Positions 1 through 64,000 of a DNA stretch of 64,000 bases are shown piece by piece. The stretch is taken from assembly GCA_964016885.1 (NCBI GenBank), contig OZ024741.1, positions 283,898,001 to 283,962,000 of the forward strand, read 5' to 3'. Every line of letters starts with the position of its first letter. Positions within the stretch are counted from its first letter, which is position 1. This DNA is from Eledone cirrhosa. Lineage: Eukaryota. The position numbers and the translations under genes are program-made. The notes beneath the pieces are model-generated. The model was not told where the DNA came from. It saw nothing but the letters and a program-made list of their open reading frames with translations, and made no database searches.

Positions 1-1446
1 CAGTTTTTTCTGTGTATAGAAATATTTTACCTGATTTTCTAATGTTTTGTTCATGGCTATATTCCTGTTTGAGATTTTTTACATTTCTAAACATGTCAAC
101 TAACTCAATGCTTCAATGTTTATTTACAATATATATATATTTGTTTAATGTAAAGAAACACTGAATGTATTTCTTTGTGGCACAAGTACTACCACTTTAC
201 AGAGTTTACTGGGTGCATTTTATCATACTACCAGCACTAGAGAGGTTGTCATATACTCAGCCAGACCCTACCTGTTAATACTGAAAGAGAGATCAAATGT
301 AAAAGGGGAATCTATTATCCTCTCAATATGACATTAACAAGACTTGATAAAACTTGACTGACTACATCCTTTTTTTTTGTGCTGGCCACTATCAAGATCT
401 CTACTGTCATGATCCCTGTACTGCTATTTAAATAAAAGTGGGGGGAGTGTATCCCACCTAAGGAAGGAGCCCTGTAAGGTGGAGTGGCTGATGCAGCCAG
501 TGACACTGGCTGTTCTCTGTAACAATAGCTTTAGTATTTTGTCTACAGGGAGCAGCTGAGACATACCACCTAGACAAGGGTGTAGAATCTGTTAATCCCT
601 TCTCCTTTTACTCTCTTTCACTGTTTATCATTTTTCTTCTCTTTCTTTAATTTATATACATACATTATATAATCCAACTGAAATTTTTATGAATAAAGTT
701 TTCCCCTGTTAACTTTTACTGGCTGTGTGGTTATTTGAAGATGTGGAATTGATCTGGAGATTTGGAATAATGAAAATAAAACAGCTGAAGATATATTATA
801 TAGACTAAAGTAAATAGAAAATACTTCTTTAACAAGAAATATATACTGCCAACACTTTATAGTAATACAGCTAGTACAACCTGTAAAGTGGTTGGTGAAA
901 GGAAGGGTATCTACTTGTGAAAACCTTGGGAAAGTTCTTTGGCTGAGGTATAGACATGACAATTCCCTAGTGTTTGTGCCATGATAAAATGCACTTTGTC
1001 AAGTGTGGGTTTGTATGTCAGGCTCCTGGACCACATGACAACATGTCCAATCCTTGCTAACAGGGAAAATGGTTATTAAATGACATGAGAATAACACAAG
1101 ATATCCTGCTCCTAATTAGTTTCCTCAATTTTTCTTTTGATGAAGGGATTTTACCCTGAAATATTAAAGGCTATTAAACAATACCAAGGTGAAATTCCAA
1201 CATCTTTCTAATGCTTATTTTTAACATTTAATGTCTCGCATACATTACTGTAGTCTTCTAATAAAATATATTCTTTTAATAATACACCCTATTTTCTAAT
1301 TTATTTATTTATTTAGTAAGTACATAAAATACAGTTAAGTAAGAGATTAAAATAGGTTGACACATGACTAAGTAATACAACTGAATTATACAAAATACTA
1401 CCCACAATGCCCTGCAGAGAAAGGAAAATGTCATTACAACACTCAC

Positions 1447-1491
1447 CTTGTTCATATGACTCTTTACTATGTATTATTGAGGGTAAAAGAA
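1447..1491 (-). CDS. Microexon A1 (45 nt): [15 protein letters not shown]
   Basis: TTTTTCAG acceptor, CAAG|GTGAGT donor. Confidence 0.8.
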
Positions 1492-4400
1492 CTGAAAAAT
1501 ATAATAATAATAATATTGATAATAATAACAAATAATAATACTATTAATATTCATTATAATAATATTAATAATGCTTTCTTTATTAACCACATGGGTTTAC
1601 ATAAAGTAGACATTAAGGACAGTACAGGACAATACAGGACGGTACAAATGGACATTTCTGCGTGTAAAAAAACAGAGGATGTAATAAAAAAATAACAATG
1701 AAAAATTCCCCAATAGGGGGGAGACTTCTGAGGGACATTTGTGGAGAAAGCCCATTAAAAGGCCACAGTGACCCTGACCACCAGGGCAAGTGCCCTCTCC
1801 CAGTTTTCCACTTTTAATTTACAGACAGATACTCAGAGTAGGCCCATTCACTCGGGCCATACTTGCTTCTCTCACCCATCTTTCAACAAAATGCTGGGAA
1901 GAGAGCACTTCCCTCTCTACCCTGATTTTCCTTTTCAAATGAAATTTGAAAAAAGTTAATCAGGGCATCACCGAAGTGGTAAGTGCTCGTCTTCAGCCCT
2001 TTCAAACGTGTCCACCATACTATCTCTTTCGCCATGGCCACCAGACAGATAAAAACTGCCTGCCCTTCCCGGCTAAAGGAAGAGGGCGGGGCAATCCTCA
2101 CGATGGACTCAGCTGATAGCTGGATCCGTCCTACACGTGACAGCAGGTGTTCGACATAAACCCACAAGTCAGCAATGCTAGGACACTGGACGAGTGCGTG
2201 CAGGACGGTTTCGTCACCCTGCGCGCATCTCGGACATGCCCGGCTGAGGGCACCTCCATGCCTGTAGAGTTTATCCCGAACTGGCAAAGCTCTTCAGTAG
2301 CACTGCCAGGCCAGGGATTTCTGGAAGTTGTCCATAGGCCCCGGCCCGAAAGTCCTTCCGAAGAGATTGGCTAGTTGATTTTTGTCGACGCCTAGAGTTT
2401 CTCCAAGTACGTCATCGCTCTTCCCCTCCACTATTCCTCTATAGAACGCCAAAGTGGAGTTTCCACCGATCACATTGCCCGATTGGTCGAGGGCTGTGAG
2501 CGCCTGAAGACATTCCAGTCTCCAAGCGCTCCCTCTCTGTCTTCGCTTGACCCAGGACTACAGCTCCGTCTATGTTAATAATGATGATTATAACACAGAA
2601 AACCAAGGTAAGTAATTACTCCCATCTGACCACCCAACTCCTCATCTACAAGTGCTCACTCAGAGCTGTCCCATTTACTCAGACCATGCTCACCACTCTT
2701 CCACCTTTAAACAAACTGACTGGAAGGCAGCATTTACTGTAGTTGTATATAAGCTGAGAAATATGTTACAAAAAATTTACAGGAAAATGGGGTGGGGGAA
2801 TTTCTCAGAAATGGGTGGCTTATATTCAGAATAGCTTATATTCAAGTATATTCAGTACTTCTCCATCAGGATTTTCTTCATCGAGTGAAACTTGAAAAAG
2901 CTAATAAGGCCTTGCTGAAGAGTAAAGTGCCAGTATCAATCCCTTCAGTTGCATCCTCAAGGAACGGGATCATATGCCTTTTCAAGATCGACAAAACAAG
3001 GATACATATCTCGCCAATACTCCTATGATTCCTCGAAGATCTGCCAGTGTGAATATTTGGTTGACTGTGTTGCGTCCGGGGCAAAAACCGCACTATTCAT
3101 CAGCTAGATCTTTGCCAGACACTTAGCATAAACATTACTGGGGAGGCTTAACAAGGAGATCCCTCTGTAATTATATAATGTCTTTTGTCTCCCTTTTTGA
3201 AAATTAGGATTGCCATATTTTAGGTGCCTTTCGAGAGATCCAGGCCACCCAGCATGCAGAAGTCAGCCAGAGAATACCTTCTCTATGTAAGGATTTTAAC
3301 ATCCTGGGCTGGATTTCATCTCCCCAGCAGCCTTGCCACATTTGAGCTCTTTAACTGCTCTTGTGACTCCAACTTTGAGAGATTAGTCGACAATCCCAGA
3401 TGCACCTCGTATACATTAAAAGAGAAAGAAGAAAAAGGGGAATGAGAGTGATAAATCATATATGTTTACATGGGGAATTAAAAATGGGAGAAAAGTGAAG
3501 AAAAGTTGAAGAATGTACAATAAAGATCTATAGTATCAGAACCTTATCAGCTTCCTTCGAGCCATGTGATTTCAAACATGTTCGTTCTGTGCTGCAACAG
3601 ACCAAAAAACAGGCAGCTTCTTATTCTGACAGCAGCAAAAATAGCAAGCGAGGTCAACTTTGCCTTTCATTCATTAGAGGTCAAACTCAGAAAACAGAGA
3701 GTCGTAACAAATACTACAAAGCATTCTATCCGATGATCTAATGACTCTGCTGATTCACTGTATAACCCATGCCAACATGGAAAAGTGGACATTAAATGGT
3801 GATGATGATGATGACATACATACATTCATACATACTGAATCACAGTGATCTCCACTATGTTGGCTGATTGGAAGGAATATGTCCTGGGATTTTCCTTTGT
3901 CTTTGACACGTGTGCTCTTATTTTGATGTGAGATTGTGTGCATTTCTGCATGCATGTGTGTGTGAAGGTGAGTGTGTGTGTGCCTGTGATAGTATGTGTG
4001 CCTGTGATGATATTCTGTAGTGAAATAGTTTGATAAAAAGGAAATGGTAGAGAAAATATCAAACTTGAAAAAATAAGTACACATATCTATCTATTGATAT
4101 TTCTCTGGTGTTGGTGAAATGTAATCAAATAAATCAAGCTGGTACATCAGTATGACTGCAGTCTAACAATCAAAAGCAATAAATAACAGCAATAAATGAT
4201 TCTTACCCACAGAAACATTTTCTCCATACAGACTTATACCACATTGGCTGTCATTACTTAAGACTTTAATCACATTTCCCACAATTGGTGAATAACAGTT
4301 GACATCATTACCATCTGTGATAAACGAGGCACACTCCTGCATTGTTGAGTTATAACCAACGTAAACATCTGTTAAAAAAATATTGAATGATGTTGATGAA

Positions 4401-7400
4401 AGCTTTGGTTGCTATTGTGAGAGTAGTGGTGAGAGATAAGATTTTATTGTGAAGTAGTGGTAAAAGAGAGAGAGAGAGATAGTTTGTTGTGAGGTAGTGG
4501 TAACAGAGAGAGAGGATGTTGTTTTAGGCATTAAGTGACAGTTAAGTTAATATGCCAAAACAACTATTTGATGAACTAAAGAAAAACTTACCAATGGAGT
4601 TCCCTAAACAATCATCTGAAGGACGAACAAATATCACACGAAAGAAGTCATCAAGTTCAATCACTTGAGGAAAAGAAGAGAAATTGGTGATTTGTTTAGT
4701 GCTAACATAATTAATGTTGTGAATCAAGCAGTTTTAATTAATTAAAAATTAAATACCTTGTAAATAAACAATAATAATAGACTTCCCAATAAGCTCTGGT
4801 CAAGACAGGCAAGGAAGACAACTCTGGTATTTCCATTATTTAAATTAAGGAAAAATAGAATGCAACTTATTCTGGATGCAGTCCCACACTCCTTTCTTTA
4901 TTATAGTTAAGATTAAGGAAAAATAGAATGCATTAGGGGGAGCTGGTATTATCTAACCTTTGGTAGCGTAGTAACAATTCAGGACATGTTTGTGTATTGT
5001 CAGACCACTTCAAGCAAAACATGGTCTAACTGGGGTTGCAGGATGTTATGAAAAGTGAAAGAAACATAAATATTACTTTATCTTTTACTTATCTCTGTCA
5101 GTAGACTGCAGTCCTGCTAGAGCACTACCTGTTAATACTGAAACAGAGATCACATGTAAAAGGGGAATCTATTATCCTCTCAATAGGTTTACTATAACTT
5201 GACTGGTAATTATCAAGACTTCTATTGTCATCGTGCCCTGTACTGCTATTTAAATAAAACTTGGAGGAGTGTATCCTACCTAAGGAAGGAGCCCTGTAAG
5301 GTGGAATGGCTGAAGCATTGAATGACACAGGCTGTTCTCTGTAACAATAGCTTTAGTATTTTGTCTACAGGGAGCAGCTGAGACATACCACCTAGACAAG
5401 GGTGTAGAGTTTGTTAATCCCTTCTCCTTTTACTCTCTTTCACTATTTATCATTTTTCTTCTCTTTCTTTAATTTATATACATACAATATATAATCCAAC
5501 TGAAATTTGATGAATAAAGTTTTCCCCTGTTAACTTTACTGGCTGTGTGGTTATTTGAAGATGTGGAATTGATCTGGAGATTTGGAATAATGACAATAAA
5601 ACAGCTGAAGATATATTACTGATAATAGACTAAAGTAAATAGAAAATACTTCTTTAACAAGAAATATATACTGCCAACACTTTATAGTAATACAGCTAGT
5701 ACAACCTGTAAAGTGGTTGGTGAAAGGAAGGGTATCTACTTGTGAAAACCTTGGGAAAGTTCTTTGGCTGAGGTATAGACTTGCCAACTTCCCTAGTGTT
5801 TGTGCCATGATAAAATGCACTTTGTCAAGTGTGGGTTTGTATGTCCGGCTCCTGGACCACATGACAACATGTCCAATTCTTGCTAACAGGGAAAATGGTT
5901 ATTAAATGACACAGGAATAAAACAAGTTATCCTATTCCTAATTAGTTTCCTCAATGTTTCTTTTGATGAAGGGATTTTACCCTGAAATATATCTCACATA
6001 CATTACTATAGCCGTCTAATAAAATATATTCTTTTAATAATACACCCTATTTTCTAATTTATTTATTTATTTAGTAAGTACATAATATACAGTTAAGCAA
6101 TAGCTTAAAATAGGTTGACACATGACTAAGTAATACAACAGAATTATACAAAATACTACCCACAATGCCCTGCAGAGAAAGGAAAATGTCATAACACTCA
6201 CCTTGTTCATATGACTCTTTGCTATGTATTATTGAGGGTAAAAGAACTGAAAAATATAATAATAATAATATTGATAATAATAGCATTAATATTAATATTA
6301 TTAATATTCATTATAATAATAATTGTTTCTACTTTTGGCACAAGGCCAGCAATTACCCAGTGTGTTACTGGTACTTTATTTTATCGACCCCGTAGGGATG
6401 AAAGGCAAAGTTAACATCGGCGGGATTTGAAATCAGATCATAAAGGGACGTAACTCTATGCTTCAAAGCATGGTGTCCGACTCTCTACCGATACTGCCAA
6501 TCCACCACTATTCATTATAATAATAATTGTTTCTACTTTAGGTACAAGGCCAGCAAATTACCCAGTTCATTACTGGTACTTTATTTTATCGACCCCGTAA
6601 GGATGAAAGGCAAAGTCAACCTCGGCGGGATTTGAACTCAGATCGTAAAGGGACGTAACTATGCTGGAAAGCATGGCGTCCGACCCTCTACCGATACTGC
6701 CAATCCACCGATGATGAATATAACAACAACAGCAATGACACAAACAAAAATAATAATTTTATTTGCCTCAAAGAGGTAACATGAAGAAAATATTAAGGAA
6801 TGTACTGTGTAAAGTGTATAATATCAGAAACAACATATATGTAAAAAGTCACCAAAACCCAAGGTAAGTAATTACTCCCATCTGACCACCCAACTCCTCA
6901 TCTACAAGTGCTCACTCAGAGCTGTCCCATTCACTCAGACCATGCTCACCACTCTTCCACCTTTCAACAAACTGACTGGAAGGCAGCATTTACTGTAGTT
7001 GTATATAAGCTGAGAAATATGTTACAAAAAATTTACAGGAAAATGGGGTGGGGGAATTTCTCAGAAATGGGTGGCTTATATTCAGAATAGCTTATATTCA
7101 AGTATATTCAGTACTTCTCCATCAGGATTTTCTTCATCGAGTGAAACTTGAAAAAGCTAATAAAGCCTTGCTGAAGAGTAAAGTGCCAGTATCAATCCCT
7201 TCAGTTGCATCCTCAAGGAACGGGATCATATGCCTTTTCAAGATCGACAAAACAAGGATACATATCTCGCCAATACTCCTATGATTCCTCGAAGATCTGC
7301 CAGTGTGAATATTTGGTTGACTGTGTTGCGTCCGGGGCAAAAACCGCACTATTCATCAGCTAGCTTGGACTCAACAATCTCCCTGCATATCTTTGCCAGG

Positions 7401-10400
7401 CACTTAGCATAAACATTACTGGGGAGGCTTAACAAGGAGATCCCTCTGTAATTGTATAATGTCTTTTGTCTCCCTTTTTGAAAATTAGGATTGCCATATT
7501 TTAGGTGCCTTTCGAGAGATCCAGGCCACCCAGCATGCAGAAGTCAGCCAGAGAATACCTTCTCTATGTAAAGATTTTAACATCCTGGGCTGGATTTCAT
7601 CTCCCCAGCAGCCTTGCCACATTTGAGCTCTTTAACTGCTCTTGTGACTCCAACTTTGAGAGATTAGTCAACAATCCCAGATGCACCTCGTATACATTAA
7701 AAGAGAAAGAAGAAAAGGGGGAATGAGAGTGATAAATCATATATGTTTACATGGGGAATTAAAAATGGGAGAAAAGTGAAGAAAAGTTGAAGAATGTACA
7801 ATAAAGATCTATAGTATCAGAACCTTATCAGCTTCCTTCGAGCCATGTGATTTCAAACAGGGAAAGGAAATATCATATATTTAAGGCTTAGCCCACTCAA
7901 CAGAAGTTTTGTTGGGGTGACGCTTGTAAAAAGAGCAAAGAAAACAGTAGAAACATGTTCGTTCTGTGCTGCAACAGACCAAAAAACAGGCAGCTTCTTA
8001 TTCTGACAGCAGCAAAAATAGCAAGCGAGGTCAACTTTGCCTTTCATTCACTAGAGGTCAAACTCAGAAAACAGAGAGTCGTAACAAATACTACAAAGCA
8101 TTCTATCCGATGATCTAATGACTCTGCTGATTCACTGTATAACCCATGCCAACATGGAAAAGTGGACATTAAATGGTGATGATGATGATGACATACATAC
8201 ATTCATACATACTGAATCACAGTGATCTCCACTATGTTGGCTGATTGGAAGGAATATGTCCTGGGATTTTCCTTTGTCTTTGACACGTGTGCTCTTATTT
8301 TGATGTGAGATTGTGTGCATTTCTGCATGCATGTGTGTGTGAAGGTGAGTGTGTGTGTGCCTGTGACAGTATGTGTGCCTGTGATGATATTCTGTAGTGA
8401 AATAGTTTGATAAAAAGGAAATGGTAGAGAAAATATCAAACTTGAAAAAATAAGTACACATATCTATCTATTGATATTTCTCTGGTGTTGGTGAAATGTA
8501 ATCAAATAAATCAAGCTGGTACATCAGTATGACTGCAGTCTAACAATCAAAAGCAATAAATAACAGCAATAAATGATACTTACCCACAGAAACATTTTCT
8601 CCATACAGACTTATACCACATTGGCTGTCATTACTTAAGACTTTAATCACATTTCCCACAATTGGTGAATAACAGTTGACATCATTACCATCTGTGATAA
8701 ACGAGGCACACTCCTGCATTGTTGAGTTATAACCAACGTAAACATCTGTTAAAAAATACCAAATGATGTTGATGAAAGCTTTGGTTGCTATTGTGAGAGT
8801 AGTGGTGAGAGATAAGATGTTATTGTGAAGTAGTGGTAAAAGAGAGAGAGAGATAGTTTGTTGTGAGGTAGTGGTAACAGAGAGATAGTTTGTTGTGAGG
8901 TAGTGGTAACAGAGAGAGAGGATGTTGTTTTAGGCATTAAGTAACAGTTAAGTTAATATGCCAAAACAACTATTTGATGAACTAAAGAAAAACTTACCAA
9001 TGGAGTTCCCTAAACAATCATCTGAAGGACGAACAAATATCACACGAAAGAAGTCATCAAGTTCAATCACTTGAGGAAAGGAAGAGAAATTGGTGATTTG
9101 TTTAGTGCTAACATAATTAATGTTGTGAATCAAGCAGTTTTAATTAATTAAAAATTAAACACCTTGTAAATAAACAATAATAATAGACTTCCCAATAAAC
9201 TCTGGTCAAGACAGGCAAGGAAGACAACTCTGGTATTTCCGTTATTTAAATTAAGGAAAAATAGAATGCAACTTATTCTGGATGCAGTCCCACACTCCTT
9301 TCTTTATTATAGTTAAGATTAAGGAAAAATAGAATGCATTAGGGGGAGCTGGTATTATCTAACCTTTGGTAGCGTAGTAACAATTCAGGACATGTTTGTG
9401 TATTGTCAGACCACTTCAAGCAAAACATGGTCTAACTGGGGTTGCAGGATGTTAAGAAAAGTGAAAGAAACATAAATATTACTTTATCTTTTACTTATCT
9501 CTGTCAGTAGACTGCAGTCCTGCTAGAGCACTACCTGTTAATACTGAAACAGAGATCACATGTAAAAGGGGAATCTATTATCCTCTCAATAGGTTTACTA
9601 TAACTTGACTGGTAATTATCAAGACTTCTATTGTCATCGTGCCCTGTACTGCTATTTAAATAAAACTTGGAGGAGTGTATCCTACCTAAGGAAGGAGCCC
9701 TGTAAGGTGGAATGGCTGAAGCATTGAATGACACAGGCTGTTCTCTGTAACAATAGCTTTAGTATTTTGTCTACAGGGAGCAGCTGAGACATACCACCTA
9801 GACAATGGTGTAGAGTCTGTTAATCCCTTCTCCTTTTACTCTCTTTCACTGTTTATCATTTTTCTTCTCTTTCTTTAATTTATATACATACAATATATAA
9901 TCCAACTGAAATTTGATGAATAAAGTTTTCCCCTGTTAACTTTTACTGGCTGTGTGGTTATTTGAAGATGTGGAATTGATCTGGAGATTTGGAATAATGA
10001 AAATAAAACAGCTGAAGATATATTACTGATAATAGACTAAAGTAAATAGAAAATACTTCTTTAACAAGAAATATATACTGCCAACACTTTATAGTAATAC
10101 AGCTAGTACAACCTGTAAAGTGGTTGGTGAAAGGAAGGGTATCTACTTGTGAAAACCTTGGGAAAGTTCTTTGGCTGAGGTATAGATATGACAATTCCCT
10201 AGTGTTTGTGCCATGATAAAATGCACTTTGTCAAGTGTGGGTTTGTATGTCCGGCTCCTGGACCACATGACAACATGTCCAATCCTTGCTAACAGGGAAA
10301 ATGATTATTAAATTACATGAGAATAACACAAGATATCCTGCTCCTAATTAGTTTCCTCAATTTTTCTTTTGATGAGGGGATTTTACCCTGAAATATTAAA

Positions 10401-13400
10401 GACTATTAAACAATACCAAGGTGAAATTCCAACATCTTTCTAATCCTTATTTTTAACATTTAATGTCTCGCATACATTACTGTAGTCTTCTATTTAACAA
10501 GAAATATTTAGTACCAACACCCCACTAACTTTATACTAAAATAGCTAGTACAACCTGTAAAGTGGTTGGTGAAAGGAAGGGCATCTATTTATAGAAAACC
10601 TGCCATACAAAGGGTCAGAAGCATTCTTAAGCTGTGGTATAGATATGACAACTTCCCTAGTGTTTGTGCTCTGATAAAATGCAACTTCCAAGAATGTAGG
10701 TTTGTATGTCAGGTTCTTGGAGCATATGGAGGTCAAAAGCTGCACATGATTACTGACAAGTTTGTGGCAACATGTCTTAGCCATGCTAGCAGGGAAAATA
10801 TTTGATATATGATGATAATGATAATGATGACAATGAAAACTAATTGAGTTAAGAGACGGAGGATACCCATTGTGGTTTTCTTGCAACATTGTGTAAGGTT
10901 CAATATAGACAAACTCAACTCAACATTTCTTTTCAAAAATATATACAACCATAGTTTAGATCAGAACGTTGCTTAGACCAGAACATAGCTTATATCAGAA
11001 CATAGTTTGGAACACATATACCATGTGGTACATTCACCATTTTCTATATTGTAAAAGAAAAACACCATTTTCAGATTCAAAAATGGCAGCACAAGAATGT
11101 CATGAGATATCCTGCTCTGAATTAGTTTCATCAATTTGTCTTTTGATGAAGAAATTTTACCCTGAAATATTGAAGACTATTAAACAAATCCATAGTAACA
11201 TTCCAACAACTTAAGTCACGTGCTTCATGTGTCTAAACAATACAGTGAAATTAAACAAAATACTACCCACAATGCCCTGCGTTATGCTAATATAGCTACT
11301 AACAGAAAAAGGAAAGTGACATTGGCAATACTCACCTTGTTCATACATTTCACTTCTTGATGTAACTGAAAAATATAATAATAATTGTTTCTACTTTAGG
11401 CACAAGGCCAGCAATTACCCAGTGCATTACTGGTACTTTATTTTATCGACCCCGTAAGGATGAAAGGCAAAGTCAACCTCGGCGGGATTTGAACTCAGAT
11501 CGTAAAGGGACGTAACTATGCTGGAAAGCATGGCGTCCGACCCTCTACCCATACTGCCAATCCACCGCCCGGTGGAATAATAATGATAATAATGGTTTCT
11601 GATTTAGGCACAAAACCAGCAATTATTGTGGGAGAGAAAGTCGATTAAATCAACCCTAGTGCTTTACTGGTACTTTAATTTATTGACCCTGTAAGGATGA
11701 AAGGCAAAGCTAACCATGGTCCATGAAATCCAGGTCTTTCGGCCTTGATTTTCCTGACCACAAGCTCCCCCGACAAGCTCTGTTGGCAGTCTTTTTAATT
11801 CAAAATCAACTGCCAGTAGGAACAACAGGGTGATTAGATTAGTGCTAACATAATGTAGTGAACCAAAAAGTTTTAATTAATTAAAAATTAAATACCTCAC
11901 AAATAAACAATAATAATAATCTTCAAAATAAACTCTTGTCAAGAAAGGCAAGAGAGACAACTGAGGTATTTCAATTAATTAAGATTAAAGAAAAATAGAA
12001 TGAATTAGGGGGAGTTGGTATCATCTAACCTTTGGTAGTGTAGTGACAATTCAGGACATGTTTGTGTATTGTAAGATCTCTTCAGTCAGATGTTAAGAAA
12101 AAGAAAAGAAACATATATATTACTTTACTCTTTAACTTACCTCTGTCAATAGACTGCAGCCTTGCTAAAGCATTGCCTTGACTTTGTCAATCATATCTAC
12201 CTCAGTGCATATTTTTCAACACAGATATTATTTTATGGATCTTTCTTTTGTTAACCCCACTAAGTTACAGAACATAAACACAGACACACAATGGGAATAC
12301 AGCCCCCCCCCCACACACACGTATGACAGGCTTCTGTGGTTTCAATCTACTAAATTCTACTTAGAAGACATTGGTCAACACAAGGCTATAATAGAAGATA
12401 CTTGTCCTAGGGCCCATGCAGCAGGATTGAACCCAGAGACAACTGATTGCCAAAAAAACCCTTACCATTTAACCATGTCTGCTATTTAAAAAAACACTGA
12501 AGATATTTAATTGTGGGGTTAGCATCACCACTTGACAGAGTGTACAGGGTGCACTTTATCATGGTACCATCATTAAATAGGTTATTATATGCTCAGTCAG
12601 ATCCTACCTGTTAAAACTGAAACAGAGGTCAAAGGGAAAAGGAGAATCTATTATCCTCTCAATGTGACATTAATAAGACTCAATAAAACATAACTGACTA
12701 CATCCTTTTTGTTCTGGTCAGTATAAAGATCTCTGTTGTCCTCAGTCTGTGTTCCTTTTTGTGCTGATCACTATCAAGACATCCACTGTCATGGTCCCTG
12801 TACTGCTATTTAAATAAAAGTGGGGTGAGTGCATCCCACCTAAGAAAGGGGCCCCATAAGGTGGTGTGGCTATTACAGTGAGTGACACTGGCTGTTCTCT
12901 GTAAGAATATCTTTAATATTTTGTCTACAGGGAACAGCTGAGATATGCAACAAAGACAGATGTGTAGAGTCTGCTAATCCCTTCTCCTTTTACTTTCTTT
13001 CACTGTTAGACCACAACCAACACTACACTACTTTCATATTAAAACAGCTAGTAGAATCTGTAAAGAGGTTTGTGAAAAGAAGGGAATCTAGTTGTGGAAA
13101 CCCTGCCAAACAAAGGGTCAGGAGAGTTCTTAGGCTGGTATAGACATGGCAACTTCCCTATTGTTTATGCCTTGATAAGATGCACTGCCTAGAATGTGGG
13201 TTTGTATGATGGGCTCATGGACCACATGGAGGTCAAAAGCTCCTAATGAGTACTGACAAGTCTGTGACAACATGTCCAATCCTTGCTGGCAGGAAAAAAT
13301 AGTTGTTAAATAATGATGATGATGACAGCTAGTTTAGTCAAGATAAAGAAGATACCCATAATAACTGAATATCAAACACCAACATTAGAAGAATTAAAAT

Positions 13401-15446
13401 ATGATTTTACAAGACAATAATATAACACCACTATTTAGCTCCAAACACTGGTTTAGATCTAAACATAGCTTAACTCAGAATATAACTTAGATCTGAGCAT
13501 AGCTCAGAACATAGCTTAGACCAGAACATAGCTTAGATCAGAACATAGCTCAGATCAGAACATAGCTCAGATCAGAACATAGCTCAGATCAGAACATAGC
13601 TCAGATCAGAACATAGCTCAGATCAGAACATAGCTCAGATCAGAACATAGCTTAGATCATAGCATAGCTTAGAACACATATACCATGTGATTCATTCACC
13701 ACATCCTCTATTGTAAAAAAACACCACTTTCAGATTCAAATATGGCAGCACAAGAATGACACAAGATATCATATTACTAATTAGTTTTTCTTTTGATGAA
13801 GGGAATTTATCCTGAAATATGAAGGAAGGACACTTAAACAACTCAAAGGTGACATTTCAACATTGTTCTAATCATTATTTTTAACATACTTTACTGTAGC
13901 CTTCTAATAAAATACATTCTTTTCTTCTTTTTTGTTTTAGTCAGTACATTAAAAACATTTAAAATAAGTCACATGTTCCATTCTAGTCAACACATGAGTA
14001 TAAACAATATAGCAAAATTTTACAAATACTAATCACAATCCCCTGCAATTAAACTAATGCAGCTACTAACAGAGAAAAGAAAACTACAGAAAATTACTCA
14101 CCTTGTTCATACGTTTCTGGCCTAGGTGTAACTGAGGATAACTTAACTGAAAAATATAATAATAATAATAAATAAGATGCACCAGTTGAAAGCAGATGTG
14201 GATCGCCTTTACCTTTCTAGAACTCAAAGAGGCCATGGTCTGATCCAATTTGAACTTACCTACATGACCACTATTGGACTGGCCAAATACCTTGAAACAA
14301 CTGGATGGTGAAAAACATGAGAGAATTAAGAAGCTTCATTCTATCTTGAAGGAGAGCAAAAAAATGCTACCAATCTCATGATTGATATTCAGGTTGGACA
14401 GTCTAAGGGAACTGTTGCAACAATACTGAAGGAACAAGAAAAACAAAGAAGAAGAAGAAGAAAAGTGACATGGAGTGAGACCCAGGAATACTTGGGATGA
14501 GGTGATTAAAGCTAACCTTGCTCAATTGCACCTCACAAAGATGATAACACAGGGCCAAGATCATCATCATTATCATCATCATTTTACGTCCGCTCTTCCC
14601 TGCTTGCAAGGGTGGGACGGGAACTGATTCTGGCTTGATTTCTACAGCTGGATGCCCTTCCTAACACCAACCTCATTTACAGTGAGTGCTGGGTGCTTTT
14701 TTGCCTTGGCACCTCCACGTCCACTTTGCAGTAGAATGATAGGGACCCTAGTCCCTATCATTTCATTTCTACAGCTGAGTAAACTGGAGCAATATGAAAT
14801 AAAGTGTCTTGTTCAAGGAAACAACACATCACCCGGTCTGAGAATTGAACTCACAACCTTTCGATTGCAAGGCCAATGCTCTAACCACTAAGCCATGTGC
14901 CTCTCTGGTGTTAAACAGTAATACAGAATATCTGACTTCCCAAGGACTGAAGCATACATATAATATGCACCAGCCTCACCTCAACCCCACCCACTCTTCC
15001 ATGCACCTCCCATGGGGACAGGCTGAAGCATACATCTAGTAAAGCCCCCAGCCCACACTATAAAGTGGTCATGATGGCAACACGAAAAAAAGCATCCAGC
15101 TCACACTGTAAAGTGGTCGTGATGGTGACATGACAAAAAGCCCACACTGTAAAAGGGTTATGTAGGTGTCACAACAAGCCAAAATCAGTTCAGTATGAGC
15201 AAGACAAGGTCATCTGATCTGGCATTTCTCACAACAGGACAACTCATCTATCCCATTCTAGCATGTAAAAATGGACATTAAATGGTGATGCTATATATAT
15301 ATATGTACGTCAATACTCATCTTTTTCCATTTATTTGAGGGTACTAAACCCCATTATCAGGCTAAAATTCCTTTAGTCAAAAATACGGTGAAAGCTATAT
15401 ATTTTCTAATTTCAAACCTGCTCACTGTTTCAAAACATACTTACTT

Positions 15447-15486
<40 letters not shown>

Positions 15487-15592
15487 AACTTTTACTAGTA
15501 ATAAATATTTGCTTTACGGGTTTATATATACTTATGTATATACAGCCCTTATTGAGTCCTCTTTGGATTTTGGTCTTTGTATTTATTAATAC

Positions 15593-15647
<55 letters not shown>

Positions 15648-18600
15648 TATTCATAATATATGTATGTGTGTGACTATGTCCATGTTTGTATATGTTTGTA
15701 TCCTGTAAGAAAACAGTTAATCAGATAGAAAAAGTTTTAAAAATTGAAAAAGTAAGTATTACAGTCAATATTATCTACTAAATCAAGATGGTACTTCAAA
15801 GGATCAAACACTAAATGGATGAAAGCAACAGATATCTACTTACACAGTGAAAGATTTTCTCCATGCAGACTTATTGTACATTGGTTGTCATTGCTTATCA
15901 TTTTTGCAAAGTTTCCCACAATTTGTGTATAACATTTGACATCTTTACCATTTGAGACAAACGAGGCACACTGCTCTAGTGATGTGTTAAATCCAATTTG
16001 AACATCTGTTGAAAAAAGTAATATCAAATGATGTTGATAAAAACAATGGGTGTTATTGTGAGGTAGTGGTAACAGAGAGAGAGAGGGGAGGTGCTATTGT
16101 GAGGTAGTGATAACAGAGAAAAGAAGAGAGATCCCTTAAAGCATCACTCCCAACACTTAATAATTCTGCCAATCTGTCATCTTGAACTGGTAATTTATTT
16201 TATCAGCCATGAAATCATGAAAGTCAAAGTTGACCTTGGAGGGATTTGAACTCAGAGCACAGAGAGCCAGAACAAATACCACAAGATCTTCTGTCTGATG
16301 TTATAATGACTCCACCAATTCATAGAATATTGTATATTTATCAAGAGACATGATTTCCTCCTCACACATACTTTTTACACTTTAACCATTTCATTACCAT
16401 ATTTCTTATGAAAGACATTGACTATGGTATTGAAATAATTTTGAAACTAATCAATTATTTGGATAGAATTGGTAATATAACTTTTTCATTATTAGCTGGT
16501 ATTTTGGAACATAACTTAGCAAAGGTGGAAGTGGAAGCTTTTAGATAAACACTTTAAAGTAAAGTTTTGTATCATAAGAACAGGGGGCAGTTTTAGAAAG
16601 TTTGGTTAAGAAAAAGTTAGTAAATATGCCAAAACAAACAGTTATTGATAAACTAAAGAAAAACGTACCAATGGTTTTCCCCAAACAATCAGCTGAAGGA
16701 CGAACAGAAATCACCCGAGTGACGTTATCAAGTTCATACACTGAAAGAAAGGAAGACAGGCCGGTGATTAGTTTTATGATAACATAATTAATGTAGTGAA
16801 TCAAGTTAATTAATTAATTTAAAATTAAATATCTCATAGATAAACAATAATAAATGTCTTAACAATAAACTCTGATCAAAACAGGCAAAGGAGACAACTC
16901 TGGCATTTCAATTAAAACTATAGAATAATAGAATACAGTACGGTGCGTAGCATTATCTAATCTTTGGTAGTGTAGAGACAATTCAGCAAGCATGACCTAA
17001 CAAGTTTTTAAGATGAAAGAAAGAAGCATATATATTCTTTTACTCTTTTACTTATCTCCATCAGTAGACTGGACTCATGCTACAGCACTGCCTTGATTTA
17101 GTCAATCATAGCAACCCAATACATATTTTTCAAGACTGATATTATTTATGTATCTCTCATTTGTCAACCCTGCTAAGTTACAAAGTAGTACACAGGCCAA
17201 CACAATGTAAACACACACACACACACATACACAAACACGTATGACAGGCTTCTATAGCTTTTGTCTACTAAATTCCACTTACAAGGCATCGTTCAACACA
17301 AGTCCATGCAGCAAGATTGAATCTAGAATCAACTGCTTGCAAAGCAAACTCTTTAACTACTGAACCATGTTTGCACCTATATACATATTTGGTATAATAT
17401 ATGTTAGTTAAACAACCAGTAATAGTGTATGTAGGACAGAGCATTTGACTATATATGCAAGTATGACTGTGTACTCCAGAGTATAAGTATAATAATTGTT
17501 TCTACTTTAGGCACAAGGCCAGCAATTATCCAGTGCATTACTGGTACTTTATTTTATCGACCCCGTAAGGATGAAAGGCAAAGTCAACCTCGGCGGGATT
17601 TGAACTCAGACCGTAAAGGGACGTAACTATGCTGGAAAGCATGGCGTCTGACTCTCTACCGATACTGCCAATCCAAAGTGTAAGTCAACAGGTTAGAATT
17701 TACTTCATCTATTCGTTATACAATCACTGTTATACATATTTTAATGATAACTGTTATGCAACAGCCATGATCTCAGACAGCTAAGTGAACAGTTACATGA
17801 ATATGATGACATGAATAAAAATAAAAATTACTCATGCTGAGTACTTCGAGCTGTAGCAGGTTCAAGTCATGATGGAAAAATTTTATATCCTTACATCACT
17901 AAAAGATATTCCACTACATGGAAAATTAGAGTACACCAAACTTCTCATTACAAAAAACAGACCTGCTCATCCAAAATATACAGTAGAAGGCGTTCCATTT
18001 CGATAGAAGAACATCTGATGTTAAGTACAATACAAACTCACACAATTTGGAGAACTTGTTCAAATCAAGAATGAAGAGGAAGATTAGATACAAGTTCTTG
18101 TACTCCACTATGCACAACTTAACCTTGCACATAGCTAGCATCAACAATAATAGGCTAAGGACCTTTAGACACATGCCAACTAGCTCTAGGGTGAACCAAT
18201 TTATTCCAGGTGGGGTTGCTAAGCCAGCAAACTCTGACAACCTTGGGGACTCTCTGAAAATTCCTTAGACATCCCACAGGTGATACACTGGTGTTGACCA
18301 GATTATGCAACTGCAGAAAACTTGACTCATGTTTGCTTGGGAATAAATGCCTGGTGAAAAATCTAGTTTACCAGTGCGAGTTCACTGCCTCCAACACGGC
18401 ATCTAAATACATAGAAGCTACATCAACTAGCATCAAAGACAGGTGGTACAATCACCATCACTCTTTTAATAGGATCAATAAATGAAAAAGCCCAACCCTT
18501 CAGAACTGATCTGGAAGCTTAAGTCAAATAAAACCCCATCCTCTTTAGTTTGGTCCAAGGTGATGAAGGTACCCCCAGACAGGAGTGGCTCAGATATTTG

Positions 18601-21600
18601 CAGCCTCTGTCTAAGTGGAACCCTTGAGATACTCAGAGGGGGACCACAAATATTTAACAGAAGAGCTGACTCCTTTGGTGTTTGTCTACATCTGTGGGCG
18701 AGAACTTTGCTCAAGCTATATAGTTAGTAACCCTACCTCAATGGGTTCTAGTTGGACCCCCACCTCCTGTTTCTATCTCTATTTATCTCTAATTACTTTC
18801 TGGGACCACCCTAGGCTCTTAGTAAGACTCACACCTTGTCTCCCTACATTAGTTATTAACATTTACTTGTAGATGCTGATTTATGATTAATTAGCCACTC
18901 AAGCACCACTTGAGACTTCCCCCTCATGCAATCCAACACCTATTCTGCATATGCTATGTGAGTTTCCACAATAAGGTACTGTTTGACCTACTATGAGGAC
19001 TAGTTAGCTATAAATTCCCCACTTCCCCTTAGGAAACAATCCCATACTTCATGATTGCAGCAGAATCTTTGGCTGACAAATATCTCTGCGCATATTTGAT
19101 CACTAAATTTTCCTTCTTACTACCTACATTTTATTTTCATTAGCTAATAATACTAAGAACACCCTTCTTCTCCCAGCCTGTACAAATTTTATATGGTGTT
19201 ATATATTAGCATATTTTATATCTCTGTATGACTATCAATTTTGTGATATACATTAGGCATTAGCATAGTCTGATCTTGGTACTTTTAGCATATCTTACCT
19301 TTTTGTTTTTTGTTTCTGTTCCTGTACTTTTACTTTTCCCCTTGTGGTCTATTCCTTATTTATTTAATGGTAATCAATCTATCTTCAACCTTAATTTTAT
19401 TTTATCTTATTTTATTTCTATATGTCAACCTTGATTCTCACTTATGCCTGCTCCCTATATGTATATTATACTATATACTGGCTAGTATGGTTATATTATC
19501 ATTACTGCCACCATTTCTATAGTCATTGATACTGAGCACCACTATCTCCTATTTAACTGAGGTGTCAGAGATACAACCTTGACTGTCATTATTGTTGCTG
19601 TAGACAACTCTATCACCCCCACCACAGCATTCTAAGGTTGACCATCATGTTACCCACTACAGCTAAAGCATCTGAAAATGACTTGATTCCTTTACAAGTA
19701 GACTGCCATCTAGGACCATGGCACCACTAGGGAACTCAGAATCGCTGGGAGGATAGTTAGGAGTCTTGTGTTGATATTCTAAGGTTGTATTCTAAATCAT
19801 GTGTCATCTGTGTTTTGAATGAGCAACATCAGTAATTAACCCATGACATATCAATGAATTGAAACAGAATGAGTAATTTATATTTTTTCTTCATGTCATC
19901 ATATTTTTATACATGTAACTTTCTGTTTAACTAATAGCTATCTGATGAGGTTGTAACTGCTGCATAACAGTTATCATTGAAATACAGTGATTGTGTAATG
20001 AATAAATGAGGTAAATTCTAACCTGTTGACTTCTAATTATACAAAATACTACACACAATGCCCTGCTAATACAAATACCAACAGAGAAAAGTAAACTACA
20101 AAGCATTACTCACCTCGTACATGTATTACTTTCAATGGTCTAATTCTGGATAATTTATCTGAAAATTACAATAATAATAATAATAATAATAACAACAACA
20201 ACACCCTCATTTTCTACAGTCTCATTTGCCTGATCTATTCCGCTTTTCCTTTCCAGCTCAATTTCTCTACTCAGTTCCTCCAATTCCAATTCATTTATCC
20301 ATCCATTAGTTCTTATTACACAAGCCTGACCCATTAGGTTTTTTTCACCTAATTTAAATAGCCCAATATCGTCCCAGATTTTATGCATTCGTTTCCTATA
20401 GCCTTTCTTAGTGGGATCACTTTTCAGATAACATTTCATTAGTTTTATTCAATTCCATCATCCAGTTGGTTCTTGCCTCATTCCTTCTTCTTCCTCCAAC
20501 ACCAGCAGTATTTAGATGACAGCCAATCCCTATTGCTGGGCCATGGAGCACTTGCAGGGTGGGACTTCTTCACATGAAGTTCTAGCCTCCTTTACACCAT
20601 TATTTGAACTATTTAGGTTCAACATTTAATATCTAAGGAGTGACACCATTCCATATCTAAGGAGTGACACCACCCATGTATTGATAACTTTCATCTTATT
20701 CTGTCTATTCAGATTCGATGTATTCAGTCTGTACATGTATTCCACCTTAAATTTTTCTTTCATTTCCTCCTGCATTATCTTAACTTCCAATATCCCTAAG
20801 TACTTATAACCTTCCCTGATGGCAACATCAACCCCTCAATGCTTTTCATTTTGCCTCTGTTCAAGATTAACACACCACACTTTTTTAATCTGAATCCCAT
20901 TCTGATGTCAGCACTAAATGTATACACCATATCAACGAGGGAACCAAGCTGGGATTCATTCTTACCATAAAGCTTGAGGTCGTCCGTGAATAATAAGTGG
21001 TTGATTTTTTGCTGGCGACCTTTGTATTCACACTCAGCTTTAGCTTTTCTCAAAATCATCGTCAGTGGTATTATGCACAGTACAAACATCAGTGGTGACA
21101 GGCTGTCCCCTTGGAATATACCTCTCTTGATTTCAATTGTTCCTAGATTTCTTCCATATGTTGTCAGTTCAGTCTTCCACTCTTTCATACTTTTCATTAA
21201 GAATCCCTCAACATTTGATGCAATACCAAATGAATTAATGCATTCCATAATCCAAGAGTGTGGAATCATACCATAGGCTTTGCAGTAATCAATCCCCGCC
21301 ATGGTCGAGTTGGTTTTCTTCCTTTTGCTATCTTTAAGTATTGTTTTATCTATCAAAAACTGGTCCTTGGTACCTCTGCACTTATGCTTGCACTCTTTCT
21401 GCTCATCTGGTAGAACTCCATTTTCTTTAAGATGCCCATACATTGATTCTGCAATTATTCCACTCAATAAATTCCATGTAAGTGGTAGGAATGTTATTGA
21501 TCTGTAGTTGTCTACGACATTCCCTTTAGTGATATCTTTTAAGCACAAAATTGTCCTGCCTTTTGTCAGTCACTTCTGTATCATTTGATCAGCATTTAGC

Positions 21601-24600
21601 AATGTGTTGAGTGATGTCGTCCGCATATGCCGACACATCCTTGTTTGAGCGGGATGCCCTGCAACAGTTTCAGCTTTCGCAGTAAAGGCTCAAGAGTCAA
21701 TACATATAGGAGGGAGGAGAGAGGGCACACTTGAAAGACCAATTGCACAATCTGAAATGGTTCCAAAAGGTGGCCATTTACTTTGACCACAGAGCAGTTG
21801 CCACTCTGCATTGCAGCAATCCAGCCTCTGAAGACTGGACAGAAGCCAGCTGTCTTGAGAACAGCCTCCATATATCAATGGTCAACCCCATTGAAAGTTT
21901 TTGATTGATTTAAATTGATCAGAGCCCACCAAAACCAGTTTTAAACCCTACTCTCTATGATGTATCCCATGTTGCTGTGTATGGACCTGGTTGGGATTGT
22001 GCAAGTTTGTGCCTCCCCTACCAGACCCTCAACGACAAGTACCAACCTCTTGCCAGCCCCAACATTCAAACATCCTACTCATAAGATGTCCATGTTGGCT
22101 AATTGACTGAGTTCAGCCTCCATTTCTGATTGGTGAGGTTCCCATGGGAACCCTTTTAAAAACCTACTCTTGGCATTTACACTAGGGGTCCTCACATCGT
22201 AGGGGGAGCTCTCCCTAATGTTCTTGCATGTTTCTAGTGGCATCTGTACTGTACAATCAAAAGTGTTTGGGGCACTTTGAAGGTGCAGCTGCTGCAAACC
22301 TACCCCTGCTCCTCAATATCTTGGCTTCTCTCTTGCTGTGAGAACCATTAGTTCTTTGTTGCTCTTTCTCAGCAACACAAAGTTGTATGTTTCTGTTTTT
22401 GTCTGTGGTTGTGTATGTTATATTTTTGCAGTTGTATTGGTGGTTGTATTGCGTGTCTGTCTTTGCTGTGGGTATCTTTTGTGTACTTGTTGGTGAGAGT
22501 GAAGATGTTTTTTTTTCTTTTGTGTGTGATTTCGTTTTTGTTTTTTGGGGTTTGTGAGGTTCCCCCTCATCTTCACTTGGGGATGAGGAGGAACTAGTGT
22601 CTGGGGACTCTGAGTCAGAGGGGAGTGAATGTATTTATGGGTGTGTGAATGTTGGTCTATGTGTGTGTTTGAAAGAGGAGAGGGACAGCTTGTTTGGGCG
22701 ACTTCCTGGGTGGTTTTAGTGTTCTTTTTGGTGTTGTTACTGCTGCTGCCATTGCTGGTGGTGTTATCTCTTCTACTGTTGCTGCTGCCGGTGTTGGTGT
22801 TATTGTTTGTCTCTGCACCGGAGTTGACAATAACAGAGGTTTGTGGCCCCCTGCAGTTTTCAGATGGAAGCAAAAGGTTCACAGGTGAATGACTTCACCA
22901 CAAATGAAACAGTGCAACCATTTGCCCTCCGTGATCACTTGTATTTCCTACCTATTTGGTAGTTTGATGTTATACAGGATATTTTTAATGAATTTTGGGT
23001 CTGATTTGGCCCATCTTGCAGGGGACCACTGAATGCTTGATAGCAAGAGCCTCAGTTTTGAGGAGCACCAAGATGCTCCCAAATTGTTTGGTTCTCGATA
23101 TATAGACTATGTGTCGTTAATTATGCACTTCAGTGCAGCCTCTACTTGTCATTGGGAGGCTATCACAGCTTTGCGCAATTGCACCGAAATGCATCTATAT
23201 TTTAAATTTCTCCTCTCCATTGCTGCCATCACTTCTTCAGGAACATTTAAGTTGGCCCTGATTTTTTCTGTGATGATGATTTTTCTGTCTGGGTCAAAAC
23301 ATTCTTTCTTTTAAGTCATGTCAAAGCTGTATAAAGTTTGAGCTTTTACAGCTGTGGCTGCAAAAGTAATCTTGTTCACGTTGTTGTTGCTGCTGTTAGA
23401 GTTGATGTTGTTGTTGTTGTTGTTCGTGGTGTTGTCATTGTTGGAGTTATTGCTGCTGTTGTAGCTGTCATTGCTTCTATCACTCTTGTCATTGCTGCTG
23501 CTGTTTCTGATGCCATCATTGCCACTTCTGCTCCTTTTGCTGGCGATGGTGGCATTGTTGGTGTGTCTCTTCAGAGCGACGTCTGAATCACGTTCGTGAT
23601 GCATGCTTTTTTCGAGAATTTTCCCATTGGCCGGATTTGGAAGGGGTGTAACCTACATTTTTTTTTACAAAAAGTTTTATAGCAGAATTTCAAATATTAT
23701 GGGGAATCCCTTCTTCAGGGCAAAGACTGAAGACTTATGCTCCTTTTGTAACAAACTTTATAAGCAAAAAAAAACAATATAAATAGAAGTACACAAACAA
23801 AACGTATGGAGTGTAAACAGCTGTGGCATATCATTCAGTGACAAACAATAATAATGGTAATAATTGTTTCTGATTTAGGCACAAGGCCAATAATTTTTTT
23901 TGGGGGGGGGTTGTTGTTGATTAAATCAACCCCAGTGCATTACTTGTGCTTTATTTATTGACTCCGTAAGGATGAAAGGCAAAGCTAACCCCAGCAGGAT
24001 TTGAACTCAGAAAGTAAAGGGCCAGAATACATACAGCTATACAGTTTAACAACTCTGTCAATCCACTTCTGAGAGTCACTGAAGAGGAAGCCCATAAAAA
24101 ATCCACAGTCACCCTGACCACGAGGGAAAATGCCCTCTTCCAGCTGTCCTCTTCCTATCTACATATGTATACTCAGATACTAAATGACTCCAATTCTATT
24201 GTAATTGAACTCTTCCATGATTAAACCTCATTTGCTGTTGATGTCAAATTAGTTTTACACACTATTTTCTATTTAGTAAGTACATAAAACAGTTAAAATA
24301 AATCACGTTTCATTCTGGTCAACACATGAGTTTAAGCAATACAGCAAAATTATACAAAATACTACCCATACTGGCCCGTATACTAACACAGCTAACAACA
24401 GGTAAAGATAAATGATATGACAATACTCACCTCTTTCATATGTTTCATTTGGAGATATACCTGAGGATAAATTAACTGAAAATATATAATAATAATAATG
24501 ATTATAATAGTAATAATAATTGTTTCTATTTTAGGCACAAGGCCAGCAATTTGAAAGGGGGGGGGGGGGTTGATTAAATCGACCCCAGTATTTACTGGTG

Positions 24601-27600
24601 GTTCATTTTATTGACCCCGTAAGGATGAAAGGCAAAGCTAACCTCAGTCGGATTTGAAATCAGAATTCTATGCCACAAAGCATATTGTCCAATGCTTTGC
24701 TGATACTACCAAAACAGCACACTACTACTACTAATAATAATAATGGTTTCTTTATTAGCCACAAAGGGCTGACATGAAGAAAACATTAGCGACAGCACAG
24801 GATGATGCAGTGGTTTTTTTTTTTAGTGTAAAGAAGATAATAGAAGCAATAAACAATTCCAGCAATAGAAAATCCTCCAATGAGGAGGAGACGTCCAAGG
24901 AAGCCACTATACTCGGAGAAAGTAAGTGCCCTCTGATTTATATGCATACTCCTTTGATGAAAGGAGTTTAGCCTGAAACATTAAGGACTATTAAGAAAGT
25001 AACATTCCAACATATTTCTAATCATTATTTTTAGGTGGATTGGCAGTATCGGTAGAGGGTCGGACGCCATGCTTTCCAGCATAGTTACGTCCCTTTACGA
25101 TCTGAGTTCAAATCCCGCCGAGGTTGACTTTGCCTTTCATCTTTACGGGGTCGATAAAATAAAGTACCAGTAATGCACTGGGTAATTGCTGGCCTTGTGC
25201 CTAAAGTAGAAACAATTATTTTTAACATTTACTTTCCCACTTTTATTGCCATAACTTTCTAATAATACACACTATTTTCGTTTTAAGTACATAACATGCA
25301 GTTAAAATATGTTATGTTCTTCATTCTCGTCTACACATGACTAAGTAATGCAACAAAATTATACGAAATACTACCCACAATGCCCTGCATTTATGCTAAC
25401 ACAGCAACCAACAGAAAAAGGAAAACTACATGGCAACACTCACCTTGTTCTTTCACTTCATTTTTAGCTGTAATTGAGGCTAAATGAACTGAAAAATATT
25501 GTGATAAGAATAATATTATTATTATTTCTTTATTATTGGTCACAAGGGCCAAACATAGAGGACAATACAAAGTCATGGGTTTACATGCAATTGAGTAAAA
25601 AAATTAACAAAACAATTTACAAAAGATATCAACAATAGAATTCCCCAATAGGGAGGGAGGATACCACCCAGGGTTGACATTAGGAAACCCACAAATGCCA
25701 ACCCACCCTCATCTCCAAGAGCACCCTAGGAGTGCGCTCCTCTCTCCCTCCATCTTTCCAGCCTACAGGCGCAGTCTCAGAGTGGGCCCATTCACACGGG
25801 CCATTCTCACAACAATCACCCACCTTTTAAAAAATGTTCTGGGGCAACATTTCTCTCTCCACTCTCATCTTCCTTTCCAAGTGGAACTGGAAAAAGTTGA
25901 TGAGGGCTTGGCCAAAGAGGAAAGTGTCACATCCACCACACAACCTCTTTCCCTACAGCTATCAGAGAGAGGAAAACTGCCTGCTCTTCCCAGTCAAAAG
26001 AAAGGGGCAAGGCGATCTTCACAATGGACTCAGTCAATAGCCAGATCTGTCCCACATACAATAACAGTTGTTCAACATAACTCCATATGTCAGCAGTACA
26101 CAGTTTCATTGCTCTGCTCGCATGTCGGACAGCTTCCTCTTGGCCCATTTCTGGGTGAGAGTGACTAAATAAAGAAAGGAGACCTTAAGAAAGCTACAGA
26201 GGGAATGCTACTGGCTGCACAGGAGCAAACCATAAGAACAAAGTAGATGAAACTTCATATTTACAAGGAGGTAGTTAGCCCTACCTGTAGAATCTATGGA
26301 AAGAGTGTGGAAATTGTGGCTCACATCGTATCCAAGTGTAAATACCTAGCCAAGATGTATTATAAAAGATGGCAACATAATACATAAGAAAAAAGTGATC
26401 TACTGGCATTTATGCTAACTGAATAATTTACCCTACTCTGAGAAATGGTATGAGCATATGCCAGAGTTGGTGATAGAAAACGATCAGTTGAAGGTGCTGT
26501 CAGATTTCAGAATACAAACAGATAAAGAACCTGGTGGTTGATGACAAGGAAAAAAGATCTTGCTTTATTATAAATGTAGCTTGCCCCTTTAACACAAGAG
26601 TGCAAGAAAAGGAAAGGGAGAAAATTAACTGGTACTAGGATCGAAAGTGGGAACTGAAAAGGATTTGTGACTGTCATGAGATGAATGTCATCCCCATTGT
26701 CATAGTAACACTAGATACTGTCTCAAAGAGTTTCCAAGATTGGCTAAAGAACATTAGCTCAGCCCCTTTTTATGGAATACTTCAAGTGGCATGCCTACTG
26801 GGAACAGCAAGGATCTTCTGATACATCCTGAATATCTGAGGCTGCAGATAATGGCTTGATGTTCATTTGGACAACTTTTCTGGTTAAATAACATCAATGA
26901 CTGAGATATCAAACTCAAAATAATAATAAAAATGATAATAATTTCTTTATTGTCCACAAGGGCTGACTTATAGGGAACAATCGAAACCAGGGATAGTGGG
27001 GGCTTTCAAAAAAAAAAAATCAAGTAAAAAAGTATAACAATAAATTACCATTGACTGACCAATACACAAATATGACCCCCCCACCCAGTATAACAATATT
27101 TGTTTCGACACGATTTCATATCAATAAACAGAAAAAATGAATGGAATAACAACAACACCCAAACAAACAACACTGACCAAAGAGAAGTATAAATAAATAA
27201 ATAAATACATACACAAGCACAATAACAACAAACAAATATAAACACACACTAGTAAACTAAGATAGAATACAATAACCAATACACAGTCACCCAAATACGA
27301 ACACACATCAAACAAAACACTATACACACATGCAAACGCATACGAAGAGAAGACAAACAAATAAATAAATAAATAAATAAATAAATAAAGAGACTAAATA
27401 AAGATGGCGTAGGCATACAATACAACGGGAGGAAACATAATAGTACCACTGACGATGTTGCAGATGTGCAACGAAAGAACTTTGTTAGACTATATATATG
27501 TGTTTGTGTCTATATTGTATCTGTATTTTTTACCGTTGGTCAGTCAATGGTAACATTGAGGACCGAATAAATTAAATTAACCGATATAAAAGACACAGAA

Positions 27601-27683
27601 GCGAAAACCAACCAAACAGTGAGTGTGTTCTGTTATTAATTCTGGCAATATTATTATACAAATATGACCCTCCCTAAGTATAA

Positions 27684-27739
<56 letters not shown>

Positions 27740-28606
27740 CACACACACACACACACAAAAAGTTATGAAACGAAAGGAGCTGTGTGGTTACTAAAAACAA
27801 GGTTTAGGGTGGTAGTTAGGACGGAACAGGAGGAGAAAGGAAGAAAGGAGTTTCCATCGTCAGCTGTAAATGTATCCCGAACCGATGTTTCGGCACTGAA
27901 TTACAGGACTTCGGTGTAGTTCGGGTGTGCCCGAGGCCTTTTATTAATCAAAAGGCCAGGTGGAAAAGGGGAGAGAAAGAGAGAAAAAAAAGGAAAAAGA
28001 GGGAAGGAGGAAGAACATGGGGGGGGGGGGAGGAAGAAGGGAAAAAAATAGGAAAGGAATAGGAGAAAAAAGTGTACAGGTCCCATCGTGGGAAGACACA
28101 GGTGACAGAAACATGCAAAAAAGTAACCGTGGAAAAATAGGGAAAGTAAGTTGTGGCCAACCTGGGAGACTTTAGCCTGGTGGTCAGCTACGACTCAGAG
28201 CTGGTATAATCGTGCTGCCTCTCACATAGACAGGAGAAAGTGAGAGAGAGACATGGGCAACCAAAAGTGAGGAGGAGAAGGGAAAGGGAGATAATCCAGA
28301 AGGGTATTTTTACGACGGTGGTAAAAATGTGTCGCAAAAATTGCGGACAGAGAGGCCACCACGGCACGTGTAAACATGTCAACAATCAAAACCGAACGGT
28401 TGGATAAAGAGAGAGAGGAAGAGAGAAAAAAACGAGAGTGAGGAGGAGAAGGGAAGAGAGAACGGATGGTCAATGCGAAAGTGTGGAGGGTACACAGATC
28501 GACCAAAGCAGGTAGGGTCACAACAGTAAATATAAAAAGTTATGAAACAAAAGGAGCTGAGTGGTTACTAAAAACAAGGTTAGGACGGAACAGGAGGAGA
28601 AAGGAA

Positions 28607-28680
<74 letters not shown>

Positions 28681-29429
28681 ATATATTATCATCATCATCA
28701 TTTCATTTTACGTCTGCTTTTTCCCTGCTTGCAAGGGTGGGACGGGAACTGATTCTGGCTTGATTTCTACAGCTGGATGCCCTTCCTAACACCAACCTCA
28801 TTTACAGTGAGCGCTAGGCGCTTTTTTTGCTGTGGCACCTCCATGACCACTTCGCAGTGGAATGATAGGGACCCCAGTCCCTATCATCTCATTTCTACAG
28901 CTGAGGAAACTGGAGCAATGTGAAATAGAGTGTCTTGCTCAAGGAAACAACACATCACCCGGTCTGAGAATTGAACTCACAACCTTTCGATTGCAAGGCC
29001 AATGCTCTAACCACTAAGCCATATATGGAGGCACATGGCTTAGTGGTTAGAGCATTGGCCTTGCAATCGAAAGGTTGTGAGTTAAATTTTCAGACCGGGT
29101 AATGTGTTTTTCCTTGAGCAAGACTCTTTATTTCATATTGCTCCAGTTTACTCAGCTGTAGAAATGAGATGATAGGGACTGGGGTCCCTATCATTCCACT
29201 GCAAAGTGGTCATGGAGGTGTCACGGCAAAAAAAAAGCACCCAGCCCACACTGTAAAGTGGACGTGTAGACGCCACAAAAAAAGCATCCAGCACTCACTG
29301 TAAATGAGGTTGGTGTTAGGAAAGGCATCCAGCTGTAGAAATCAAGCCAGAATCAGTTCCCGTCCCACCCTTGCAAGCAGGGAAAAGTGGACGTAAAATG
29401 ATGATGATGATGATATATATACATATATA

Positions 29430-29498
<69 letters not shown>

Positions 29499-32400
29499 CT
29501 TTGATAGGTTTAGGCCAGTATTGTCCCAGGCCATGTCTAACTTAATAACACCACCTGGCGAAGTCTTTCAAATCAGGGTTTGGGCACCATGGCCCACTCA
29601 AGCAGAGAGTTATTGTTTACGGAGGCATATCCAGGTGTAGGAGGCTTATCCGGGATTTCTTGAAGGAATTTGTCCAAAGACTTCTTGAACTTGATGAGGT
29701 CTGTTTCTGTTTTAATGTGTTTTGATATAATGTTAAAGAGAGTGGGGCCAATTGAGGTGAAATAATTGTGCCGTATTGTTATGAGATGCGAGTGAGATTT
29801 TTGTCATGGGCGGATAGCATGGGGCCCAAGCCTTGAGTGTACATTAAAGATTATGCCAACATCATTTGGGCAAAGCTGATGGAATATTTTTCACATCATG
29901 CAGATAATGTAGCGTTCACAGAGACATTGGAGAGAATAAAAGTTGAGCTTTTCTAATCGACTCCAATAGTCAAGGCCTGTCATGCCATCTATCTTTTTGT
30001 AATCGATCTTTGGGGTGCTTCAACTTTCATGATACTTTGTTTCGTGTGGGCAGACCGCAGTGGACAACTGTATTCAGGGTAGGGTCGGGCAAAAGTGGAG
30101 AAGAGAAGGATAACAGGTTGGATATCTCTCAACTGAAGGTTCTGAGAATCCAGGAACACATTCTGCGGGCCATGTCAACTTTGCTGTTTATATGAGTGGC
30201 CCAGTTTATGTTGTTGTCCACAATTACTCCCAGGTCTCTGATGTTGGATGCCATGAGAGTTTCACCCGAAGGAAAAAATTATGGTAGTTTCAGGGCATCC
30301 TTTTTTCCAAAGTGAATTAATTCAAACTTATCCTCGTTCAACAGCATATTGTTCTTTTCTGCCCATTGGATAACAGCCAGTAGGTCTGACTGAAGGCAAG
30401 TCTGGTCATCCACCTCATTGATGACCCTTTGGAGCTTGGAATCATCTGTGAAGATTCTTATGGTGCTGTGCTTGATAATGTCAGTAATGTCATTAATGTA
30501 GATTATGAAAAGAAGTGGGCCCAACATAGTGCCTTGTGGGACGCCACTGCTGACTTTGGCAGGGTTTGATTTTACTCCTTTGACTACAACATGTTGGGTT
30601 CTGTCTGTCAGGAAACATTTGATCCACTGTAGTAACTTTCCAGAGACACCAATATCGGATAGTTTTTTTCGGTAGAATCTTATGATCAACCCTGTCAAAG
30701 GCTTTGCTGAAATCAAGGTAGATGAAATCAGTGTTGGAGCCCTCTCCCTAGGCTCTCGAGACATCGTCAAAGTGATGCAGAGCTGTGTTAGGCAGTCCCT
30801 TCCATTACGGAACCCATGTTGGTTGGAGTTCAGCAGGCCGTTGCTTTCAAGAAAGTGGGTTATTCATGATCTCACCACCCTCAATACCTTGATAATATGA
30901 GAGGTGAGTGAGATCGGACGGTAGTTCACTGCAAGGGACTTATTTCCCTTTTTGAAGACTGGGACAATGGACTGGGACAGCAAGTTTTCAGGAATATAGC
31001 CAGTATCCAGTGAGTTCCTCCACAGATTAGCAAGAGGAGATGCAAGTTGGTGTCGACACACCTTCAGGACACAAGCAGAGAACCTGTCGGGGTCTACTGC
31101 TGAATTGTGTTTAATTTCGTTTATTGCCGCTAAGACATCAGGGGTGCCAAACGTGTTATCCGATATAGTGTGTTGGGGATTAACATCACTGATACAGCCC
31201 AGATCAGGTTTGCTGAAAACAGAGCAGTATTGTTTCTGCAGTATCTCACCCATGGTTTTGGCATTGTCTTGGAGTGTGCCATTTTCATCAACTAGAGGGC
31301 CAACAGTGGAGACAGTGACCTTGTGTTTTTTCACAAATGAAAAGAACACTTTGGGGTTGAGTTTGATTTTCTCAATGGCCCACTTCTCTTCAGCTGTTCT
31401 TTGGTTATTGATGATGGTCTTCATGCATTGTTGGAGGTTATATTTATTTGATTCAAGCAGAGCGATAGCCGTCGAATGTGTGTGTTGCTGTTGGCAGTAT
31501 TTTAGTGTGTTAATTTTTTTTTTTGTTCTTTTTATTTTTCTGATAATAGTTTTTCTGTTTTCGGGGATACTGCACTTAGTTTTGTTCACAGGTTTTGGTG
31601 GGGGAGTGTTTAGCACATATATTTGTGACAGTGTCTACAAAGATCTGCCAAGATGTTTTGATGTTGGTAGAAATGTGTGTGTGTGTAAAAGACTAGTCAA
31701 CATGTGATAGTTCGTTCATAATTGCATCCCAGTTGGCATTATAGATTATATGTTATCAAATGGGTGGGCTGGAAAGAGGTCCCTAGGATTAGCTTTTGGC
31801 TGGTGGAATCTCAGGTTACAAAGAACCATGTCATAGTCTGAGAGAAGGATTTTTTTCTACTGTGATATTATGTATAGTGCTAGTTTGTTTACTAAACACT
31901 AGATCCAGAATATTCTTCTGATGTCTTGTTGGTGCAAGGACAAGTTGGGACAAGAAAACTCATTCATAAAGTCGAGAAGTGACTCGACTGCTTATTTGTC
32001 AGTGGTTGAGGTTGGACTGCCTGTTTTCAAACTGTTTGTAGACCAATTGACACAGGGTAGATTAAAGTTTCCCATCATAAGTATGTTGCTAGAATAGCAC
32101 TGTTGAATAAAGCACTTAATGCTGTTGAGGCATTCTTTGAAGTGGATTATGGGTGTTTGGGGTGGCCTCTAGAGCCCAACTAATATCAGGTCATTGGCTT
32201 TGTTGTGCACAGTGACTGATTCACAGTAGCCATTGGAGAATGTTGTGTTATCATCTGCTGTAAAGGAATCATGCAGGAAAATGGCAGCTCCACCTTTCCT
32301 TCTGTCGACACAATCCACGCGGATGGTTGTGAAATTCCTCACTTTTACTTCGGCCTCCAAGTGGCAGTTGTCAAGGTGGGTCTCAGTAAGAAGGGAATGT

Positions 32401-32840
32401 GAAATGGATGGTTACCAACCCAATCCTCAATGAATTGGACCTTCCATTTCTGTGCATTGATGGATGGGCTGATACCTTGTGTATTGAGTAAAAATGTGGA
32501 GGCTAGTATGGTGGCTGGTTTTGACTGTTGCAGGGTGCTTGTTTTGTGATTGTGTGTTAGTGACAGCAAGGTTGGTGTTGGGTGATGGCTAAAATGTTTT
32601 CTCTATCTCTTTTGCCAGGTTCATGGCTAAAAAAGAAACATTTTCTTGTTCAGGGAGCAGTTTTTGATTGGATTTGTGGTTACACCATTGGATAGGGTTG
32701 CAGTTACCTCTTTTGCTGTTGTTGTTGTTGTAATCGTGTATTTGTGAAAAGACTGGAGCAGCATTACTTTTGTTGTTGTTGTTGTAATTGTGTCATTGTG
32801 AAAAGACTGGAGCAGCATTACATTTGTATCTATATATATT

Positions 32841-32872
<32 letters not shown>

Positions 32873-33410
32873 TAGATACATATATATATATATAGATGTA
32901 AATATATCTATATATATATATATATAAATGGAATAGAATGAAACGAAATTTCATTTCTCACTCTTAGTACGGCACTTACTTAAATGTAAGTATGTATACG
33001 TACATACATATATGTATACAGGCGTACAGTAGCATGTATATATATATATATATACAGGCACACATATATATATGCACGTATCAGTTTACCGAACATTTAT
33101 TATAATGTTCGCTTTGTTCGTTTGTAAACAAACGAACAGCCTGATTTACGCCGTACAGTGTTTAGGCAACCATGTCACCTTTTTGTTCAACACTGACACA
33201 GGAACGATGTACTAGTTTCAAGCTTGTTAGCTATCGTCAGCACCGTATACCTTTCTGCCAGATGGTTGAACGTTCGAAAGTATATACTTTCCTTATGAAA
33301 ATTAACGGCTGAGCAGCCTAATTTGCGGTAAACTGATACGTGCATATATATATGTGTGCCTGTATGTATATATATATATATACATACATGCTACTGTACG
33401 TCTGTATACA

Positions 33411-33449
<39 letters not shown>

Positions 33450-36400
33450 CTATGTGCCTCCATCCATGTATACGTACATACATATATGTATACAGGCGTA
33501 CAGTAGCATATATATATATATATATGCTACTGTACGCCTGTATACATATATGTATGTACGTATACATGAATGGAGGCACATGGCTTAGTGGTTAGAGCAT
33601 TGGCCTTGCAATCGAAAGGTTGTGAGTTCAATTCTCAGACCGGGTGATGTGTTGTTTCCTTGAGCAAGAGACTTTATTTCACATTGCTCCAGTTTACTCA
33701 GCTGTAGAAATGAGATGCAGTGGAATGATAGGGACTAGGGTCCCTATCATTCCACTGCAAAGTGGTCGTGTAGGTGCCACGGCAAAAAAGCACCCAGCAC
33801 TCACTGTAAATGAGGTTGGTGTTAGGAAGGGCATCCAGCTGTAGAAACCAAGCCAGAATCAGTTACTGTCCCACCCTTGCACGCAGGGAAAAAGCGGACG
33901 TAAAATGAAATGATGATGAAATGATGATATATAGATATATAGATATAGATATATAAATGTAATCTGAGATTTTCGAATATTAATAATAACATTCGATTTG
34001 TTTGCAATTATACAAACAAGCCTCATTTTTATAGCCATGTCAGTAGAATGAACCCATCATTCTTGCTCTTGTGTTGGCATGTAAACAGAACTGCAGACAC
34101 TAATGTTTCTGGGTATCACCCTTCATCAGTACAGCTCACTGTTCACCTGCCAACTGTCAGAGCTAGTGAAAATATATGCTATTTTCTAAAATATACAGTG
34201 GTTTGTTCACGAACTCCTTCTAAGGTTTTGAAGATAGACCCTCATCATCATCATCATTTTACGTCCGCTTTTCCCTGCTTGCAAGGGTGGGACAGGAATT
34301 GATTCTAGCACCAACCCTTCCTAACACCAACCTCATTTACAGTGAGTGCTGGGTGCTTTTTTCCGTGGTGCCTACACGTCCCCTTTAGAGTGGAATGATA
34401 GGGAACCCAGTCCTATCATCTCATTTCTAGAGCTGAGTAAACTGGAGCAATGTGAAATAAAGTGTCTTGCTCAAGGAAACAACACACCACCCGGTCTGAG
34501 AATTGAACTCATAACCTTTCGATTGCAAGGCCAATTCTCTAACCACTAAGCCATGTGCCTCCATAACCATATATATTCTGAAACTACTTTGCCCAGGGTA
34601 TTTGGATATTTCATTTTAACCAAAGAGTTCCCTGGGGGCACAACCCCCCCCCCCCCTCAAAATGTTTTCCCTTCGTTTTATATGAAATTTAAACCATATG
34701 TAAATGACAAGAAATTCACAAAATTTCAGCAAATTTCAATAATATTAAAACACACTAATGGAGTTTTTCTCCATAAATTATATCACTGATTTAAAATCAA
34801 TCATCAAAGCGTGGGTTCAGCTAGGATATATATATATAGAGAGAGAGAGGGGGGGGGGTGCCTTTGCCCATGTTTTTATTCTGTAACAAAGCAGTTAGAC
34901 AAAAAGAAATTGATAACTGGAAAAAAAAAAGTTCTAAATCAAGGTGACACCATTACATGGCTGTACTCTATCAAAAACAGTAAACATATCACAGCAATAA
35001 ATGATACTCACCCACAGAAAGATCTTCTCCAAACAGGCTTATTGTACATTGGCTGTCATTACTTAAGATTTTGGCCATGTTTCCCTTAATGGGTGAATGA
35101 CATTTGACATAATTATGTTTATTTGAGATAAATGAGGCACACTCCTGCAGTGATTCTTGATATCCTATTTGAACATCTGTTGAAAAAAGTATTGAATGAT
35201 ATTGATGAAAACAGTGGCTGTTATTGTTAGTGTTGTGGTAATAGAGAGACAAGAGGTGTTATTGTTAATGCTGTGGTAACAGATAGAGAGGATGTTATTG
35301 TGAGGTAGTGGAGGGGAAATGGTAATATAATTAATATTCTCTTTGTTAGCTGGTGTTTGGAACATAACTTAAAGGTTTATACATACAATCATAATGGAAG
35401 CTTTTAGATTAATTAAAACACTTTAAAGTAGAATTTGTATCATAAAACCAGAGGCAGTTTTAAGCAGTTTGGTTAAGTAAGGGTTAAGTAAATATACCAA
35501 AACAAACAAATATTTAATGAACAAGATAAAAACTTACCAATGAAGTTCCCAAAACAATCATCTGAAGGACGGATAAATTTCACACGAAAGAAGTCATGAA
35601 GTTCTATCACTTAAAGAAGGGAAGAGAAATTGGTGATTTATTTAATGCTAACATAATTAATATTGTGAATCAAGCAGTTTTAATTAATTAAGAATTAACC
35701 ACCTTGTAAATGAAACAATAATAATAGGCTTCACAATAAACTCTGGTCAAGACAGGCAAGGAAGACAACTCTGGTATTTCCATTATTTAAATTAAGGGAA
35801 AATAGAATGCATTAGGGAGTTGGTATTATCTAACCTTTGGTAATGTAGTAACAATTCAGGACATGTTTGTGTATTGTCAGACCACTTCAGCAAAACATGG
35901 TCTAACTGGGGTTGCAGGATATTAAGAAAAAGGAAAGAAACATATTTTTTTCATTCTCTAACACATTTTAGTCAATAAACTGCAACCATGTTGTATCACT
36001 TTTGACAACCTGCTAAGTCATGGAACATAAACAGAGACAGACACAAATGTAAACAGACAGACACACACACATATATATATATATACTTCTACTATTTGGA
36101 CCTGGGATTCAACCCAATCACCCATGAATTACTTTGAATTACTGGACTTTTTGTACTGCTCTTATATATATATATGAATATATATATATGTATATATAAG
36201 GATTAAAATACTGGAGCGTGTTGGAGTTAAACACCCTCTTCGTATTATAGAAATGACAGTAAAAGGTATAGCTCAATGCAGTTAAACAGAGCCGAAAAAT
36301 TAAGAGAGTAAATATGTATATATATATATATAAATATGTATATATATATATGTGTATGTATATATGGGTATGTATATATGTGTATGTATATATGTGTATA

Positions 36401-39400
36401 TATGTATGCATGTATGTATGTCAAATAAAAAAAAAAAAACGAGTTAAAACTTGCATTAATCCCCTGTGATTTAATGAGAAGAATAGAAACCGGGCTCTTT
36501 ACAAGACAGTATATATAGAAAAAAAACACAAAGAGCTTTTTGTTGAATTATAAGGGACAGAATACCACCAGAGTGAAAAACAAAGTCTACTAACTAATTC
36601 ATTTCTTTATGTAAGTAGAGCTTCTTGAATTGAATGGTTCTGGCGGTCTTTTGGTCCATTCACCCCACTATGGACTGTGTAGCACACGTGTTTTCTTCTC
36701 TTTACACTATGTGCGTTATTTTAGTTATCTGAAATAATTTTTGAAGTGAGGACCGTACTGTTATACACCTGTTGATAAGCCCTTAGTAGTATGGGATCTT
36801 CACTTTTTAAGGTGAAACATTCTCTTATTAGAGTTTGTCCAGGTGTTTATAGTTATAAAAGGTTGGTTTGTACATTTTAATTTATTCTTTTAATTGATAT
36901 GTATTTTCCATTCCTTTCGTAGACTTTATGTTTTTCACTCTGGTGGTATTCTATCCCCTATAATTCAACACATACCTCTTTGTGTTTTTTATATATATAC
37001 TGTCTTGTATATATATGTATCATAAAGAAACACTGAGTGTATTTTATTGTAACACCAACACTACCTCTTTACAGAGTGTCCTGGGTGTATATTATCATGG
37101 TACCAGTTATAGAGAGGTTGTCATATACTCAGGAGAAAAGGATAATTTATTCTCCTCCTAATATGAGAGTAACAAGAGGAAAAGAAAACTTCACAGAGAA
37201 ATTCTTTTTGTGCTGATTACCATCAAGGCTTCTGCTGCAATCGATCCCTGCTCTGCTATTTAACAGTAAGAAATTAAGAGGAGAATATCCCACCTAAGAA
37301 AGAAGCACCGTGACGTGAAGTGGATGATGCATTAGATGACACTGGTTCATCATCATCATCATCATCATCATTTCATTTTACGTCTGCTTTTCCCTGCTTG
37401 CCAGGGTGGGACGGGAACAGATTCTGGCTTGATTTTTACAGCTGGATGCCCTTCCTAACACCAACCTCATTTACAGTGAGTGCTGGGTGCTTTTTTGCCG
37501 TGGCACCTCCACGACCACTTTGCAGTGGAATGATATGGACCCCAGTCCCTATCATCTCATTTCTACAGCTGAGGAAACTGGAGCAATGTGAAATAAAGTG
37601 TCTTGCTCAAGGAAACAACACATCACCTGGTCTGAGAATTGAACTCACAACCTTTCGATTGCAAGGCCAATGCTCTAACCACTAAGCCATGTGCCTCCAT
37701 TGGCCTCCATGTGCCTCCACTGGTTGTTCTCTGTAAAAATACCTTTAGTGTTTTGATTACAGGGAGCCTTTAATGCCCCACACACATTGCTGTAGCCATC
37801 TAATAATACACCCTATTTTCTAATTAAAACATTTAAATTAAGTCACATGATTCATTCTGGACAAAACAATGCAACAAAACTATACAAAATACTACCCACA
37901 ATGCCCTGCAATTATACCAACACAGCAACTAACAAATAAAGGAAAATGATATGGCAATACTTACCTTGTACATGCATTTCTTTCATAGGTGTAATGGAGA
38001 ATAAATTAACTAAAAAAAATGATAATTTCTATATTAGGCACCAGAGCTGACATGTAGAGGGACAATAAAAAAGACAGGGACTGTGGGGGTTTTACAGAAA
38101 AATCGAATAAACAATTATAACAATACAAATTCCTCAATAGTGGGGGAGAACCACCCAGAGGCGACTAAGGAACCTCACCAATCCTGAATCACTTGACGCT
38201 CCAAGAGCACCCAAGGAGAGCGCCCCTTTCCTCTGCAAATCAGCCAGCCTAAAAAGGAAGGACTATACTGGAAAACTATTGAGGGATAGGAAATATACGA
38301 AGTGCAAATAGAACAAGAAAGGATCAATAAAATAGTAAAGTATTACATGGATAATTTGAATAGGAAATGAAAGCTATAAAAAATAATTGTTTCTACTTTA
38401 GGCACAAGGCCAGCAATTACCCAGTACATTACTGGTACTTTATTTTATCGACCCCGTAAGGATGAAAGGCAAAGTCAACCTCGGTGGGATTTGAACTCAA
38501 AGCTATAAAAAATAATGAGTCTCAGAACTGGTTGAGTAAGTGGAATCTAAAATGAGAGACAGAATTAGGGCTATTCAAAAACAAACCCTGAGCAAAAGAA
38601 ATATTTATAGAATGGAAGTGTTTAACAGGTGTAGATTGTGTGGAAAGCACATTGAGAATGTTTTGCATATAGTTGGAGGATGAAGTATGTTGGCCCAGAA
38701 AGAATATAAAAGAAGGCAAGACAAAATCTGACTTAACCTCCATTGGTTACCCTGCAGGAAGTATGGCATGGAAACTACTGACGAATGATGTAACATACAC
38801 CAGTAGCAGTTATTGAAAATATTGTGGGATGTATGTATATAAGTAGACAGAGAACTCACACATCGAAGGCATAGTTGTGGTTGAGAAAATAACAAGTAAC
38901 TGCTAAGTTATTGATGTGGCATGCTCAGTTGATAACAATTCAAAATTAAAGCAAGTTCAACAGACAATTATGCAAGTTGAATGTGGAGAAAGATTAAAGG
39001 AACACTTGGATCAATACCAAAAGAAATTCACAGCTATTTGAAAATGCTTGGTTTTGTGTATGAAATAAATACATTCCAGCACTCAGTGCTTATAAGTACT
39101 GTTGAAATCCCCTGATAAGTACTATCAATTAAGTAATGAACAAAGATCAGAAGTTCTCCTTATTGTAAAATTTCAATAGCCTGAAAAGGTTTAATAAAAT
39201 CTTAATGCCAGGAAATTCAATTTACAAAAAATGATAATAATAATTTCTTTTATTGACCACATGGGCCTGAGACATTGGGGACAATCCAAGGACAGGGGCA
39301 ACACAACAAAACACAAAGTGTGGTTTAATATCAAGTAAAGGAAAAAGGACATCACTGAATTGAAAGCAATAGGAATAACAATAATAAAAATTGTAATAAA

Positions 39401-42400
39401 TATAAATAAAAAAGAAAATAATAAAGAAAACAATAATGAATGTCATTAAGGACAATTTCCTTAAGGCAACATTCCAACATCTTTCTAATAATTGTTTCTA
39501 CTTTAGGCACAAGGCCAGCAATTACCCAGTGCATTACTGGTACTTTATTTTATCGACCCCGTAAGGATGAAAGGCAAAGTCAACTTCAGCGGGATTTGAA
39601 CTCAGATCGTAAAGGGACGTAACTATGCTGGAAAGCATGGCGTCCGACCCTCTACCAATACTGCCAATCCACCAAATGTTTTAACATTTAATGTCCTATT
39701 AGCATTGCTGTAGCCTTCTAATTTTCTAATTTTTTTTTTTTTTAGTAAGTCCATGAAACATAAAATGTGTCACATGATTAATTCTGGTCCACAAATGTGA
39801 CTAAGTAATACAACAATAATTTTCATTATTATTATTCATTATTATTATAATGAAGGGCGGTGGATTGGCAGTATCGGTAGAGGGTCGGACGCCATGCTTT
39901 CCAGCATAGTTACGTCCCTTTACGATCTGAGTTCAAATCCTGCCAAGGTTGACTTTGCCTTTCATCCTTACAGGGTCGATGAAATAAAGTACCAGTAATG
40001 CACTGGGTAATTGCTGGCCTTGTGCCTAAAGTAGAAACAATTATTTGTACCTAGAATTGTGAAGCACTGAAAGTAATATTATTTTTCATCTTGTACAATG
40101 CTTACTGCAGAGTAAACAACAAAATTATACAAAATGCTAACTTCAATACCCTGTATTTATGCTAACAGAGCTACCAACAGAGAAAAGAAAACTACACAGC
40201 ATTACTCACATTGTTCATAAATTTCTGTTCTAGGTGTAATTCTGGATGATTTATCTGAAAATTAAATGATGATAATAATTGTTTTGTGATTTAGACACAA
40301 GTCTAACAATTCTGGGGAAGGGAAAAGTCTATTAAATTGACCCCAGTGTGTTACTGGGTACTTTATTTTATCAACCCCGTAAAGATAAAAGACAAAGTTA
40401 ACCTTGGCAGGATTTTTATTCAGATCATAAAGGGATATATCTATAAGTTGTAAAGCATATTGTCCGATGCTCTAACAATACTGCCAGGAAACCAGTTGCT
40501 GCCTCCTGTATTTTGCAAGTTGTTATTAGATTTTTGCAGCACTACACATCCACTACCAAAAGATGTGGCAGGACTTTAGATAGGTGTTAAAGACCATCCT
40601 ATGATCCAGCGCATTACTCGTCCTAAACAGCCTAGTGAGTGGCACTGAAAAGCCACATGCGCCTGTTTGCAACTGAGTAACTCGTGTCTGTCTTAATCAG
40701 CCAGACCAAATTGTGACTTTGTTGTCACATTGCACCTCCACCACTCAAGCCCATTTGACAGTTTTGGTCCTTTTGTGTCTTAGAGCAACCACCATATCTC
40801 TGACAATGCAGCCTTCATATTTAACTTTGTAGAATTTTTTAAGTGCCAATCTCAATGTGTGCATGTTAGCCATAATACTTTTCCTAAATCCTTTTTCTAG
40901 TGTCCTGACTAGCTCTCCCTCTTATCTAGTTTTCTCTATCACTATTACTTTACTAAGCCCTATCAATTTTACTCTAGTTGCTCAGTCCATAGTGAATCAT
41001 CATGTTCACAATAGTTTGTTGTTAAATTAGTTTTCTCAATTTTTTCATTTGATGAGATTTTATCCCAAAATATTAAGGGAGGAATGTTACATGAGAGTAT
41101 GCACAGTTCTGATCTCAGAACTAAATGCTCATAACAAGGTTTTTAGCCATAAATTCCTTGGCAGTTCCAGTTGTTGCTTATAGCTTCGGTGTTGAACTGG
41201 AATATGAGTGAAATTTTAAAAAAAAATCGACACCAAAATCTGTAAGTTACTGACTTGTAATAGGATGCACCACCCAGAATTCTTTCCTTCCTAGAATTCA
41301 AGGAGGCCGTGGTCTAATGCAATTTTAACTTACCTACTAGACCACAACTATTGGATTGGCCAAATACCTTGAAACAACAAATGACATTATGCTGAAACTT
41401 GTTGAAAAACATGAGAGAAGTAAGAAATTTCATTCTATTTTGAAGGAGAGCAAAAAATATGCTACTGATCTCATGCTTGATAGCCAGGTTGGCCAGACTA
41501 AGGAAACTGTTGCAACTGATGCTGCTTAGCATATAAAATTAAAGGCAAAAGCAAAAGGGCAAGAACAATTAGCATCAAAGTGGGAGCAGAAACCTCTACA
41601 TGGCAAATATGAGGCCCATAGCAAACAAGTTGATGTTGACCAGAAGCACACCCATCAGTGGCTACGTAGCTCACGGCTAAAAGCAGAGAGTGAAGGCTTC
41701 ATCTTAGCTGCCCAAGATCAAAGCTTACTAACATGGAATTACCAGGCCAATGTGATAAGAAACGGAATAAATCCAAAGTGCCAATTCTGCAATGTTGAGG
41801 TTGAAACAATGGATCACTTAGTCTCTGGATGTAAAGTTTAGCCCCAGTATAGTACAAATATGGACATGACAGAGTTGGCCAATATCTACACTGGGTAATA
41901 TGTCAGCTTTATAAAATCAAATCTGCTGACAAGTGGTACAATCATCACCATGAGGCTGTAACTGAAGGAGAAAAAGTAACAATTCTTTGGGACTTGTACA
42001 TAATGACCGGACGATAAAAGCTAATAGACCAGATATCATTGTAAAAGACCAACATAGCAAGGTCTGTTTACTGATTGATATGAGCATCCCATGTGATCAC
42101 AATATCGTGGCAAACGAGTTTGACAAGCCAAGAAAATATAAAGATCTGCTAATTAGAAATTGAAAAAATGTGGCACCTCAAGGCGGTTACAATACCAGTG
42201 ATTGTGGTAGCACGAGGAATGATCAAGAAAGTAACAGAACAGTATTTGAGGTTTACCTTCCCTGCAACAAGTGCAAAAAATTGTTTTGACTGGTACTGCA
42301 CACGTATTGAGAAGAGCACTATCTTTTTAAGAATGATATACCTCCATGCATGTGTGTGTGTGCATAGATATATTTTATTTATATGTATATATGTGTATGG

Positions 42401-45400
42401 GTATGTGTATGTATTTGTATCTGTGTGTGTGCATGCATGCGTCTCTGTGTGTATGAATGTGTGTGTATATATATATATATATACGGATATGTGTGTGCAT
42501 ATGTGTGTGTATGTGTATATGTGTGTGTATGTATGTGTATGTACATATATGTGTGTATGTATATATATATATTAAGCTGTAAATTATAATCAATGTGGTG
42601 TGTTAACTGGCTTACCAATGTATACAGTGAATATATTTGCCCTAGGTGTCAGGAAGACACTCGGCATATAACAGAAACAATACTGAAGGAAAAGGAAAAA
42701 CAATGACAATAATTGTCTCTACTTTAGGCCAGCAATTACCCAGTGCATTACTGGTACTTTATTTTATCGACCCCGTAAGGATGAAAGGCAAAGTCAACCT
42801 CGGCGGGATTTGAACTCAGATCGTAAAGGGACGTAACTATGCTGGAAAGCATGGCGTCCGAATGACAATAATAATAATAATAATAATTGTTTCTACTTTT
42901 GGCACAAGGCCAGCAATTACCCAGTGCATTACTGGTACTTTATTTTATTGATCCCATAAGGATGAAAGGCAAAGTTAACCTCAGCGGGATTTGAACTCAG
43001 ATCGTAAAGGGACATAACTATGCTGGAAAGCATGTCAGACCCTCTACCGATACTGCCAAATAATAATAATAATGATGATGATGATGATTTCTTTATTAAC
43101 TACAAAGAGCTGACATGAAAAAACATTGAGAACAGCATAGGACTGCACAAAATAATAAAATGGAATTCTTTCATGGAAAGAGTATAACAGAAACAACAAA
43201 CAAGTAAATATTCAAACAAAAAAAGATTCTCCAATAAGTAGGTGACCTTTGAGGGTCACTCATGATGAAAGCTCAAAAGAAGCCACAGACACCCTAACTG
43301 CTAGGACAAATGCCTTCTCCCAGCAGTCTTCCTCCAATCTACAAGCACATACTCAGAGTTCACTCAGACCATGATCGCTATTCATCCAACTTTCTACAAA
43401 CTGACTGGAAGGCAGCACTTACCTTTCCACCAAAGTGGAGTCCTCAGCCACTCTCAAATCATGTGAAACCATTTTGAGCTGATGAGGGTAGAGATGTGTG
43501 TGTGAACTTGTCTTCACATCTATGCACCAACACACTTCTCCTTGTTCTCTTCCTTTTTCAATCATTTCTATATTTCATCTACCTGTCACCCACCTTGTGC
43601 ATTATCTCTCTGTCAACCACTGGTCACTGTACTCTGAGGCATTGTTTCCCATTGCTGTCTTTGACAGCAATTGGCTGTTTTAACGGCTGTTCTAGCAATG
43701 AGTTTTCTCATTTTTATATGTATTTAAATACACTCTCACTTTGTCTCGATTAGAAGCAACAATGTTTTTCGTTTAACTTTATATATATACATATGGGGAG
43801 GGACATGTGTGTGTTTATGTACTGTAACAAGAAAATTGATAGAGTACAAAACTTGAAAAAAAAAAAGTACTTGGGTCAATCCAAATTCATGGCCTTCTCA
43901 CTCTTGTTGGGAACCCATTCCTGATTGACCTCTACCACTTCCTATCTCTGGCTATAACACTCTCTAGTTCTTTTCCATTGCCTTGGTGATCAGCATAGCC
44001 ACAGTCTAACTATTGAAAGCAGTAAATAAATCACAGCAATAGATAATATTTACTTACCAGGTACAAATATTTCTCCATACAGGCTTATTCTACATTGGCT
44101 GTCCCTACTTAAGATTTTAACCACGTTTCCCTTAATGGGTGAATGACATTCGACAGCCTTACCATCTGAGATAAATGAAGCACACTCCTGTATTATTGAG
44201 TTATAACCAATTTGAACATCTGTCGAAAAAAATAATATTGGATGATGTTGATGAAAACAGTGGTTGTTATTGTGAGTGTTGTGGTAGCAGAGAGACAGGA
44301 GGTGTTATTGTGAGTGTTGTGGTAGCAGAGAGACAGGAGGTGTTATTGTGAGGTAGTGGTAACAGAGAGAGAGAGGTTGTTATTGTGAGGTAGTGGTAAC
44401 AGAGAGAGACAGGAGGTGTTATTGTGAGATAGTGGTAACAGAGGGGGAGAGGGTGTTATTGTGAGGTAGTGGTAACAGATAGAGAGGGTGTTATTGTGAG
44501 GTAGTGGTGAGAAAGAGAGAGGGTGTTATTGTGAGGTAGTGGTGAGAGAGAGAGATAGTGTGTTATTGTGAGTGTAGTAGTAATAGAGAGAGAGTGTGTT
44601 ATTGTGAAGGTAATGGTAACAGAGAGAGAAGGAGGGGTGTTGTGAGGTAGGGATAATAGAGAGAGAGTGTGTGTTATTGTGAGGTAGTGGTAATAGAGAG
44701 AGAGATGTGATTGTGAGGTAGTGGTAATAGAGAGAGAGATCTTGTTATTGTGAGGTAACACAGAGAGAGGGGGTGTTATTATAAAGATAGTGGGGATAGA
44801 GAGTGTGTTATTGTGAGTTAATGACAACAGAATTAGAGAGAGATTGTTGTTGTTGTGATGTAGTGTTGTGAGGTAGTAGTAACAGAGAGAGAGAAAGAAA
44901 GTATGTTATTGTGAAGTAGTGGTGACAGAGAAGTTGTGGTTCCCCTATTTGTGAAACTAACATGTATGTGGCTGAGTATTGCACAACCATGTGTATCTTT
45001 CTCAGGCAGAATTACTGTGATACAGTGTTTAATACAGATATATCACTGAATTACAGGTACAGTCCATCTGACTGACTTCCAAACAATTTCCTTTTACCCA
45101 GTTTACTTATAGGTTTGGCTGAAGTTGAAGCTATTATAAATATGTGTTTAAGATACCACACTGGAATTGATCCTATGAACTTAGAATCGGGAAGCAAACT
45201 TCTTAACCTCTCAGCCATGCTTGGGTACACTAATCATCATCATCATCATCATCACCGTTTTACGTCCGTTCTTCCACGCTAGCATGGGTTAGACGGGTTG
45301 TCCTGTTGTGTGCAGTGTCTGGTCGGCTGACCATGCCTTGCTCATACAGGAACTGATCTGGCTTGATTTCTACAGCTGGATGCCCTTCCTAACACCAACC

Positions 45401-48400
45401 TCATTTACAGTGAGTGCTGGGTGCTTTTTCGTGGCGCCTACACGTCCACTTTACAGTGTGGGCTGGGTGCTTTTTTGCCGTGGCACCTCCACGACCACCT
45501 TGCGGTGGGGGGTGTGGGGGCATATTGTTTATATGCTTCAGCATGTACCCATGGGAGGTCGGGTACTCTGTATTACTGCGTCACGCCAGAAGTCACGGTC
45601 GTGTGTCATTGTCTTTGAGAGGTGTAATTGGGTAAGGTCGGCTTTTATCACCTCATCCCAGGTCATCTTGGGTCTCCCCACTCCGCGGTTTCCATCAACT
45701 TCTAGTGCTCTGCACCTTTTTATGCAGCTGTCATCCTTCATACGCATCACATGTCCATACCAGCGCAACCGCCTCTCCTGCACACAACATTTGATTCCTC
45801 TTATGCTCAGTCTCTCTCTCAATTCATTTAGGCTTTGTCGTTCACGTATATTACTAATAGTTATGACAATACTATTAGTTGTCATAGTAACTATGATGAT
45901 GCTAGTGGTTAGTTATACGAGTATGTATGACAATTCTAATAGATGTAATAGTCCCTGTAATGGTGCTAATATTTGTAATAATAGTTATGATGATGATAAT
46001 GGTTGTAATTGTAGTAGTGACAATACTAGTGGTTCAAATAGTAGTTATGAGGATCCTAGTGGCTGTAATAGTAGATACAATAAAATAATAATAATGAAAA
46101 TTATTGTGTACAGTGCTCAGGTGCACTACAACTCATCAAAGGTGCATATAATAGTACATAGAATAATTTACAAAAGTCAGGAAAGTAAACAGTGTATGAG
46201 TCATGATATACACACGTGTGCATGAGTATGGAGGGGGAATATCAGGTGTAGTGTTGGCGAATTTGGGGAAACATGGAAGTTTTAAAGAATGCAGTGTCCT
46301 GGCAGCTAACAACTGATGCAGTTAGTTTGTTCCAAGCTTCAGCAACTCTGAGCATGAAAAAATGTTTCTGAAAATCATGGAAGCTGTTCTGATTTTGTAA
46401 GCATGTCCACAGGTGTTAGACACATGGAATTCAAAAAGGTGCTCAGGGTCATTGTTGGAAAGATGGCTAATAATCTTGTAGGTGTCTACCAAGTCGGTTG
46501 CCAGATGTCAGAGCTCTAATGTATCCATGCCCAGGGAAGCAAAGCATTCAGAGTATAATTGCACATCTCTGAAAAGTTTCCAGGAGTTCAATATTCTAAG
46601 CAAGATAGGAGTTTCAGACTGATGGTGCAAATTCTAAGTGTGAATGCACCATAGTTATATACAGCTTTAAATAGATAGCTGGAGAGTGGCTGACAAAGGT
46701 CTTACTGGGTGATGCTAAGACACCCTCGGCCTTCTTGACAATTTTAGAGATGTGCTTTGTCCAACAAAAATCGCTGTTGACAATAATGCCCAGGTCACGT
46801 TCACAAAAAGACTTCTTGAGATTGGTGTTGTGGAGGGCATATGTGAACACTGGGTTTTTCCTCCCCAAATGCATGATGGTACACTTGTCCACAGCCAACT
46901 TGAGTTGCCAGTCCATAACCCATTGCTGTATTGTGTCCAGGTTTGATTGCAGGAAAGATCTATACCATACAGGATCTGTCCTTTTTATCTCAAGGTACAG
47001 CTTGATGTTATCTGTATATTTCAGCACTGTGGCATTCTTTAAGTTGGCATCTATGTATGTCATTTATATATGCAACAAACAAAAGGGGACCAAGAACAGA
47101 TCCCTGTGGTACACTAGATGTAATCTCATAGGGTGAAGAATGCTAAGAGAATGTTAATGCTGGTAATGGTATTCATGGTGGTGCTAGTGGTTGAAACAGT
47201 AGTTTATAAGACTAGTAGTGTTTGTATTTGTAGTTATGACGATGCTAGTAGTTGTGATATCAATTATGACTAGTTGGTGTAATATTAATAGCTATGATTA
47301 TGCTGGCAGCTGTAATATTAGTTATGAGGATGGTAGTGGTTACAATAATAATTATGATGATGCTGGTGGATGTAACAGCAGCAAAGTTTGTGTTTTGGTA
47401 TTTTCTGTGACACAGCAGAATAAATAGTTCCAAAACAGATCCTGCAAGGCTTCACATCCTACACTTAATAATTCTGCCAATCTGTCATCTTGAACTGGTA
47501 ATTTATTTTATCAACCATGAAATGATGAAAGTCAAAGTTGACCTTGGAGAGATTTAAACTCAGAGCACAGAGAGCCAGAACAAATACCACAAGATCTTCT
47601 GTCTGATGTTATAATGACTCCACCAATTCATAGACATTTTTACATAGACATTTCATTACTATATTTCTTATGAAAGACACTGACTATGATGTTGAACTAA
47701 TTTTGAAACTAAACAAGTATTTGAATGGAATTGGTAATATAACTAACTTCCTCACTATTGAGCTTGTGTTTGGAACATAACTTAAAGGTTTATACATATA
47801 ATTATATAGTAAGGTTTTAGTTTAAGAAAACCAAATAAAATATAATTTTGCATCATAAAACCAGAGGCAGTTCTATGCAGTTTTCTTAAATGAATTTCAA
47901 GTAAATACGCCAAAACAAACAGTTATTTGATGAACTAAAGAAAAACTTACTAATGTTTTTCCCAAAACAATCAGCTGAAGGACGAACATAAACCACTTGG
48001 TAGAGGTCATCAAGTTCATACACTGAAAGAAAAGATAGACTGGTGATTTTTTTAGTGCTAACATAATTAATGTAGTAAATCAAGAAGTTTTAATTAATTA
48101 AAAATTAAATACCTCCATAGATAAACAATAGATAAACAATAATAATTATCTTAACAATAAATTTTGATCAAGAAAGGCAAGAGAGACAACTTCAGCAAAG
48201 TATGGTCTAACTTAGGCTGCTGGATGTTAAGATAAAGGAAAGAAACATATCCCTTCCTTGATTTAGTCAATGATATCAAACCTAGTACATATTTTTCAAG
48301 TCTGGTACCTATTTTATGAACCTCAAACAATATATATGAATATATTGTTTGAGGGTTTAAGGTCAAGGGTATTCAGATGTGGGTAGAGCAAAGCCTATTA

Positions 48401-51400
48401 TGTAATGGGGTTGTAGTTGCTGCAGGTAATAACAGATATTGTTTAATGTCTATTCGTATACAGAAACTGCGTAATTTGACAGTTGCAGCTTGCAAAAGTC
48501 CGTCTCTCCCATAATCATATTTAGACCGGGTTAACGGTTGGGAAATATGGTTGATATTTGAGGTAGGGATTATAGGGGTTGTCATAGTTCTAATATAGAC
48601 ATTTAGTTCATGATTGGCTTGTTTTTATGTACATATTATTTACAAGTTTGATATCTGATGATCTTGTTCACTAGATGTTTCGTTTATTGTTAGGCATGTT
48701 TTCTGAGTGTATTATATACGTATAGGGTATTCAATGATTGCTTACATTTGTTCTGGATGTGTCTGCATTTGGATTTGTGTGTATGACGGTTCAGAGGTTA
48801 CTGCTATTTAAATAAAAGTGGGGGGAGTGTATCCCACCTAAGGAAGGAGCCCTGTAAGGTGTAGTGGCTGATGCAGTGGGTGACACTGGCTGTTCTTTGT
48901 AAGAATGCCTTTAGTATTTTGTCTACAGGGGAGAAATACCACCTAGACAGAGGTGTAGAGTCTGTCAATCCTTTCTCCTTTTACTTTCTTTCACTGCTTA
49001 ATATTTTTCTTCTCTTTCTTTAATTTATACACATATATTATATAATTCAACTGAAATTTGATGAAAAAAGTTTTCCTTTATTAACGTTTACTGGCTGTGT
49101 GGTTATTTGAAGTTGTGGAATTGATCTGGAGATTTGGAATAATGACAATAAAACAGCTGGGAGAGGCCTGTGAGTACCTGACAACATTATATAAGCCATG
49201 CACTCAGTTAAACAAATGAGCTGTGGAAAGACATGCCTGACAACCTGCAACCACACCTGTTCGCTGTTTAAGAATATCTGCAAATGCTATTGCCTCTGTG
49301 TATGTATAGGCATTGACCAAAGCATACCGATCCCTCTGCATCATGGTGTTGGCAGCAGATGGACTCTCTGACCTTCACAATGCTGGTGCTAAAATTTCCC
49401 ACATCTGTTTCTATGTTCTTATTTTGTGCTTTGAGGGACATACATTTTTCATTTGACCACTGTCTCAAGTGTTGATGCTAGCCTCACTGCTGTTACTGCT
49501 GGTACCATTGCTGCTGCCAGAGTTGGTGTCACTGTTGTTGTTGTTATTGCTGAGGCCCTGTTATTCCCTGTTTTCTTAAGTGGTTAGTTTCACTGCACAA
49601 AAGACAGTGATATTTTTTGCCCTCAGTCACAATATCTAACTCAACTCTACCTATCAGTTGAATATGGTCCAGATCTCGTCCAGTTTTTCTGCTTTGATAT
49701 GGGGAAGCACCTCCAAACTGATCCAGAACCAGTTTCTCTCTGGGTTCTTTTTACTTCAAAGAGGATGTTGTTACTCTCCAGGATCATGCAGGCCAGCATC
49801 CACAAGATATCTAAATATGGTGGGATTTCAGAAATACGAACCTTTGTCATTCTTCTTCCCAAATGGGAAGAAAATAGAATATATTGGTTAGTTTTATGAA
49901 GGACAACAGAGTGTTTGACCATGAGATGAGTCATGGAAGAATTTAACAGAATTTTTGAAGGGGTCATTTAGTGGTCTTGACGTCATTTAGAGGAGGTTAG
50001 GAGCAGTTAATGGAGTTTTAAGGGAATTTAATGGAGTTTTAAGGGCTTTAAATAGAGTTTGGGGGAATGTAAAAGAGTCTTGGGTGCAAATAAGGGAGAA
50101 CTTAACAAAGTCCACTGTTACATGATTTCAGACTGGGTCTGTAGTTTTAGAACACCTTCTTACCATCTGTCTCAAAGGCCCTGTGCAGATTCATGGTGCT
50201 ATATTTCCTCCTCTTAAAGTTGAAATCTTTCTTGAGCCTAGAAGCTGATCAAACTGGAGCTTCTTCTAGTTACATTAATATCAAGTGACTGAGAATACAA
50301 GACTCCACCCACCTGGATGGGACACCAGTCCCTTATAGCATAAGCATCCAGTTGCTGATTATACTCATTCTTTCAGTTGAATTTGAATGGAACATGAAAT
50401 GACATTTCTTGCTCAAGGACAAAATCGAACTTATGGTCATGAGGTTAACACTTAAACTACTAGTCTGCATAACCTTGCAATCATGAGTCCTACATTCTAA
50501 TCTGACTAAGCCATAAAAATATGATTGTTGAAACATGGTAAATATGCTTGCAACCCTTGAAAATAGAGAAATAGAAAACTTTACATACCATAGGTAGACA
50601 TATTCATAGATATATCTGCAATCCAAAATGTGTCCTTTGTCAAATTCATCAGAATATTGTGCATGCTATTTACTGAAGCCTTTTCTGGACATGTTGTCAT
50701 AACTGCTTCTGATAACAACAACAACAAAAAAAAAGAAAAAGCAGGGAGAGAAATCATTTGATATAGCAATAGAGAAGCTTGTCAATCATATTTACCCATT
50801 AGTTTCATTAAAATTGTGAAGGTGCAACAGAAATGTTTACACCATGAAATAAATGAAAAGTGCTATTCGTATTTAACTCTTTCATGATCATATTTCTGAT
50901 GAAAGGCACTGCCTATTATATTCACATAACATTCTAAATGATAGGCACAAATTGACATGAAAGGAATGTGCTTTGATTCTATACACATATTTTACGGCAA
51001 AACTATACCCTAAAAATAAAAACACAACACATAAATTCTGGCAAAAGAAGAACCCACACTGATTTAAAACTCGACCCCAACAAACTAACAAATTTAAGGA
51101 GACACATATTAAAAATAAAAAGAAATATATCAGACATGGAAATAGAGCAAAAATACACAAAGAAAATACAAAACAACTAACGAACATAAACATATTGAGA
51201 ATTTAAAACATGAAGATAAAACCAACATCTTTTACTTACAAGGCTACAGTTACCTCTATTTTGCTCCTATTAATTTCTTGGTAGATAGCGGTGGATTGGC
51301 AGTATTAATACAGGGTCGGACACCATGCTTTGCAGCATAGAGTTACAGCCCTTTATGATCTGAGTTCAAATCTTGCCGAGTTTAACTTTGCCTTTCATCC

Positions 51401-54400
51401 TTACAGGATCGATAAAATAAAGTACCAGTAATACACTGGGGTAATTGTTGGCCTTGTGCCAAAAGTAGAAACAATTAATTTCCTGTTAGAAGTGTTTTAG
51501 GTTGTTGTGAAATAGCTGGTTTTGTTCAAAAATCTTTTGGTACTTTTCGTATCTCTGGATTCTTTGTGCCTTTGAAGTATTTGTTGTTTTAGACATTCCT
51601 TAGACTCCAGGATTTCCCTTTCTATTAGTATTTTTTTATTTATTCCTACTTTTGTTTTCTTTCCTATTTCATTTAAGGTTGAGAAGCATTTTCTTTTATT
51701 TTCTATCTTTTTTTGTTTCTTTGATTTCAATATTTGTGTGGGTTACATTTTTTTTTTCTGTGTAGATCTAACAACAGCAGCTGCTGCATATTGATACTAA
51801 TATTTCTTTAGAGTTTATTAAAAGAACACTTAAAAGAACAAATATACAATGAAAACACAAAACAACTAATGAACATAAACATATTGAGAATTTAAAACAT
51901 GAAGATAAAAACCAACATATCCTAACAGATAAATTAAACAACAAAATGCAACAAACCCTTACTCCAAAACACATACAATGTACTGACCAACAAAAAACAA
52001 TTCAGGACAACACAATCAAAACTTCAAATTAAAAGAAATATGAGGAGAAAGATAGTAGAAAAAACTCTAAAGAAATATATGAACATCAAGAAAATTAACT
52101 ACCTCCTGTATATGGATGATCTAAAGCCGTAAGCTCCAGATGAGAGACAACGCAAAACACTGCTACAGACAGTGCCTGGATTAACAAAAGAAATAGGCAT
52201 GAAATTTGAACTAGAAAAATGTGTGCCAAGACAATTCTGAATAGAGGAAAACTAGTGAAAAACACTAATATCATGTTAGACAAAGAAACTGAGATAAGAG
52301 AATTAGATCAAACACAGACATAGAAATACTTAGGAAACGAACTAGAAAGAATTCAACATACCCAGATGAAAGAAAGGATTAGAAAGGAATACTAGAGATG
52401 GATTAGATTATTACTTAAAACAGAACTAAATGCAAAGAATAAGTTAATTGGCATCAATATTCTGGTAACCCCAGTAATAAACTAGAATGTTAATATTCTG
52501 AACTGTACATTAAAAATACTAACAGGAATAAACAGAAAACGAATAAAAAGAAACGACTACATTTAGAATACACCATCCAAAATCAGATGTAGAAACATTA
52601 TATCAACCACAAAAACAAGAATGAAGGGGCCTTATGCAACTAGAAAACTATTATAAAATAAGTAGGACTACAAAAATATCTAATGAAGAACAAATAATCA
52701 CGAAAACTGAACTTTTTTTTTTCTCCACCCACTTATTCCTGATAAGGTCGTGGAGGAAGAGTCCTCGGACATTCTTTCCAGTGGGTCCTGTCAGAATCAA
52801 CATTTCCAACTGATCCGACTGGATCCCAAGTGAGACCAGCCAAGCTCTATGGATGGAAACGTATCTTCTAGTTCGTATTTACTTACGAAGTTATCCATGT
52901 TACGTTGGAAACATGCATTTCCGTTAGTTACACTGAATGGCATTCTAGTATACTGCCATAATTTACCATCAGCTTAAACGGATAAAGGAATTTGGATAAA
53001 GGAATTTGATGGTATGCTGAACGAGCACTTGAGATCTCCAAGGGGAATTACTCTGTTCAATAATGTCAGCATCTGTTAGGCGGCGTACTTCTGACTTGAT
53101 GAATTTTCTATCATGCTCTGGGTATTTTCGAGATTTGGCTGCAATAGGTTTACAGTCCTTACTGAGATATGCAAATAGTTCTGCAAATAGTTTTCAAAGC
53201 TGTTAATGCAGTAAATGTTAATGGTGGTCCCTGTTATCTTATATTGAATGTAATACTTTCATGCTACTCTTGGAAGCCAGTACCAAGAATTATGTCAGTG
53301 CATAAGTTTTTGAGCACGTACAGTTTCACGTTATGGTACAGTTGATTACCAAGTTTTAATGTTACAATGCAGTATCCGTTGGATTTGGCAAAGAAAGACG
53401 CAAAAGCCATACCAATGAAATTCTTCGATGAGACTGTTTTGAGGTTGAGTACATTAACTAGTTTATCACTGACAAAACTTTTGTCAGCACTATCGCTGTC
53501 AATCAATGTTTCGGCTTTGTAAGTATCATTCAATAATACTGTGGAAGTTAGACGGAAAGGAGAGCCTGCTAATACTAACACTGCTGAACATAAGTAATCA
53601 TTATGCGGGTGTCTATCATTTCCACAGAACCAGCAGATAGATTTTGGTGTCTTCTGGATTACGACAGAATATTCCTTTTCTAGCTTTGGGATTCAACAGG
53701 CTTGGCTACGATGGATGCAGTTGGACTAAAGTTTACCACTTCCGCATTCGAAAATACACTAGAACTTTGTTGGACCACATCTAGCTAACTTGCTTGATTG
53801 TTTGCAGCATTGAGGTCTAGCATGTTGTTTTCTAACAGTATCTGCCTTATTTGATTTGAATTGAGCTCATTTATGAATGCATCAGAAATCATTTCAGATC
53901 GGTATTGTTCAGCACTCACAGAAACAAAGTCACATTCCTTGCCCAGAGTCTTGTGTTCGTTTAAGAACTGGTCGAGAGTTTCTCCTGGTTTCTATCTTCA
54001 GCATGATGTTCTTTGACAATGTACACATTCTTTAGAGTCTGTACAGCTTGTTCATAACTATCCACTTCACTGGGGAATTCGTAAACATTAGGTTCCACAT
54101 AACTGATCAATAAATAAGTTTATTGACAGTTCTATAAAGTTGGTGAATGTCCTCAGCCAATGATGGAAAGTTTTATCTGCATTTGTGGTGTTTGGGTCGG
54201 TATTAAGTCTGTCTGGTTTTAAATATCTTTCCATAGTGAGTCCTTGGTAGTTTCTTTGATTGATATGAATGACCAGTTAGTTGTCTGATTCATAGAAACT
54301 ATTTTCTAATCTTAGTCTAAAACAAGTTTTAAATCAGCGATAAAACCATTAACAAAACAAAATGGCATCCATCATGACTGACAATGCGCAAGCGCTCTCT

Positions 54401-54417
54401 CTCTCTCTCTCTCTCTC

Positions 54418-54455
<38 letters not shown>

Positions 54456-57400
54456 GTCAAGGGTGGTCACTGCATTTATACATTTTCCATTACAAACAAA
54501 ATCTAATTTTTAACATATATAACGATAATTTATTAGTTGTATAAATTTTCAGTAGAATAACGTTGCAAATATGTTTTATATATATACATAAATAACATGA
54601 TAAATCGTTCAGAAGGACATTACAAATATAATGTCTAAACCGTGTATAACAATAATATTGAACAAAAATGATAAAGGAAAGAAGAAAGAAGGGAAAAAAG
54701 GAAGTGGGACAATTCATAAACAAGTGTGATAATCGGCCACACCTCACACCTTTGGAGTTAACTGCACACTTTCAGGCAAACCAACACGCTCGCAGCATTA
54801 CCACGGGTGATGGCGCTGAAATAACCAGGCACCCTCACGGGCATCACTTGACGCAACAGTATGGTGAGCCGCCAGTGAAGACAAGAACTTCGCTGTCAGC
54901 GGCCCAACTCCACCGAACGTCTCGAACTCCACAGGCTGGAGAAAAAAATTATTATTTGATAAGTCCTGGTAATTCCTAATTTTATTCCGTTCGGCAATGG
55001 AAGCAGTAACCCGAGGAGCTAGAGGATGTTTCGCTCTCAGTCGGTTGAGTGAATCTGAATTACACTGGGCGAGGGATGACAGAGAGGAGAGGAGGCGAAC
55101 AGCCCCTTTAATGTCAAATTCATTGAATTTAGCATTGACGGCCTTCTTTAAGTTCGGCAATCGACCATTGGTTGGAACTGAGTTGATCGCCGAACTGAGA
55201 GGAGCATTAATTGGGGTTGAATCAAACAACTCAAACTGCCGTTTTAGGGAAGATGTGTGGGATCCGGATTTCACGTTGGATACGCGAAGAGAGACTAAGG
55301 GGAACAAGAATAGTTTCTGCCAATCCGAGATGTCGTTGGATAGGCAGCTTGGAGAGAGCACGGGCGAAACTGGACTGAGCTCCTTTGCGATCCAGTTGAT
55401 GATTTTTCAACTTAGACAAGTCCCGGGAGGGGACAGCGGCAAAATCCTCAACAGAAATCTAGGCGCAAGAGTTAGGTTCAGACCTGCAAAGGGAATTGGG
55501 GGCTGAAGTGGCATTGGTTACACGTCCAGTTTGAGAAACTTTCAGCTTGAACCTTAGTAAATCTAATTTGAAAACAAACCTCTAGAATGCCATGCTAAAA
55601 CGATGGCAAGAAAAACCTTTACAAGGCCAATACCCAAAAAGGCTGAATAGAGCCGGTCAACAAATAGGTCAAAACGTGTTCCCCCCCCCCCTCTCCGCTA
55701 TTCACATTTCAACACCAAAAACATTTTAATTGTCCTTCCTTCTTTTGTAAATTAAATAGTATTACTGAATGTATAAGCTACTATTTTTCACTTAATGTTG
55801 GTAAATTTATAGAACACTCCACTCGATTTCGGTGGGAAAACATTTTTATTGCTATCAATTAATCTAACTCCTAAGATACTCGCGATCGACTTTTTTCAAG
55901 GAAAACGGAGGGGGTGCTGTACCCCCCCCCCCCCTCGAAGTTTTCTCTGATTTTTATGGCCTCCAAACCAGTCGGAAACGACTAGATTTGAAGAAAATGG
56001 AGGCTGAAGAGGGCACAAAATGACCATCGGAGTTTCGCAAATCTACAGATCTCTAATTTTTTGTGAAAAATAACTATTTTATTTCGCATAATTCATCATA
56101 TAAATTGTCCACCTTGATGTTTACAATGAACGATACAGAGTTGTACTTAGTAAAGAAAAACTCAACATGTTCCTATGTGGCATCATTTCACTTCATAACA
56201 TCTACCCAGACACTATTCGTTATAATTTCATCAGTCAATGGAAATTTATTTTGTATTCTTGTACTGCTTTGTGAAATACATTTTCCTCATTTGTGATACT
56301 TCCGCCATTTAAAAGTCTATTCAAAGAGCCTTTTGTCACCTCTCCCATATATATAAATTGAGGATCTTTAAACAGGTCTTCGTTATCAATATCCATGTCA
56401 CTTATGGAAGAAATCGCCTTCATTACATATGGCTTTTCGACCCATTGTGCTAATTTCCTTCCATGGATGACTTGAGTAAATGAATTGTAGGCTCTTCTCT
56501 CTGCAACAATAAATTGAAGTTTGTAAAGAGTGATATGACGGAACTGTGAAATAAAAAATCAGGCTCTAAAAGATGATTTGCAAACCATGTTCTAAGCCTT
56601 TTAAAATGTTCATCATTCCAACTTTCACTCAGGAAATAAGACTTCAAACTTGGAAAATGTTTCAAAATTCGCTTTAAACAACGTTCTAATGACAACCAGC
56701 GAACAGACAAATGTTTTTAGAACCTGCTGGTATTCCTGGTTTTCTTAAATGAAACTATATTGAGACTATCTGAAAACGCCGTCTTTTTCTTCTTCGGTTG
56801 AATTTCAGTCTTATTGTCACTCTATACTCCTACTTCAGAAACGTCCTTGTCTGTTTCCTTTGACATCATAGAGAATGGACCACAACATTCTTCCAAAATA
56901 AAACTAAAGCAGCGAATTTCACAACACTCCGAAGAGTAATTGCTTTACTACACACATGGTCGCACGTGATTGGTTGAAATCATTGGATTTTATTCTTCAA
57001 ACCAAAATAGCCACCAAAATAATCTTCGTTTCGTCGGTTATTTCCTGTCTCGTCAGAATAAATGTGATAAACAACGTTTCTGTTATCTCCTCTATTATAC
57101 TATCAAATAAACAAACATCTTTTAAAAAGGAATTCTTGAATAAGCAGTCATAAAACACAAAGTAAATAGAAATATTACAAAATATTCGAAAAGGGAAGTT
57201 TTATGGGGAGATTAAAAAATTGGAAGATTTTATGTCCTAACTTGGTGAAATGAGCCAAAATGGGGAGATCTCCCCGTAAGGCGGGGAGAGTTGAGAGGTC
57301 TGATACAAGCATACGTGTTGCGATATCTGTCCACACCTTGGTCTCTGGGTGACATTTAACGGTTATTTACTGGGTTGTCTCCTTTTGGGTGTAAACAAGT

Positions 57401-60400
57401 CCGAGAGTGGACGACCAGGGGACAGAGGAAGCGACAGATATAAATAGCCTGTCTTAGATCAAGCAGCGATCAGTTCTTGATAGAGTAAACATGTAGACTA
57501 TTGCTTCCTACAGACCCTTTGGGGGTCTTACAGACTCTTACTTTCTCTCTCTCTTTCACTCAATCTTGGTCTCTCTCTTAACCAAGCCAGTGAGGTTCGT
57601 TAAGTTTTCTTGGTAAATACAATTTAATTCTACTTTTACAAACAAACAAATAACGTACATAAGTCTTGTCTATTTTTCGTATAGCTTCGGCGTGAGCTAT
57701 TTTCAATAAATTAATAATATGGCGGTTTAGTGTTATCGTGGTTCATCATTTTTTGCGTGATCAAGGAACTATCATATTATCATCATCTTATTGAACACTT
57801 ACTCACTTACCTGCATACATGCAACCTCTGGTCACACTGCATCATACAACAGTGACCACACGATACAGCAAGCTACAAGTGATCACGCACGCAACAAACG
57901 AATCAACACCACAACACAATCAACTCCCCAACACGACCATCCAAAAATCGCTATATACGTGGCTTATTATACAAAATTTAAACGTCCTTCCTTTTTTAGT
58001 CATTTAAATAGTATTATAGAATGTGTTAGCTACTATTTCTATTTAAAGACATTTCTATTTTTTTTTTTTTTAATGTGAACTTGATAATAATATTATTCGA
58101 CGCTTACCTGGAAGTACTCAGATAATTCATATAAAGATTATTGCTGGAGTTTATCTCTCGAGAAAGGATATATTCAGCGCTAGCATCGCTGAACAATTTA
58201 TGTAGGGGCAGCTGAAAGAAATCATGGAATTAAACAAAGCAACGATTATGAAATGTTTCACCATAACCGCAAATTGATTAGAGACCAAGATCGATAAACA
58301 GACGGAAGAGAATGTGGTTGTGAAACTTAGGATAATAGGATTTTTAAAAAGCATCCAGTTTCATAGCAATGTTTTTGATGAAAAGATGAAAGATATCATA
58401 AAACAAAGAGACGAGGTGTGGAAGAATGTGAGAAAAAGGAAATAAGGCTTTCGGGGCAGAAGGATCGTTTGCGACAAAATAACCTGTGTTTCGACTGCTT
58501 CAAGGAAAGTGAAGGCGGAGTTCAAAAACAAGCTACAGACATTCTACAAAGATGAGTTTGGGGCTACAAAAAGCAATAAAAATTGAAAAGAGACAGTCAA
58601 TATCGGGAGGACATTAGTCGCTGAAGCGAACGAACGACGTAAAAATAAACTGTATGTCCGAGTTTCTTATAAGACCTTGATTAAAGAATAAAGAAAATGC
58701 TGAACGAATCACAAATCAGACTAAAGGAATATGTGAATTTTTTACCTTTTTAGTAGATTCAATAAAAATTCTTAGCTTCTCTATTAAAAGTCAAAATACA
58801 TAGTACAGATGATATATGTATCTAACAAAAGTTATGTTTCTGAGTTATTAAGTATTTTGAGAAATAACAGAAACTTACTCATGCAAGATGAAATAGATCC
58901 TGATGATTTTGTAAATTCACAACTTTCAGAAAGTGTCATTGACACTTCAATTTTATGACACTTCATCTAGTGAGGAGATCTCGAGGTTATTTAAATTCAA
59001 AAATTCACTGTCAATTATGTTGGTGAAATGAATTACCTGGTTATAAATGTTTTCATGTACCTGGAGGATACAGTGTGAGAGGTGGGAAGCCTCTGTATGT
59101 ATTTAACGATAGATTTGGACGGCTGTCTCATCTAGGACGTCACAGTCAGTGACGCTTTTGCTCCCTCACACATCATGGACAGCGCTGTAAATTTGGCGGG
59201 TAACTGCTTCCATTGCCAAACGGAATAAAATTCCTAAATACCTGAATTTATCCAGCAATTATTTTTCCAGCCTGTGGCGTTCAAACGAGACCTTTGATGG
59301 AGTTGGGCCGCTGACAACGAAGTTCTTGTCATCGCTGGCTGCTCGCCTTACTGAGGTGATACCAGTGGGGATGCCTGGTTGTTTCAACACCTTAGCCTCA
59401 CCATCACCCGTGGCAATGCTGCGAGCGTATTGGCTTGCCCCAAAGTGTTTACTTAACCTTTATGATGTGATGTGCGGCCGATTGTCACACTTGGTGGTGA
59501 ATTGATGGTCATTTTTGCTTTTGTCCCTTCCCTCTTTTTTTCTCTCTTTTAGGCTTTTATATTTGTGTTTATCAACGACATTATATTTGTAATGTTCTTC
59601 TGAACGTATTGCAAGCAATTTGTAATGTTATTTATGTATATATTCAAAACATTTGTAATGTTATTTATACAACTGGGAATAAAATCTCCATATGATATGA
59701 AAAGTAAGAACTACATATGAGTAACGAAAACCTTGAAGCTCAATTTATTGAAGCAATAAGACCACCACCACACCACCACCCGGAAAAAAAAATATTTTAC
59801 TTGGAAATATATATCAACCACGAAAAGGGAAAATAAAAACTTTTAACCAAAATATAATCAAGTTTCTCACTGCTATAAAGCAGAAGCCAATATTTATTTC
59901 TGGTGACATTAATCTCAACTTATTTGCATATGAATCGGATCCAGTTAAGAAACTTTTTTCAGCATATACTTCAAAGTTATCTTATGCCTTCCATCATTAA
60001 TGCCACCCGTGTAACAAACATAAAAAAAGCACTTGCATTGACAACATATTGTTTAAGTTTAATCAGAATGTTAAATCTGGCATCGTGCGTGCAAAAATCA
60101 CTGATCATTATCTAATCTTCTTAGTAATAAGAGTTATTTTGTGCAGCCCCAAAAATCTATCGAAGAAAGTAATGGTTAAAAAGAGGATATTCACTCAAGA
60201 AAATGTTAATCTTTTCAACAGCAAGCTCAAAGAATGTAATTGAACGTCTGTTATCAACACACGTGATTCAAATAAATCTTATGAAAATTTTTTTATTAAT
60301 TTCGAATGTTTTTGTAATGACTATTTTCCTATAAAAGAAAATTTAGTGAAAGAAAAGTCTATTTTGAATAAATGGATGACTGCAGGTATTTTGCATAGCT

Positions 60401-61713
60401 CTGAGTGAAAACAAAGGTTGTATTTGAAATACATAAAAAATAAAACTCCCAAGAATGATGAAAGGTACAAAAAATATGCTAACATTTTTAACGCATTAAA
60501 ATAGAACGCTAAAATCTTTTATTTTCCGAACCAAATTAAAAAATACAAATGAAATGTTAAAAAAATATGGTCAATTATGAAAACAATAATTTCTAAGAAC
60601 AAGCCTGTTAATAATCTTCCAAATTGCATATCAATAAATGGTGAAAAGATATACAACAAGAAGTTGATTGTTGAGGAACTCAAGAAATTTTTCACCAATG
60701 CTGATTCAAATCTCATGTCAAAAATACCAAGAGCTAATAACAACTTCCTTGAGTTTTGGGGGTTTTTTTTAAAGACCAACTATTTGTAGACCTCGAAAAG
60801 GCATATGACCATTGTGGAAGGTTCTGCAGGAGTATGAGTGAAGAAGAAGAAAAGACCAACCATTTATTCAAAATGAATCCAGTTACGGTTGATGAATTGA
60901 AGAATGCATTCACTTGTCTGAAGGCGAACAAAGTACCTGGATATGACTCCTTAAGTACAAAGATTGTTAAAATTATTACAAATGAATCAATAAAGTCCCA
61001 TTACTAAATGTCTCCAATACTTCATTTGCATCTGGAGTATTTCTGGATAAAACGAACATAGCAAAAGTCATGTCACTTTTTAAATCAGGAGCAAAGACAG
61101 TTGGTATTATTCATTTTACCAGTCTTCTTCAAATTGATAGAGAGATTCATGCACTCACATCTTTACAACTTCTTTGAGAATATTAACATTTTTATTCAGA
61201 ACAGTTTGGTTTTTGAAATAATTCCGGTATAGACTATGGGTTGATAGGATTCATTAATGACATCACAACAGTTATGTCAAATAAGCATGTTACATTTGGA
61301 GTTTTCATTGACCTCAGTAAAGCTTTCGTTACTGTTGAACATAAAAAATTTGAAAATTATGGAATTACTGGGAAAGAACTATCATGGTTGGAAAGTTACT
61401 TAGACAATACATACCAGTTTGTGCAAATTGATGGTATTGAATCCGAGTAGAAACCAATATCTTGTGGTGTTCCTTAATGAACCGAAATTTTAATTCACAG
61501 TTATATATGTGTGTGCATATGTATATATATATGGGGGGGGGGGGGTATATGAGTAGATGTAGATGTGTGGGTGTGTATATATGTCTGTATGGACATATGT
61601 AATATGGAAAACGAAGAATCAGTGATGCATCGGAACACAATCATACTCTGCTCCGAAGGAGCATAGAGTGCTCAACCGGCATACCGCCTATGGACGCATC
61701 CTAGCAACCATAC

Positions 61714-61751
<38 letters not shown>

Positions 61752-63342
61752 ATAATGTATACTTGTAAGTATATATCTGTGAATGTGTTTGATTTATTTT
61801 ATACTGGTACTAAATTATCATCAGTTTTATTCTGAAAATCGTCTATCGCATCTGTTAATACATCCTAAGTTATAAGTTTCTTAGTTACTAGAATTTCATT
61901 TATTTATAAATATATTCATTACTGAATTATACTTCCAAAATCGTTTTCCTAATATATTCTATTAACATTAATTTTATAACTTCAATGGCGGTGACTTGGT
62001 AGTATCGGTAGAGGGTCGGACGCCATTCTTTGACGCATAGAGTTACGGCTGTTGCCATTCTGAGTTAAAATCCCGCCGAGGTTAACTTTTCCTTTCATCC
62101 TCACGGGGTCGATAAAATAAAGTACCAGTAATGTACTGGGTAATTGTTGGCCTTGTGCCAATTATTGTGATATTAAATTTATATATTCTAGTTGTATACC
62201 TATAACTCTAATTTGGTGAGTAGTATATGTGTATCAGTGTATAATAGTTAGTAAAATATATTTAGTTACTGAACGTTATATTTTTATCACTGATAAATTT
62301 TAATTGCGTCTTTAGGCTTCCATGGAATTTTAACGTTTTTCCAGCAGTGTTTGAATTGTTTATACTTTTCGCAGAGGCAGTGAATTGACAGAGTCGTTAA
62401 AACTTTGGATAGAATGTTTTTCAGTACTTGTTCCGACTCTCTGTGTTCAAATCTTGCCGAGGCCAACTTTGCTTTCATCCATTTGAGGTCGCTAAAAAGT
62501 ACCAGTTAGGTACTGGGGTCGATTCTTCCTCTATATCTCTTTCTCACTTCTTTTCTCTCACTCTCTATCATTCTCTTGAAAAAATCTGCTGCATTTTGAC
62601 CTGGAGAGGAGATGGGCTCCGCCAGGTATAAAAATGTCATAGAAAAGGCGTATATCAATATGGTACTCCTACGACTCCTTTGGGGGTTACGGATCCATAC
62701 ATACATATACTTTTCGAACGTATGTGCATGTAAGGTAAATATTTGTATTTAATCGATTCTGATGAACTTATATTTTAATGAAACAGTCGTAAATCTATTA
62801 AATTATTTAATTTAAATCCTTGTTAATCCTTATTCTTACGTGTGTGTGGGGGGGAGTAGGGTTTCAGGAAGATATGTAGGCGTGAAAGGGGGTTAGAAAA
62901 ACAGCATTTATTAATTGAGTCCATGAGGTGTGAAATTTGAAGAGAGAGTATAAATTGTTGCTATCAGTAAAAGCAAGAGTTTGGTGAGCTGGTGTATAAA
63001 TCCAAGCCAAATACTAATGGATGATTGCGAGGAGTGGTCCAAGGAGCAAAAATAGTAAGAGACAGTGTATAACAAGCACGGGCAACCTGTTTTGAGCAGC
63101 AGGCCAGAATGGATGTGGCTCATCATAGAGCAATTTTGAAATTAGTCATACTATTCAGAAAGCCAAATTTGTCGCATGTGGTACAGTGCCGCAATTTGCC
63201 CATGACTGGTATATAACAACCCCACCAATGTTTAAAATAAAAATGATCCTTGATACAAACCTGCAGCTGGTTTCAATGATTGGTTTAATAATACAAGTAT
63301 TATGGCTGTTTTGATGATCAAAAATGGAGATCCTTTGTTCAT
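1447..63342 (-). CDS. Multi-exon gene (5' part, continues off left edge): secreted or cell-surface protein with tandem 4-Cys galactose-binding-like (F-type lectin/F5-8C-like) modules
   Basis: 21 exons with AG/GT boundaries. All internal exons are phase 1-1, multiples of 3 and stop-free. Order: SP-E-C5-B5-A9-A8-C4-B4-A7-A6-A5-C3-B3-A4-A3-C2-B2-A2-C1-B1-A1. Fold call is by eye from motif similarity. Confidence 0.85.
1570..2570 (-). mobile_element. L1/Tx1-like LINE 3' fragment
   Basis: ORF 1883..2287 has the CPRC...[11 protein letters not shown] zinc-finger typical of L1/Tx1 ORF2 C-termini. Confidence 0.75.
2870..3440 (-). mobile_element. Degraded RTE-like RT fragment (duplicated at ~7130-7720)
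   Basis: Minus-strand motifs [29 protein letters not shown] with stops and frameshifts. Confidence 0.65.
4207..4368 (-). CDS. Exon B1 (162 nt): [54 protein letters not shown]
   Basis: TTTTAACAG acceptor, GTAAG donor. Confidence 0.88.
4592..4663 (-). CDS. Exon C1 (72 nt): [24 protein letters not shown]
   Basis: AAG acceptor, GTAAGT donor. Confidence 0.85.
6202..6246 (-). CDS. Microexon A2 (45 nt): [15 protein letters not shown]
   Basis: TTTTTCAG acceptor, GTGAGT donor; one synonymous difference from A1. Confidence 0.8.
6321..6710 (-). mobile_element. Two tandem copies of tRNA-derived SINE family 1 (~190 bp). Other copies: (-) 11384-11570, 17495-17675, 23863-24067, 24519-24715, 38386-38500, 39491-39673, 40278-40487, 42712-43058; (+) 25035-25217, 39855-40042, 51288-51476, 61987-62162
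   Basis: A-box TGGCAGTATCGG, B-box GAGTTCAAATCC, central GCCTTTCATCC..GGGGTCGATAAAAT..GTACCAG domain, ATT-repeat tail; multiple near-identical dispersed copies. Confidence 0.9.
8584..8745 (-). CDS. Exon B2 (162 nt): [54 protein letters not shown]
   Basis: TTTAACAG acceptor, GTAAGT donor; reads identical to B1. Confidence 0.88.
8998..9069 (-). CDS. Exon C2 (72 nt): [24 protein letters not shown]
   Basis: Pyrimidine tract + AAG acceptor, GTAAGT donor. Confidence 0.85.
11336..11365 (-). CDS. Microexon A3 (30 nt): [10 protein letters not shown]
   Basis: TTTTTCAG acceptor, CAAG|GTGAGT donor; 15 nt shorter than its paralogues but in frame. Confidence 0.72.
13450..13675. repeat. 17-bp minisatellite (AGAACATAGCTCAGATC)n; degenerate short paralogue at ~10950-11015
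   Basis: Direct inspection. Confidence 0.9.
14102..14146 (-). CDS. Microexon A4 (45 nt): (F/V)[14 protein letters not shown]
   Basis: TTTTTCAG acceptor, CAAG|GTGAGT donor. Confidence 0.78.
14560..14903 (-). mobile_element. tRNA-derived CORE-like SINE family 2 (~340 bp). Other copies: 28687-29022(-), 29026-29412(+), 33581-33925(+), 34243-34564(-), 37347-37700(-)
   Basis: Head GGAGGCACATGGCTTAGTGGTTAGAGC..GAGTTCAATTC, CORE-like CCTTGAGCAAGACACTTT..CTCCAGTTTACTCAGCTGTAGAAATG, (ATG)n tail. Confidence 0.9.
15844..16005 (-). CDS. Exon B3 (162 nt): [54 protein letters not shown]
   Basis: CAACAG acceptor, GTAAGT donor; lies inside ORF 15836..16027. Confidence 0.88.
16669..16740 (-). CDS. Exon C3 (72 nt): [24 protein letters not shown]
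   Basis: CTAAT branch-like motif, CCTTTCTTTCAG acceptor, G|GTACG donor. Confidence 0.85.
17682..20032 (+). mobile_element. Degraded Penelope-like element with inverted terminal segments
   Basis: ORF 18291..18485 [25 protein letters not shown]...YI...[11 protein letters not shown] fits a PLE GIY-YIG region. ~17682-17785 is an inverted copy of ~19935-20032. Confidence 0.75.
20114..20158 (-). CDS. Microexon A5 (45 nt): [15 protein letters not shown]
   Basis: TTTTCAG acceptor, GAG|GTGAGT donor. Confidence 0.72.
20170..21590 (-). mobile_element. R4/Dong-clade LINE fragments (RT)
   Basis: [33 protein letters not shown] motifs in ORF 20796..21548; N-terminal [11 protein letters not shown] in ORF 20155..20439. 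Confidence 0.8.
21600..23600 (-). mobile_element. Degraded L1/Tx1-like LINE (RT fragment and low-complexity ORF1 remnants)
   Basis: [11 protein letters not shown]...[19 protein letters not shown] in ORF 21596..21871. Confidence 0.6.
24431..24475 (-). CDS. Microexon A6 (45 nt): [15 protein letters not shown]
   Basis: TTTTCAG acceptor, GAG|GTGAGT donor. Confidence 0.75.
25444..25488 (-). CDS. Microexon A7 (45 nt): [15 protein letters not shown]
   Basis: TTTTTCAG acceptor, CAAG|GTGAGT donor. Confidence 0.78.
25520..26150 (-). mobile_element. L1/Tx1-like 3' fragment (same family as 1570-2570)
   Basis: [11 protein letters not shown]...ESIVKIALP...KEVVWW matches the 1883 ORF. Confidence 0.7.
26170..26850 (+). 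mobile_element. R4/Dong LINE 3' part (CCHC/RLE region), degraded
   Basis: [34 protein letters not shown]-like motifs. Confidence 0.65.
27760..28605 (-). mobile_element. Probable Penelope-like fragment bounded by ~70-bp direct repeats (27760-27840 / 28535-28605)
   Basis: AAAAGTTATGAAAC.AAAGGAGCTG.GTGGTTACTAAAAACAAGGTT repeated at both ends; flanked by microsatellites. Confidence 0.4.
29500..32830 (-). mobile_element. CR1-clade LINE, near-complete but disrupted ORF2 (APE endonuclease + RT)
   Basis: [58 protein letters not shown]; frameshifts between ORFs. Confidence 0.88.
33204..33246 (-). ncRNA. Minimal type I hammerhead ribozyme motif
   Basis: ACGGUG-CUGACGA-UAGCU AACA AGCUU-GAAA-CUAG-UA-CAUCGU. 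Confidence 0.55.
34088..34137 (-). ncRNA. Type I hammerhead ribozyme motif
   Basis: GAGCUGUA-CUGAUGA-AGGGU GAU ACCCA-GAAA-CAUUAGUG-UC-UGCAGUUC. Confidence 0.6.
35012..35176 (-). CDS. Exon B4 (165 nt): [55 protein letters not shown]
   Basis: CAACAG acceptor, GTGAGT donor; in-frame 3-nt insertion relative to the other B exons. Confidence 0.88.
35538..35609 (-). CDS. Exon C4 (72 nt): [24 protein letters not shown]
   Basis: Pyrimidine tract + AAG acceptor, GTAAGT donor. Confidence 0.85.
36765..36846 (+). ncRNA. Type I hammerhead ribozyme motif, U3-A8 core variant, inside a ~510-bp inverted-repeat element (36501-37008)
   Basis: ACACCUG-UUGAUAA-GCCCUUAG...UUAAGGU-GAAA-CAUUCUCU UAUU AGAGUUUG-UC-CAGGUGU. 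Confidence 0.65.
37965..38009 (-). CDS. Microexon A8 (45 nt): (V/F)[14 protein letters not shown]
   Basis: TTTTTAG acceptor, CAAG|GTAAGT donor. Confidence 0.78.
38250..39130 (+). mobile_element. Highly degraded R4/Dong-like LINE 3' fragment
   Basis: Similarity to the 26170 and 41090 fragments (LFKNK..., [20 protein letters not shown] motifs). Confidence 0.5.
40210..40254 (-). CDS. Microexon A9 (45 nt): [15 protein letters not shown]
   Basis: TTTTCAG acceptor, GTGAGT donor, phase 1-1. Confidence 0.72.
41090..42330 (+). mobile_element. R4/Dong LINE 3' half; related pieces at ~14170-14470 and ~52090-52700
   Basis: [68 protein letters not shown] (RLE). Confidence 0.8.
44058..44219 (-). CDS. 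Exon B5 (162 nt): [54 protein letters not shown]
   Basis: ACAG acceptor, GTAAGT donor, three conserved Cys. Confidence 0.88.
44265..44930. repeat. ~30-bp GTTATTGTGAGGTAGTGGTAACAGAGAGAG minisatellite
   Basis: About 20 degenerate tandem units. Confidence 0.9.
45240..45840 (-). mobile_element. RTE LINE 3' end with (ATG)n tail
   Basis: ORF 45538..45885 [12 protein letters not shown]...[15 protein letters not shown]. Confidence 0.8.
46085..47130 (-). mobile_element. CR1-like LINE 3' fragment
   Basis: [33 protein letters not shown] motifs. Confidence 0.8.
47951..48022 (-). CDS. Exon C5 (72 nt): [24 protein letters not shown]
   Basis: TTTCAG acceptor, GTAAG donor; paralogous to C1-C4. Confidence 0.85.
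50589..50708 (-). CDS. Exon E (120 nt): [40 protein letters not shown]
   Basis: T-rich tract + TCAG acceptor, G|GTATGT donor, phase 1-1, open frame. The DTFW motif resembles the N-terminal part of discoidin/FTP-like domains. Confidence 0.75.
52860..54370 (-). mobile_element. Degraded Ty3/Gypsy LTR retrotransposon gag-protease-RT fragment
   Basis: Gag start [16 protein letters not shown], protease-like [12 protein letters not shown] (ORF 53264..53581), RT-like PFSVTNG.ACFQR.MD. Confidence 0.75.
54520..55530 (-). mobile_element. Internally deleted CRE-like (RLE) non-LTR retrotransposon; second 3' fragment at ~59030-59690 (+)
   Basis: [15 protein letters not shown] joined directly to [20 protein letters not shown]; the 3' UTR matches 59400-59690. 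Confidence 0.7.
56120..57302 (-). mobile_element. hAT DNA transposon remnant
   Basis: [25 protein letters not shown] in ORF 56450..56710; likely terminus CAGACCTCTCAACTCTCCCC at 57302. Confidence 0.7.
58150..61480 (+). mobile_element. Degraded CR1/L2/Jockey-group LINE interrupted by the CRE fragment
   Basis: [51 protein letters not shown] motifs with many stops. Confidence 0.7.
62750..62800 (+). ncRNA. Minimal type I hammerhead ribozyme motif
   Basis: UAAUCGAUU-CUGAUGA-ACUUAUAUUUUAAU-GAAA-CAGUCG-UA-AAUCUAUUA. Confidence 0.5.
63261..63342 (-). CDS. First coding exon, signal peptide [27 protein letters not shown]
   Basis: Long polypyrimidine tract + CAG acceptor (exon edge 63344), ATG 2 nt inside, hydrophobic core, GCAG|GTTTGT phase-1 donor that matches exon E. 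Confidence 0.7.
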
Positions 63343-63513
63343 CTCTGTTGGAATAAGAGGAAGAAAGAGAAAAAAACATAGTAGTAGTAGTAATGGTGGG
63401 AGGGGAGTAATTAGCTACACTGACAACATTAGAGGTATTTTTCTGATACTCTTAGGATTCTGTTAATGCATTTTATTATCAAATAAATATAATTATAGCT
63501 AGTTGTTTTAGTT

Positions 63514-64000
63514 AGGTGGTGCTAGCTGCCAAAGTATGTATATTGTATATGGTCCTAGCTGCAAAAGGGTGTATATTGTATAAGGTGCTAGCTGCCAAAG
63601 GGTGTATATTGTATAAGGTGCTAGCTGCCAAAGGGTGTATATTGTATATGGTCCTAGCTGCCAAAGAGTGTATATTGTATATGGTGCTAGCTGCCAAAGG
63701 GTGTATATTGTATATGATGCTAGCTGCTAAAGAGTGTATATTGTATAAGGTGCTAGCTGCCAAAGGGTGTATATTGTATATGATGCTAGCTGCCAAAGTA
63801 TGTATATTGTATATGGTGCTAGCTGCCAAAGGGTGTATATTGTATACGATGCTAGCTGCCAAAGGGTGTATATTGTATACGATGCTAGCTGCCAAAGGGT
63901 GTATATTGTATATGATGCTAGCTGCCAAAGGGTGTATATTGTATAAGGTGCTAGCTGCCAAAGGGTGTATATTGTATATGATGCTAGCTGCCAAAGAGTG
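63514..64000. repeat. 33-bp minisatellite (GCTAGCTGCCAAAGGGTGTATATTGTATATGAT)n, runs off the window
   Basis: About 15 units; explains the 11-aa periodic ORF 63512..63994. Confidence 0.95.

Follow-up and report, generated by a model that had tools for sequence, protein, structure and literature searches.

Clustered microexons in a predicted surface-protein gene of Eledone cirrhosa: linkers spliced in series or a Dscam-like choice

Between the repeat modules of a minus-strand gene of Eledone cirrhosa lie three clusters of two, three and two short paralogous exons, here called A exons. Does splicing pick one exon per cluster, or are the exons joined one after another? The preliminary description of this locus put forward a Dscam-like choice yielding 12 isoforms and named a chained, variable-length linker as the alternative. 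We find the chained linker to be the better reading, and the clustered A exons are probably joined in series. This reading is favored because the observed splice joins connect nearest neighbors, no exclusion mechanism was found, and the clusters look like what is left of modules after the loss of C and B; on the same grounds, the 12-isoform proposal is so far without support. All coordinates are positions within the window, which is the whole 64,000-nt stretch analyzed.

The exon map and the A exons

The map (Table 1) bears out the order first described, with two, three, two, one and one A exons between B and the next C, and the seven A peptides quoted at that time are equal to the translations of the mapped exons. 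An ab initio scan of the window for AG, 45 nt and GT with a pyrimidine tract and a donor consensus returned nine sites, each on the minus strand: the exons A9, A8, A7, A6, A5, A4, A2 and A1, and an internal acceptor inside the signal exon. All seven clustered A exons have phase 1/1, and the 12 A copies of the genome region all have U2-type GT(G/A)AGT donors, so phase and strong splice sites are kept as claimed; the claimed 45-nt length holds for six of the seven, but A3 has 30 nt, a truncation of 15 nt that falls at a short direct repeat. In A4 and A6, an internal acceptor yields a 30-nt form.

Further, all 30 exons of types A, B and C have an open frame, their lengths change only in multiples of 3, and no junction stop arises in any of the 435 forward exon pairs; the exon pattern is therefore not due to chance. 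Joined in series, the 30 exons yield 876 codons, and the gene up to its stalk 1,539 codons, without a stop. DNA contigs run unbroken across A7, A6 and C3, so an assembly artefact does not explain the layout of that part. Overall, the A exons are real, minus-strand, phase 1/1 exons with strong splice sites; they are paralogous, and the evidence supports the maintenance of their frame and splice sites by selection.

Every one of the eight inter-module junctions has at least one A exon. The youngest units do carry a single A, as reported (C2-B2-A2 and C1-B1-A1 are recent duplicates, 97-98% identical), but so do three older, diverged module junctions downstream of the window. Below the window, the gene continues with four further C-B modules, five PLAT-like modules, a stalk and a transmembrane exon; a search reaching 120 kb below and 80 kb above the window yielded no further A copy. 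Reading C as a 24-nt exon would require an exonic AG that is missing in three of four downstream copies, and an RNA-like contig enters at the 72-nt boundary; this definition was rejected. A 41-nt candidate exon at 14300-14260 was dropped, as it lies inside what we take to be a piece of a Tigger-like transposon.

Table 1. Positions of exons and other features in the window
Feature	Position	Strand	Remark
Predicted first coding exon	63261..63344	-	ATG and signal-peptide-like stretch, phase-1 donor
Candidate exon X, 120 nt	50589..50708	-	phase 1/1
C5, 72 nt	47951..48022	-	
B5, 162 nt	44058..44219	-	
A9, 45 nt	40210..40254	-	
SINE copy, A9-A8 intron	39861..40045	+	antisense to gene
A8, 45 nt	37965..38009	-	joined to C4 in RNA-like contig
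C4, 72 nt	35538..35609	-	
B4, 165 nt	35012..35176	-	joined to A7 in RNA-like contig
A7, 45 nt	25444..25488	-	
SINE copy, A7-A6 intron	25036..25224	+	antisense to gene
A6, 45 nt	24431..24475	-	
A5, 45 nt	20114..20158	-	mosaic: A9-like 5' half, A8-like 3' half
C3, 72 nt	16669..16740	-	
B3, 162 nt	15844..16005	-	
A4, 45 nt	14102..14146	-	
Scar	11810..11920	-	pre-C intron stretch, no C or B behind it
A3, 30 nt	11336..11365	-	first 15 nt gone, frame kept
C2, 72 nt	8998..9069	-	
B2, 162 nt	8584..8745	-	
A2, 45 nt	6202..6246	-	single
C1, 72 nt	4592..4663	-	
B1, 162 nt	4207..4368	-	
A1, 45 nt	1447..1491	-	single

The predicted protein and its relatives

The predicted product is a type I membrane protein of ~1,650 aa. 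Its signal exon precedes nine repeats of C (72 nt) and B (162 nt), with A exons as links; five PLAT-like modules come next, then a Thr-rich stalk, a Cys-x-Cys motif, one transmembrane segment and a short tail. Predicted 19-residue hydropathy peaks at 1.63 at the N-terminus and 2.58 near the C-terminus and reaches at most 1.42 between them, a pattern of a signal peptide and one C-terminal transmembrane helix. The predicted signal exon is supported by paralogues P and R2, which have a signal exon at the same position. These two paralogues contain one X, one C' and one B' exon each, and paralogue R1 contains one X and one C'; at the position of X, before C, all three carry one exon of 66-105 nt. 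The gene is one of at least four that encode predicted surface proteins of an uncharacterised family without database relatives, and no account of this family was found in the open-licence literature. Homology between exon X and the A exons was not accepted: nhmmer found no match, and the three of 12 A copies that beat at least 193 of 200 shuffles did so out of register.

The five PLAT-like modules follow the array and have two exons each (phase 1-0-1). One of their five first exons exceeds the PF01477 cut-off (25.9 bits versus 23), the other four have no Pfam match, and one paralogue exon scores just below the cut-off (22.5 bits). The product thus has PLAT-like modules, one passing Pfam, in common with PLAT/LH2-repeat proteins (PF01477), but differs from them in joining a novel N-terminal unit, repeated nine times, to five PLAT-like modules, a stalk and one transmembrane segment, an arrangement for which no database relative was found. 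Searches of longer proteins with the B exon, the B alignment and the PLAT exon returned no homologue, a HMMER search of 1.84 billion representatives gave one match only (a chance ankyrin), a PDB search gave nothing below E 0.35, and an Atlas search with paralogue B' gave no usable match. An AlphaFold model of B alone was unusable (pLDDT 40.6).

By eye, B was presumed to resemble an F5/8 type C or fucolectin (FTP) beta-sandwich, and the Atlas lead for it was weak (rank 14, score 0.88, with PF00754 on 41% of that cluster). PF00754, PF22633 and the genome's own FTP exons matched none of four B exons and none of five paralogue C'/B' exons; a profile-profile test against FTP gave an hhalign probability of 0.4%, within shuffles, and another search gave a best E of 0.08. 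The likeness was thus not supported by Pfam, HMMER or profile-profile comparison, and the exon borders here differ from those of the genome's own FTP-type exons.

Splice joins and the search for an exclusion mechanism

Run X3 is not recorded as RNA and was judged to be RNA solely by its exon-limited cover and exact splice breakpoints; on 34900-36250, it covers only B4, C4 and one 31-nt repeat. Two contigs, of 208 and 180 nt, are informative. The first follows B4 and leaves the genomic sequence precisely at its donor; the 30 letters shown beyond that point are identical to positions 1-30 of A7. The second meets the genomic sequence at the C4 acceptor, and the 30 letters shown of its loose end are identical to positions 13-42 of A8. 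Both assignments come from a comparison across 12 A copies. These joins, each from one contig of a single run at a depth of 2.5-2.8, support the splicing of at least A7 and A8. Junction reads had been proposed as a check, and junction contigs now exist for B4-A7 and A8-C4; the 30 letters shown, of 115 and 139, are too short to reach any A-to-A join. On 15800-35600, four runs had no splice join among the matches listed, where SINE contigs dominate and depth bins cannot separate A5 from C3. Predicted de Bruijn break points fit the start of the B4 contig (36 nt in common with Bd4) and not the far ends, and do not separate the models.

Both joins connect nearest neighbors, an outcome with a probability of 1 in series and 1/6 under an even pick-one choice. 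Strict choice of one A exon per cluster would create 12 ectodomains varying at the fast-evolving start of three repeat domains. The joins are compatible with such a choice, but under even choice its likelihood is 1/6 of that of in-series splicing. The clustered exons' common phase, near-equal lengths and strong sites, the presence of A at all eight junctions, and the fact that the longer C' exon of paralogues begins with a stretch aligning to the end of A all argue for it; A3, however, lacks one third of the exon, and there are only seven exons over three clusters. Use of one fixed A per cluster (A8, A7, and A4 or A3), the rest being silent, recently orphaned copies, would fit the splicing seen for A7 and A8 only, the 15 nt lost from A3 and the branches of A5 and A9, the longest in the tree. 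Yet all clustered copies retain consensus donors, acceptors and an open frame, and a neutral copy would retain its AG, GT and frame over the full divergence time with a probability of 0.37, and four spare copies with 0.018, an argument that weakens if orphaning was recent; the fixed-exon reading is highly improbable.

Mechanisms of mutual exclusion listed in PMC5740500, PMC6071210 and PMC9013439 are a donor-branch distance below 50 nt, a U2/U12 clash, lengths not divisible by 3 and a docking duplex. The A exons share the similarity, length and frame by which tandem-duplicated exclusive exons are nominated, but display none of the listed mechanisms. In particular, the A-to-A introns of 968-4272 nt set no steric bar on joint inclusion, lengths divisible by 3 and stop-free exon pairs set no frame bar, the U2-type donors leave no U12 clash, and 22 tests for docking duplexes near exons gave z from -1.8 to +2.0, none below -2. 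The only pairing elements found are inverted SINE pairs, in two of the three clusters, and exclusion is not enforced by such pairs. As far as the sequence can indicate, nothing appears to bar joint inclusion of the clustered A exons, and a strict choice among them is very unlikely. PMC5740500 reports that candidate exclusive exons may turn out to be constitutive or to be spliced in some other way, including 29 of 158 that had been annotated.

Clusters 4, 6 and 9 of Dscam-hv (PMC3364881) hold 12, 48 and 33 mutually exclusive alternatives that encode half or whole Ig domains. The common ground is a single-pass surface protein (predicted here) and tandem paralogous exons that begin repeated extracellular domains and resemble one another in length and phase; here, in contrast, the clusters have two, three and two exons of 10-15 codons, no Ig match is found, and two of the three are not local sister sets. 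If an exclusive choice were nevertheless true, a mollusc would have a Dscam-like diversifier, observed here as it arises.

The SINE pairs could instead make inclusion leaky. Two of the array's three antisense SINE copies lie in A-to-A introns, which make up 10.2 of 98.0 kb of intron. Pairing of the copy in the A9-A8 intron with one upstream of A9 could loop out A9, while its other possible partner lies 186 nt off in the same intron; the copy in the A7-A6 intron is 97% complementary over 185 nt to one at 17489-17675, and their pairing would loop out A6 and A5. Combinatorial cassette splicing, where in-series inclusion is combined with some SINE-aided skipping of A exons, would produce mixed spacer lengths without strict exclusion; the frame survives every possible skip, and the internal acceptors of A4 and A6 add a 30-nt form. 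However, the SINE enrichment is post hoc (two of three), pairing of the third copy would loop out entire modules, no antisense SINE is present in the A4/A3 cluster, and both X3 contigs cross the B4 donor or C4 acceptor unbroken, with no competing join assembled at low depth. Leaky skipping is unlikely.

Divergence and origin of the clusters

The wide divergence of the A peptides was confirmed: mean amino-acid identity is 38% for A (10 copies) versus 62-64% for C and B, and A exons evolve faster than the flanking intron. The dN/dS comparison that the preliminary description proposed yields an omega of 2.95 for A (p 0.012), a point in favor of an exclusive choice, but the estimate is fragile (range 1.8-4) and loses significance when the hard-to-align copy Ad1 is omitted (p 0.085-0.19). 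These tests omit A1, C1 and B1, which are near-identical twins, and A3, Cd4 and B4, which have other lengths. Omega is 2.3 in clusters and 2.8 in single-A modules; the divergence is real, yet no special property of the clusters.

Mutually exclusive clusters are expected to arise from local duplication of one exon, and two of the three clusters here fail this expectation. A single clade is rejected for A7/A6/A5 (p-AU 0.009) and A4/A3 (p-AU 0.002), but not for A9/A8 (p-AU 0.12), and A3 is sister to a downstream single A (support 97/95). Mosaic exons such as A5 blur the A-exon tree. Over the first 2273 of its 2736 positions, the A4-A3 intron matches ordinary A-to-C introns, up to ~22 nt before the C acceptor, and a C profile matches the scar there (positions 3-120, E 1.5e-17). 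Since this intron halts just before a missing C, the extra A exons look like remnants of modules without C-B. The A9-A8 intron is also a hybrid, with 1-531 like an A-to-C intron and 1959-2199 like a B-to-A intron; hybrid introns can come from local duplication too. Judged from these introns and the tree, the clustered A exons are most likely the remains of repeat units after C-B loss, rather than arrays of local duplicates.

A single three-exon N-terminal unit was likely present in the ancestral gene, and unequal crossing-over would have multiplied it in this paralogue. Crossovers or deletions reaching between an A-to-C intron and a B-to-A intron may then have removed C-B and left an extra A. 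As all exons are phase 1/1 with lengths divisible by 3, such losses would keep the frame, and the orphan A exons would have retained their strong splice sites. It is quite unlikely that C-B loss thereby opened a new route to a small Dscam-like switch, in which rival fast-evolving first exons were left behind and recent inverted SINEs choose among them, for at least 12 ectodomain variants. Under in-series splicing, the clustered exons would be spliced in succession into a spacer built from one, two or three short units; the A adjoining C would encode a few residues that paralogues have at the start of their longer C exon, and each upstream A would extend the spacer by 15 residues. Chaining A exons would be costly if A were a core strand.

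In repeat ectodomains, phase-1 exon modules expand by birth and death, through unequal crossing-over of symmetric 1-1 exons. This locus has the symmetric 1-1 exons, the recent 97-98% duplicates and the mosaic exons in common with such expansions, but differs in that partial loss appears to have left orphan microexons, still spliced and faster-changing than the flanking intron. If spliced in series, they would be a clear case of a repeat ectodomain altering its spacers by domain loss with the first exon kept, which is useful rather than startling.

Exon map of the window gene

The window gene reads on the minus strand and carries an array of three recurring exon types, in which A exons lie between a B and the next C, either in clusters (A9/A8, A7/A6/A5 and A4/A3) or singly (A2 and A1). 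Scanning the window for splice sites gave eight A exons of 45 nt, all on the minus strand and located where the preliminary description would put them, whereas A3 proved shorter. Self-searches mapped the B exons, which measure 162 or 165 nt, and the C exons, taken as 72 nt because the exonic AG needed for a 24-nt reading is absent from three of the four downstream copies; in an RNA-like contig, C4 uses the 72-nt acceptor. All five C exons in the window contain a cryptic in-frame acceptor that would give the 24-nt exon, and acceptors lying 15 nt into A6 and A4 would give 30-nt forms resembling A3.

A genome-wide search (3.0 Gb) placed all nine B copies, all nine C copies and every A copy at this locus. 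All 30 exons of the array are open and of phase 1/1; joined in series they encode 876 codons with zero stops, and none of the 435 forward exon pairs creates a junction stop. Below the window the array continues with four further C-B modules, whose three junctions each carry one A. Five two-exon modules (phase 1-0-1) follow, of which a single one exceeds the PLAT cut-off; next comes a Thr-rich stalk, and the final exon encodes a Cys-x-Cys motif, a hydrophobic helix and a stop. The spliced frame runs for 1,539 codons up to the stalk without a stop, and for about 1,650 including the last exon. The coding piece in intron 1 presumably resembles a zinc knuckle and a protease.

Features of the window gene and stretches of its family
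Feature	Position	Strand	Length or remark
Predicted ATG/signal exon	63344-63261	minus	upstream of array
Candidate exon X			120 nt; upstream of array
A3	11365-11336	minus	30 nt
A5	20114-20158		mosaic exon
Cryptic acceptors in C exons	9021, 35561, 47974 among them		
Internal acceptors in A6, A4	24460, 14131		
SINE stretches near A acceptors	6312-6707, 11374-11715, 24511-24664, 40342-40486		
C2-B2-A2 and C1-B1-A1	1231-10396		94-98% identity
17-bp repeat	13453-13673		inside A4-A3 intron
Degenerate LTR-retrotransposon-like coding piece	52900-54300		intron 1
33-bp tandem repeat	63517-64000		14.7 copies; 170 nt upstream of signal exon
Family members' stretches	L048:1030-930 to L060 (below gene); L074-L079; L087-L098; L019		

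Splicing of the A clusters

None of the sequencing runs that contain the locus is catalogued as RNA. Three of them (X1, X2 and X4) gave continuous genomic contigs across A7, A6 and C3. Run X3, RNA-like by its exon-limited cover and exact splice breakpoints, covers on 34900-36250 parts of B4, parts of C4, a single 31-nt repeat and nothing else (eight of ten records listed). One X3 contig (208 nt, depth 2.8) departs from the genome precisely at 35012, and the 30 loose letters listed for it match the start of A7; another (180 nt, depth 2.5) passes from A8 to the C4 acceptor, both assigned by comparison with 12 A copies. Past these A exons the loose ends extend for another 70 and 97 letters, where the next joins would lie. 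The window gene is therefore transcribed and spliced, with each join resting on one contig, and both on one run from one study.

Both joins take the nearest A, an outcome with a probability of 1 for splicing in series and 1/6 under an even choice of one exon. The A clusters are probably spacers spliced in series, the linker that the preliminary description offered as its second reading, and constant use of one fixed A is very improbable. As to its first reading, a Dscam-like choice, exon geometry is all that the locus shares with Dscam-hv. The alternatives of Dscam-hv number 12, 48 and 33, are mutually exclusive and encode half or whole Ig domains (PMC3364881), and tandem exon duplication is linked to exclusive choice generally (PMC9013439). 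None of the exclusion mechanisms listed in PMC5740500 applies to the A clusters: A-A introns span 968-4272 nt, A exon lengths are all divisible by 3, and all 12 A copies have U2-type donors. Docker/selector pairing, as described in PMC6071210, did not emerge from 22 duplex tests in the vicinity of A exons (z from -1.8 to +2.0). Pairs of inverted SINEs might loop out A9, or A6 together with A5, but would not enforce exclusion, and the A4/A3 cluster has no such pair. Leaky skipping of A exons is an unlikely outcome, and strict exclusive choice, disfavoured by both the joins and the missing supports, more unlikely still. Since exclusion is the defining feature of Dscam-hv and, although compatible with both joins, lacks its known supports here, we do not file the locus with it.

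Origin and divergence of the A exons

Positions 1-2273 of the 2736-nt A4-A3 intron match ordinary A-to-C introns, a match that ends about 22 nt before the expected C start, and a C-flank profile match at 11920-11810 has no exon behind it. The A9-A8 intron starts as A-to-C type and ends as B-to-A type, and A-to-C starts are retained in the A7-A6 (494 nt) and A6-A5 (168 nt) introns. Out-of-register crossing-over probably removed C-B, leaving clustered A exons. A tree built from 12 A exons and their flanks rejects a single clade for A7/A6/A5 (p-AU 0.009) and likewise for A4/A3 (p-AU 0.002), and the downstream copy Ad2 is sister to A3 (support 97/95). A single clade for A9/A8 is not rejected (p-AU 0.12), and local duplication is a conceivable origin of that cluster. 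A5 is A9-like at 6/7 of its 5′ informative sites and A8-like at 6/6 of its 3′ sites (Fisher p 0.005, with the breakpoint picked post hoc), which suggests conversion or crossover within a 45-nt exon. SINEs, which we take to be of octopus type, have ends within 100 nt upstream of 5/12 A acceptors and are a possible substrate for crossovers. The modules C2-B2-A2 and C1-B1-A1 form a recent tandem duplication; the nearest relatives of exons C2 and B2 differ, being C4 and the downstream copy Bd3.

Across ten copies, A exons have a pN of 0.363 and a pS of 0.230, whereas both values are about 0.2 for C and B. Codon models give an omega of 2.95 for A (p 0.012; 14 codons with recombination), compared with 0.87 (C) and 0.93 (B), and A cores differ by 0.333 against 0.249 in adjacent introns (interval of the difference 0.007-0.164). 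The A result is fragile, falling to an omega of 1.8-2.4 (p 0.085-0.19) when Ad1 is left out. Clustered and single A exons show no difference (2.3 and 2.8, neither significant alone). The reported hypervariability is thereby borne out as fast change but not as specific to clusters; by these codon comparisons it is common to every A exon and no sign of alternative use, and it fits diversifying selection on an exposed segment.

Paralogues of the window gene

The plan of the window gene is common to three paralogues on the same contig. In P and in R2 the exons X, C′ and B′ occur once each, and R1 has one X and one C′; no B′-like exon was found in R1 ahead of its first PLAT-like exon (L074:9475 to L075:2356). 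The ninefold array is therefore peculiar to the window gene. An A-C-B profile matches R2 (E 8e-7) and P (E 8e-4) among two targets, with the end of A aligning to the additional sequence that opens their 90-93-nt C′ exons. Judged from sequence, these genes would belong to one uncharacterised family, whose products are predicted surface proteins with a signal exon, one N-unit and about five PLAT-like modules. The Cys-x-Cys juxtamembrane exon recurs in P, R1 and L019, an upstream stretch that likely holds the last exon of a fourth member. Searches found no relatives in protein databases and no account of the family in open-licence papers. A presumed likeness to F5/8-type/FTP domains, noted by eye, is a weak Atlas lead only, and local tests gave no support. 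Elsewhere (L021-L028), eight exons match PF22633 and resemble FTP-type first exons; seven of them lie on the contig holding the window, and several have a Cys-containing insert.
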